Assembly: GCF_030684315.1 (NCBI RefSeq)
Contig: NC_081372.1
Coordinates: forward strand, 40,058,457 to 40,122,456
Direction: 5' to 3'
Source: Stegostoma tigrinum
Taxonomy: Eukaryota
DNA: 64,000 bases
Shown here: piece by piece, positions 1-64,000 of the stretch
How positions within the stretch are numbered: the stretch's first letter is position 1
How the letters are laid out: the number at the start of each line of letters is the position of its first letter
Notes under the pieces: generated by a model
The model's database searches: none
Seen by the model: only the letters and a program-made list of their open reading frames with translations
What the model was told of the DNA's origin: nothing
Translations under genes and position numbers: made by a program

Positions 1-478
1 GGATGTTGCCTGACATGGAGGGTGCTAGCTATGAAGAAAGGTTGAATAGATTAGGATTATTTTCATTAGAAAGATGGAGATTGAGGGGAGGCCTGATTGA
101 GGTCTATAAAATCATGAGGAGATTAGAAAAGGTGGATAGCAAGAAGATTTTTCCCAGAGTTGGGGACTCAATTACCAGGGGCCATGAGTTCAAAGTGAGA
201 GGAGGAAAGTTTAGGGAAGATATGCGTGGAAAGTTCTTTACGCAGAGGGTGGTGGGTACCTAGAATGTGTTGCCAGCGGAGGTGGTAGATGCAGACACGT
301 TAGCGTCTTTTAAAATATATCTGGACAGGTACATGGATGGGCAGGGAGCCAAGGGATACAGACCCTTAGAAAATAGATGACAGGTTTAGACTGAGAATAT
401 CAATCGGCACAGGCTTGGAGGGCCGAAGGGCCTGTTCCTGTGCTGTAATTTTCTTTGTTCTTTGTTCTTTGTTCTTTG
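1..478 (+). mobile_element. CR1 LINE 3' end (ORF2 C-terminus, 3' UTR, microsatellite tail)
   Basis: ORF 3-263 YEERLNRLGLFSLERWRLRGGLIEVYKIM...FFTQRVV is the CR1 ORF2 C-terminal motif; ends in (TTTGTTC)n at ~452-478. Confidence 0.93.
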
Positions 479-594
479 AAGAAATATAAGCAGGACAAAA
501 ACTCATCGATCCTCAAGCCTGTATCATCATCGCATCTTTGACCTACATCCTTTCACTGAATCCCATAAACCTTTGCCCTCCATTGATGGAGGGG

Positions 595-920
595 TAATCC
601 AGGGCCCTAGTGGTAATCCAGCTAGTAAGCTTAGGACAGAGGATCGAACCCACCATAACAAATGGTGAAAATTGCATTGAATAAAAATTTAGAATAAAAA
701 TATGAATCTAATGATGGCCTTGAAACCACAGTCAATTTTGTTGTTAAAAAAAACACCCAAATGGCTCATTTATGTCCTCCGGGGAAGGAACTTTGCCATC
801 ATTGTCTGGTCTAAATACAGGTGGGTCCAGACACACAGCAATGTGGTTAACTCCAAGCTGCCCTGTGCGTGATCAGGGATGATCAATAATTGGCCTGGAC
901 AATGATGCCCTCTTCTCATT
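595..920 (+). mobile_element. tRNA-headed SINE sharing its head with the element at 3105 and its tail with the L2-like LINE
   Basis: Degenerate B box (GATCGAACC ~640), body ATGGTGAAAATTG...ATGTCCTCCGGGGAAGGAA matching 3200-3330, tail AGGGATGATCAATAATTGGCC resembling LINE tails at 36020 and 50515. Confidence 0.7.
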
Positions 921-988
921 AACATTTTTTGTTTAAAAAGCCATATCTCAACCTTTTAACGTATTAAATTCCAGAGCACTCTCAACTT

Positions 989-1268
989 AGGGTGGCACAG
1001 TGGCTGAGTGGTTAGCACTGCAGCCTCACAGCGCCAAGGACCGGGGTTCGATTCTGGCCTCAGGTGACTGTCTGTGCAAGGTTGCACATTCTCCCCAAGT
1101 CTGTGTGGGTTTCTTCCCACAGTCCAAAAATGTGCAGGCTAGGTGGATTGGCCATGCTAAATTGCCCATAGTCTTCAGGGGTGCTTGGATGGGATGCTGC
1201 AAGGGGCAGTGTGGACTTGTTGAGCCAAAGGGCCTGTTTCCATACTGTAGGGAATCTAATCTAAAAAA
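989..1268 (+). mobile_element. HE1-like (V-SINE) tRNA-derived SINE
   Basis: A box TGGCTGAGTGG, B box GGTTCGATTC, body GGCTAGGTGGATTGGCCATGCTAAATTGCCC, CR1-type tail GGGCCTGTTTCCATACTGTAGGGAATCTAATCTAAAAA. Confidence 0.88.
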
Positions 1269-1704
1269 CAAATTCTTGAAGGTAGAGAATATGAAAGATT
1301 CACAACACTCAAAGTAACTAAATTTCTCCTCAACTCCAAAATGGCCAACTCTTTTTCTTAAGATTATGATCTCTGTTTCAAGATTATCCAATCTCAGAAA
1401 ACAGCCTCTCAGCATCTACGCTGACAAACTTCCTCAAAAGCCTTTAGTTCCAATGAGATTCCATCTGATTCTTTTAAACACCAGAATTTTAAAATTCATT
1501 CTGCTTAATGTTGCCTCTTGGGACAATCCTGTCACCCAGGAATCAATTTCACAAACCTTCATGAAACACTCTTAAGACAGGTTTATCTTGCATTTGGTAT
1601 GGAAACCAAAACTATGCATAATCACTCAGACATTTGCCTCAAGTTTAATAGAGCCAAGGAACAATGTTATTTTAAAATGGCGATAGACCTCGCCATGAGG
1701 GATA

Positions 1705-1937
1705 AAATTTTTACAGATAGGGTGTTTCGCGCGTGGCATGAGGAAGTGGTGGATGTGGGTGCAATTACAACTTTTAAAATACATTTGGATAAGTACGTGA
1801 ATTTGAAATATTTGGAAGGATACAAGCAAAGAGTAGGCAGGTGGGACTAGTTTAGTTTGTGATAATGTTCGGCATGGACTAGTTGGACCGAAGGTTCAGT
1901 TTCTGTGCTGTATGATTCAATGATTATGACTCTATGA
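1705..1937 (+). mobile_element. CR1 LINE 3' fragment
   Basis: FTDRVFRAWHEEVVD...FKIHLDKY followed by a CR1 3' UTR ending CTGTGCTGTATGATTC...ATGACTCTATG. Confidence 0.8.
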
Positions 1938-2113
1938 TGAGAAGTTTCTAAAATATTGATATGTAGAGTATTCAAACTGTCTGAAAAAAGCCTAAAGACA
2001 ACAAGTAACAATCACCTTCTCTGTAGAATCTATGCGAGACAAAGTAAAATGGGTGCTGAAAACTCCTTGTCTGTTTTGGTGGTACTTTGACAACCTTGAT
2101 CATAAGAGATTGA

Positions 2114-2312
2114 TAAAATGTGAGGCTGGATGAACACAGCAGGCCAAGCAGCATCTCAGGAGCACAAAAGCTGACGTTTCGGCCCTTCATCAGGGTCTAG
2201 GCCCGAAACATCAGCTTTTGTGCTCCTGAGATGCTGCTTGGCCTGCTGTGTTCATCCAGCCTCACATTTTATTATCTTGGAATTCTCCAGCATCTGCAGT
2301 TCCCATTATCTC
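2114..2312. mobile_element. Fold-back Penelope-like terminal mini-element (family A) with 14-bp TSD
   Basis: GCTGGATGAACACAGCAGGCCAAGCAGCATC... followed by its reverse complement; flanked by TCATAAGAGATTGA at 2100-2113 and 2313-2326; same terminus caps the GIY-YIG elements at 32230 and 60410. Confidence 0.88.
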
Positions 2313-3104
2313 TCATAAGAGATTGAAGCTTCTTCATTGGTATAGATTGCTTCCATTGTGAGCCAATAGTCAACTATCACATAATCAAAACTCCTCATTG
2401 TGAAAAACAGTGATTCAAAGCTTGTCTGTTAGATACTGAAAGGGAGTAAAATCAGAAAGGTCTGTATGATGGAATAGACAGCAATTCTTTATCTCAAATT
2501 TTGTTTGAACTTGGGACACTATCTCAATTATAATTTGGCAAACGTCACAACGACCAAGAGTTTAGGAATAGAAGGAACTTGAAATGTTATAGCACCCACT
2601 CTGGAGAAGAACTGTTTGCAGTATGTTGGACAATATGTCCAGAAGTATTTCGGAACTTGTCTGTACATCACCTAAACTTTAAGACAAATATTGGAACTTA
2701 TATTCATTTTCTTCTTATAGACTTTAACTTATAAATTCACCTCTGCTTACTCTGCAATGCTTTGTTTGTTTGTATGTGTCTGTATATGTCACAGGAAACC
2801 TAACATATTTTGCCTTTTAATAATGTTATACTCTTAATTGACTGAGTTTCAAAGAATAACACAAATTCATTAATTGCTAAATCAAAAGGTTTAATTGCTT
2901 TGCTTCTTTATAGTTGTATGTGTTTCTGCTTTTGAGTATCTCCAACAGCTTGATATCCTTTGTAAATGTGCTACCCATTTAAATCCCATTACAGAATTGT
3001 AACTTTTTGTATGCAATTGGTTTCCAGACTCAAAACAGCTTTGGGGTCAACGTGAAGGAACGAATCCACATCCAGACCTACATATGACTGAACTACAAAC
3101 CGAG

Positions 3105-3855
3105 TGGAGGCGTGTGATGTGGCGGTAATGTCTCTCTGTTTGTAACCAAGAAGACCAGGCAAATGTTTTGGACATGTGTGTTCAAATCTTCGTGGCAGAT
3201 GGTGAAATTTGAATCCAATATCTGGAATTAAGAGCTAATCTAACAGTGACCGTATAACAATTATTAACTGACATTTAAAAAAATGTCCATCTGATTCACT
3301 AATGTCTTATAGGGAGGAAATCTACCATTCCCGCCAGGTTTAACCCACATGAGACCTCAGACTTACAGAAATGCAGTTGATCCTTAACTGCATTTTGAAA
3401 TGGCTAAACAAGCCATTTAGTTGTGTCATACCACTACAAAGTCTGTCTAAATAAAGGATTCAAACCAGATGGGCCAACAATGCACATGTGGACAAAAGAA
3501 ATAATAATGGAAAACACATCCTTATTGATACTGCACGACCTCCTTATCAACTTCTGGAGATTTGTGTCAAAATTATTTGTGCTATCCCAGCAGCCTGACA
3601 CAATAAAACTCACAGAATCATACTTTACAGGCACAACTATTCAACAGGATGGATCCCCAAAGGTGGGAGCGCTGTGATGTACAGTTCAGAAGAAGTTGAC
3701 CTGGGAGTTCTCAATATTGAAACTGGATCATTGAAGTCTCGTGCTTCGGGTCATACCTCCATACCTCCTACCCTGATGAAGCAATACTATTTCAAGTAGA
3801 ACACCACTTGGAAGAAACGCTGAGGGTGTCGAGGACACAGAATGTACTCTACAAA
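3105..3855 (+). mobile_element. 5' part of a CR1-group/L2-like LINE: tRNA-like head followed by degraded APE endonuclease
   Basis: B box GTTCAAATC at 3180-3188; ORF 3423-3677 contains LINFWRFVSKL...QQPDTIKLTESY, matching APE motifs N.WGL..K and QPDI..LTES. Confidence 0.7.
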
Positions 3856-6330
3856 GAATGAAGAAAATAGAATAATACAGCACAGGAACAGACCCTTCAA
3901 TCCACCAAGACTGTGCCAATTGATGATGCCTTTCTAAACAAAAAAACCTTTTCACCTCTACATATCCATTTCCCTCTATTCCCTGCCTATTCATGTATCT
4001 GTCAAGATGACTCTTAAGTGTTGCAATTGTATCAACCTCCATCGCCTCCTATGACCAGTGCACTCCCTACCCTCTGTACAAAAAAAAGCTGGCCTCTGAC
4101 ATCTTCTTTAAATTTACCCATTTTTACATTAAACCTATGTCCCCTAGTAATTGAAATTTCTACCTGGAGAAAAGAACTCAAACTACTCTTTCAATTCATG
4201 CCTGTCATAATTTTGTAAACTTCTATCAGGTCACCCCTCATCCTTCAACGGTCAAGTGAAAACAAGCCAAGTTTGCCCAATCTCTCCTCATAACTTCTCC
4301 CCTCCAAACCTGGCAACATCCTAGTAAAACTTTTCTGTATATACTTCAATGTCTCCACATCCCTCTGGTAGTGTGGACAACTAGACCTGTACACAATACT
4401 CCAAATATTGCTGGAAGTTCTATACTGCTGTAACATGACTTGCCAATATTTATACTCTGCGCCCTGACTGATGAAGGCTAGCATGCCATATGACTTCTTG
4501 ATCACCTTATTCACTTATTCAGAGAACTGATCACTTGTACTCCTAGATTGCTCTATATATTGATGCTACTCAGGGTTCTGCAATTTACTGTAAGGTTTCC
4601 TCCTATATTAGATCTTCCAAAATGTATCACCTGTTATCTTTGTAACGTTCAAGGGCTCTGTGTATCATCAGTTTCCTAAATCTTACTTGTGCCTTCTTTT
4701 TCTTTTTGACTCAATTTCTCTTGTCATCCAATGTTCCAGCATCTTGCCATCTTAACCTTCATTTTCATAGGAATATGCTGGTCCAGAACTCGAATCAACT
4801 GGCCTTTAAAATATTCCCACATTCAGATGTGGATTTACCTTCAAACAGCTGCCCCCAATCTGCATACCCCAGTTTCTGCCCCAAATTAGTACTTTCACCT
4901 GATGACTACTCTTATGCTTATTCATATTTAACTTAAAACTTATAGAATTATAGTCACTGTTCTCGAAATGCTTCCTCCACTGAACCTTTGATCACCTGGC
5001 CAGGCTCATTCCCCAATGTTAGATCTAGTATGATCCCTTCCGTAGTTGGACAATTTACATATTGTTTCAAGAAATCCTTCTGGGTGCACCTAACAAATTC
5101 CCTCTATCCAAGCCGCTGTCACTAAGAGAGTCCCCGTTAATATTGGAGAGGTTAAAATGACCCACAACAACAACCTTGTTGTTTTTACATTTTTCTAAAA
5201 CTTGTCCATGGAACTATTCTTCTATCTCCCACTGACTGTTGGGAGGCCTGAGGTACAATTCCATCAATGTAATTATACCCTTCGTATTCCCGAGTTCTAC
5301 CCATATGGCCTCACTGGATGAGCCCTCAAGGTTTCCTCCCCCTGTAGAGCTGCAATATTTCCCCCGTATCAGTAACACAATTCCCCCACCTCTTTTATGT
5401 CCCTCTCAATCTCACCTAAGCCATCTAAATCCTGGAACATTAAGCTGCCAGTCTTGTCCTTCTCTCAACCGAGCCTCTATAATAGTTACAACATCATAGT
5501 TAGATGCACTAATCCATGCTTTAAGTTCATCTGTTTTACTTGACACAATCCTTGCATCAAAACAAATACACCTCAGACTGCCAGCCCTGCTGTGTTCAGT
5601 AACATCTCCCTGTCCATTCTTCCTCTTATTCTTACTGGCCTTAGTCTTTGACTCCTCCTTGGCCATTCTACTTGCTCTAGTTCACACCCCTCTGCCATAC
5701 TAATTTTACACTTCCTGAATGACACTAGCAAACCTCCCTGCCAGGAAACTGGGGCCTCTCCAGTTAAGATGCAACCCATCCTCCTTGTACAGGTCCCACC
5801 TGCACTGGAAGATATTCCAAAGATCAACATACCTGAAGCCCTCCCTCCTACGCCACTTCTTTATCCATGTATTTAACTGTGTTATCTTCCTATTCCCAGC
5901 CTCACTGGCACATGGTGCAGGAAGTAATCCTGATATTACAACATTTGAGCTCTGGCTTTTCAACTTCCGACCTAACTCGCTGAACTCCCTTTCCTATGTC
6001 ATTGGTACCAGTATGTACCATGGCTCAACCTGCCCTTCAGAATATCCTGTGCCTGCTCAGAGACATCCTTGACCCTGGCACCAGGGAGGCAACGCACCAT
6101 CCTGAAGTGTTGCTCACGGCCAAAGAAATGCCCATCTGTGCCCCTGACTATTGAATCCCCTTTCACTGCTGCTCATCTACATTTCAATCCTCCTGCCTTC
6201 CAACAGTGAGAATCATGATGCTTCTGATCTGGCTGCTGCTGTTGCTTTCCCCTAAAAGGCCACCACCACCCCCCTCTCTCCACCAAGCAGTACCCAAAAG
6301 ACTAAAACTAATAGAATGGGGAATGGCCAC
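3856..6330 (-). mobile_element. Internally deleted CR1 LINE: ORF1 SGNH esterase, endonuclease start, ORF2 C-terminus and tail
   Basis: 5706-5963 VVISGLLP...WDLYKEDGLHLNWRG (esterase DxxH block); 5412-5666 CICFDARIVSSKTDEL...YDVVTIIEARL (APE); 4245-4514 KKSYGMLAFISQG...YEERLGKLGLFSL. Confidence 0.9.
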
Positions 6331-6759
6331 AGGGGACTCCCATTTCAAGCTTTATCAATTTAATCAGTCCTAACAACTGCAGACAATAATCCCGACTGAC
6401 TACACAACCTTCCCTCTTGTTACCAAACTAAGGTTTCTAACTCCTGCTGTCTTTTCCTAACAGATCACAACTACAAAAACGTAAATACGTTATCTCTCTA
6501 CATGCACTTCTGACTCAGTCTGCATTCCTGGTTCCTGAACAGCTCTGTCAAGGTCACATTTTGAGTCATTATGTCACCTCTGATGCTCTGCACCTAGATT
6601 CAACTCCATGTTCGCTCTGACTGATCCCATTCCTCTGGTACTTATCCTGGTGCTGCTGTTCACTGCCAGGTTTTCTCTCCTTTCCTCTGTTGCTGTTCAG
6701 ACTGACCTCAGTCTTGGCCCTCCTCCTCAGGTATTTATCGTACTGCTACAAATTGAAAG

Positions 6760-6895
6760 AACAAGAGACACTAGAAATCAGAAAGACAAACAGAAATTGC
6801 TGGAAAAACTCAGCAGGTCTGGCAGCATCCGTGGCAAGAAAACAGAGTTAACATTTCAAGTTTAGTAACCCCTCTTCAGAACAGCTCTGAAGAAC
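6760..6895 (-). mobile_element. Penelope-like terminal fragment (family B)
   Basis: TGCTGGAAAAACTCAGCAGGTCTGGCAGCATC...AGAGTTAACATTTCAAG...CTCTTCAG; reverse complement carries degenerate CTGAAGA...GAAATGTT. Confidence 0.7.
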
Positions 6896-6954
6896 CCTAG
6901 GTTCCATCTCCATAGTTCTGTTGCTGTTGCTGCTATCAGTGCTTGGATTAACCT

Positions 6955-7165
6955 CCAGGTGAGAACCACAATGTCCAGCATCCTGGGTATTACCACTGAC
7001 CAGAAACTGAACTGAGCCAGCCATACAAATGCTGTGCATTTCTCTACATTTCAAGGGCAGCAGCCATTCGAGAAGGTAACTAGCTGACAGCTTCTCCAAC
7101 AAGGATTGCAGAATAAATGCTGGACTGACCGTGATGCACAGGTCCCATGGACAAATGAAAAAAAA
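6955..7165 (+). mobile_element. 3' end of the L2-like LINE, probable continuation of 3105-3855
   Basis: ATCCTGGGTATTACCACTGACCAGAAACTGAACTG (ILGITTDQKLN) and tail AATAAATGCTGGACTGACCGTGATGCACAGGTCCCATG. Confidence 0.7.
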
Positions 7166-9201
7166 CAGCATTATAGTGAAGGATGAAAACAGGTCGCTGC
7201 AACCTAATAAACATTGTTGATTATTAGATAAATGAAGACATACGGAAGATGACAAGTTGCAACATTTTAGGAAACTTGCAGGAAGAAGAAAAAATATTTT
7301 AAATGTCGTCCTTTAAAATCAAACTCAGTGTGAAAGCAAAATATGAAGTTTACAGAAATTCAAAGCAAGATTTGTATCCAAGGCCTTACATTTCAAAAAA
7401 AACTGTAATATTCAGCTGTAGAAAGACTGTTCAAGAATCAAAATATTTTACATCAACAGTTATCAATCAATGGCCATGTGTTTCATATAAATGCCCTCTC
7501 CTGTGTAGATATGGGCTTTTTCAATTGTGCATACAAAAATATCTGTCAGAATGTAAGCTATAAACAATCTTTGCTACACGTTTGCATTTTTACTGAGTAA
7601 GATATATTGAAAATGTGGAAATTTGGAAAGCACACATTGATTTTAGAATTGTACCCATGCAGTCTCCGCACTGTAAATGAGAAATGAAAATATTGGGCTT
7701 GCATAACGCAAAGTTGAGAAAAATAATTTAGAATAGTTTACTGCAGGGAGAAGGAACAATTATTTTCAATAATCTTAACATGTCAAGGTATGTGTATTGT
7801 TTCTGGAGATTTAGGCCACTACAAGCATCAATTAGTTTTTAACTCAGAAGGTTGTTCTTTCTAAGGGCAGAATTTTCTCAGTGTCTGAGCAGCACAGTCA
7901 ATGGAGAGAAAATTGGGAGATACGGCACGAATGAAGAAAAGAGATTCTTGTCACCAGAAAAAATCTGATCTACCTCCACAGGTTTCAAAGGCTGTTCAAA
8001 GGTTTCAATGTCGAGGGTGCTTTTGAATGTATTAACAATACCTGATCCCACCTCATTTATATGCTGATTGCTGTTTTGCCAGCTTCTGGTGAGAAACTAG
8101 ACAGTTTTGGTTCTCCACTTGAAAAGTGGAGCACGTACCAGGAGGTTGCAGCTCACTATTTTTTCTGGGTCTCCGTCTTGGTTAGCAGTCCACAACACCT
8201 CAGGGCAGTCAATGGGCAGCGACCAGCTGCAGTCTCCATCCATGGAAGAAGGCACCTGAAAAGCACCCGCCTCACCACCTTATCATGGCATTTCTCAGAC
8301 TAATTTATAATAGAGTTCAGCACTTCATTGCTCACCAACACCTCACCCTGAAATGCTGCTGCCGGGCTATTTTTGCAGGGACAGACATCCATCTTATGCA
8401 TCAAAACAGTTTGCATTTTGAGTTGTCATACCTACACCTTGTGCCAAGCAAAACATAACAAAGGTGTTTCAACCAATTGTCCATGTCTAAATGTCTAGGG
8501 GAATTAGTTCCTGAGTCCAGTCAAGGGTGAGTATGTTCAATTGGGGAATACCACCACAGTCAAGGATATTGTCCGATTTCAGTCCAGTGAATTTGCCACT
8601 GTCACTTTGTGGCTTCGCCTGTTCAGGGTTGAGGGTTCCATATCCTGATGGACCAGAAACTGAGCCCCATTCAGTCCTGTAAGTTGATCCTAACTAGTCT
8701 GAGGGGTACTGATAAGTAAGTCAGGGAGCTGCCCAGGCATCAGTCAAGGGTCTGGTCTGTCACCATTCAGGGTATCCTCTCAAGTTGGTCTGGCAGGTGG
8801 GCTACAGTCAGTCCTGGGGATGTGTGCACTAAATGTGAAGGGAAATTATTATCAGGATGCACTGCTGAACTGGGGAGATTGGGGAAATCAAGTGAGGTGA
8901 TTGGAGTCAGAAAGCTGTGACACATAGAGGACAATCAGTGGGAACAGCAACATCACCACTATCAGGATGGGAGACAATATAGAATGGAAGGGCACTGAGT
9001 ATTGTGGGAGCAGGTATTACCGATGGTCACTGCTATCCTGGCTTGATGGTGAGACAGTCGAGCATTGCTGTCAGCAGGTCTTGGTCTTAGGGTACAAACT
9101 GGCAAGATGAATAATTAAATGAAAAGATTGGGTGGAAACATGGGGAGGTTCAAAGTTGATAGGGTTGACAAAGACTGTTTCGCAGAAAGGAGCATGAAGG
9201 G

Positions 9202-9205
<4 letters not shown>

Positions 9206-9269
<64 letters not shown>
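9206..9269. repeat. (TG)32 microsatellite
   Basis: Perfect TG dinucleotide run. Confidence 0.98.
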
Positions 9270-9271
<2 letters not shown>

Positions 9272-9469
9272 GCCTTCCACCTTCATCTGATTCTCAACTG
9301 CACAATAAATATGGAAAAAGGCTTCCAGCACAACGAGAGTGGGTGGAGAATATATCTTTGTCTGTGGGAGTGGAATCCACTGTGAGGCCATTTGAGGGAC
9401 AATCGCATTCGCCAGCCACTCAAATATTCCAAATTAGAGACATCTGCAATCACAAGATTCACCATAATA

Positions 9470-9595
9470 ACAAAACAAAGAATCATGGATACTGGAGATC
9501 TGAAACAAAAACAGAAAGTGCTGGAGAAACTTAGCAGCTCTGGCGGCATCTGTGGAAAATGAAGCAGAGTTAATGTTTCAAGTCCAGTACACGAC
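9470..9595 (-). mobile_element. Penelope-like terminal fragment (family B)
   Basis: CTGGAGATCTGAAACAAAAACAGAAAGTGCTGGAGAAACTTAGCAGCTCTGGCGGCATCTGTGG...AGAGTTAATGTTTCAAGTCC. Confidence 0.7.
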
Positions 9596-9824
9596 ATGCT
9601 TTAATCAATTATATTCCCCACAAATCTCAGGCATGAGCAATGCTGACCATGACATTGATCATTACAAATGCCTCTTCATAATATTTGTACAGCAGAAGTA
9701 ATCCAGGTGACCTTTCTCACATGATGTGGGGTTGGGAGTTGAGTGACATGGTTCATGCTGCATGCATGTGAATTAGGTCTGATATGTCAGAAATCTATGT
9801 GAAGACATCCCATGTCCCTCCCTA

Positions 9825-10430
9825 TCTGTGGCCTCCATGTCCCATTGTATCAACAATGCTGGTAAAATCTCATTTGTGTGTGCCGTGACTGATGACAGCT
9901 CACATTGCTAAGGAGCCGTTTTGCTTCTGATATTCCCCACTTACAGTAATTCTTACAGCAGCCATATTTTAACAATGGCACATAGAAATTAAGTAGGAGG
10001 AAAAATCAGTAGCAAGACAAGGACTAGGGCCAGCTGAAACCTCTAGCAGGCTCTTTACATGAAAGAGGCACAGCAGCAGATCTCCTCAGGCTACATAGGA
10101 GGGTTCCAGATGATTTATACACATCCCACCCCCAGTCATGGCTGATGTCTCTATTTAACAAACCCCACGACTAAGGGCAGGCATACATACACAGCTGCTC
10201 ATTCTTTTACCAAGGCCATCGGGGAGCAGACCACAGACCTCCTGAAGATTCTAGAGGTTCTGGTGCTTGGATAGATCTGGGGAGGAGGGACATTTCATGT
10301 AAGACATTCTAAATATAGAGCATTGTACAATCCTTTGCGTGCACTAGAGCAGATAGAGAGGGATGAGTTAGAATGTGAAGAGCTGGGAGACAGGCAGCAG
10401 TTGTTCACTGAGGAAGATGAGTGGGTTTAA
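9825..10430 (+). pseudogene. HARBI1-like Harbinger DDE transposase remnant
   Basis: Manual translation across frameshifts: SVASMSHCINNAGKISFVCA (9825), HIAKEP (9901), SWLMSL (10136), NPTTKGRHTYTAAHSFTKAIGEQTTDLLK, RFWCLDRSG (10255-10281); same order as HARBI1 motifs SQASMSRCV, HVAIKAP, WLMTPL, YN.AH..T..VIE, RFRCLD. Confidence 0.75.
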
Positions 10431-10505
10431 TGGGAGGAACATAACCTTCTGAGTGACGGACCACTGTAGGATTAGGTGCAACAAGCCAGACAGGGCTTAA
10501 CTGTC

Positions 10506-10621
10506 GTTTAACTGTTAACTGTTCTGAAGAAGGGTCACCGGACCCAAAATGTTTACTCTGTTTTTTCCTTCACAGATGCTGACTGACCGGCTGTGCTTCT
10601 CCAGCAACATTGTCTTTGTTC
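10506..10621 (+). mobile_element. Penelope-like terminal mini-element (family B) with 13-bp TSD
   Basis: CTGAAGA-A-GGGTC-ACCG-GACCC-AAAATGTT at 10524; GGGCTTAACTGTC at 10493-10505 and 10622-10634. Confidence 0.8.
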
Positions 10622-12084
10622 GGGCTTAACTGTCACTGAGTTCCAATAGATCCAATTGACCATTAATTGACAATAAAATTGTTGTTGCTCAAAATTAAGC
10701 AGCCTCTGTCTGGTCCTAAAAGCAAAGGTTAACATGAACAGCTATGTGAAGACTTCACAACATCTGATGCTCCCACATTCAACAATAGCAACATGTTATG
10801 TCAAGAATTGGGGAAAGATAGTATAGCCTGTTGGCCTAGAGAGTACAGGTGGATTATCCTGAGGGCATTTGTGGCTAGAGAACTCGGACATGCTGAGAAT
10901 GTCTTTCAAGTTTATTTCTATTTCCTCTGAAGTCACTAAATCACATGGTCTATTGCTTCCAGAGATATTGATGGGTTTTCAGTTTATTTTATTGCTGAGA
11001 CTTAATATGAGACGTTCACAAACTCACATTTTTTTTTCAGAGGGAACTGCTGGATAGCAATCAAGTGCACCAGCCATAGTATCATATGGCAGAGGATGCA
11101 TTTAGCCTTGAAAAGATTAATCCCAATCAGTACCCCTCCTTTGCTCTTTCTCCATTATTCAGATAGTTTCCCTTTCCACTACTCGGTGACATTGAAATAA
11201 ATTTTATAACCTTTCAGCTGCCTAAGCTCACATAACACACACCAAAGTTCCAAAGTCGAAAATAACAGATTTGAATAGATATCACACATTAGAGGGCTAA
11301 GTCTAATCAGGTCTTAAACCATTGCAATGTCATGTAAGTTCAGTCCTTTTGTTAACTTCAACTTAAAACATCTAAATATGAAATGGGGAAGTATGGCTCC
11401 AAATGTCAACGTTGAATTGGCAGACTCAGTTAAATTGCTTTTCCTCTCCACTTTGAGGTGGACTTACTGTTAATCTTGCTTAACTTGAGTACAAACCGTT
11501 GCTTAAATAAAAGGAACAAAGAAAATGCCAATCATTTCCGCCCAGATTTTATGGCCTGATATAGCTTTTCTCCCTCAAATCTTTGGTGGGGGGGATGGGA
11601 AAAAAATGACCCTGTGACCTTAGCTAATCTAATATGCAAATTCAAGACCAAGGAACATTTTGCTGGACATACTGCTGAGAAGTCAGCTGATCCGCTGAGC
11701 ATTGATGGGAAACCCAATCTTTCTTTTGCAAATATGGAAATGGCGTCAGCAAGTTGTATTAAGAATCATTTTTAAACCGACAGAACAATTGCCACATTGT
11801 TCTCTTCCCACACTCCCAGCAATCACATTTACTGTAACTTTCAACTGGGAGCTGCTGTACGCTATTCTGAAGTGTACACCAGTCTGAGCAAGACTGGGGG
11901 CATACGTCTGCTTAGATAACAGCTGGTGTAGTACAGTGATTTTTTTTTAATTTAGTTTGATACAAACTGGACTTGTTTCACTGTTGGTTCATATTTTCAT
12001 GTTGCATAACTAAGCATAAAAAAATTTAATTAAAATTGCGCAGTAATGCATGTCATTGTGTCTGACCAATATGTAGAATCCTGC

Positions 12085-14217
12085 ATCATGAGTTAGGAAG
12101 CATGGACTGGGAGCAGTTGTTCCATGGTAAGGGAACTATAGACATGTGGAGACGGTTTAAGGAACAGTTGTTGGGAGTGATGAGTAAATATGTCCCTCTG
12201 AGACAGGCAAGAAGGGGTAAGATTAAGGAACCTTGGATGACGAGAGCGGTGGAGCTTCTAGTGAAAAGGAAGAAGGTAGCTTACATAAGGTGGAAGAAGC
12301 TAGGGTCAAGTTCAGCTAGAGAGGATTACATGCAGGCAAGGAAGGAGCTCAAAAATGGTCTGAGGAGAGCCAGGAGGGGGCACGAGAAAGGCTTGGCAGA
12401 AGCAATCCGGGAAAACACAAAGGCATTTTATACTTACGTGAGGAATAAGAGAATGGTCAAAGAAAGAGTAGGGCCGATCAGGGATAGCATAGGGAACTTG
12501 TGTGTGGAGCCTGAGGAGGTAGGGGAAGCCCTAAATGAGTTTTTTGCTTCTGTCTTTACGAAAGAAACCAACTTTGTAGTGAATGAAACCTTTGAAGAGC
12601 AGGTGTGCATGCTGGAATGGATAGAGATAGACGAAGCTGATGTGCTGAAAATTTTGTCAAACATTAAGATTGACAAGTCGCCAGGCCCGGATCAGATTTG
12701 TCCTCGGCTGCTTTGGGAAGCGAGAAATGCAATTGCTTCGCCACTTGCGAAGATCTTTGCATCCTTGCTCTCCACTGGAGTCGTACCTGAGGACTGGAGA
12801 GAGGCAAATGTAATTCCTCTCTTCAAGAAAGGAAATAGGGAAATCCCCGGCAATTATAGACCGGTAAGTCTCACGTCTGTCGTCTGCAAGGTGTTAGAAA
12901 GGATTCTGAGGGATAAGATTTATGACCATCTGGAAGAGCATGGCTTGATCAAATACAGTCAACACGGCTTTGTGAGGGATAGGTCATGCCTTACAAACCT
13001 TATCGAGTTTTTTGAGGATGTGACTAGAAAGGTTGATGAGGGTCGAGCTGTGGATGTGGTGTATATGGACTTCAGTAAGGCATTTGATAAGGTTCCCCAT
13101 GGTAGGCTCATTCAGAAGGTCAGGAGGAATGGGATACAGGGGAACTTAGCTGCTTGGATACAGAATTGGCTGGCCAACAGAAGACAGCGAGTGGTAGTAG
13201 AAGGAAACTATTCTGCCTGGAAGTCAGTGGTGAGTGGAGTTCCACAGGGCTCTGTCCTTGGGCCTCTACTGTTTGTAATTTTTATTAATGACTTGGACGA
13301 GGGAATTGAAGGATGGGTCACCAAGTTTGCAGACGACACAAAGGTCGGAGGTGTCGTTGACAGTGTAGAGGGCTGTTGTAGGCTGCAGCGGGACATTGAC
13401 AGGATGCAGAGATGGGCTGAGAGGTGGCAGATGGAGTTCAACCTGGATAAATGCGAGGTGATGCATTTTGGAAGGTCGAATTTGAAAGCTGAGTACAGGA
13501 TTAAGGATAGGATTCTTGGCAGCGTGGAGGAACAGAGGGATCTTGGTGTGCAGATACATAGATCCCTTAAAATGGCCACCCAGTGGACAGGGTTGTTAAG
13601 AAAGCATATGGTGTTTTGGCTTTCATTAACAGGGGGATTGAGTTTAAGAGTCGTGAGATCTTGTTGCAGCTCTGTAAAACTTTGGTTAGACCGCACTTGG
13701 AATACTGCGTCCAGTTCTGGGCGCCCTATTATAGAAAAGATGTGGATGCTTTGGAGAGGGTTCAGAGGAGGTTTACCAGGATGCTGCCTGGACTGGAGGG
13801 CTTATCTTATGAAGAGAGGTTGACTGAGCTCGGTCTCTTTTCATTGGAGAAAAGGAAGAGGAGAGGGGACCTAATTGAGGTATACAAGATAATGAGAGGC
13901 ATAGATAGAGTTGATAGCCAGAGACTATTTCCCAGGGCAGAAATAGCTAGCACGAGGGGTCATAGTTTTAAGCTGGTTGGTGGAAAGTATCGAGGGGATG
14001 TCAGAGGCAGGTTCTTTACGCAGAGAGTTGTGAGAGCATGGAATGCGTTGCCAGCAGCAGTTGTGGAAGCAATGTCATTGGGGTCATTTAAGAGACTGCT
14101 GGACATGTATATGGTCACAGAAATTTGAGGGTGCATACATGAGGATCAATGGTCGGCACAACATTGTGGGCTGAAGGGCCTGTTCTGTGCTGTACTGTTC
14201 TATGTTCTATGTTCTAT
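12085..14217 (+). mobile_element. Young 5'-truncated CR1 LINE, ORF2 reverse transcriptase with a single frameshift
   Basis: 573-aa ORF with KSPGPD, NYRPVSLTS, YMDFSKAFDKV, GVPQGSVLGP, KFADDTK; continues in a second frame to 14128; (TTCTATG)n tail at ~14197-14217. Confidence 0.97.
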
Positions 14218-14229
14218 TTGTGATAAGAT

Positions 14230-16150
14230 ACCTACTATATTTTATAATAATTTAACAGTACTTTCAATCACCTCAATTCCAAAACTAATCTAGTGCAAAG
14301 CAATTTCTCAAAGTAACTGTACTTTTAAAATATGCTACGAGCTCTCAGGATACCAGGCTGGCCTATACTGTGTCTTAATAACACTGCCTGCAAGATGGCA
14401 GTCCTACTCAATGCTTCATGGTAGAGGGCACATGACTATGGCAAGCCTGGCAGTACATTTGTACTGCTTGTATTTCTAGACCAACACATCCTTTTTACAT
14501 AAAATATTGCATGCATTATCACACACATTTCGATCTACCTATGTTACCAAATACACAGATAACAGTTCCCATGCATGAGCAGTTAATTACTCTCATCCAC
14601 TTCTGCATATACATTGCATATATTGCCAATAAATTTTCCTGGTTTATTAATGGCATGCCTACATATTGCTGACCATTTACCTGGGTGATGTTCTGTCCAA
14701 AAGTATATCATTCCCGTGTTATTTGTTGCTGCCACATTCAACTGTGCAGGTGGTGAGCTCACATCTTCCTGACTGGCCACATTCAGTTGCAAACAGTTTT
14801 TCCAGTTCTGAGTATTTGCTTGCAGTTGAGATTGTATATCTGATAGTTCACTCCCGTCATGTAGGAAAGAGTACTGCACTCAGGTCACACCATTGTTACT
14901 GGGACTGACTGTTGTTGAGATTATTGAAAGTTTATACTGTGACAGGCTGGCTGTCCAGTGTTCAATTCTGGCAATGGTTTAGCAGCCTTGTCAAAATAAA
15001 GTTTGATATTCTGCCATTTGACATTGATTTTGTCACTCATGCCTGATACAATTTCTGGCTTCACTAGCTTATTTGCTATTGAAAGAATATAGTCGGTGTG
15101 GTGTGGCATTAATCTTTACACTGGACTACTTTCCATGCTTCTAGCAGATGTGTCTCTCCACTCAAAGATTGCCTTGCATACATCTGTGCAGGATTTTCTC
15201 AATTTCTTGATGATTCTTTTGGTGACTTTCATTGTCACCTCAATCTTCCCATTTGACTGAGGAAAGTGTGGAGATATTGTATGGTGTTGAGTTTCTAAGG
15301 TCCACTTCCCAGTTATCAAAATGGTAGCCTATGGTGACAAGATATTTAGTTCTTGCAAAAGAAGTCTATCCCCGCCTTCATCCATGATTATCCATGTGTC
15401 ATTAGTAGCTCTCTATTTTTCTTACTTCAGTACTCATTGCAAGCATTGCACGGACTGATGTCCTCCTTGGTTTTATTGCTCTTGTTGGCCAATGGAGCAA
15501 ATCTCTTGTTTACCTCAGATTTGACTGAATTCCTCAGTGGCTTGCATGAATGCATGTTAGCCTCTCTCCTCTCAACTCTTATGGGATAGTGACTCAATTT
15601 CCTTTGTACAATGTATCATCTTGGGCTGCCAATTCCCTGTATGCCCAATATGTTACTATTAGCAACAATCCTTGATTTTATTGGGCTCTCATTTCATTAA
15701 CAGTTCTTGAAACAGTCAAATGGTTCCACCTCATTGGCTGGTTCACTTGATTTGAATGGCGTATTTGTCTGTTCACTTCAATATCCTTGCTGGGTATTTG
15801 TTCAGTGCCTAAATACCACTGCATATCCTTAGCAGAATAGCTCTGATGAATCAGACAATAATTTTATCAAATAGTCAACGCATCCAACAAATTATTGTAC
15901 TACTTTTACATCTGATGGTCAGTGCATTGCTGCTACAGCAGTCAACTTTTTGGAATCAGTTCAAAGACCTTTTCCTGTCAGTACATGGTCTAAGGGCTTG
16001 ACTTCATACAGCTCTACACCTTGTTGTCTCATACTTAAAAAGCTGCTACTTTCATCTAACTATGCTGCCTCATAATCAGTGGCACTTTCCTCAGGCAGTC
16101 TTGTAAGCTTACTTGACAGCAATATGGACCATTTCAACTGCTGTGCCACC
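14230..16150 (-). mobile_element. Degraded Gypsy/Ty3 LTR retrotransposon (pol remnants, probable PPT and 3' LTR)
   Basis: Minus strand: DHVLTGKGL*TDSKKLTAVAAM..PSDVKVVQ*FVG (RT end, ~15850-16010); ELAAQDDTLYKG...CIHASH (~15540-15635); SPHFPQSNGKIEVTMK (integrase, 15116-15319); purine tract AAAAAGGA then TG at ~14490; left boundary uncertain. Confidence 0.8.
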
Positions 16151-17614
16151 CACTTGAAAGATATAAAGAAAACTTCAATCTCTGCTTCCTTAAAAACAGG
16201 AATTAGATGAGTAAACCAAGTTTGCACTTATTAGTAAGAACACTTAACCATTAAAAATACAAATTCCCATCAAACAGGAATAGATACGAAGAGAAAAAAC
16301 CTGCATCCCAAGTAATAATAGCATTAAAGACAGAGAAATAAGAACACACCTGACCTAGTTATTTTAGATCAGGTAAGCTATTGAGAAATTTTTTTAGCAA
16401 TTATTTCAGCTTTAAAAGCATTAGTTGGGTTCCATTTGTAATTTCAGATCTGATCAAGATATTTGAGTTAATGATGGTCATTAATTTTGCCCTAAAACTA
16501 TGCTCTATTTTGTTGTAGACAGTGCAATCTTAGCACTAATGTAAGCAGTGGAGCGCAGAGATAATCTTAACCATAAAACATTGATGTTAAATATGTATTT
16601 GCAACATACATTTGTCTTGGGAGTAAAAGGGCAGATTAACTGTAACTAAACATTCAAAGTTCTGTTGATTACCCTGAAATCGTTCTGCTTCCAAAGAGAT
16701 TGGAGAAAAGGTTGCAAACAGCATTTTGGACTGAATAGTATGATTCAATTAATTAGCTTTAGGGACCATCTAAGTGGTTGTTCCAGACTATCAGTGGATT
16801 AGTTCTGTAAAATAATCAAGCTTTAATGAATATAACAATCGTACAAGGAATAGCAAGAGAGGACATCCCTGATACCTTTGAGACTTGGGTTCAAATTCTC
16901 TATCATCTGACTTTATGATGACATTGTTCCTGCACACATTCTTAGGAGCTAACTTTGGAATAAAGATATAGTTAATCCTTTAGTCCACATGTATTTTTGG
17001 ATTGTAAGTGGCAGCACCCCACAATTTAAGGTGCCAGGTACCTGGTGAACAGTTACTTGACTGACACTGAATGTTGCAGACAGTCCCTTTGTTCCTACCA
17101 TCCCTCAGCTACAGATAGATCAGAGTGCAGATTTTACAGTTGCAAATCTCACAAAAGGAAGATTGTACAATCAAAATAAAGCCAAATATGATAGTAAGAG
17201 TAAAAAGTAAAGTTGTTACTTCTCATTGCTGATGATTAAGGGAATAGTTTGGAAACTACATTCATTGGTCCCTGTCATAGTTTATTATAAATCAGTACCA
17301 TTATACATCTGAAAACACTGGTCTGAAGTTTCATATTTGCGGTTAAAGAGTGCCAGTGAGGGATTTTCATGGCACCTGGCTCATCGTAGCCCATAGTAAA
17401 TGTTCTCTTTCATTTTTCACCTCATATCTAAAGCAACCGAGGGGTCAGGCGCATTTGTCCCAGAAATGCAAGATGATCAAGGTGGAAGTGTTCCCTACAG
17501 CCGGAACTTGGCGGTTTGCACACCTTTGGAGCTATATTTAAAGCTCAGTTGCACACGACCTTTGATGCTGCAAGGAAGGACCTGTCCCTCACACTGTAAT
17601 ACACGGCACTGAAA

Positions 17615-17850
17615 ATGATGCAGAGGAAAGGCAAAGCACTTCCTTGCTTCCAGGTCAGGAATGTGGAGATTCTGGTGGTTGGACTGGCAGTGAGGAAGGC
17701 AATCCTTTCTCCTGCTGACCACCGAACAAGTCAATGCCAAAAGGTCCAGCCAGTTGAGACAGAACTTGCATCAGGGGTCAGTGCTGTTTCCCAAGAAACC
17801 TAACAGTGCAGTAAAAAGATCAAATACCTTCTTTATTCCGCAAGCATAAG
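17615..17850 (+). pseudogene. Harbinger-type Myb/SANT (NAIF1/MSANTD-like) first exon remnant
   Basis: MMQRKGKALPCFQVRNVEILVVGLAVRKAILSPADHR...ELASGVSAVSQET*QCSKKIKYLL fits the pattern PRF...LE.L...V..RK.IL.P...VSAVS...QC.KK...L; ends at decayed donor-like ATAAGT. Confidence 0.7.
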
Positions 17851-19471
17851 TGTCATCTTCCTACTGCTTTTTCACAGTTTCAGGCCAGCTGCCACTTTAA
17901 CTCTGCCATTGAATATCCATCTCACTAAGCCCGATGCATCTGTACCTATTCAATGGCTCTCACCTACCTCATCCTCCCAAACACCTGACCCTTCCTGCCT
18001 TCTGACCTTCCTACTCACTCACTTGGGAAACCTCAGCACCTCACTTGCTCATGCATAGTCTCTAGCTGCTCTTCCACACACTGCCATCAGACTCAATTAA
18101 AGGACAAATCCATTCCCGCACACCAGGCCTGCCCATAGCATGGGCTGCTTTCAGCACAGCTCACCTATTCTCACCTACTCATGATCCCCACTATCTGCCT
18201 TTCTCTTCGTCAGCTTAACATAATGAATCCTTTTGTCAGCCAACTCTTATTGACTCTCTGTCCTTGCTCCATCCTACCTATCCACTCACTCCTTTACACC
18301 CCACTATTGCAGCCCCCCCATCCCCTACATTCAACATATATGCCACCTAAACAGGGCAGAATCTTGGAGCTACATCAAGCCCCAGAGGTACAACAAGAAG
18401 TCTACAAAATCTCTATTCAGAGGCAGAATGATTCAGCATGGGCAAACACATGGCATACCGCAAAATGGATAGGCAAAACCAAGGGGCCTAGCCAATTGTG
18501 CTGTGGGTGGGAGTCAGCAGGTCAACTATTTCAATGAAGTCAATGTTCCAGGCATCATATTTAAATGTCATACGTTCCCCGCTATCCAGCAGCATCGGTT
18601 TACCTGCGTGTGACAAGGTTTTGAAATAAAGCTGATCCTGCAACCAACTAGTGGTGTGAGACCCACCCCGCTGAAAGCTACAACTGCTGCTGCAATCACA
18701 TGCTGTCTTTGAGTAATGTCTCAGCGCAGGGAATACCTGACTTGACTGTTTAGTGATATCTTCCTGCAGATTCTCTTTCAAGCTGTCTGGGAATGGTGAG
18801 AGGTCTTATTTAACAATAATGGTAACAGAAAACCCAATTGCCTGGCAACCATCAAAATGTTGAAACAGCAACATCCCAGTTTGATTGGCAGCATTGGCTG
18901 TCCAATTTGAATCAATTTCACATTGTTTGTTCTGGAGGAGGTTAAGTGCTTTTGAGTGCCTTGAAGGTTAAGTTATTAAAACTTTGAGGATGATTAACAC
19001 TTTCATTCCTGCAGTAAAAAGGCATGTTATTTGAATATACAATGAAAGTCTATCACAACGCATAAAAATATATTGAAAATTTGCACAAAGCACAGGAATC
19101 TCATGGCTCCCAAATAAAAATCCCTTATGTGAATCAGTGAGCATGTCCCGTTTCAGCACTTAAACATTTTAGCAAAGGAAAACATGACCAATGATTTCAA
19201 TTTGATCAGCTGGACAAGAGTAGAGCATGAACAGTTTTAAACTTAGAGTACTATACTTAGCAACATGTTTACACCCTAATCCTACTGGCTACAGTTTTGC
19301 CTGGGGCTATTTCAGTTATAATGCCAGTCATGCTACTTGCATAAACACTGTACAATGCCTTATTTAAAGCTGTAAATTAAAGATGATGAAAACACAGCTC
19401 ATTATTTATCCTCATATTTCGCCCGTAGTCAAAAGAGAGAAGAGATTCGAGGAAGATGTGCTCAAGGGCGA

Positions 19472-19503
19472 TAGGGTTAGGGTTAGGGTTAGGGTTAGGG
19501 TTA
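19472..19503 (+). repeat. Short interstitial telomeric repeat TAGGG(TTAGGG)4TTA
   Basis: Perfect vertebrate telomere hexamers. Confidence 0.95.
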
Positions 19504-20096
19504 TTCAATACAATTCATTTGGGAAGAGTGCATCAATAATTATGCCCCCCTTTCCACAAATGGTCATAAATGTATACATAACCAATTGTAATTAGGATGA
19601 TCAATTTACCTGCCTGACTGCAATTCAGGACTAAAGCAACTCACACCAGGTTTCATCATTAATGGGAAAATAATTCTACTTATCGTAAACTAACTTATTC
19701 TTTAACAAATTTCAAAGAAAAGATGGATCACTAATCTACTATTTTAAACCCTACCCCTTTAACACCCTAAATACACATCAACTCATTATGAATAGGATAG
19801 AAAGTAAGGCAAACAATTTGACATATGTTATGGATAGGAAAATATAGATTATGCACAACAATTATGTTGATCTAAACTCCAGACCACAAGGAGGCAAGTT
19901 ATTTCATACATATCTTTTGATTTTAGTAATCATGATGCAATGTTGTCTGCTGAATGACTGTTCCTGTTTGATTCAGCAACTAATCAGGTGAACTTAAATG
20001 TTTTCTTGAAGTAGAATTCTTTCTTTGGAATTTCAGATTTCTTTTGCTTTTTCAGAAGGGACGGAGTGATGTTTTTCATTTGCCGGCTCTGGATGT

Positions 20097-20189
20097 TTCT
20101 GGTTTTTCTGATGAAGGGTCTAGGCCCGAAATGTCAGCTTTTGCGCTCCTGAGATGCTGCTTGGCCTGCTGTGTTCATCCAGCCCCACA
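20097..20189 (+). mobile_element. Penelope-like terminal fragment (family A)
   Basis: CTGATGAAGGGTCTAGGCCCGAAATGTCAGCTTTTG...TTCATCCAGC; GGATGT duplicated at 20091-20096 and 20190-20195. Confidence 0.85.
20108..20135 (+). ncRNA. Minimal type-I hammerhead ribozyme motif (PLE-associated)
   Basis: CUGAUGA core, stem II GGGUC/GGCCC, GAAA, then UGUC (family consensus GAAAC-GUC seen at 46153-46160); activity untested. Confidence 0.65.
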
Positions 20190-20779
20190 GGATGTAAGGC
20201 TGATTTGTTTTAGATACTTTTTGCAAAACGACACTTCCACATTATTGAAAAATTATTAACCAATGACTTTTTTTTCATCACGTCCAAGGACAACTGTAGG
20301 TTTCATTGGTTCTGGAATGTATTTTTGTGCATTGGCATGAAATGGCCATATCTTGTTTGAGAGGGAAGACATGAAACGCCATGTACCACAAACCTTTATA
20401 AGCCAATTTTGACTCCATGAAAATAGCAGAGTAGGCTGTGCCTTCTGCAACAGAAGTAATTCACTTGGGAGTGCTAGGTGCTGGTTGTAACCCAACCCAA
20501 CGCCTCTCGAGAATTAGAAAGTTGGGCAATGAGATTTGGAATCCAGAAATCCGGCCTGCTGCCATTATTGAAGGGCTGTCAAATGAAACCTGAATTGTCA
20601 AAAATCTGGCCCAATGTGTTGGGAGTCAGTTTGTGCTCAACTGCAGCAGTTGCAAGACAGCGCATGTGTAGAACACTTACTGGGGTGATGACATCAGATA
20701 TTGGAGGTCTGCATTCTCTGAGAGGTTTTACTGTTCTTGAAATAGTACTCAATTCTTCTGTTTGCCTTCAGGACAAAAG

Positions 20780-21380
20780 AGTGCATAACATGGAGTCGGT
20801 ACGTCACGTTGCAGCAGTACGGGACATTGGCTAAGTTATTTTTGGAATACCATGTTCAACTCTAGTCCCCCAGCTATAGGGAGGATGTTGTGAAACTTGA
20901 AAGTGTTCAGAAAATATTTACGAGCTGTTCCTAAGGTTGGAGGGTTTGAACTTTAGGGAGAGGGCAAATAGGCTAGGTCTATTTTCCCTGGAGCATCAGA
21001 GGCTGAGGAGTGACCTTATAGAGGTTTATAAAACCACGAGGGACATGGAAAGGGTGAAATGCCAAGGTCTTTTTCTCAGGGTAGAGGAATCCAAAACTAG
21101 AAGGCAGAGGCTCAAGGTGAGAGGGGAAAGATTTAAAAAGGATCAAAAGGACAACTTTTTCATGCAAAGGGTGCATGTATGGAATGATCTCCCAGAGGAA
21201 GTGGTAAGGCTGATACAATGACAACATCTAAACGGCTTCTGGAGGGTACGTGAATAAGAAGTGTTTAGAAATATATGGGCCAAATGCCGGCAAATGGCAC
21301 TGGATTTATTTGGGATATCTGGTTGGCATGGATGAATTGGGTTGAAGGGTCAGTTTTCATGCTGTACTCTATGACTCTAT
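20780..21380 (+). mobile_element. CR1 LINE 3' fragment
   Basis: ORF 20937-21221 RLGLFSLEHQRLRSDLIEVYK...VWNDLPEEVV; tail CTGTACTCTATGACTCTAT. Confidence 0.9.
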
Positions 21381-21779
21381 AACATTAAGGGGCACTTGAA
21401 AACTAACGATAGAATCTCTGGCATCACAATATTGTACTCAGCAGAAAAGGAATTAGTCGATCAGGCCAGACAGCAAGGTAAATATTGAGTTCTAGACAGT
21501 GGGAGCAGAACACTAAAACAATAGGGTGAGGATCTGTCCAAGGCACACAGGAGACATACTCGATGTAGCACTGGTAAACAGGTTTGTGTATACCACAAGC
21601 TGACACTTTGTAATCTCCACTACAGGTCCTTGCAATCAGGGGACACACTGAATACAGTCTGCAACAAGCCAGACCTCCACCTCTGAGAATAATGATGTAC
21701 AATATAGAGGATGCACCATCACTGTAAAAGATGCTGTGGGTCTGGATACACATGCAGACCAACATAGACTGCAAATTTC

Positions 21780-21990
21780 GTGCCCTGAAGGACATTATTG
21801 AATCAAATGTGTTTTTATGACAATCTGATAAGTTCCGTGGTGATTACTGCTAAAATCAGCATTTTACAATAGATTCTTTCATTTTTTAAATTTCTCTACT
21901 TTCCGTAGCAGGATAATGTCATCATGTCATTAGTCTAAGGTTATGGACTAACAATCCAGTAATGATATCATTATACAGCCATTCTCCAAA
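21780..21990 (-). mobile_element. tRNA-headed SINE, same family as 595-920
   Basis: CCCTGAAGGACATTATTGAATCAAATG...ACAATCCAGTAATGATATCATTATACAGCCATTCTCC is the reverse complement of the family head and body. Confidence 0.6.
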
Positions 21991-22796
21991 ACAATACCAA
22001 AGTAATGGTGAAAGTGCTGGTGTGCCACTACAAAGACAGAAGTTGTCAGAAACGTAAGGCCATATGAAACCCAACATTTGTTGGATGACTAGGAAATATC
22101 CCATAGATGCAGCCAAGGGCTTCAATCACACAATACAAACAAGAGCTAACAACTGAGACCAATGATATAATTAAACTCAGATGGATATGTGTTTCACAAA
22201 TAAAATCATCTCATGTCTCTTGGAAAAGATTCAAATTGCTTCAAAACAATACCTTCAATTTTATTTTTGGTATTCTTTTTCTTACATGGAATGTGGGCAT
22301 CAATGGAAAGACCAACATTCCTGGTCCACCCATAATTACTTTTGAGGTGGTGATGGTGAACCCCTTCTGGATTTGCTACTGGCCATATGCGGTGGACACA
22401 CCCACAGTATTATTAGGAAGGGAGTTCCAGGATTTTGATTCACTTTTTTTAAATTCACACACGGGAATCGGGTATCACTTGCTGGGCCAGGATTTATTCT
22501 TTGCCTCTGGTCAAATTGTGAAGGTGATAGTGTGATGCAGGAACAGGGTACTAAGTTGGATGATCAACCATGATTATTTTGAATGGTGGAGCAGGCTCAA
22601 ATGGCTGAATGGCTTACTCCAACTCCTATTTTCTATGTTTATATGAATGCAGTGGTTACAAGAGCAGGTTAGAGTTTACACAAGTAACTTACCTTCTGAC
22701 TCCCCAGAACCTGTCCATCATCTATGAGGCACAAGTCAGGCGTGAGATAGAATGCTGTACACTTGCCTGGATAAGTGCAGCTCTAACAATATTCAG

Positions 22797-23023
22797 AGAC
22801 GACGCAGCATGGAGCTGGAGGAACACAGCAGGTTAGGCAGTGTCAGAGGAGCAGGAAAGTTGACATTTTGGGTCAAGAACCTTCTTCTGCAAAATCATTT
22901 TCTGAAGAAGGGTCCTGATCCAAAATGTCAACATTCCTGCTCCTCTGACATTGCCTGGACTGCTGTGTTCTCCCAGTTCCACACGGTGTTGTCTCTGACT
23001 CCAGCATCTGCAGTTCTTGCTAT
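22797..23023. mobile_element. Fold-back Penelope-like mini-element inserted in an L2-like LINE fragment
   Basis: Inverted arms around CTGAAGAAGGGTCCTGATCCAAAATGTC; flanked by CTCTAACAATATTCAG (22781) and CTCTGACAACATTCAG (23024), 14/16 identical. Confidence 0.8.
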
Positions 23024-23084
23024 CTCTGACAACATTCAGTAAGCTTAACTCCATCCGTGATCAAGCAATTCACTTGTTTAGCAT

Positions 23085-23278
23085 AACAAAGTGTGGAGCT
23101 GGATGAACACAGCAGGCCAAGCAGCATCTTAGGTGCACAAAAGCTTTTCTGCTGAAGGGTCTAGGCCCAAAACATCAGCTTTTGTGCTCCTAAGATGCTG
23201 CTTGGCCTGCTGTGTTCATCCAGCCCCACATTTTGTTATCTCGAATTCTCCAGCATCTGCAGTTCCCATTATCTCTGA
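23085..23278. mobile_element. Fold-back Penelope-like mini-element (family A) with 15-bp TSD
   Basis: Inverted arms; TCACTTGTTTAGCAT at 23070-23084 and 23279-23293. Confidence 0.88.
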
Positions 23279-24494
23279 TCACTTGTTTAGCATCACAGAT
23301 TTTCTTTGTTGACATGCCAGAAATATCACAGAATTCCAAATTTCTGACCTGCCTTATATCACTTGGGTAAAACATAAGCAGTTAAAACGCAATTCAGAGA
23401 AAATGTTAGGTATGGCAGGGAAACAGAGTTGCTACTCTTCATGGTGGTAAACCCATCATTCTGCATCCATTATCAATGTAATAGTCAATTTGTAACACCA
23501 TGTAATGAGATAGTAAAACATCACTCAATGATAAATAAATGTACTCTGGATAGCAATGTATGAGCTTCTTCAGTCATAAAAGATTATATATAAGGCTCCA
23601 GCCCTAATATTTCATTTCTTACAATAACTAGTTATCATGATTTCTTTATAGATGAACCTGAGAGAAAGTTGTTCAAGACTCAAACAAAATAAAACTTTTC
23701 CAGTCTTTGCTTCAAAGAGGACAAATGTTGATTCTAAATACAATGTCCTTGTTGATAAAGGTGAGCTGTCAAGGACAGTGACCCACATCAGTTCCAGCCA
23801 TCTAATCTAGATCAACAGGGGCAAACTCCAGAATTTCATCACAATTCAAATTTCAACAATTGTGTTGGATCACATACACCCAAACACACATACAAATCCC
23901 TCAGCTAGAATACTTCAGAAACTGGGATAAATCTCTAACACTTAAGGAAATTTTTTTCTGTTCTGATGTAGGAACAACATAACCTAAGATGTACCAATAA
24001 CAGATCTTGCAGCTTGCCAGTAGTGGGGAAGATGGCAGACCACCCAACTATCCATAAGCCAATTAAGGTCCCAAAGTGACCAGTTAAGGAATATTTAAGG
24101 ACTTCTTCTCACTGCCAGTAGTACTTTATCACCTTTCTTTTTGCCCAAATTCTCAAGATTCCAATATATATGAAGCATAATCTAGATTGGTTTCAAACTG
24201 ATCAATAGTTTCCCTCTCCGCATCATGAAACCTGGCAAAAAATATATTAATAAGTAATTTGAAACTTTATGCCTCATAAATCACTACACAATTTCTGACA
24301 TCAATCAGGAAGTTTCTGCTTCCATACTTCCTCACAAGTATTACAGTTGGGTTAAGGATTGTACCAGAAGAGACATGGCATTAGAGTATTCAAATATCCT
24401 CTGACAAACGTGAGGCATAGCCCTAGTGGGCCTAAAAGTGAGCTAAATCATCCTTATTTAAATAATTGATGTCTTCACACATAGTTTCCAATCT

Positions 24495-24848
24495 AGAATC
24501 AGAGAACCCTGACAGTCTGGAAGCAGACCATTCATCCCATCAAGCCCACACTAACCCTCTGAAGAGCATCCCACCCAGATCCACCCTCCCACTGCTCCAC
24601 CAACCCACTACTGCATTCCTCATGGTTAATCTACCTAGCCTGCACATCCCTGGGCCCTATGGGCAATTTAGCGCAGCCAAACCATCTAATATGTACATGT
24701 TTAGACTGTGGAAGGAAACTGGAGGAAGTCCACACAGGCACAGGAAGAACCTGTAAACTCCACACAGACAGTCACCTGACAATGGAATTGAATCCAGTTC
24801 AGTGGTGCTGTGAGGCAGCAGTGCTAACCACTGAGCCACCGTGCCACC
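24495..24848 (-). mobile_element. HE1-like SINE
   Basis: Ends GCAGCAGTGCTAACCACTGAGCCACCGTGCCACC (reverse complement of the tRNA head); V-domain GGGCAATTTAGC. Confidence 0.88.
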
Positions 24849-25959
24849 TTACCTCTCTATTCTGACCAGTATCAGAAGTTCTATATTCAAAGTTGAAGTA
24901 CATTTGTTGAAGATGCTCTCATCAAGCAAACTGTGCTTTTATTAGAAAGAAAGAAGATATGATGATCTGGGCCTACTTTCTGCTCCTATGTCTTATGGTC
25001 TTATGAGTGCATATTTTGCAAGATTTTGAACTTGTTTCTTGACTCAAGTTTCCATTTAAACTTATTCATATAATGCTGTTTAAAATCTACCTGGAACAAT
25101 TACAATTCGACAGCAGTAAAAATTATTCCTGGGTATATTTAAGAGTGTTAACCTGGTGGCATTTGAGTAAAATAGCAGAACTTAAGTTTTTACATATATT
25201 TCAATTACAGGCAGACCTATGAATGTCCAATTTACAAACATGCTTACAAACTTAATCCCATACATCAGTATTAATATTCATTTTAAAGGTCTGATGTGTC
25301 AATGTTCCCTTGTACTTATGACTGGCTGTTATATATTGTCCTGAATTGTGTTCCAACTAGCATACAAATTGACTGGCAAACAGAAACCATTTACAACCTG
25401 AAGACTGCATGTAAAGCATGGAGTTCATCACTGTATGAGTACACAAATCCTAAATAATCAAAATGAACAACTACCCATGGTTTCATTTGCATAGAGTTTC
25501 TTCATGAATAGAAAACAAAAGCTTATTAGAATCCTTTTTCCCTAGAAATTGCTCCTTTTAAGACCTACTTTGAGGACCCATAAACCAGCATAATTAGCAG
25601 AAGTTCATCACAGAGATCAATTCATCAGCTGTGGCTAATTTTGTGAGCATACCTACCACAAAGTTTCTTAAATTATTACAAAGTTCCAAAAGACAATTTC
25701 AATGTTGCTGTTTTTTTGTGAATATCCCGAACATTTTAAGCTGTTCTTATTAATTTCACTGGAAAAGCTAGTGCCACTGAGTAAAAACTCCTTGCTGTGA
25801 TCTTTTCCATGTATATTTAATAATTCTTTGTATACCAGTAAGTAGCCAAGTAAAATTATTTTTCCAAAATAGTCAATTGTCTGTAATAACCCTTAAAAGG
25901 TCCATGGGGAATCCTTATTTAATCTCATCGTGGAGTTCATTGAGTATGAGTTCCTTTGG

Positions 25960-26620
25960 TAACAGGCAATGGCCTCCCAGCTAGAACTCATCACCTGAGC
26001 CTTTTCAAGCTATGTAATAACATCTATGAACAGGTTGATTAGAAAAAAAAGGTTAAATTTTAAAAGAAGTAGACCCAGATTTTATTGATGGTTTTTAGCA
26101 AGCTTTTAAAAAATGCATGAAAGGAGTTTCTGTGTTTGTGGTAGGAAGGTCACTCAGTTGTGTGTGAAAAGAATGTTAGAAAAAAAAACAAAAATAAAGT
26201 ATACTCAAATCCTACCCACAACAGAGGTATGTGATAATATCTCTGAGTAGGCTGATGAGAAAATTTTAAAAAATATTAAGAGGATCCAACCCCTCACTTT
26301 TAAAGGTTTGCATTTCCTTTAATGGGCTTTGATTATAAATTTGGGTGACCACTTGTGGTGGTTAGTAGTTTCAAAAAAACAACAGAAAATATCAGAGTGA
26401 GTTTTGTGGTAGGAAAGTCACTCAGTTGTTTGCAAAAGCACTTCTGATTATAAAGAAAAGAAACTACAAAAAAATGAAACAGACTGAAGGAATGACTCTT
26501 GACGCACATTAGTAGTGTTCCTACCTCTGATACAGGCAGCCTAGGTTCCAGTCCCATCTGCTCCAAAGGTGTGCAATAATGTCTTTGAACAGGTCGAGGA
26601 GAAAATATCCAGAAAACAGA
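25960..26620 (+). repeat. Degenerate tandem array (~270-bp period) containing short SINE-like units
   Basis: TTTGTGGTAGGAA(G/A)GTCACTCAGTTG at ~26136 and ~26403; three variants of ATAACATCTATGAACAGGTTGA at ~26017, 26235, 26576. Confidence 0.55.
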
Positions 26621-28239
26621 CCCAGGGATAGGTTTGCAGGCTGGGTCTAGCCTATATACGCAATGTGTAGGGCTCTGTTTTGGCATTTAACAAATAAATC
26701 ATGCTCCTTTCTAGTCTTGCTTTCTAAGTTATTACAGTATAATAAGAACCCTACGATGAATTAAGGAATAACAATGTCACTCAAATAACTGTTCTTATAA
26801 ACTACCTCACTAGTATTCTACCAGCAGTCCGTCTTGTTTTAAGCACCATCAGGTTTCTTGGTTCCGTATTGGACAGTTTGTGAATTATCGTGAATTTGAA
26901 TTAAGTCCCATCTAGTTTTGTCACGTATTTTCTTTTTGTTAAAACCACCTCTAAAACATTTAGTATTATTTCTAATCCAGCACAAAAACCTTTTGAGCTA
27001 AAATTTACATTCTGCCATTGACTGAAGAGAAGTAAATACTGGGTGGTATCATTCCGTTCTGGAGAAAGTGAGGTGAGTGGCAAGAAGGGCTTAAATAAGG
27101 CGAGCTGTCGATGTAGCTGATCCCTGCCACCTTCCATCATCTCCTAATTAAATTTTCGGCAGAAAGGTACACTGCTAACCTTCTCATTAACTGAGGTTCT
27201 CCAGAGCTTGAATAAGGATCACTTGAAGGCCTCAGCTCACCACAGCTGGGCAAAATAACCCAGCTGTATACAAACCTGCCTTCAGGTATCCCTCCCAGTA
27301 GCAAAATGAGTGTGAGCTGCTTGATGTCTGCCAGGTTATGGATCAAAACTTAGGGAAAAGGGCATTCAATATCAAATTGAGGACAGGGAGGTGGCTGATG
27401 AAAACCATGCCTCTGGCCTTGATTCTAGTCCTCTGGTCCCAAATTCACCATGGACAACATCCCTGGATAACTCACTTCCCCTGATGTGTCCAGAGCTATT
27501 CTCTTTTTTTACTGATCTCACTCGGGTGTGGCACTGGGAGTAATCCTGTGATTACTTCCTTTGGGATTCTGTTTCTTAGTGTAGTTTGCAGCTCTCTACG
27601 CTGTGTTTGCAGGACCTCATCCTTCTTTTTTGTGATGGAATTGGTTCAAAAATAAGGCTGTGATCTCTGGGTGTTCACTAGCTGCACCTCACCAAGCCCC
27701 ACAATCTGCTCCTCAGAATGTCCTGCAGCTACTCAGTGAAACCCTTATCCCTGGCACCAGGGAGGCAACATGCCATCCTCGTATCTTGCTGTGGTCGCAG
27801 GTTGTCTATCTGATCTTCTTCTAAGAAGCTTCCTATCCTCAAACTGCCATTGAATCCCTTTATCTCCGGCTCTCTCCCCAGGCTTTGGCAGTCAACATGT
27901 AGGCAACACTCTTTCTGCCACTGGACGAGATCATGTGGCTGCAGACATCATGCAAACAGCAGGATTAAGATTCCTTTGGCATTGGGATTAACTCTGGGAA
28001 AGATGTAACCTTTACAAGCCCAATGGGTTGCACCCCAAAGGGACCAAGTCCAATTTTCTGGGACTGTGGATTTAAACTGGAATGACAATGAGGGAACTTG
28101 AGAAGGGAGAGACAAGAAAGGGAAATAAGGTTTGAAATGAAAGAAAGAAAAGAGGAAAGCAAAAGTTGAAGGCATAGGAAACAGGAACTAATGACAAATA
28201 GGGCCATAGTCCTGAGCATAAGTGAAAATGTTCAAAGAT

Positions 28240-30415
28240 GGTCAAATATAAAGGTACTGAACCAAAATGTGTGGAGCACTGACAATAAGATTAGCAAATT
28301 AACAGTAAAAAGTGTTATTATTGTGTGTGATACACAATTATGGAGATAGAGTTGCAGTGTGACCGAGTGTTCAAATTGAATATCTAAAGGTACTCAATAT
28401 AAAGTATAAATTAGCTGCAGTAGATAGGGTTTTTCATAAAAGCAAAAGAGAAAGCATACAATGTGGCGAAGGGCAGTGGGAAACCAAAGGATTGGGAAGC
28501 TTACAAAAAACAACAGAGGGCAAAAATAAAAGAAATAAGGAGGGAGAAGATTGAATATGAGGGTAAGCTAGCCAGTAGTATAAAGGAGGACTGTAAGAGT
28601 TTCTTTAGATACATAAAAGGGCAAAAGAGAGGCATAAGTGGAAATTGGACCACTGGAAAATGACGCTAGAGAGATAGTCATGGGGAACAAGGAAATGGCT
28701 GAAGAATGGAATAATTACTTTGCTTCAGTCTTCACCATGGAAGACATGAGTAATATCCCAAAGCTTTGAGAGAGTCGGGGGCAGAGTTAAATACGGTGGC
28801 CATCACCAAGGAGAAGGTGCTGGAAAAACTGAATGGCCTGAAGGTGGATAAATCACTAGGCCCATATGGACTACACCCCAGAGTTCTTAAGGAGGTAGCT
28901 GAAGAGATAGTGGAGGCGTTAATGGTGATTTTCCAGGAATCGCTAGAGTCAGGGAGGGTCCCATAGGGCTGGAAAATTGCTAATGTGACACCTGTGCTTA
29001 AAAAGGGAGTAAGGCAAAAGACTGAAAATTACAGGCCGATTAGCCTAACCTTGGTCATGGGTAAAATTTTAAAGTCTATTGTGAAGGATGAGATTTCTGA
29101 ATACTTGGAAGTGCATTGTAAAACAGGGGCAAAGTTAGTCTGACTTCATCAAGAGAAGTCATGCCTGTCAAAACTGTTAGACTTATTTGAGGAAGTAACG
29201 AGCAGGGTAGACCAAGGAGAGTCAATATATGTTTTATACCTGGACTTCAAGAAGGCCTTTGACAAGGTGCCGCGCAGGATACTGCTGAATAAGAAAGGGG
29301 CCCATTGTGTTAGAGGCAAGGTGCTAGCACGGAAAGAAGATTGGATCTCTGGCAGAAAGCAGACAGTGGGGTTAAAAATGTCTTTCTCAGGTTGACAGCG
29401 GGTGATAAGTGGCGTGCCACAAGAGTCAGTTTTGGGACCACAAATTTTCTCTTTGTGCATTACTGATCCAGTTGAAAGGACTGAGGGCATTCTGGCTAAG
29501 TTTGCAGATGAAACAAAGACAGGCAGAGGGACAGGTTTTCTTGAGGGTGCAGAAGGATTTGGACAGGTTAGGAGAATGGGCAAAAAAGTGGCAGATGAAG
29601 TACAATGCGGGAAAGTGTGAGGTCATGCATGTTGGTAAGAAGAATAGAAGCATAGACTATTTTCTAAATGGGGAGAAAATTCAGACGTCTGAAGTGCAAA
29701 GAGACTTGGAAGTTCTAGGTCAGAATTCTCTCAAGGCACACTCTCAGGTTGAGTCAGTAGTTAGGAAGGCAAATGCAACTTTGGCATTTATTTTGAGAGG
29801 ACTTGAATATAAAAGCGGGGATGTAAGTCTGAGGATTGATAAGGCTCTGGTCAGGCCACATTTGAAGTATTGTGTGTAGTTTAGGGTCCCATATCTCAGC
29901 AAAGATGTAATGACCCCGTAGTGGATTCAGAGGAGGTTCACGAGAACAGTCCTAGGAATGAAAAGCTTAACATATGAGGCATGTTTGAGCACTGGCTCTA
30001 TACTCAATGGAGTTTAGACAGAGAAGAGGGAATTCTAATTGAAACTTAACAGAACACTGAATGACCTGGACAGAGTGAAAATTGGGAAGATGTTTCCATT
30101 GGTAGGAGAAATTAAGGCCTGAGGGGACAGCCTTAGAGTAAAGGGAAAACCTTTCAGAACGGAGATAAGGAGATGTTTCTTTAGCCAGAGGGTGGTGAAT
30201 CTATAGAATTCATTGCCACAGAAGGCTGTGGAGTCCAAGTCATTGAGTATATTTAAGACAGAAATACAGAGGTTCTTGTTTGTCAAGGGGATCAAGGGTT
30301 ATGGGGAGAAAGCAGGAGAATGGGTTTGAGAAACTTATCAGCCATGATTGAGTGGCAGATTAAATTCAATGGGCTGAATTGCCTAATTTCTGTTCCTCAT
30401 GGTCTTATGGTTTTT
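28240..30415 (+). mobile_element. Decayed CR1 LINE ORF2 and 3' UTR
   Basis: LKVDKSLGPYGLHPRVLKE, SGVPQESVLGP, KFADETK, WAKKWQMKYNAGKCEVMH, LVRPHLKYCV in broken frames. Confidence 0.93.
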
Positions 30416-30445
30416 AATTAAAAGGCACAACAGCAGATAGGTAAT

Positions 30446-33105
30446 AACTAGTATTTGAGAAACAAATGAATGCACTGCAACAGTCATGCACTCCATTCAG
30501 GTCCAAAAGTATAGCAGGAAAAACGGTTCGAACATGGCGAACAAAATCAATGAAGGAATAAGACCAGAGCTAAAGACAAGTAATTTGTGAGAAAAAGTAG
30601 GAAGCCTGAGGACTGACAGCAGTTTATAATTTAGCAAAGGAGGACTAGGAGGTTGGGTATGAAGACAAAATAGAGAATGAGAATAAACTTACAAGGATCA
30701 TAAAAGTGGACTAAGATCTTCTGTAAGTAAAAAGAAAAAGATTAGTGAAGACAGATGTGGAGCCCGCAGTGTGTGTAAGGAAATGCAAAACAAATAAGCC
30801 ACAGAACATCATTAGTAGAAGGTAAATGCTAGGTATGAGATAACAGGACACTTTGAAAATATGAACAAGATCAGACAAGGCCAACTCAGATTTATGAAAC
30901 AAGATCATGTTTGATAGCTAGATGAACACAGCAGGCCAAGCAGCATCAGAGGAGCAGGAAAGCTGCCGTTTTGGGTCTAGACCCTTCTTCAGAAATGAGA
31001 GAGGGGGAGGCAGATAGAAGATGGATAGAGGAGAAGATAGGTGGAGAGGAGACAGGTGGGTCAAAGAGGTGGGGATGGAGCCAGTAGAGGTGAGCATAGT
31101 GGGGGAGGTAGGGAGGAGATACGTCAGGCCTGGAAGGACAGACAGGTCAAGGGGGCAGGATGAGGTTAGTAGGTAGGAGATGGGTATGGGGCTTGAGATG
31201 GGAGGAGATCATAGGTGGGAGGAAGGACAGGTTAGGGCGGCAAGGACAAGCTCCCATGCAATTCACACAACTCATCCCTCACACGCCCTCCATGCAATAA
31301 TAACCAAAACAGAATCCCCCTCGTACCTCTCCACCAACCTTCGGATCCAACGCATCATCCTCCGACACTCCTGCCATCTGCAATCTGAGCCCACGACCAA
31401 AGACTTTCTCCCTCCCCACCCTTATCTGCTTCCTGGAGGGACCACTCTCTCTGGTCCTCCCTTGTCCACTCTGCACTCCACTCCAGCCCCACCACACCTG
31501 GCACTTTTCCCTGCAACTGCAGGAAGTGCTACACCTGCCCCCACACCTCCTCCCTCACCCCTATCTCAGGCCCCAAGAAGGCTTTCCACATCAAGCAGAT
31601 GTTCACCTGCACATCTGCTAATGTGATATACTGCATTTGCTGTCCCCGTTGTGGCCTCCTCTACATCGGGGAAATCAAACGGTGGCTTGGGGACCGCTTT
31701 GCAGAACACCCAGGCTCGGTTCACACTAAACAACTGCACTTCTCAGTGGCGAACCATTTCAACTCCCCCGCCCATTCCTCAGACGACAAGTCCATCCTGG
31801 GCCTCCTACAGTGCCACAATGATGCCACTCGAAGATTGCAGAACAGCACCTCATATTCTGCTTGGGAACCCTGTAGCCCAATGGTATCAATGTGGACTAC
31901 ACAAGCTTCAAACTTTCCCCTCCCCCCACCCCATCCCAGAAACAGCCCAACTTGTCCCTGACCTGTCCTTCCTCTCACCTGTCCCCTCATCCCACCTCAA
32001 GCCCCATACCCACCTCCTACCTACTAACCTCATCCTGCTCCCTTGACCTGTCCATCCACCCTGGGCTGACCTATCTCGTCCCTACCTCCCGGCCTACACT
32101 CACCTTTACTGGCTCTATCCCTGCCTCTTTGACCTGTCTGTCTCCTCTCCACCTATCTTCTCTCTATCCATCTTCTATCTACCACCCCTCTCGCTGTTTA
32201 TTTCAGATCCCCCTTCCCCTCCCCCATTTCTGAAGAAGGGTCTAGACCCAAAACGTCAACTTTTCTGCTCCTCTGACGCTGCTTGGCCTGCTGTATTCAT
32301 CTAGCTATCAAACATCATTTTAATTCATAAACTGAGTCAGCCTTGTATGATCTCATTCATATTTTCAAAGTATCCTGTTACCTCATACCTAGCATTTACC
32401 TCCTATTGATGTTAGGCTATCTGGTCTGTAATTCCCTGTTTTCTCCTTCCCTCCATTCTTAAATAGTGGGGTTACATTTGCCACACTAAAATCTGCTGAA
32501 AATATTCCAGAATCTACAGAATTTTGAAAGATAACAACCAACTCATTAAGTTACGGCATGACCACCACTTTTAGGACCCTGGGGCATAGATTATCAGGTC
32601 CTAGGGATTTATTAGCTTTCGGTCCTATTAATTTCTCCAGCACTTCTTTTCTTCACTCACGCTAATTTCCTTCAAATTATATTCCCAACAGACCCTTGGA
32701 TCCCTGGCATTCTTGGGAAGTTATTTGTGACTTCCTCTGTGAAGACAGAACTACAGTAAATATTTAATTGTTCTGCGGCTTATTTGTTTTGCATTTCATT
32801 TCACACACTGCGGGCTCCACATCTGTCTTCACTAATCTTTTTCTTTTTACTTACAGAAGATCTTAGTCCACTTTTATGTTCCTTGTAAGTTTATTCTCAT
32901 TCTCTCCCAATGTCCCAGTCCTCCTTTGCTAAATTATAAACTGCTGTCAGTCCTCAGGCTTCCTACTTTTTCTCACAAATAGCTCTAATCTTATCCTTAA
33001 TTGATTCTGTTAGCCATGTTTGAATCATTTTTCCTGTTGTACTTTTGGACCTGAATGGAATGCATGACTGTTGCAGTGCATTCATTTGTTTCTCAAATAC
33101 TAGTT
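30446..33105. repeat. Large imperfect inverted repeat (old CR1 flank plus PLE terminus in both arms)
   Basis: ACTAGTATTTGAGAAACAAATGAATGCACTGCAACAG (30447) vs CTGTTGCAGTGCATTCATTTGTTTCTCAAATACTAGT (~33068); arms ~30446-31250 and ~31960-33105. Confidence 0.9.
31250..32305 (+). mobile_element. Penelope-like element 3' part with GIY-YIG endonuclease remnant, preceded by an inverted terminal copy (30915-31250)
   Basis: FTCTSANVIYCICCPRCGLLYIGEIKRWLGDRFAEH...VANHFNSPAHS; terminus CTGAAGAAGGGTCTAGACCCAAAACGTC at 32230. Confidence 0.92.
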
Positions 33106-33144
33106 TGGCCTGCTGTGTTCATCCAGCTCTCCACCTTGTTACCT

Positions 33145-34095
33145 GTGTATGCCTGAGTTCTTTTCGGATTGAAAGGCCATGACTAGTGGTTTACCACAAT
33201 GATCATTGCTTCAGCCCTAAATATTCAGAATATTTTGCAGTCATTTGGAGGAGGAATCATTAATGATCATTGCAAATTTGCTGATGACAAATTTGTTGAC
33301 CTCATATAGAGGATTCAAGGCAATTTAGACAAATTGAGTGAGTGGGCCAATGCATGATAGATGCACCATAATGTGGACAAGTGTGAAGTTACCCACTTTG
33401 GTAGAAAACAGCAGGAAAGCAGAGAATTATTTAAACAGTATGGATTGGGAAGTGTTAAGGTACAAAGAGTGTTGTTAGAGAATCATACATACTCTATGGT
33501 GTGGAAATAGGCCATTTGGCCTACCAAGCCCACACTAACCCATCAAAGAGCATCCCGCCCCACTATCCTACTCGTGTAACTCAGCATTTCCAATGGCTAA
33601 TCCGCTTAACCTACACATCCCCTCGATACTACAGGCAATTTGGCACAGCCAATCCACATAACCTGTACACCCTTGGACTGTGGGAGGAATCCAGACCACG
33701 CAAAGGAAACTCACCCAAACAGGAGGAGAATATGCAAACTCCACACAGAGGGTTGAATCGAACCTAGGTCCTTGGCACTGTGAGGCGGCAGTGCTAACCA
33801 CAGGGTCACTATGCTGCCCTACATCATCTTTGTACACCATTCAATAAAAACATGCATGCAGGTGCAGCAAGCAGTTAGGAGGGCAAACGGTACAGTGTAC
33901 TTCATTGTAAGGGGTTCAAATATAGGAACGAGGATGTCTTACAGCAGCTGTTCATGGCCTCAATAAGACAACAGTTGTATGCAATTTTGTTGTACTTACC
34001 TAAGAAAAGATATAGTTGCCATTTAGTGTTCAACAAATGTTCACCACACTGATTTCTGGAAAGGCAGATTTGTGATATGAGGAGAAATTGGATCA
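33145..34095 (+). mobile_element. Old CR1 RT remnant interrupted by an HE1-like SINE
   Basis: ACTAGTGGTTTACCACAA (TSGLPQ), AAATTTGCTGATGAC (KFADD), AAGTGTGAAGTTACCCACTTTGG (KCEVTHFG). Confidence 0.8.
33478..33820 (-). mobile_element. HE1-like SINE
   Basis: GTGGAAATAGGCCATTTGGCC tail, V-domain GGCAATTTGGCACAGCCAATCCAC, head GGCAGTGCTAACCAC. Confidence 0.85.
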
Positions 34096-34099
34096 ATGA

Positions 34100-34340
34100 A
34101 GCCTTTATTTGTTGTTGATTTAAGTCGAAGGAAAGCAAAAGATATGCTGTACTGGCCAAACATGAATAGTGAAATCATTGACCACATCAACCACTGCAAT
34201 GCTTGCAATAAGTACGAAACTAAGCAAGCTGGAAAACCTCTGTCAGAAGATATCCCTGACAGACCATGCCAAAGCTAAGAGAAGTTCACATCACTCTCAC
34301 AGTTGTCACTGTTGACCACTATTCTGATTACTATTACTAT
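34100..34340 (+). mobile_element. Gypsy integrase zinc-binding fragment
   Basis: RRKAKDMLYWPNMNSEIIDHINHCNACNKY...IPDRPCQ fits the A...YWP.M...I...C..C motif of Gypsy integrases. Confidence 0.8.
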
Positions 34341-35254
34341 TCTGGGTAAGCAGGAATATGGAGTAATCAGATCAGACATGTCCTCATTGGAAGGGCCAAG
34401 GGGGACTACTCCTGTCCTTTTTCATATGTTCATAACATTAACTCTCAAAGATGCAACCAGATTGCTTGAGTAATTTTTCTGCCATTTTATTCTATGCCTG
34501 TTAGCCAAATAAATATTTTAAAATGTGAACTAAATAATCAATTGACTCTTTAACATTAATAAATAGATTTTAGGCCAGTAAAGCTTATGAAAATGATATA
34601 ATGTTGTACCAGTGACTTCCTCTGACCCTTTCATCATATCACACAATCAAGCTGACCTTGTAATTGTTGCTTACTTTTACACTTAGGCCTAATATCTCAT
34701 TTCCTTCTTGCAAATATTTTGTTTGGCTTAAATTGGTTATTGGAAAGAAAAATTCGAAACATGCCTCGAAGCCAACCACCTTGGCGTCAAAGCAGTAAAA
34801 CACTCTTCTTTGTGAGAGTAAACACAAACTGGAAGTATCTTTACCATCAGTGAAACCATAGTGTTGCATTAATTGAAACCATAGTCCCATGAGAAGGCGA
34901 CAAGTGAAAATAGTAATTTTTATTAGCAAGTGTTTTGCAATGTTAGCCATCTGATGGTTGAAAGGACAGAAGATAGCTAACTCTGGCTCAACCCTCTTCC
35001 CAATGCCAAGTCTTTCAATTAAGCATTGAGTGATATTGAATGAGGGACCTCCCACATCCACCCCAGGAACCCCCAAATAAACCAACACTGCTTTTCAAAC
35101 TTTCTGTGTGGTACTCCTCACCGCTACCAGTGGCAGTGGGTTGTGATCCTTAAGTAGTTTTATTTGCTGGCTTAATAACTTCAGTTAGCATTGGAGCAGG
35201 AGGTCCATGTGCCAGCCTTCCTTCCCTGGACATAATTGGGCAGTCCATGTTCAC

Positions 35255-36075
35255 ATGCAACAAGATCAGTCAATATCCAGGCTTGGGCTGACAAGTGGCA
35301 AGTGACATTCACACCACACAAATGTCAGGCTATGACCATCACTAATAAGAGACAATCTAACCACCGGCCCTTGGCATTCAATGGTGTTACCATCACTGAA
35401 TCCCCCACTATCAACATCTTGGAGGTTACCATTGACCAGAATCTCATCTGGACTCACCACATTAACAGAGTGGTTACGACAGCAGGCTAGAAGCTGGGAA
35501 TACTGTAGTGAGTAACTCATCTCGTGGCTCCTCAAAGCCTGTCTAACATGTACAAAGCACAAGTTGGGAGTGTGATGGAGTACTCCAACTGGCCTGGATG
35601 AGTACAGCCCCAACAACACTCAAGTATCTTGACACCATCCAGAATAAAGCAGCCCGCTTGATTGGCACTGCATCCCACAAGCATTCACTCCCTCCTCCAC
35701 CGACGCTCAGGAGCAGCATTGTGTACTATCTACAAGATATACTGCAGAAATTCATCAAAGATTCTCAGACAGCACCTTCCAAACCCATGACCTATTCCAT
35801 CCAGGAGAACAAGGGCAGCAGATAAAAGGGAATACCACCATCTCCAAGTTCCCTTCCAAGTCACTCACCAACCTGACTTGGACTATGTCAATGTTCCTTC
35901 ACTGTCGCTGGGTCAAAATCCTGGAATTCTCTCCCTAATAGCATTGTGGGTCAACTCACAGCAGCAGGAATGCAGCAGTTCAAGAATGCAGCTTATCACC
36001 ATCTTCTTAAGGGCAACTTGGGATGGGCAAGAAATGCTGGCCAGCCAGCGACATCCACATGCCGTGAAATGAATA
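35255..36075 (+). mobile_element. CR1-group/L2-like LINE 3' part
   Basis: NIQAWADKWQVTFTPHKCQAMTITNKRQSNHRPL...ESPTINILEVTIDQ; tail GGGCAACTTGGGATGGGCAAGAAATGCTGGCCAGCCAGCGAC. Confidence 0.88.
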
Positions 36076-37879
36076 GAAAGATGTAGTGGGAAGTAGATCC
36101 TGGCCTGAGGTCATCTTGCATGATTGAATAACTCCTGCATCCAAAACCACTGCCATCAAATTCTGACCTTAGATGCAAAAACCACAAATGGCCTGCAGCC
36201 TTTGAATTTGCGCTAAATGAAGCAAAACACTGTTCTGTTCTAATGTACAGAATTATCATTGTGTAAGACAGCTTGCACCAACAATCATCTGTGTGTTAGC
36301 AAGTCCATTAATTTCCTTTCTATCTTAATCAAAGAGAGTGCTTACCTTCTCAGGTTTCACACAATACACAGTAAAGCAAACATAAGGCTTCATAACAACC
36401 AGTCACAATACCATTTTATCATCCATTGCGTGAATGTGCCATGTTGACTGCCGCAGTCACTTTTATTATACTAATTAAAATTCACAAAACTATTACCTTA
36501 GTCACTGCCATTTTATAAATTTTACACATATTTGGAATTGAATGGCAACTCATAGAAATATAATAAGTTCATTGGCAGTACAGCTTTAACAATAGGAAAT
36601 GTCCATCATGTATGTATGAGAAATAATTAACATGAAGAAGAGAGCAAGAAAATGAACCATTAAACAACGCCTTACAGATAGTTTATAAACTCTGAATACT
36701 GTAAAGAGATTGCTCCACTAAAAGTATTGCGTTTTTTTTTAAAGTCAAGATATCCTTTGATAACAAATGTATACCACCTTGCAGACCACGTGATCATACA
36801 TTCAGGCCACAATATTAAAATATTCATTGAAGCTAAATGTAAAAGGAATCTGGCAGACACCAACAGTGTGGAATTTTACCCCACTCACAGTAATCTTAGT
36901 GTTGCCTCACATTTCATGTGCTACCCAATGTCTAGAGTTAACACCCACTCTGGACTCAGAGTGGAAAGCATGTAAATAGATACATTATAAGCTTAGGTTA
37001 TCCTGTTCATGAAAGTAGTTTATTTAAAAAAGGGCATCAGTTCAGCAAAAAAACTCTACAGTCAAATAATATACATCTTAAAAGGTACAAGAGCACTTTC
37101 CTTTCAGTGCAAGGATTTATATCACATTGCTTCAATGTTGCTGATTTTTAAAAATAGCTTTTATATACTTTCTGTTTCATTTTTCTCTCTTGATGACTGG
37201 TACTTTTTAGGGATTGACAGAACTCCAATAATTTAGCACAGGTTTATTAGCTTAGTGTAGTCTTAATCAGCAAACACAAGCAGATTACTTAAATGCGAAA
37301 GGCATCTTGAAACAGCCTGAAAACAAGAAGCAGGAGAGAGGAGAACCCAGAGGTAATTACTTGCAGCCAGATGGCCAGGAGAGGGGAGAGACTGTCACCA
37401 GCACCTGAATGAGTGGGAGAGAACTTTCTTAACTAGCACCAGGAAAGAAAGAATTTACACATACTGGATCAAGAATTGATTTGTGAATCAGTGGGAAGGA
37501 TGTAAGGGTGCAAATATACAAAAAAATTATAAAGAGGTGTACACATCAGCATAATTATCATAAAGGACTTTAATTACCCATATATAAACTGGGATAGTGG
37601 TAATGTGAGCGTAAATGAAGGATAAACAATCCTAGATTGTGTTCAGCAGGATTTTCTGCAATTGTATGTGACCAGTCCAACAGGAAAAGACAGATTTTTT
37701 AACTCTAGTTCTTTTTAATGAGGTGGGCCAAGCAGACCAAGTAATTGTGGAGTAACAATTAATGTACAATCATCATTACAATGGAAGGTTGAGGATGACG
37801 ATATAAAATGATGGCGGTCAATCAATTTGTGGACCATGGACTTCAAGAACAGAGTTAGATCAGGTGTAGAGGAACAATG

Positions 37880-38175
37880 TTCATAGAATCCTACAGTGTG
37901 GAAACAGGCCATTTGGCCCATCAAGTCTACACCAAAACTCTGAAGATCCTTCCACTCATGGCTAATTTCCATGGCTAGCCCACCTGCACATTCCTAGCCA
38001 ATCCACCTGCACATCTTTGGACTGTGAGAGGAAACAAGAGCATTTGGAAGAAACACTTGCAGACACATGGAGAATGTGCAAACTCCACATAGACAGTCGC
38101 ACGAGGGTGGAATCAAACCTGAGTCCCTAGCGCTGTGAGGCAGAAGAGCTAAGCACTGGGCCATGGTGCCACCCA
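37880..38175 (-). mobile_element. HE1-like SINE
   Basis: CATAGAATCCTACAGTGTGGAAACAGGCC tail; TGTGCAAACTCCACATAGACAGTC; head AGAGCTAAGCACTGGGCCATGGTGCCACCC. Confidence 0.85.
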
Positions 38176-39019
38176 GGCAAAGGTTGGGAAGAGAAACAGT
38201 ATCTGATAAATGTTAAAAAGGAGATGGTTTGGGCATTCTCAAGGTATTGTCTCACAAAATAATAAAAGTAAGACAAAGAAATCCGAACCCCTCTGGACAA
38301 CTCAGGAGATATGAACTAAGTTAAAAGTGAAAAATTGCGCTTGTGACAATTATTAGCTAATAAATACAGTAATAAACCAAACCAGTTATAATAAAAAAGT
38401 TTCAGAAGGGAGGTCAGAAAGCAAATACAAGAAGCAAAGAGGGATTATTATAAAAGACTTGCAATTAACATAACAGGAAATCTCAAAGTCTTCCACAAGC
38501 ACATTAAAATAAGAAAAGGGTGTCAAAAGGAACAGTAGGGCCAATTAGGGACCAAAAATAAAATTCCAACTTAGAGGCAAGATGAATATTTGAGGTGTTA
38601 CATAGTTTTTTTTATCTGTCTTAATGTATGAAGCAGAAGCTGCTGAGGCTATGTCAGCAGAGGAAGAAATTGAGTCACTACAAGTGTTTAAAATTGATGA
38701 GGAGGATATATTGGGCATGCAGTTGGTAGTAAAGTTGATGAGGCACTGGGATTGGATGCAATGCATCTAAGGATGTTGAAGGAAATGACAGCGTAAATTT
38801 CAGAGGCAATAATCTTTCAGTCTTTCCTGGATTTGGGGATGGAGTGTTCAAAAATGTTGTAAAGATTGGCTTGGCAATAACAGACCAGACAGTTTCACCT
38901 TAGTGGTAAGGAAACTTCCAGAAACAATTATTTAAGATATAATTATGAGTATATGGGAGAATGTGGATTGATTTGGAAGAGACAGCATGGATTTGTCAAG
39001 GAAAAATCATGCTTAACTA

Positions 39020-39147
39020 GAAAGGGTCACCGGACCTGAAACCTTAACTCTGTTTTCTCCTTGACAGATGCTGCTAGACCTTCTGAGCTTTTCCAGCAAC
39101 TTTGTTGTTGTTCCTGATTTACAGCATTCGCAGTTCTTTTGGTTTTT
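39020..39147 (+). mobile_element. Penelope-like terminal mini-element (family B) with 11-bp TSD
   Basis: AAGGGTCACCGGACCTGAAACCTTAAC; ATGCTTAACTA at 39009-39019 and 39148-39158. Confidence 0.82.
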
Positions 39148-39867
39148 ATGCTTAACTAACTTGCTGGAATCTTTTAAGGAAGCAACAGAGAGGATTAATG
39201 AAGGAAAGCTGTTGACGTGGTATACATAGACTTCCAAATGTTTCGGATTTGTGCATTTTCATGATAAGCCATTGAATCTCCTTTCATGTGATCTATTCAC
39301 ATGATCCAGCTGAGTTCACTTGACATTGAAAAGGGCTGAATTTCGGCTATTTTTTCTCTGAATAAATCACATGCGTTAATTATCCCAATGGTTCTTGCTA
39401 GGAAAGATCAGCTGACTCAACACTGAATCAAATCTGGAATTTTTTCTTTCCAACATAATGCTTCTCATGTGATAATTATCACATGCAAACCACTGAAGTA
39501 GTTTGTTGCACTTTCCTAACGGGTGGTACAATTTAAAGCTTTCAAATAGCATCCAAAGCCATTTGTTGGAATGTGTTCCAAATTTTATCTGCCCTCTGCT
39601 CTCTGACTTCATTCCTGAATGGTTTAGATTTAATCTTGAAGATTTGGCTACTCAGGAAAGGAATGCAAACAGTTTCCCTAATGTCATCTACAGTAAAGTA
39701 TGTTGGTTATTAAGATCAAGATTCCCTAATTTGTTATGGTTCCAGATGTGATACCATGACTGCCAAGTTCCTTAGATAAGGAGGATGAATTAGGTCCTCC
39801 CTATACTCACCCATCCCCTCATTCAGTTGCAACAAGTTTAATTTGTAAAGATCCCTTTCCAATGGAA

Positions 39868-39971
39868 AGATAACAAAGTGTGAAGCTGGATGAACACAGC
39901 AGGCCAAGCAGCATCTTAGGAGCACAAAAGCTGACATTTCGGGCCTAGACCCTTCATCAGGAGCTCTGATG
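39868..39971 (-). mobile_element. Penelope-like terminus (family A) with hammerhead motif at 39933-39960
   Basis: Reverse complement reads CTGATGAAGGGTCTAGGCCCGAAATGTC; followed by a short inverted stub CATCAG-GAGCT-CTGATG. Confidence 0.85.
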
Positions 39972-41169
39972 TGGAACAGAGGATTTTGGGATTATTAGTT
40001 TTATAGGCTGAGGGAAGTTCTTTTGTCCTGATTCTCTTTTTAACCAATTTTCAGCACTCAGTTAAAATCTTCCTTTACTTGCTACAGAGGGAGATTAGGA
40101 GATTGTTATTTGTTTACTCATGGCATGCTCTGACTGTCTCGCAACACCCCACCAACCCAACCTTTGAACTCCTATCGCAATACCCCACAGACACGACATC
40201 TCTGCAAGACCAAGTAACGTATAATTGGCAGCTAAAGGATCTGCCTGAAGGGAGAAGCACAACTGCTTCTATGACAAGACATTGTCAACAATAATCAAGT
40301 GGGAAATGGCTAACACTGTGTTCACTGTTTACTACACTGTTCACGGTCCACTAATTGTAGATATGGAGTGATTATGCTAATTGGGTATTAGTAAAATTGT
40401 GATCTTCATGTGAAATGATTTGAAAGGATTGGATGAAGATGGTGGACCTGTTGATTGAGAGAATATGGCAACAGTGATCTGAAGTCCAATGCTGAGGACA
40501 TTTCTCCAAAACAGTCCTCAATTAGGTGGCAATGAATGTTCCCTGGACTGCCACCCATAAAAACACCCCCAAATACACCCCCACAACCTCCAGCCAAGTG
40601 TAAAGTTCTATCTGAATCCTTCTGTATTATCTTGGTGCACCTGGGCTTCTTCTTCATCAAACTCTAGTGGCTGCTCAGCCTGACCCTCCTACATAATTTT
40701 GCTCATTATTTTGCCATGTAAATGGGATACAGCACTTTTGATTTCCCACTGTGCTTCTTGAGCTCAGGGAACTTTCTGTAAGAATTCTTTATTTATAGCT
40801 TAGTTTTCTTTCACGTTAGGTTGTTTGGATACATCATGGCACACTTCCATTTTTACTGACATCCTGAGATTGAACGTAAACCCTGAACTCTGGCACAGAG
40901 GTAGGGACACAAGCCTTCTCTATAAATTCTCCAAAATTCTCCAAACACATAATCTCCAAAAACCCTATTAGAGCTTCTGCTCTCTTCAAATTCTCTTTAC
41001 GCAATCATGTGACACTGGCGTTTTCATGACACATTTTACATCAGCATCACTACATCCCATTGATGTCTTTGCACTCGATAATGGAAATCACCAATCTCTT
41101 GTGTTTTCCTTGCTTTTAGAAAAAAGTAACAGATTGCATCACCTGCCTCTTTTCTGAAATAATTCACTT

Positions 41170-41880
41170 TGGTAGATGGGAGACAGCATGGCAAAATATA
41201 CTAAAAGCCATAGTTCTAAAGAACGTGGAAGGACAGAGGGATCTGGGCAGATCATGTCCTTGAATTCTTGAGGATTGGAGGGCACAATGAGAGAATAGTT
41301 AGCAAGCATATTTTATCTTGGGCTTGGTAAATATAGGTATAAAAGCAGGTAAGGTAAGCTGAATGTTTAACAGGCTCTGATTAAACCATCTGTATTATTT
41401 CTAGTTGTGATCACACACTTTAGGAATGATTTGTAGGTCCCTGAGTGGATGCAGAGGAGATTTACCAGAATAGTTCCAAGGATAATGGTTTCAGCTACAA
41501 AGTTTGTTTAGAGAAGTTAGGGTTGTTCTCCTTGCACTAAAGAAGATTGAAAGGAGATTTGACAGAGTTATACATGACTATGACCGGCTTTGATAAGGTA
41601 CAAAAAAGAAAATCTGCTCTCATTAGCGGATAGCACAAAGATCGGAGGACACAAATTTCAGACACTATGCAAGAAATATCAACTAATGTGAGGAACAACC
41701 TTTACTGCAGGATTAAAAATGCCCTGCATTTGCAGCCAGCGGGGGCAGGGGTATGACAGTGGATTTCAAAGGGAAATTGGATAGGCACTTGAGAGGCCTA
41801 GATGCTATAGAGTTACAACAGGGGAATGAACTGACGGAATTTTTTCCACAGAAAGCTTGCAAAAGACAAGCTAAATTGGC
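41170..41880 (+). mobile_element. Old CR1 LINE 3' part
   Basis: CAGAGGGATCTGGG (QRDLG), CAGAGGAGATTTACCAGAATAGTTCCA (QRRFTRIVP), GAGAAGTTAGGGTTGTTCTCCTTG (EKLGLFSL). Confidence 0.78.
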
Positions 41881-41919
41881 TGCATATACTTGGAGATTGT
41901 GTGATTAATTTAAGACATA

Positions 41920-42380
41920 ACAGATGTTAAGTGAAGTATGGAAAAGCACAGCCAGTCAGGCAGCATCTGAGGAACAGGAAAGTCAATGTCTCAGGTCTTG
42001 ACGAAGGGTTTTGGCCTGAAACATTGACTTCTCTGCTCCTCGGATGCTGTCTGACATGTTGTGCTTTTCTGAGCTCCACATTTAATCATTTTGGCTTTAG
42101 CATCTGCAATTCTTACTGTCTCCAAGTCACTGAAAACCATACTGCAAAGTCTCTTCTAAGGATGCTCACCTTGAAGAAATTTTCCTCCTCTGTCCACAGA
42201 GAGCTCAATGAATCTCTCTCACACTGCAACCCCCTTGTTACTCCTCTGCGAGTCCTGATGAAGAGTTTTGGCCCAAAATATTGAGTTTCCTGCTCCTCGG
42301 ATGCTGTCTGACCTGCTGTGCTATTCCAGCTCCACATTTATTGACTTTGGCTTCCAGCATCTGCAGTCCTTACTGCCTTT
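41920..42380. mobile_element. Older Penelope-like termini (one inverted, two direct copies)
   Basis: TTGACGAAGGGTTTTGGCCTGAAACATT (~41998) and CTGATGAAGAGTTTTGGCCCAAAATATT (~42255), each followed by CTGCTCCTCGGATGCTGTCTGAC. Confidence 0.72.
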
Positions 42381-42734
42381 AAGTGTAGCATGCTTGGTGA
42401 CAGTGTACAGTTGGTTTCTAAAGCTTTCTTTCATCTGAGTATTTTGTAGACTGATCAACAAAATCAGTGAGACCATAAGTCCATATTGTTGTGTCACGCA
42501 CTGTCAAATGTTATCTACAGCAGCGACAGTCTCCTGCTTTGGAGGTACTTTTCCCATCTCCAATAGAAATGATATTTTTCTAATTGGTGTTCACATCTCT
42601 GGAGCAGGTGGGACTTTAAACCGGGTCACCTGGCAAAGAAATAGGGACACTATCACTGCACATCAACAGCCAATCTGACAGCTTCAGTGTGTAAACTAAT
42701 AGACAGTCTACAACTACAGCTTTAAAAGACCGCA

Positions 42735-42945
42735 GGTGTATGATACAAACAGAAACAGAAAATGCTAGAACAGCTCAAGACGTCTGGCAGCATCTGCGAA
42801 GGGAAATCTGAGTTAATGTTTATGGTTCTGAAGAAGAGTCACTGAACAAGAAACATTAACTCTGATTTCTCTCCATAGATGCTGCCAAACCTGCTAAGCC
42901 TTTGTGTTTCTGATTGCCAGCATCTGCAGTTCTTTCAGATTTTAT
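42735..42945. mobile_element. Fold-back Penelope-like mini-element (family B)
   Basis: TCTGGCAGCATCTGCG...GAGTTAATGTTT then CTGAAGAAGAGTCACTGAACAAGAAACATTAACTC...AGATGCTGCCA. Confidence 0.7.
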
Positions 42946-44547
42946 TCAATTGAGTTTTAACTGAGGCCTGAGCAGGGAATTCTCTGTGGCTTACTCACCA
43001 GGCTGATCTAAGCCAATTACTAGTGTGAGTCATGGAGCGGCCCACTAGGAACTCAACGCTTGATTATTATTTCTGATTTTAAACTGTACAGAGCAGTCAA
43101 TGGATTATAAAGCAGCCAATGAAAGGAGAGGCCTCAAGGATTAGACCAATCAATCAAGGTCCTATTATGGTAGTATAATGTCTAAATTAGTCCTTCTTTT
43201 CATTGTCAGGTTGAAGCGTAAATATGCCTTGTCAGAAGACAGAGTAACTTCAATTAGATAAGTTTGAAAATTTCCTTTGCAACTTAAAGAGCAATAATGT
43301 GCTCCTCTAAGTCCATATAAAAAAGAGCAGCCTCTGCTTCTCAGGATGTCTCCCTAATTCTTACCACAAAATATCTTCAAAATATTAGCACCATTTAACC
43401 TCAGGTCAGCCGACTAGCAACATTTGCATGTGGCCAGGAATTCAAATGCTTCAGGTATAAAACTTATCTCTGTCCCACAACCATCCAAAACCGGTCAGGA
43501 TTAAAATAGATGCCATGGCATATGTAATGGAAAGAGCCATATAGTTTCACAGGGAACCTAATTCAAGTTGCATTGCAAAGTAGAGGAGGTGAGGAGTGGG
43601 GTGGGTGGGAGTTGTGAGTAGGAGACAGAGATTTACATTACACCAAGGCTTTTAAAATACCACTTCACACCTTATACACAGTGTGAAATGATCCATGAAA
43701 TAACAAAGTGAAAGGTTTATTTTGCATAGCACAATTTCCAAGCACAAATTAATGCATAGAAAATATTGTATGGAAATATAAATAGATAAAAATGGTCTAT
43801 AATGCAAAAAGGTAAAAAGTAGCAAAGTTATTTTCATCATTTGTTCAGATATCTTCTGACACAGATCTAGCACAGGTGGGGCTTGGAGCCAGACGTTCAG
43901 TCTCAGAGGAAAGCATACTACTACTGTGCCACAACAGCACTTAGGTCTTTCTCCATTAATGGGGGAAGGGAAGATGACTCTAAAATAGCTTTCCTGCTCC
44001 TCTGGTGCTGCCTGGCCTGCTGTGTCTATCCAACTCTATACCTTGTTATCTCAGACTCCATCATCAGCAATTCCTACTTAGCATTTGGGTCTTTCCTTGT
44101 AAGATTAGCTCAGAGTTAAATTGTAGATATTGCTTTGCATCAGTTTAACAATGGAATAGGAAATAGATTACTGGATTTTCTGTTGGCATCACTTTGAGAA
44201 ATTCTGAAACAAGGAAGCTGAACTAACCATAATATACTGGAAAGCATCTGTACACAAAACAAAACCAGCATTTTTTCATCTTGTTACTGGCAGCTGTCTA
44301 TAATTATACTGTAATTTTCAGGATGCAACTTCCTATTTTTGCTTTTATTCTTAATACCTAGCTCATCATTGTTTCAGTTTTAATGTGAAAAATAAAACTT
44401 TATGTTTTATACACATTTGATTGCATATGCATTCAAAAGAATGTGGTCAACTTTCAATTACAAGAGATTTAAAAATACCTATGGGCCTAACACATGAACA
44501 GCTTCCCAATTACTTCAGTGGCATTTCATTGCAGCCAAGTTCACATA

Positions 44548-44665
44548 CAGGGGGTTCTGCTATAACATGTGTTCCGGTGACGCAAATTGGCTATAATGTT
44601 ATTGATAAATAGGGGAACACTATTTCTAAAACGCAAACTTGTGTTGACTGTAATGCGATTCCATC
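44548..44665 (+). mobile_element. Probable Tc1/mariner (Tigger/pogo-like) MITE left end
   Basis: TA|CAGGGGGTTCTGCTATAAC start with internal repeat GCTATAA; right end not found. Confidence 0.45.
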
Positions 44666-45194
44666 AAGTAGGCATCTTTACTAAAGATACCTACAGTGTA
44701 CTTGTACAATGCTGTGATTCTGAGAGGCCCAGAGAAATTCTCCCTGTCAGACTTCATTAAAACTGAAAAGTAAGAAGCTCCAGCAAGAAAACTAAAAAGG
44801 CACCAGCAGCCTTTTTAAAGTAATTAGTCTGATCATGATTGACTTAAGTTTTAACCTGATTTTCTCACCTTTGCTCCATATCCTTCAAAAACCTTGTGGT
44901 GTGACAATAAGACCACTGAAGGAGTCTGAGTTGCTATGGCAACATACACATACGTATATGCTGCAGTTTGGAACTATGGGTACTAGTGGTAGATTCTCCA
45001 ATGTTCTTTTAGTCACATGGCTGGTCAGGAATCTCTCCCAATCTTACAGTCTACTACTGCCAGTGCTGGAAGAATTTGCTGATTGATATCCAATCTTTTT
45101 AGTCACATTGTGAACGTGCCTTCCCTGGCCATTGAGTTCAGAGGCAGGACTTGAAACAAGATGTTCTTGTTTATGAAGGCTTACACCTTTCACA

Positions 45195-45375
45195 ACCTCA
45201 GGATGTTAAAGTGCAGTCATTGAAGAAAATACAGCAGCTAATTTTCACACAACACTCTCCCACAAGTAACAATGTGATAATGACCAGACAATCAGTCATT
45301 GTGTTGCTGACTAAGGGATGAGTATTGATCAGGATGCCTGGGTAGCTGTCCTGCACTTTCTGAATATAGTGAAGA
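45195..45375 (-). mobile_element. DeuSINE (SacSINE1/AmnSINE1-related) Deu-domain fragment
   Basis: GCAGCTAATTTTCACACAACACTCTCCCACAAGTAACAATGTGATAATGACCAGACAATC...AGGGATGAGTATTG resembles the Deu-domain consensus as recalled. Confidence 0.6.
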
Positions 45376-45763
45376 CAGTTATGATGATGTGACAAGGAGC
45401 TGCGAAGTCACTGTTACAGTTGGACTAATCTTTCTGAGCAGCTGCTAACCCCACTTTTCTCATAGGGCTAATTTTTTCTATAGTGTGATTTTTTTATGAA
45501 ACAATGTTGTGCTGGAATGCAACCATCATACTATAGCGAACACCTTGTATTGAAGATGATTTCATATTACTTTGGCCTTGCTGCCTTATACAAGCATTAA
45601 GCTTCAGACTAATCCAAAGAGGTTGTACGCTGAAATGAGCAACATGCAACTTATTGAAGTTATAGGCAACATTCATGCGACTTAATGGACCTACTACCAC
45701 ATTATTCATTTAATATACCAAAAAGTCATGAGAAAGCTCCTACTAGGAATCCTCATTAAATTC

Positions 45764-46171
45764 AGAGATAATGGGAACTGCAGATGCTGCAGAATCTGAG
45801 GTAACAAAGCGTGGAGCTGGATGAACACAGCAGGCCAACCAGCATCTTAGGAGCACAAAAGCTGGCGTTTCGGGCCTAGGCCCTTCATCAGAAAAGGGGG
45901 ATGGGGAGAGGATTCTGAAATAAATAGGGAGAGAGGGGGAAGTGGACGGAAGATGGAGAAGACTGGTGGAGAGGAGGTCATCGGTGGGAAGGTAGGAAGG
46001 GGGTGGGTCAGTCCCACCTCCCTACCTTCCCACCTATACGCTCCTCTCCACCTATCTTCTCCTCTATCCATCTTTGGTCCGCCTTCCCCTCTCTCCCTAT
46101 TTATTTCAGAATCCTCTTCACATCCCCCGTTTCTGATGAAGGGTCCAGGCATGAAACGTCAGCTTTTGTGC
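45764..46171. mobile_element. Fold-back Penelope-like element (family A) with 14-bp TSD and two opposed hammerhead motifs
   Basis: TCCTCATTAAATTC at 45750-45763 and 46172-46185; motifs at 45864-45891 (-) and 46133-46160 (+). Confidence 0.9.
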
Positions 46172-46839
46172 TCCTCATTAAATTCTGACATGGTTCACAA
46201 AATGGCTCCAAATTTTTAGTATGCTATTTTCAACTCACACCCTCTATCTATCAACTCCCCATATTGGGCCTTTTTACAACTCTCACACTGGGAATACTGG
46301 GCCTTTTTACAATTCCCATGCTGGCAATAATAAGCTGAAGCAAATTATATTGAATATATTCACATAAAAGTTTATAATGCATTTAGAACTCTACTAATTG
46401 AATAGAATGGAATTATAGATGTAATAAGGATTCATACATGATTACCTATTGGTACAATTTCAAGGTTATTGGAAGGCACTGCAATCATTGAATCAGCAAC
46501 CATTCTTCCATTTGATTCTCTTTTCTACTTTAAACTGGTTTGAAAAATACAAGAGATTAGAAGAAAAATATTATCTCCTTGGTTAGAAGATTTGTCATAC
46601 TTCAAACTCTTCATAGGTAATAAGATTGATTATTTACATTTTTAATTTACACTACAGGCTGAATTGATCATGATAGCTAATAGAGAACAGAGCAGAATAG
46701 TTGTGGCAGATGTATTTCATTATAATTCCATATGCAGAATAAGATACATATCCCTTCCAGATTCTTTCTTACCCCCAATACGATCTGCAGATCAAATATG
46801 TAAATGAAACCACCAAGTTTAATGTAAATTACAAATCAT

Positions 46840-48560
46840 TTTTTCCAGTCTTGGCTGTCTTGAGGTGGTGGTCATGAGCTACCTTTTTGAACTCTTGCAG
46901 CCAATGTACTGTATGTAGACCCACAGTGGCCTTAGAGAGGGAATTCCAGACTTTTGACCCACAGACAGTGAAGGAACAGAGATATATTTCCAAGTCAGGA
47001 TGGCAAGTGGCTTAGACAAGAACTTGCAGGTGATGCTCTTTTTAGGTATCTGCCACCCTTGTCCTTCTAGACGGAACCTTTTGTGCATTTGGAAGGTGCT
47101 GTCTGAGGTTTTTGGTAAATTTCTACAGGGTACCTTGTAGAAAGTACACACTGCTGTTGCCGTTTGTCCACAGTGGAGGGAATGGATGCTTGTCGATGTA
47201 GTGCCAATCAAGCAGGCTGGGGACCACTGGAGCATGCCAAGCATCTTGAGAGTTGTTGGAGCTGGAAGTGCGGCATATTCCATCACACTCCTGACTTGTC
47301 CCAAACAGGCTTGGGAAGTAAGGAGGTGATTTACTTGTCATAATAGTCCTAGCATCTGACCAACACAGCAGCCACTGTGTTTATGTGATGAGTCTAGTTG
47401 AGTTTCTGGTCAATGGTAAACTCCAGGGTGTTGACACTTGGGGATTCAGTGATGGTAACACCATTGACTATCATGGGGCTGTGGTTAGATTGTCTCTTAC
47501 TGGAGATGGTCATTGCCTGACATTTGTGTGGCATGAATTTCACTTGCCAATTATCAGCACAAGTCTGGATATTGTCCAGATCTTCTTGGGTTTCAACATG
47601 GACTGCTTCAGTATCAGAGGAGTCGTGAATAGTGCTGAACATTGTGCAATCATCGGCAAACATCCCCAGCCTGACCTCATGATGGAGGAAAAGTTGTTGT
47701 TGGAGAAATTGAAGATGGTTGGGCCGTGAACACTACCCCGATGAACTTCTGCAGAAATTTCCCGGACTGACCTCCAACAACCACAACCATCTTCCTATAT
47801 GCCAGGTATGAGTGCAACCAGTATAGAGTTTGTCCCCTGATACCCATTGATTTCAGTTTTGCCACACTTGGTGACTTTGATGTCAAGGGCTGACACTATC
47901 ACCTCACCTCTGGAATTCAGCTCATTTCTCCATGTTCGAACCAAGGCTGTAATGAGGTCAGGAGCTGAAAGGCTCTGGCAGAACTCAGCCTTCCATCACT
48001 TCACTGATAATCAAGAGCAGACTGCTGGGGTGGTAACTGGTCAGGTTGGATTTGTTCTGCTGTTTTTGGACATACTTGGGCGATTTTCCACATTGTTGGG
48101 TAGATGTGAGTGTTGTAACTGTCCTGGAACAGCTTGGCTAAGGAAATGGCAAATTCTGGAGCATAAGTCTTCAGCACTATTATTGGAATGTTGTCAGGAC
48201 AAGTAGCCTTTGCAGTATTCAGTGTCCCTAGCCTTTTCTTGATATCATACAGACTGAATTGAATTGCCTGAAGACTGGTATCCGTAATGCTGGGGACCAC
48301 TGGAAGAAGCCAAGATGGATCATCTACTTGGTACTTTTGGCTGAAGACTACAGTGAATGCTTTAGCCTTATTTTTTTTCAATGGTGTGTTGTGTCTTCCT
48401 GTCACTGAGGATAGGGATATTTATGGATTCTCCTCCTTCTCCTCCAGTGAGTTGTTTAATTATCCACTATCATTCCCGACTGGATGTTACAGGGCAGCAG
48501 AGCTGAAATCTAATCTGTTAGTTGTGGGGCTGCTTAGCTCTGCCTATCACTTGCCATGTT
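46840..48560 (-). mobile_element. CR1-group/L2-like LINE ORF2 (RT) remnant
   Basis: KATCPDNIP..VLKTYAPE...WKIAQVCP; KLKSMGIRGQTLYWLHSYL; MFADDCTMFSTI...DLDNIQTCADNWQVKF. Confidence 0.9.
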
Positions 48561-49519
48561 TTAACATTCATTTTCAAAGAATATTTTCCATCAATGTGAC
48601 CGTTTGAACACAAAAATGAGCTCTTATCAGAACTTCATACTAGTTCTGCTGCATTCATGGCCAAGTGGATTATTGTGCTAAGATGACAGTTTGGGAGAAA
48701 AAATAATAAATTTAGTCTCCTGGTTAGACACAGCCATATACGTCCAAGATGCCACATGAGAGCTTACATCTGCATTTGAAAATATAGCTTTAAAAGTGAC
48801 AAGTATTTCATCTACATCATCTGATAAAATGAATCAAATATTCTAGGACATGAAGAAATAATCTAGATAGTAAATGGGCATCATTTATCAACTAAAACTT
48901 GGATTATTATTCCTTAAAATGAAATGATTACCATGTAAGCATATTTCAGCAGCAGTAAAAATACATACATTGCCCTTCACAGGTTAAACTGCTCAATCTT
49001 AACCAGCCTGAAGAAAATTACAATCTAATTGTTACTCCGGTCTTCAAATAATAAATAGTACAGGTATCCTGCAGATTATTTGAAATGCACTATGCACACT
49101 ACTCTTAGAGTTATCCTTAGGACTTCTGGCATAATAGATAAAATACAAATTTGTAGGCATTTTTTAAAGGGTTAAGTCAATAACTATTGTATAAATGTCT
49201 TTGTCCTTGCCTTGTTGTACTGCCCAATGCACACACTGAAAGAAATATAAGCAACTGGGTTTCAGGATATGTTCTCCTGTATTGAATGTAAAGATTGATG
49301 AACATTGAGCAGTGACTACATTATATATAATGATTTGAGAAGGTTCAAATGATATCCTAAACTGCATAAGTATAGTTCTAGCAGTGTTTTTTTTGTTGCA
49401 AATCGTCCAAAGAATACTGCCAGTGGTAGTAAAAAGCAAAGATGAAAATGAGCTATTAACCTAGTGAAGCTCCATCACAGGAATATTTGCATGCTAAACA
49501 GAATGAACAGCAAGTCATG

Positions 49520-50570
49520 GAGCTAGTTGGGATCATACCTTGCACAAAAGACATTTGTGATTATGATCTTTGGATATGAATTATATCTCAGCTTCAAGAC
49601 GTTTGACAGGAGTTCCTCAGGGATGTGTCCTAAACCCGGCCTCTTCAATTGCTTTGTCAGTGATCTTCCCTCCGTCATAAGGTCAGAAATGGAGGTATTC
49701 ACTAATGATTATACAATGTTCAACACCACTGTTGACTACTCAGATGCTAAAACAATCCATGTATAAATGCAATAAGATATGGACAATACCCAAGCTTGAG
49801 CTGACAAATAGCAACAAATATATTGTGCCACACCAGTGCCAGACAATGACTATTAAGGGGACAATGGACAGTCTGCCCATTACCCATTGATATTCAATAG
49901 TATTAGCATAATTGGATCCCCACTATGAACATCCCAGGATTTAGCATTGACCAAAAATTGTACTAGACCAGCCATTTAAATACAGTGGTAAGAAATACTG
50001 CATTGAATAACTCTCCTCCAGACGCCCCAAAGCCTGTCCATCATCTACAAGGCATAAGCCAGAAGTGTAATGGAACAGTCCCCAGCTACCTAGAAGAATG
50101 TAGCACCATCAACACACAAGAAACTGGACATCACCTAGAATAAAACAGCCTGCTCGATTGACATCACATCCACAAACATTCACTCTGTCCACCCTGTAGC
50201 AGTGTGTACTATAGTATGTACCACAGATGTACTGCCAAAATTCACCAAGGCTCCTTAGGCAACACTTTTTAAATCTATGACCATGTCCATCTGAAGGACA
50301 AAGGCATCAGGTACATGGACATCAGGTACATGGGGAACAGATGCAAGTTGTCCTTCAAGACACTCACCATCTTGACTTGGAAATGTATTGCCATTACTTC
50401 AGTGGTGCTGGGTAGAAATCCTGTAACTCTCTCCCTAATGGCATTGTAGACCTACACCGAATGAACTGCAATGGTTCAAGAAGACAGCTCGCCATCACCT
50501 TCTCAAGGGCAACTTGGGATAGACAATAACTGTTAGCCAAGTCACGATGTCCACACCTCTTGAATGAATA
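49520..50570 (+). mobile_element. CR1-group/L2-like LINE 3' part
   Basis: LFNCFVSDLPSVIRSEMEVFTNDYTMF; tail TTCTCAAGGGCAACTTGGGATAGACAATAA...GAATGAAT. Confidence 0.85.
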
Positions 50571-50749
50571 AGCATAACAGAATTTACCAGAAGATAATGT
50601 ACAAAGCATATAATACTCACATCCATTTGTCGGAAGAATTGAAATCGTACGAAAATTGGTGGAAGAGTATGAATCGACTTACTAACAGATTTCCCATACT
50701 TTAAAGAATGAGGAACATCACAAGTTGAACAAATGATGACTATGTTTCT

Positions 50750-51025
50750 TTATTTTTCACGGGTTGCTCGCATTGCTTGCAGGGCCAACATTACCTATCC
50801 ATCCCTAATTGGCTTGAAAAGCCATCCTAAAGAACATCAGTGAGCCAAGTGGGTTTTTACAATAATGGATGATAGTTGCCACAGTTACTAGATTGAAACT
50901 AGCTTTATATCCCAAATTCATTAACTCGATATAAATTAGAACAGCTGCCATGGTGAACTTTGAACCTGTGACAGTACGGCATTAGCCTGCGTTTCCAGAA
51001 TACTGGTCCAGTGATATTATTGCCA
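50750..51025 (-). mobile_element. tRNA-headed SINE, same family as 595-920
   Basis: Tail CATTACCTATCCATCCCTAATTG, body CTAAAGAACATCAGTGAGCCAAGTGGG, head CTGCCATGGTGAACTTTGAACC...TACTGGTCCAGTGATATTA. Confidence 0.65.
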
Positions 51026-53454
51026 GCAGAACTGATGGATATGAGCTGATAAAGTTTCCAAGAACTGACACTGCTGAAGAGAGAAAGTTGAGTCCAAGGC
51101 ACACTGAGGTCATGCGGGTTAAGGCAAACTGTTTTATTATTATTATATACACTCCTTACCTTTTATTCCAACAGTGGTCAACAAATGAGTATCATGTAAC
51201 ATGGCTCATTTGGAGCAAACAACAACAACATTTAGAATATTGGAATATGGAATGCCAAGTGGCTAATGAAGGCAAATTTTAACATAAATATGAGGAAATT
51301 AGCATATTGAAAAGGGTTTTAGAAAGCTATGGAGAAAGGCCAGAACAATGATTAGCATCAAGTAACCCCAAGGGAAAAATCAGTAAGAAAATCAGTAACA
51401 CATGAAGAGTACACTGGTAGAATTGAACCTCCATTTTAAAGTAAATAAGACAGGTCAGACTTGTATATCTCATTCACTCCCAGTTTTCCTGGTTTATCCT
51501 TCTAGGAAGGGGCTAGGACCAGCAGATCTAGGCCAAACAACATCCTTCAGATATTTCTGCAATTGTCTAACTTTAATGTGACTTTGAATGTATAGAATTC
51601 AAAATCTTTGACTCATTTCAGATTTTATTCTGATAAAATGATGGACTCACCAAACTGAATTTCATGAACTTCCTTATTCAAATTCAGTTTTCGGGTAACA
51701 TTTGCAGTTTTAAATTAATTCATTTTCAGTAATATTTCTATCACATAAAATTAATTAAACATAGAATTGAGAGAATTCTTCACATTCAGTCTCTTATGTT
51801 ACAGCACCACCACTGGCAGTAACAGCTGAATGCCAGCAAAATGTCAGTTTAACCTTGCATCCTATAAATACTGAAGCCACAGAAAAGCTGTCAGCTTTTC
51901 CCAAACAGGAGGAGGATGTTTCAAATATAAATAAATAAGTCAGGTCTCTGACATGTGAATTATTATCTCTGTGTTTTTTCTCTTCACAAACTTGCCTGAC
52001 TTGTTAGGCAATTTTCAACATTATCTGTTATGTTTAATCAGATTTCTAGCATTTGCAGTATTTTGATTTCTTCTCAAATCTTAACTCCATTTATTGTATC
52101 CCTAATTTGAGAGTATGGGCACTCGAATAGAAATTGTGTCATATGCTTTAACGAAAACCATTCTAATGCCTAAATGAGGTCATCAGTGTTGATGTTTATC
52201 ATCTCTGAGCTCCTAGTGCACAACCGTTTTGAAGAGGTAATCAGATACAATTTTGATCATCCTATTACCCTTCTCTAGTTTGTATTGATTGGCACTTCTT
52301 TGCAGAATTGGGTTTGCAAACTAAACTTTAAAAAGCAAAAGCATCAATAAATAATTTATATTTACATTTGTGCATTTACTTCTCCGAGACCTGGATGTAA
52401 CCTGTTTTCAAGGAATATTTTATTACATTGAGAAAACTTCATAAGTTCCAAAATAAGTCATTGGTGTAGGTCATTTGAATAAAATCCAAAGAGCTACAAA
52501 TGCTGGAAATCAGAAACAAAAGCAGAAATAGTGAAAAAAACTCAGCAGGTCTGGCATCACCTGTGAAGAGAAAACAGAGTTATAATATTTCGAGTCCTGT
52601 AGGCACTGGAAGGATCACTGGACCTGACATGTTAACTCTGCTGTTCCTTAAAATCATATCACATGATTCTATTCTATCATAACCAGACACATTGCATTTC
52701 ATTTATGAATTGTATTTCATGTGATAGCAACTTCAGAGGTTGCAGCCAGTGCCACACATTTGCAGAAATGATAAACGAAAGTTCACTATCCACAAATTAG
52801 CAAGGGCTACCAAGACCATACTAATTCCAATGACACTATTTACACAACCTTGTCAGTAGGAGTGCACGGTTAATGATTTGCACCAGTGATATTCCGGTAA
52901 TGTGAGTTGAAGTTAAGAATATTTAGCCACAGCAGTTTTTCTACTTTTCTACTTTTCTTTAATCTTTTGGGATAGCCTTAAGTTTGGAGTCTTAATATTG
53001 TCACTGAATTACATATTATTTAAATACGAAATTTGCTGCAACATTTGAATGCTCTAGTTTGAATAGAATTCTTCTTTAATGTTATTTGCATAACTTCTCT
53101 GGGTAGGCACAGTTCAGATGCTGTGGAGCAAACATCTGCTCTGTTGAGTGGGATATATACGATAACCTAACATTTGGAATCATGCACCACCAGCAAGAGT
53201 TAAATTAAGTCCTATTTTGTATGTACATTTTTCTATATACACTGTTAACACACACAGTGCAGAAACTCAGCAGGTCTAACAGTATCTGTGGAGAGAAAGC
53301 AGAGTCAAGATTTAAGGTCCAGTGACTCTTCATCGACTGCAATTCTTGGCCTTAGTCAAACTACCTGCACTAGTGAGTCAACAAGCAAACTCACAGATTC
53401 CCTGGAACTCCTTCCAAATCCCTTAATGTAATAGAGAGCATAATCAGATATATT

Positions 53455-53575
53455 GGGCAGAATTTTACCAGCACTTTTCGAACAGGCTGGGAGACAGGAA
53501 TTCAGGCAAAATGACAGGGGAAGGTAGCAGGTGGAATGCTTTCCTGCTGCCATGATTTCAGTCCAAAATTCTCCC
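53455..53575 (+). mobile_element. Harbinger-like non-autonomous end or short MITE
   Basis: GGGCAGAATTTT at 53455 and AAAATTCTCCC at ~53565. Confidence 0.45.
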
Positions 53576-53856
53576 TGTGGGGGCTAACTTTCATCCTCAC
53601 TGGAGGGCGAATGAGGAAGTAGCATCATGAAACTTATAATACAAAGCTTAACTGCCATGTTTCTGCTAACAATCAACCTATTGCCATTTTAATTATAAGC
53701 TGGATACAGAAAGACAAAGCAGCCGCCTTGAACTGGCTGGAACATCTTTAAAGTGTAAACATCAGAGCTATATTTTGTTAATGGCACCTAAATACTCTAT
53801 CCAAATTAGCACGATAAATTCTTAGTGCCAGAACCATTCAACATCAATAAATTGTA

Positions 53857-53959
53857 TGTCCTGAGGAAGGGTCACGGGACCCAAAATGTTGACTCTCATT
53901 TCTCCTCACAGTTGCTGCCAGACCTGCTGACCTTTCGAAGAAACTTGTTTTTGCTTGTA
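53857..53959 (+). mobile_element. Penelope-like terminal mini-element (family B) with 11-bp TSD
   Basis: CTGAGGAAGGGTCACGGGACCCAAAATGTT; AATAAATTGTA at 53846-53856 and 53960-53970. Confidence 0.8.
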
Positions 53960-56774
53960 AATAAATTGTACGGGTCAGAAACAGATACTTGTGGTAGCAT
54001 TTAAAGGGCATTTACCAACTAAGAAGTAATCGCTGGCAACAGTCTTAAGTATTTCAGGAGCAGGTACTAAGTAGGTTTAATGGTGGACACTATGCCTTTT
54101 TGGCAATCTTTGTCATAACAACAATTCTGAGAGCATGTGGTGAAATGTTTGCACCATTGTTAATACCCATCTGCTACTCCCTGTAGTAAGAGACGTAAAA
54201 GGAGCAGCAGAAACTGAAGAGTTTCCAAGAATAAAATATGGCCTTGCCAAAGACTCCAGAGTGGACGGCCATTCCAGAAACAAGAACAGAAAATGCTGGG
54301 AAATCTCAGTAGATCTGGCAGCATCTTTGGAGCGAGAAATAGAAGTAGTATTTTGAGCCCAGTATGACTCTTCTTCAGTTCTAAAGAACAGAATCTATTA
54401 ATAGGGTCTAGCAGCTCGTACTGAGCTACTTGAATCTAAATGAAATGTCCTTCACAAAGACATTCATAGATGCATTATTTGACTAGATTATTGATTCCAT
54501 GGAGTTCCCTACAGCTTCAAGAAAGGACTGCAGCTTTTGCAGCATTCCTACAATGTACACATCTGGATATCAGCATCTTTTAAGGCCGGCTTTTTTCAAG
54601 ATCTGCAAAATATTTTACTACTTTAATGACTGGGCTGAATTTCAATGAGCTCATGTTCAAGTTCTTTCCAGGCAGGATTTGCTCTCACTGAGGTTGAGTA
54701 ACATATCCCAGCTGCTAAGGAACAAGGGACATCCTCTGCAGACTTGTCTGATTGCCCTACTCCAATTCCACAGGTGCCAACAGGAATCAGATACAACTGC
54801 CACAAACAGAGAGAAAAGACTATTCTGTGGTCTGAACTGGTCCATGGGTTTCCAACAGCTCTGGGAAAGAGTTAAGGATAATGATGGTGCACTTTCTCCA
54901 ATGTAATCTCCTGCAATAGAACCAACTGCTGTTGGAATCAAACAAAGTGGCTTGTTCACCACATGAAGTGAAGGAAACGAATCACCCAGAGGATACAACA
55001 GTGGAAAGGGGTCTGCAAAATCAGATTACAACCAAACTCATCACAGGTTCAGCACCAGAACTCTTCGACTCCTGCTCCCACTGCCAAAACCAGAACTTCA
55101 CTTCTTTGAGTGAACAAAAACTAAATCAATTTTCCGTCCAATGAAAGAACCATGACCCTATTGACAGTCATGTCACAGCTGCTATACAGCAACCGTGTAG
55201 ACAACACCATCAAATGAAAGGTTTTACGGTTTAATCACACCATTAATTAGCAAAAGATACATCAAGATTCCAGTTGTCAGTCTTTAATGCCTTATTCGCT
55301 TAATTTGCTAATAGTATAATTCTTTCTGAGGTTTCTCTACATCTGCTTCAGAATGTAATGTAGAAAAGGATATTGAAGTTGATGATAGGCTGATATTTGA
55401 ACAGAAATTTTGAGATGCTCACGGTTTGTAATCTCTGGGAGCTGGAACCCAGGAGGACCAAGGTGCAGCATCAGTAGAAGTGATCTGTAAGTTCATTGCT
55501 TAATAAAGATGAAAAGACAGGCAGCTACTGAAAAGTTGTCCCCCAACCTAGGCAATGCTGATGTTTCTTCTGTTGCTCACTCCAATGATTTCCATACCAT
55601 TCCCTTCCACTCAAAGTGAACTTTGTATGGACACTAGTTTTCTGCTGGTTTATGTTTCCTTCCTATGTCATGACCCAGTGTATTCAATAGAAAGAACAGG
55701 AAATGGTTCTCATAAAATGGACTGATATGTGAAGCAACGTAAAATGGAGTGCATGCAGAAAAGGAGAGGCAGCAAGTAGTGCAGGGGATAGGAGGTAGTA
55801 ATGAATAAGCAACCCAATTTGAAAGCATACTGAGCAGAAAAGTAAAAAATTATTCAGAAGTTGTTACCAGGTTAAGACAGAAAAATGTTTGTCCCTGTTT
55901 CAAGGATATTGACTTTTTTGTATGTTAGTTTGAGAAGGAGGATTACTGCAGTAACCTATTATAACTTAAGAAACATGGGTAGCAATGGAGTTTTGGGACA
56001 GATGTGGGAGTGTATACTATAACACAGTCTCACCCTGAAGGTAAGAGAAACACTGGTATAAGTTGGATAGCCAATCCGCGGTGAGTTAGCCAACCTGAGT
56101 TCACTTACTTTGGGGAGGATACAATTAAGATTACTACCAATGTACTTTGGAGGAAAAAAATCCACGTGGTTGCAGACGGGGCAAAAAAGATTACTACTTG
56201 GTTGTGTGCAGTAAGCACCTCACACTGTCATGATGTCAATGGGGACTTGATTAAAATAAAGAAGAAACTTGTCAGAGATAGATCTAGAGCTAATGTGCTG
56301 CTAGCAGTCTCTGGTGGTAATGGTGAGACCCTGCCACAAATATAATGAGTCGAAGTGGCCAGCATTGCTTCTAAATGGTGCCAAAAATGTCAGAATTTAG
56401 CCTTTCTAGGAAGGTATCATGCTGGCAATCCAGAAACAGATTCTGTTAACCACTGATGATACAAATCTTGTAGCATTACCCAACAGAGAAGGACACTTCA
56501 GTGAAAAAAAAGCAGAAGAATTACAGACTTGACAGAAGCTGAACAGAATTAGAAGAAATCTCTTGGTTGAAGGAAGAGGTACATGCTACATTAACAGATG
56601 GTGAACTGTGGAATAGGTCCTATGTCTGAACTAAGCCAATGAGCTGCCTTTGTCTGCCTAACTTCCTTTATCTCTGGGTTCCATCTCCATCAGTCTGCTT
56701 GCTCCTTTACCTGCCTCCATCTCTTTTCATCTGCGTAAATACCACCTTTTTCCAGCTATCATCTGTTCTGAACA

Positions 56775-58320
56775 AAGAACAACACACCACAGGAACAGGC
56801 GCTTTGTCCTCCCAGCCCGTGCCAACACATTTCACCCTTCCATTTTAAAACTGTCTTCACTTACCAGGTCCATATCCCTCTATTCCCTTCCTATTCGTTT
56901 ATTTGTCTGGGGGCTTCTTGAATGCTGCCTTTGTGTCTGCTTCCACTGCCTCCTCTGGTGGCGTGTTCCAGGTACTCACCACCTTTTGTGTGAAAAACCT
57001 GCCTTGTACATCTCTTTTAATCAAGGCTCCTTGCACCTTGAACCTGTGTCCCCCAGTTATTGAGTCCTCCACCCTGGGAAAAAGCCTCATACTTTTCACT
57101 TTATCCATGCCATTCACAATCTTATAAGGTTCTATCAGGTTACCTCTCAACCTCCCACCTTCCAGTGAAAACAAACCCAGTCTATCCAACCTTTCTGCAT
57201 ATCTAAAATCCCCCATTTCAGACAACATCCTGGTAAGCCTTCTATGTACCCTCTCAAAGCATCCACATCTTCGGGTAGCATGATGACCAGAACTGAATAC
57301 AATATTCCAAGTGTGGTCACACTAAAGTTCTATAAAGCTGCAGCATAACTTGCCTATCCTTATAGTTAATGCCCTTTCCAATGAAAGCAAGCAATCCATA
57401 GGCCTGTTTTACTACTTTATCAGGCTGCGCTGCCGCCTTCAGTGATCTGTGGAATGCACACCCAGGTCTCTCTGAAAATGAATACTCAAAGGGTTCTGCC
57501 ATTCACTGCATAACTTCTGCCTGTATGTGACTTTCCAAAATGCATCACCTTACATTTTTCCTGATTAAACTCCATCTGCCATTTTTCTGCCCCTGCTGTA
57601 TCCTGACAATCCTCTTCAGTATCCACAACTCCACCAATCTTTGCATTGTCCCAAACTTAAAATTAGATCAGCTAAGTTTTTCTCCAAATTATGTGTGTCG
57701 ATCATGAACAGCAGAGGCCCCAGCACTGGACCCTATGGACCATCACTAGTCACAGCCCCCGATCCGAAAAACATCCTTCTACTGCTACTCTCTGTCTCTT
57801 ATGGCTAAGCCAGTTCTGCATCCATCTTGCTAGCTCCCCCATGATACCATGTGATTTCACATTTTGTACCAGTCTGCAGTGAAGGACCTTGTCAAAGGCT
57901 TTAACCAAGTCCATATAGACAACATCAACCACTTTTTCCTCATCAATCAAGTTAGTGTGCCATGACCTCCTCTGCTCAAACCATGCTGTTTATCACTTAT
58001 TAGTCCATTTGCTTCAAAATGCTTATAGATCTTATTCTTGAGAATCTTTTCCAATACTTTCCCACCACTAATGCGAGGCGTACAGGCCTGTAATGTCCTG
58101 GATTATCCCTGTTCCCCTTTCTCAACAAAAAGACAACATTAGTTATTCTACAGTCATCTAAACTTTATCTGTGGCCAAAGAGAATACAAAGATGTTTGCC
58201 AATGGTCCAGCATTTGTTCCCTTGCGTCGCTCAAAATTCTAGGAGAGATCCCAGCTGGTCCCAGGGACTTATCTATCTTAACACTTTCTGAGATGCATAC
58301 CACCTCTTTCGTTTTAATCG
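56775..58320 (-). mobile_element. CR1 LINE ORF2 3' half, decayed
   Basis: VDVVYMDLVKAFDKV...WMQNWLSHKRQRV; VKQAYGLLAFI; RLDRLGLFSLEGGRLRGNLIE...FFTQKVV. Confidence 0.92.
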
Positions 58321-58439
58321 AAACTTGGCTGAAAAAGGGTCAGTGGGTTTAAAACATTAACTCTGCTTTCTCTCCACAGATGGTTCCAGGCCTGCTTGAG
58401 CTTCTCGAGTAATTAGTATTTTGTTGCTAAAGTTGAATG

Positions 58440-58880
58440 TTGCCTTCCACAGATAAAAGTAATTTGAAGAATACGGAAGAGAATATTTTGAGCTAAATTA
58501 AATGCATAGATAGGAGAGGCAGTGACAGATAACACTGAGAGATAAGAACATAGGAATTGATAGAAAAAACTGGCAATCTATCTCATTCACTTTTCACCAG
58601 TTATAATGGAGTTGATAGCTAATCATAACAATCAACAAGTGCTTACTTCCATGATCTCTCTTAGGAGCTTTATCCATAGATTGGACCCTCTCTCACTGAG
58701 ATATTGCATCTATGTGTCTTGGGTGAACAGCGTTACAAGCAATGGGGAGGCCTGTACAGGATCAGGAGCATATTTGTAATTGAAGCAAGCTTTGCCAAGA
58801 CCCTTGAACACAGACTAGAGATTAGCATTCCATATCTGGACCAATTAGGGAAAACATGCTGCACCCATTCTATCTGTGAA
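58440..58880 (+). pseudogene. Heavily degraded HARBI1-like transposase remnant
   Basis: DRKNWQSI (~58559; cf NRKG.HS), MELIANHNNQQV (~58606; cf VQLV.DH), EQRYKQ...VIEASF...YLDQLG (58725-58850; cf E.RYN...VIE..F...CLD.SG). Confidence 0.5.
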
Positions 58881-58916
58881 AGTTCTCTATTTGAAAGCAC
58901 CCATGCAGGTTTCAGA

Positions 58917-61700
58917 ATGGCTACAAGAAAGCTTGCTTCAGAAGCAAACTGACTCTTCCCTGGAGGTGATGCTGGAGGGATAAGGCCCAGATATCAGTCT
59001 TTAATGGAGAAACAAATCAGACACATGAAGCAGAAATGTCTGGAAATAATCGATGTTGTGAGAAGAGTAATGCCAAGAACTTGGATTCAACAGCCTCATG
59101 AGTTCCAGGAAGTAGTTTACTAAATTCAAATCGCATCTATCACTGACCTCCCTGGTATTCTCAGTGCAGCAATTTGGTTGACATATTTTGCAATTCCACA
59201 TAATTCTTTCTTTCCAAGCACTGAGACCCAAATCTCCATTTGAATGGCTAACATTCTCACCCCCATCCATTTGCTATTTTGTATCATTTCTCAGAGTTAC
59301 CCAGTGCATGTTTTATCTCCATCTGCAACACACATTTTATTTCTCACACTCATTATTCTGTTTTGTCTTATTGCAGTAGAAAAAGGCACTCAACTCTCTG
59401 GAGGGAGCAAGGACAGGATATAGATTGTAGCAGTTGTAGTCACCCTGCCTGCTTCGGAGGATGGATACTTTGAGATAGCAGGGTGGCATATACATTAAAT
59501 GTTGGCAATGGAAAGATGCAGATTGCCCAGAGACAGGGTAACAACATTAGATTGTGCATTGTGACTTGACATTTGATTTGATGTCAACAGTAACTGAAAT
59601 TTTATAGTTTGCACTCTGCTGCCCTTTTCCTAATGTCAACACCAATGTCTTTCTTCATCTCCTACAGGTCCTTAATTGGTGCTAAAGAGTTTATGAGGCA
59701 GAAATTTGAGGAGTCTCATAAAAGGCCAAGAACTCTAAGGAATTACATGAATCATTCACACTCTCCACCAGCATATCTTGGTAGACATTGGAGTAAATGC
59801 AACAAGGTTGTTGCATGATAAGGCACCAAGACATGCAGCTAGGATTTGGAGACATAGACATCAGTGGAGAGTCCCTGTAGAAGGACATAGGACACTAAAC
59901 TCTGTTCACTTAAGTATTGATGACTTAAGGGAGAACAATAAAAACAAGGGGGATATTCATGTGTTTCTGTCAACATGTTAAAATACAGTATGAACCCTTG
60001 GAGACAGATTAAAGGAATCTTCTCCAGTGTGAGTGTTGTGCTATTTCAGGCATTTCTGCTGATATCTATCTCCATGAAAAGAGTGGTGAACTGCATGAAG
60101 AATGGAAGCAACCAGGCCATTAAGTGTATGCTGGCCTGGACGAATGCTCTGCACACCCTAACCACCACTTTGCATAGGACGGAGGACAACCTCACCTTGG
60201 TTGTCAACAACTTTCTACCTCGCGGTTCTTCCACACTTGGTTTGCAGTCAATGCAGATGGGCCATAAAAGAGGGAATATGGTAGTCAGGGTTTTCCTCAA
60301 GGTGTTCCCAATTCTCCTCCCTTGGCCATTCTCTGTAACATTCCCCACCACAAACTAGACAGAGCTTTGGTTGCACTCTCAAGTTCCCCTCAACTAAGGC
60401 TGCCACTGGGAACTGCAGATGCTGGAGAATCCACGATAATAATGTGTGAAGCTGGATGAACACAGCAGGCCAAGCAGCATCTCAGGAGCACAAAAGCTGA
60501 TGTTTCAGGCCTTGACCCTTCATCAGAGAGGGGGATGGGGTGAGGGTTCTGGAATAAATAGGGAGAGAGGGGGAGGCGGACCGAAGATGGAGAGAAAAGA
60601 AGATAGGTGGAGAGGAGAGTATAGGTGGGGAGGTAGGGAGGGGATAGGTCAGTCCAGGGAAGACGGACAGGTCAAGGAGGTGGGATGAGGTTAGTAGGTA
60701 GGAAATGGAGGTGCAGCTTGGGGTGGGAGGAAGGGATGGGTGAGAGGAAGAACAGGTTAGGGAGGCAGAGACAGGCTGGGCTGGTTTTGGGATGCAGTGG
60801 GGGGAGGGGAAGAGCTGAGCTGGTTGTGTGGTGCAGTGGGTGGAGGGGACGAACTGGGCTGGTTTTGGGATGCGGTGGGGGAAGGGGAGATTTTGAAGCT
60901 TGTGAAGTCCACATTGATACCATTGGGCTGCAGGGTTCCCAAGCGGAATATGAGTTGCTGTTCCTGCAACCTTTGGGTGACATCATTGTGGCACTGAAGG
61001 AGGCCCATGATGGACATGTCATCTAAAGAATGGGAGGGGGAGTGGAAATGGTTCGCGACTGGGAGGTGCAGTTGTTTATTGCGAACCGAGCGGAGGTTTT
61101 CTGCAAAGCGGTCCCCAAGCCTCCGCTTGGTTTCCCCAATGTAGAGGAAGCCACACCGGGTACAATGGATACAGTATACCACATTGGCAGATGTGCAGGT
61201 GAACCTCTGCTTAATATGGAAAGTCATCTTGGGGCCTGGGATAGGAGTGAGGGAGGAGGTGTGGGGGCAAGTGTAGCAATTCCTGCAGTTGCAGGGGAAG
61301 GTACCGGGTGTGGTGGGGTTGGAGGGCAGTGTGGAGCGAACAAGGGAGTCACGGAGAGAGCGGTCTCTCCGGAAGGCAGACAGGGGTGGGGATGGAAAAA
61401 TGTCTTGGGTGGTGGGGTCAGATTGTAGATGGCGGAAGTGTCGGAGGATGATGCATTGTACTATACAAGTTGGTCAGTCTCTGGTGGTATTCTCATAAGC
61501 TCCAAAACCTAGGGGAGATCTGTAATAAGCATTTCATCTGACAGAGCAGGAAAGTGAGCAAATTCCATCCAGCCCATCTGAAACCACAGGGTTTGCACCA
61601 TATAGAATTAAAAGGAAACAGATGAGAAAACAGTTGCACAAGAGAATTAACTTGGCTGCTTGTAATACATTTACTGGTGTTGCTACTTATTTCAATAAAT
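58917..61700 (+). pseudogene. Spliced Harbinger Myb/SANT gene fossil, interrupted by a PLE
   Basis: ATG 58917 MATRKLA, TDSSLEVMLEG, KQKCLEIIDVVRRVMPRTWIQ, RK*F; acceptor TTGCAG|59377 *KKALNSLEGARTG...FEIAG; donor 59537|GTAACA; acceptor CCTACAG|59668; basic tail and AATAAA near 61694 (3' extent inferred). Confidence 0.68.
60407..61453 (-). mobile_element. Penelope-like element 3' part with open GIY-YIG endonuclease domain and hammerhead motif (60499-60526)
   Basis: ORF 60757-61227 FTCTSANVVYCIHCTRCGFLYIGETKRRLGDRFAE...VANHF...EQQLIFRLGTLQPNGIN; terminus identical to family A mini-elements. Confidence 0.95.
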
Positions 61701-63539
61701 GAAATACATCATTTGAGCTGTTCCTTCTCCTGTTCTCTACACCGTTGCATTCCTCATTGATCTTGAACATTAGATTCTAAGTATATGGAACTATCATAAT
61801 TTGTGAGGGGAATGGTTTCTGGCATGGTGAGAATACAGACTTTTTAATGGCCTTTTCAAATGGCCTCAAGTGCACAAGATAAGTGAAGTGGCTTGGATAA
61901 AGCCAAGCTGGCCAGATCAGCTTCTCTAAGGAAGTTAAAAGTTAAAAGTTGAAAAACTTTCAAAACACTGAATTCAGGCTTTCAAAACTAGTTCTGTGTG
62001 CCAACACTTTCATTGAGGTTGGCCACAAAATTTAATCTCACTCTTCTGCCTCACAACTCAGCTTTGCTTAACAATGATTCCACACTGTGGTCTTGCTTCA
62101 TTGAGCCGTGTAAGTTGCAGACAGCTCAGGAAGGTTCAATTCACAGTGCAGGAAATCACAGAAGCACTAAAATGGTCGCAGCACAGAAGGTGGCCCTTCA
62201 GCCCATTAGAATCACAAAGAGCTGGATGGAATATGCAAGGCTGAGATAGACAGATTTTTAATCAATAAAGCATATAACAGTTATGTGAGTGAGCAGTAAG
62301 GAAGCAAGCTAAGAGTCAGAAGACACATCCTGGTGCATGACAGTGCCTGCATGCAAAGCAACCTGACAGAAAGGTGCAAATTGTTGATGTTCCTGAACTC
62401 CAAAGTAATGTGTTCAAGTGTTTAAGTTCTGTGGGAGTAGGTCCAGGAACCGGCATGATAATGTGATGAGGTGAGACTGACACTTTTCCAGAATAAAATG
62501 ATCCTTTTACACATTCATTTCTCATAATCCAAATTCTCCTTCGTCCATTTCCTTTCAATTGCTGCAAAACTGTCTGGAACTGTAGGCAGTATTCCAAGTG
62601 TGATTTCATCAATGCAGCAGGATTATGTCAGTATTTCAGCTCAATAATAACCTCCGAATGCATCCAAATATTAGGTGAGATTAGTTTACTGCCATTGACC
62701 TTAAGCACTGGGCAGGTAGTGAATCTGTGCTTGTGGCACTGACGGGCTTCAGACAGATGTACAGGATTGACCTGGGGTGGTGGACAGGCATTTAGGAGTC
62801 TCTGGTCAAAAGCTTGAGTCAGCAGCCCGTCCTGTGATGGCAATTCTACTCCTATGGACATGTTGGTGCTGCCATGGAGAGACCATTAGCAGTTGGGTCT
62901 CTAGATCTCTTAGTTCACATGCGCATAGCTTCCAGTTGAGATGTAATTACTTGTTCTCCAGCTTTGGTGCAATAGTTAGATATGTAGAAAGCTAATGAAG
63001 TGATGCAGAAAGAGTTGTAGACAAAGCAACAGACTCTTTCCTCTGCCAGCAGCTGTCAATATATCGAATAGCACAGCTTTGTATTTGTTGATCAATTCTG
63101 TATTCAATATCTTTATTGCCAGCCATTCAAAGAAACTCTCATTCTTTCAGTCTGAATTTAGGACCATTTCAAATTCATTCACTGGCAAACAAATTGTTTG
63201 GATGGGCATGAGCAGGAAAATACTTTCAAAAAGGATGAACATATTTTAAGACAAAAGTTGATAAAAACATGAGATGAATTTAATTGCGAATGATGAAATC
63301 AAAAATCCCAGAATAATGTAAGAAAGAGGCAGGAGAGGATTGCAAGTTTGGATAAATGGTATTGAATGGGCCTTCCTCACCCAAACCTGCCTTGTGACTT
63401 TGATTGAAAGAAAAAAGTTTTGTTCATGTTATAATCACTACAGCAATATGTTTACCCCTGCATGTTTTATTGTTGGATATCGTAGAGAAACATTCTAAAG
63501 GATCCATGAGGATATGGTAGTGGTTGAGTTATTGAGTGT

Positions 63540-64000
63540 TTGAGTCCCTCTTGCACAGAAGGGAAGGGGGGATAAGAAGAGAGTGTTAGTCACTGGGGAC
63601 TCAATAGTTAGAGGGACTGATAGAAGGTTTGTTGGGAACGAAAAAGACTCACGGTTGGTGTGTTGCCTCCCAGGTGCCAGGGTCCGTGATGTCTCGGATC
63701 GTGTCTTTGGTGTCCTAAAGGGAGAGGGTGACCAGCCCCAAGTCGTGGTCCACATAGGCACCAACGACATAGGTAGAAAGAGGGACAGGGATGTCAGGCA
63801 GGAGTTCAGGGAGATAGGGTGGAAGCTGAGAACTAGAACAAACAGAGTAGTTTATCTCTGGTTTGTTACCCATGCCACATGATAGCGAGGCAAAGAACAG
63901 GGAGAGATTTCAGCTGAACACGTAGCTGCAGGGATGGTGCAGGAGGGAGGGCTTCAGGTATATGGACAATTGGGGCTCATTCTTGGGAAGGTGGGACCTT
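63540..64000 (+). mobile_element. CR1 ORF1 SGNH/GDSL esterase region (runs off window end)
   Basis: VTGDSIVRG...CCLPGARV...VVVHIGTNDIG, i.e. the GDS, G and GxND blocks. Confidence 0.9.

What the first reader, a model, noticed from the sequence alone, without database searches (positions are those of the whole stretch)
2114..61453. Dispersed minimal hammerhead ribozyme motifs in two or more Penelope-like families
Seen: CTGA(T/A)GA - hairpin - GAAAC - GT(C/T) recurs, often degenerate, at 2173-2193(-), 10524(+), 20108(+), 22902(+), 23149(+), 32230(+), 39933(-), 42255(+), 45864(-), 46133(+), 53861(+) and 60499(-). It sits at the terminus of both GIY-YIG elements. Stem II varies but keeps pairing: GGGTC/GGCCC (G-U), GGGCC/GGCCC, GGGTC/GACCC, GGGTC-ACCG-GACCC. 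Known: PLE termini carry minimal type-I hammerheads with a very short palindromic stem III that may need dimerisation. Inference: this genome holds a very large number of ribozyme-bearing termini on both strands. Many copies have lost GAAA or GTC in a way consistent with CpG decay, and stem I looks weak (about 2 bp).
Basis: partly seen in the sequence, partly recalled or inferred. Interest (0 to 1): 0.72.

Follow-up and report, generated by a model that had tools for sequence, protein, structure and literature searches.

The report
Penelope hammerheads record start and cut
The repeated motif is the small, predicted self-cutting "hammerhead" RNA already known from Penelope-type jumping genes, here in mostly broken copies, and the places where the copies begin likely mark both where the element's RNA starts and where this RNA scissors cuts in the living animal.

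Summary
The motif is real. It is the minimal type-I hammerhead (CUGANGA, bulged A, short stem II, GAAAC-GUH with no loop III) of Cervera and de la Pena 2014, in the pLTR of Neptune-like Penelope elements. The genome holds 117,917 exact copies (reversed control 0). None of the 12 cited window sites matches that strict pattern; CpG decay is confirmed.

Copy 5' ends pile up at two places:
- Four bases before CUGA: 7,928 versus 2,786 and 2,576 at the neighbouring bases, usually after an extra G. This is likely the capped transcription start.
- At the predicted cut: 3,740 versus 624 and 541. Fold-back junctions there number about 2,400 arm hits (estimated), against 100 and 57 at control palindromes. 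This is likely a footprint of cleavage in the germ line, about 4-6% of copies.

Cleavage was not shown: no RNA run was available, no U6 fusions were seen, and non-fold-back junctions are only about 2-fold enriched. Long copies read through the ribozyme uncut. The scan has noted both end signals before, in this genome and others; my literature searches found neither in print.

The parts
2113..2317 (.). Head-to-head pair of short family-A1 pLTR stubs (short and long 3' end), 14-bp target duplication; the motif at 2173-2193(-) is a junction chimera with collapsed stem II
6850..6879 (-).
10524..10553 (+). Family-C hammerhead motif, G12 lost
20107..20189 (+). Solo family-A stub starting at the ribozyme's front edge; motif 20108-20135 with U-G wobble in stem III
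22793..23029 (.). Older family-A3 head-to-head pair; motif 22902-22929(+), G12 lost
23083..23279 (.). Family-A2 head-to-head pair with 15-bp target duplication: the minus arm begins exactly at the predicted cleavage site (23145), the plus arm at -5/-4 (23144); motif 23149-23176 decayed
30810..32319 (.). Family-A3 inverted pair of 5'-truncated elements; GIY-YIG remnant 31389-31961(+); motifs 30965-30992(-) and 32230-32257(+), both with G12 lost
39867..39960 (-). Solo family-A stub starting at the ribozyme's front edge; motif 39933-39960 with U-G wobble in stem III
41931..42370 (+). Family-D partial tandem with two decayed motifs (41998-42025, 42255-42282); the first copy runs into sequence resembling the ORF start, and a short inverted arm lies in front
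42828..42857 (+).
45762..46175 (.). Family-A inverted pair with 14-bp target duplication; motifs 45864-45891(-) (U16.1 lost) and 46133-46160(+) (core intact, stem II damaged)
53861..53890 (+). Family-C-like motif with a compensatory stem I start (C-G first pair), G12 lost
60407..61473 (-). 5'-truncated young family-A1 element: zinc-finger-like linker and GIY-YIG endonuclease remnant (60757-61473), pLTR with motif 60499-60526 (GAAACATC)

Best explanation
These are minimal hammerhead motifs in the terminal repeat (pLTR) of very abundant Penelope-like retrotransposons, and most copies are short stubs that likely arose when the element's reverse transcriptase ran off one of two RNA ends: the likely capped transcription start four bases before the ribozyme, or, less often, the predicted self-cleavage site. 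Shown: motif, host element (RT plus GIY-YIG ORF), copy number, two fixed 3' ends, head-to-head pairs with target duplications, and two sharp 5'-end peaks. Inferred steps: (1) an RNA polymerase II promoter in the pLTR starts RNA at -4, so the ribozyme sits at the 5' tip of the transcript and stem I cannot exceed about 4 bp; (2) the element protein nicks both target strands and primes two cDNAs, from the +65 and +101 start sites, as shown in vitro for the Anolis element; (3) cDNAs started near the RNA's 5' end run off after about 95 or 135 nt and copy the cap as an extra G; (4) a minority of RNAs are cut after GUC, probably as dimers or with protein help, and give stubs that begin at +1; (5) the two cDNAs join head to head through short 3'-end pairing. 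Cleavage is not required for transposition. Its likely effect is to remove the capped first 32 nt. The dispersed copies are decaying by-products.
For: Host element: ORFs of 700-830 aa with DKG, YIDD, a CX4CX2C linker and GIY-YIG motifs, and the motif about 230 nt past the stop; Pfam GIY-YIG 18.2 bits, below cut-off. Structure beyond the search pattern: 123 descriptor hits in 1.224 Mb against 0, 1 and 0 in controls; 116 of 123 have the bulged nucleotide. The first stem-I pair, not part of the descriptor, is U-A in families A/A3/C and A-U in family E; cross-family swaps pair in 0-2%. 3' ends: 77 short and 67 long of 180 young copies; 35 of 50 young pairs have one long and one short arm, matching the two RT start sites in PMC11167929. 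Front-edge peak: 76 of 278 sampled copies start at -7..0. Genome-wide 7,928 start at -4, 2,786 at -5 and 2,576 at -3. G precedes in 83, 42 and 51 of the first 100 listed; in A/T contexts 14 of 21 at -4 versus 1 of 24 at -5 (hand counts; Fisher p=1e-5). Cut-site peak: 11 of 278 (10 of 180 young) against about 1 per neighbouring position (Poisson p=9e-8). Genome-wide 3,740 versus 624 and 541. 64 of the first 100 listed have the fold-back prefix (about 2,400 if scaled; 48 are paired perfect hairpins), against 100 and 57 for two other 4-nt palindromes. Solo copies beginning at +1 with target duplications (L233, L235) and tandem restarts at +1 (L236, L243, L250, L251) were seen among 30 loci. There is no peak at the foot of stem II, the strongest helix.
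Against: No RNA data; cleavage and the start site are read from DNA only. The cut-site excess is mostly in fold-back junctions, which fix the end only to within 1-2 nt. Without them it is about 1,000-1,350 versus 541-624, roughly 2-fold (hand count). In a T-rich subset it is 15 versus about 7. No recurring upstream sequence such as a U6 fusion among 100 of 229 listed matches. Of 30 loci holding the ORF 5' region, 8 read seamlessly through the upstream ribozyme, 2 end at other places in the pLTR and none begins at -4 or at the cut, so long copies come from longer uncut RNA. The predicted monomer fold of family A pairs CUGAUG with CGUCAG and has no stem I; the intermolecular stem III is worth only -3.1 kcal/mol. 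PMC11167929 found no RNA-seq reads ending at the Anolis cut and no need for cleavage in vitro. The cut-site peak was not tested genome-wide in a family with a non-palindromic +1..+4. The Inr/TCT-motif match and cap-to-G copying are recalled; my one search for a citation gave none usable.
Confidence: 0.72

Rival explanations
1. The motif is a real hammerhead homologue, but the peak at the cut site is a reverse-transcriptase stop or a favoured microhomology landing site (AGCU is self-complementary), with no cleavage in vivo.
For: Most of the excess is in fold-back junctions centred on AGCT. Arms from the RNA start can land on the same bases, as at window 23144. Non-fold-back enrichment is only about 2-fold. 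No U6 fusions were seen. The predicted monomer fold is inactive.
Against: Two other 4-nt palindromes, 5 and about 27 nt away, give 100 and 57 fold-backs against about 2,400. Perfect hairpins contain no RNA-start arm. Solo and tandem copies begin exactly at +1. There is no stop at the foot of stem II.
Confidence: 0.2
2. The short copies are a separate non-autonomous SINE- or retrozyme-like family with its own short master RNA, not run-off products of the full element's RNA.
For: Very high copy number and two narrow length classes, about 95 and 135 nt. Non-autonomous PLE derivatives are proposed in bioRxiv 10.64898/2026.07.22.740005.
Against: The stubs match the pLTR of long elements and share both 3' ends. 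Pairs join short arms to long ORF-bearing arms, and some tandem junctions carry the ORF start. No tandem array of such units was found in the window. A subfamily-by-subfamily comparison of stubs and long copies was not done.
Confidence: 0.08
3. Circular-RNA model: cleavage at both pLTRs and ligation are obligatory, and more-than-unit copying of the circle makes the tandems (proposed in PMC4209133).
For: 8 of 30 loci read seamlessly through the upstream ribozyme, which a re-ligated circle would also give. A cut-site footprint exists.
Against: About a quarter of copies stop at -7..0 with an extra G, which a circle cannot give; only 4-6% stop at the cut. Read-through RNA from tandem arrays explains the seamless copies. 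Ribozyme mutants transpose normally in vitro (PMC11167929).
Confidence: 0.08

Closest known systems
Minimal hammerheads (min-HHR) in pLTRs of metazoan Penelope-like elements (Cervera and de la Pena 2014, PMC4209133; dimer cleavage by Lunse et al., known here only through the review PMC6765202)
   Same: CUGANGA and GAAA core, extra nucleotide after A9, G10.1-C11.1, palindromic 15.2-16.2 without loop III, type-I topology, mostly single dispersed copies from truncated elements, several families per genome.
   Different: The main family has a 4-bp stem II and 2-bp stem I (7-8 and 4-5 bp in the Schistosoma families). 117,917 exact copies of one pattern against about 9,000 (Xenopus) and 4,000 (coelacanth) found with another descriptor. 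The paper reports no in vivo evidence.
Poseidon PLE of Anolis carolinensis, PAc (Frangieh et al. 2024, PMC11167929)
   Same: Two adjacent RT start sites about 35 nt apart that define the tail; both target strands are cut and extended; uncut RNA is the main template; ribozyme in the pLTR.
   Different: This element has a CX4CX2C linker (Neptune-like), and its likely ORF start lies about 150 nt past the cut rather than at stem II. PAc showed no RNA ends at the cut, whereas here 4-6% of genomic copies begin there.
EN+ PLE insertion architecture: inverted pLTR, optional tail, short target duplication (PMC8557442, PMC3846280); pLTR-internal promoter with Inr of Drosophila Penelope (PMC2377424)
   Same: Head-to-head palindromic junctions, tail on one arm only, target duplications of 7-15 bp, partial tandems.
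   Different: PMC3846280 read the palindromes as self-priming on an antisense template. Here one long and one short arm per pair (35 of 50) fits two priming events. The start site inferred here abuts the ribozyme.
Non-LTR retrozymes (PMC7229834, listing only; bioRxiv 10.64898/2026.07.22.740005)
   Same: Type-I hammerhead, no coding capacity in most copies, link to PLE pLTRs.
   Different: Retrozymes are tandem arrays of units, each with a ribozyme. These copies are dispersed solo or inverted stubs.

Membership tests
Minimal type-I hammerhead of PLEs (min-HHR) | Core CUGANGA ... GAAA ... NUH | tested here: met
   117,917 exact genome matches; 56 of 100 young copies intact; mostly broken in the window
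Minimal type-I hammerhead of PLEs (min-HHR) | Extra nucleotide between A9 and G10.1; stem II closed by G-C | tested here: met
   116 of 123 descriptor hits use the one-base offset; stem II pair probabilities 0.86-1.0 in short constructs, 0.5-0.6 in the 132-nt one
Minimal type-I hammerhead of PLEs (min-HHR) | Loop-less palindromic stem III (A-C-G-U) | tested here: met
   ACGT in the majority of young copies, changes almost all CpG transitions
Minimal type-I hammerhead of PLEs (min-HHR) | Stem I with covariation | tested here: met
   First pair U-A in A/A3/C and A-U in E, cross-family swap 0-2%; only 2 bp in the main family, 3-4 bp in others
Minimal type-I hammerhead of PLEs (min-HHR) | Location in the pLTR of a PLE | tested here: met
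   Motif downstream of the ORF in long copies and again in front of the ORF in 8 of 30 loci
Minimal type-I hammerhead of PLEs (min-HHR) | Self-cleavage after NUH, as dimer or protein-assisted | not testable with these tools
   Only an indirect genomic footprint
Rfam hammerhead families | Match to a curated covariance model | tested here: not met
   No hammerhead family among 40 matches at E up to 10 in the window; intact copies elsewhere were not scanned
EN+ Penelope-like element | Single ORF with RT and C-terminal GIY-YIG | tested here: met
   ORFs of 700-832 aa with RT and GIY-YIG motifs read by eye; Pfam GIY-YIG E=0.003, below cut-off, and no Pfam RT hit
EN+ Penelope-like element | pLTR tandems, inverted 5'-truncated partner, optional 30-40 bp tail | tested here: met
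   124 of 278 copies in head-to-head pairs; ends at about +65 and +101; target duplications
Neptune clade | CX2-5CXXC linker between RT and EN | tested here: met
   CX4CX2C in the window remnant and long ORFs; feature as described in PMC8557442
Neptune clade | Phylogenetic placement of the RT (versus Nematis) | not tested
   No tree built; no named reference proteins fetched
Non-LTR retrozyme | Tandem array of units, each with a ribozyme | tested here: not met
   No such array in the window; sampled copies are solo or inverted; the genome was not screened for arrays

The most novel reading that the evidence does not exclude
The genome preserves a base-resolution record that the Penelope RNA is capped four bases in front of its hammerhead and that this minimal ribozyme cuts in the germ line, removing the 32-nt capped tip. 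The PLE hammerhead would then be a cap-removing switch at the transcript's 5' end rather than a device for cutting unit-length RNA out of multimers.
Probability: 0.55. Interest if true: 0.68.

Novelty: new member of a known kind. Interest (0 to 1): 0.48.

Why it matters
The ribozyme itself is known. What it does for Penelope elements is an open question: activity in vitro is low, cleavage is dispensable for insertion in vitro, and no RNA ends at the cut were found in vivo. Thousands of insertions that begin at the predicted cut, and many more at a likely capped start just before the motif, make the question testable at exact coordinates. They suggest a role at the 5' tip of the RNA. They also show that the large count of ribozyme copies is a by-product of run-off reverse transcription.

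Tried and rejected
Rfam scan of the window: no hammerhead hit; the miRNA hits at 45.9-46.1 kb are the inverted PLE pair.

The window's U6atac-like copy is not fused to a PLE.

Five-base-pair stem II for the main family: rejected, 2-nt loop; the three family-A monomer energies and the dimer energy computed with it are invalid and unused.

Chance motif: rejected.

Selection on individual copies: core bases decay like their neighbours and CpG sites fastest.

Solved structures: no match for the ORF. The protein atlas gave no result.

The exact target-duplication finder found a duplication in 11 of 44 solo copies, too few to test the extra G that way. A DPE-like match at +28 was considered by eye and not supported.

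Lunse et al. is not held. The cap-to-G citation search gave nothing usable. Sixteen regions, eight and four fell on short contigs and returned nothing; the random sample stayed at 1.224 Mb.
Full report
OBSERVATION. All 12 sites are present. A degenerate pattern gives 15 sites in the window against 0.28 expected (50 Markov controls). The window lies at G000:C23:40,058,457-40,122,456 of a 3.2-Gb assembly. The strict pattern has 117,917 exact matches there and the reversed control 0. Earlier scan notes call the organism a shark; I did not test this. None of the 12 sites matches the strict pattern: six lost G12, two lost U16.1 or G16.2, two carry a U-G wobble in stem III, and two keep the core with a damaged stem II. 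Rfam has no hammerhead hit in the window.

HOST ELEMENT. The 238-aa remnant at 60757-61473(-) finds copies 93-96% identical across the genome; 150 of 314,844 first-look candidates were scored. Sixteen 10-kb stretches around such copies hold ORFs of up to 832 aa with DKG, YIDD-type RT motifs, a CX4CX2C linker and a GIY-YIG domain. Pfam sees GIY-YIG below its cut-off and no RT. The linker is described for Neptune and Nematis (PMC8557442); no tree was built. A motif from the ORF's 5' region has 835 copies. Of 30 such loci, 8 carry a seamless upstream pLTR with the ribozyme and 2 end elsewhere in the pLTR; the rest are truncated or inverted. The likely start codon lies about 150 nt past the cut (read by eye).

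STRUCTURE. I sampled 56 arbitrary 20-kb stretches plus the window with 20 kb on each side, 1.224 Mb in all. A general descriptor gives 123 hits against 0, 1 and 0 in controls; 116 have the unpaired base after A9. Families are A1/A2 and A3 (4-bp stem II, CUAG loop, GUC), C (5-bp stem II, GUU), D, and E (6-bp stem II; not in the window). Stem I was not in the descriptor. Its first two pairs form in 78-100% of hits in every family. The first pair is U-A in A, A3 and C and A-U in E, and cross-family swaps pair in 0-2%; the second pair does not discriminate, with swaps at 73-89%. The main family has only 2 bp. Its predicted monomer fold pairs CUGAUG with CGUCAG and is inactive. The intermolecular stem III is weak (-3.1 kcal/mol), whereas two copies can form a 12-bp duplex through stem II and its palindromic loop (-22.6). 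In 100 young copies the CpG bases have changed in 6-23% and other motif bases mostly in 0-6%; 56 keep the core. This is neutral decay.

ENDS OF THE COPIES. Of 283 anchors, 278 were long enough to analyse; scaled up, that is about 700,000 family-A/A3 copies. 3' ends fall at about +65 or +101 from the cut (77 and 67 of 180 young copies). 124 of 278 copies are in head-to-head pairs; 35 of 50 young pairs have one long and one short arm. Three of four window pairs tested have exact 14-15-bp target duplications. This fits the two RT start sites and two-strand priming shown for the Anolis element (PMC11167929).

5' PEAK 1, FRONT EDGE. 76 of 278 copies begin at -7..0. Genome-wide exact counts, requiring three non-consensus bases in front, are 7,928 at -4, 2,786 at -5 and 2,576 at -3. 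Among the first 100 listed, G precedes in 83, 42 and 51. Many of these Gs can come from an inverted partner. Keeping only triplets that start with two A/T bases and dropping AAG gives 14 of 21, 1 of 24 and 8 of 19 (hand counts; p=1e-5 for -4 versus -5). Position -4 fits a TCT-type motif in A1 and an Inr in A3, and RT can copy a cap as G; both are recalled, and my search found no citation. A pLTR-internal promoter with Inr is published for Drosophila Penelope (PMC2377424). I infer a capped start at -4.

5' PEAK 2, THE CUT. 11 of 278 copies begin exactly after GUC, one of them doubtful; among young copies 10 of 180 do, against about 1 per neighbouring position (p=9e-8). One other position, 9 nt further on, has 6; several of these are partners of arms that end at the cut or the start. 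Genome-wide counts are 3,740 at the cut, 624 one base before and 541 one base after. Of the first 100 listed, 64 have the fold-back prefix (48 in paired perfect hairpins), 9 have AGG and 27 other. Because AGCT is self-complementary, I counted fold-backs at two other 4-nt palindromes: 100 and 57. Among 30 loci are solo copies starting at +1 with target duplications, tandem restarts at +1, and one mere deletion. The window has an example at 23083-23279. Limits: fold-backs fix the end to within 1-2 nt; other junctions are only about 2-fold enriched; no U6 fusion in 100 of 229 listed; no RNA run; no genome-wide test in a non-palindromic family.

MECHANISM. Transcription likely starts at -4. The protein primes two cDNAs from +65 and +101. 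Near the RNA's 5' end they run off after about 95 or 135 nt (lengths), and they join head to head. A minority of RNAs have been cut, probably as dimers or with protein help. Long copies come from priming further downstream on longer RNA and pass the ribozyme uncut. That no full-length copy in my sample begins at -4 is a point against a simple unit-length transcript.

LITERATURE SEEN. PMC4209133: parts 1-2 of 4 and a term search of two supplement files; no shark there, and file 1 could not be searched and may bear on this. PMC11167929: parts 1-2 of 4. bioRxiv 2026.07.22.740005: part 1 of 5 and passages, supplements closed; one chondrichthyan was sampled. Passages only: PMC8557442, PMC6765202, PMC6155905, PMC2377424, PMC3846280, PMC6789731, PMC12934576. 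PMC7229834: search listing only. Lunse et al.: not held, known through PMC6765202. Searches showed no paper mapping PLE insertion ends to the ribozyme cut or to a start in front of it; subscription journals are not covered.

EARLIER SCAN NOTES. Both end signals were noted before in this genome and others. I saw these notes after my own counts; they are not independent support. One note on another genome reports almost no copies at the cut.

VERDICT. A new member of a known kind. The ribozyme call is secure (about 0.95), the start-site reading likely (about 0.8), and in vivo cleavage likely but unproven (about 0.65-0.7). Interest 0.48.

Noticed in passing
window 36247-36367 (-): U6atac-like sequence, Rfam 38.2 bits (gathering 33), diverged; not fused to a PLE end.
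   Followed up: partly
window 12066-14128 (+): LINE-type reverse transcriptase ORF of 585 aa (Pfam RVT_1 E=1.5e-34) with a frameshifted continuation; further LINE fragments elsewhere in the window.
   Followed up: no
window 63544-63882 (+): Fragment with weak SGNH/GDSL-like match (E=7e-4, below cut-off), likely a LINE ORF1 esterase remnant.
   Followed up: no
L089-L090, L117, L135, L137, L153, L213 and L077-L078: Family E PLE hammerhead with 6-bp stem II and reversed stem-I first pair; four copies share the same junction inside stem II behind a common A-rich sequence, suggesting a derived subfamily with half a ribozyme.
   Followed up: no
genome-wide list: About a quarter of the 100 listed T-rich junctions show a short direct duplication of the 8 bases just after the cut site, possibly RT slippage between two GC dinucleotides.
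   Followed up: no
L062:3949-4100: A family-A3 stub directly followed by a family-C stub that starts at its ribozyme: a PLE stub inserted into, or joined to, another.
   Followed up: no
main family, loop II: Loop II (CUAG) is palindromic, and stem II plus loop can form a 12-bp intermolecular duplex (-22.6 kcal/mol), a possible dimer nucleation site.
   Followed up: partly
window 60775-60888: 39-bp tandem repeat at the ORF's C-terminal end, giving a variable Pro/Ser/Gln-rich tail; an 18-bp repeat lies near the N-terminus of long copies.
   Followed up: no
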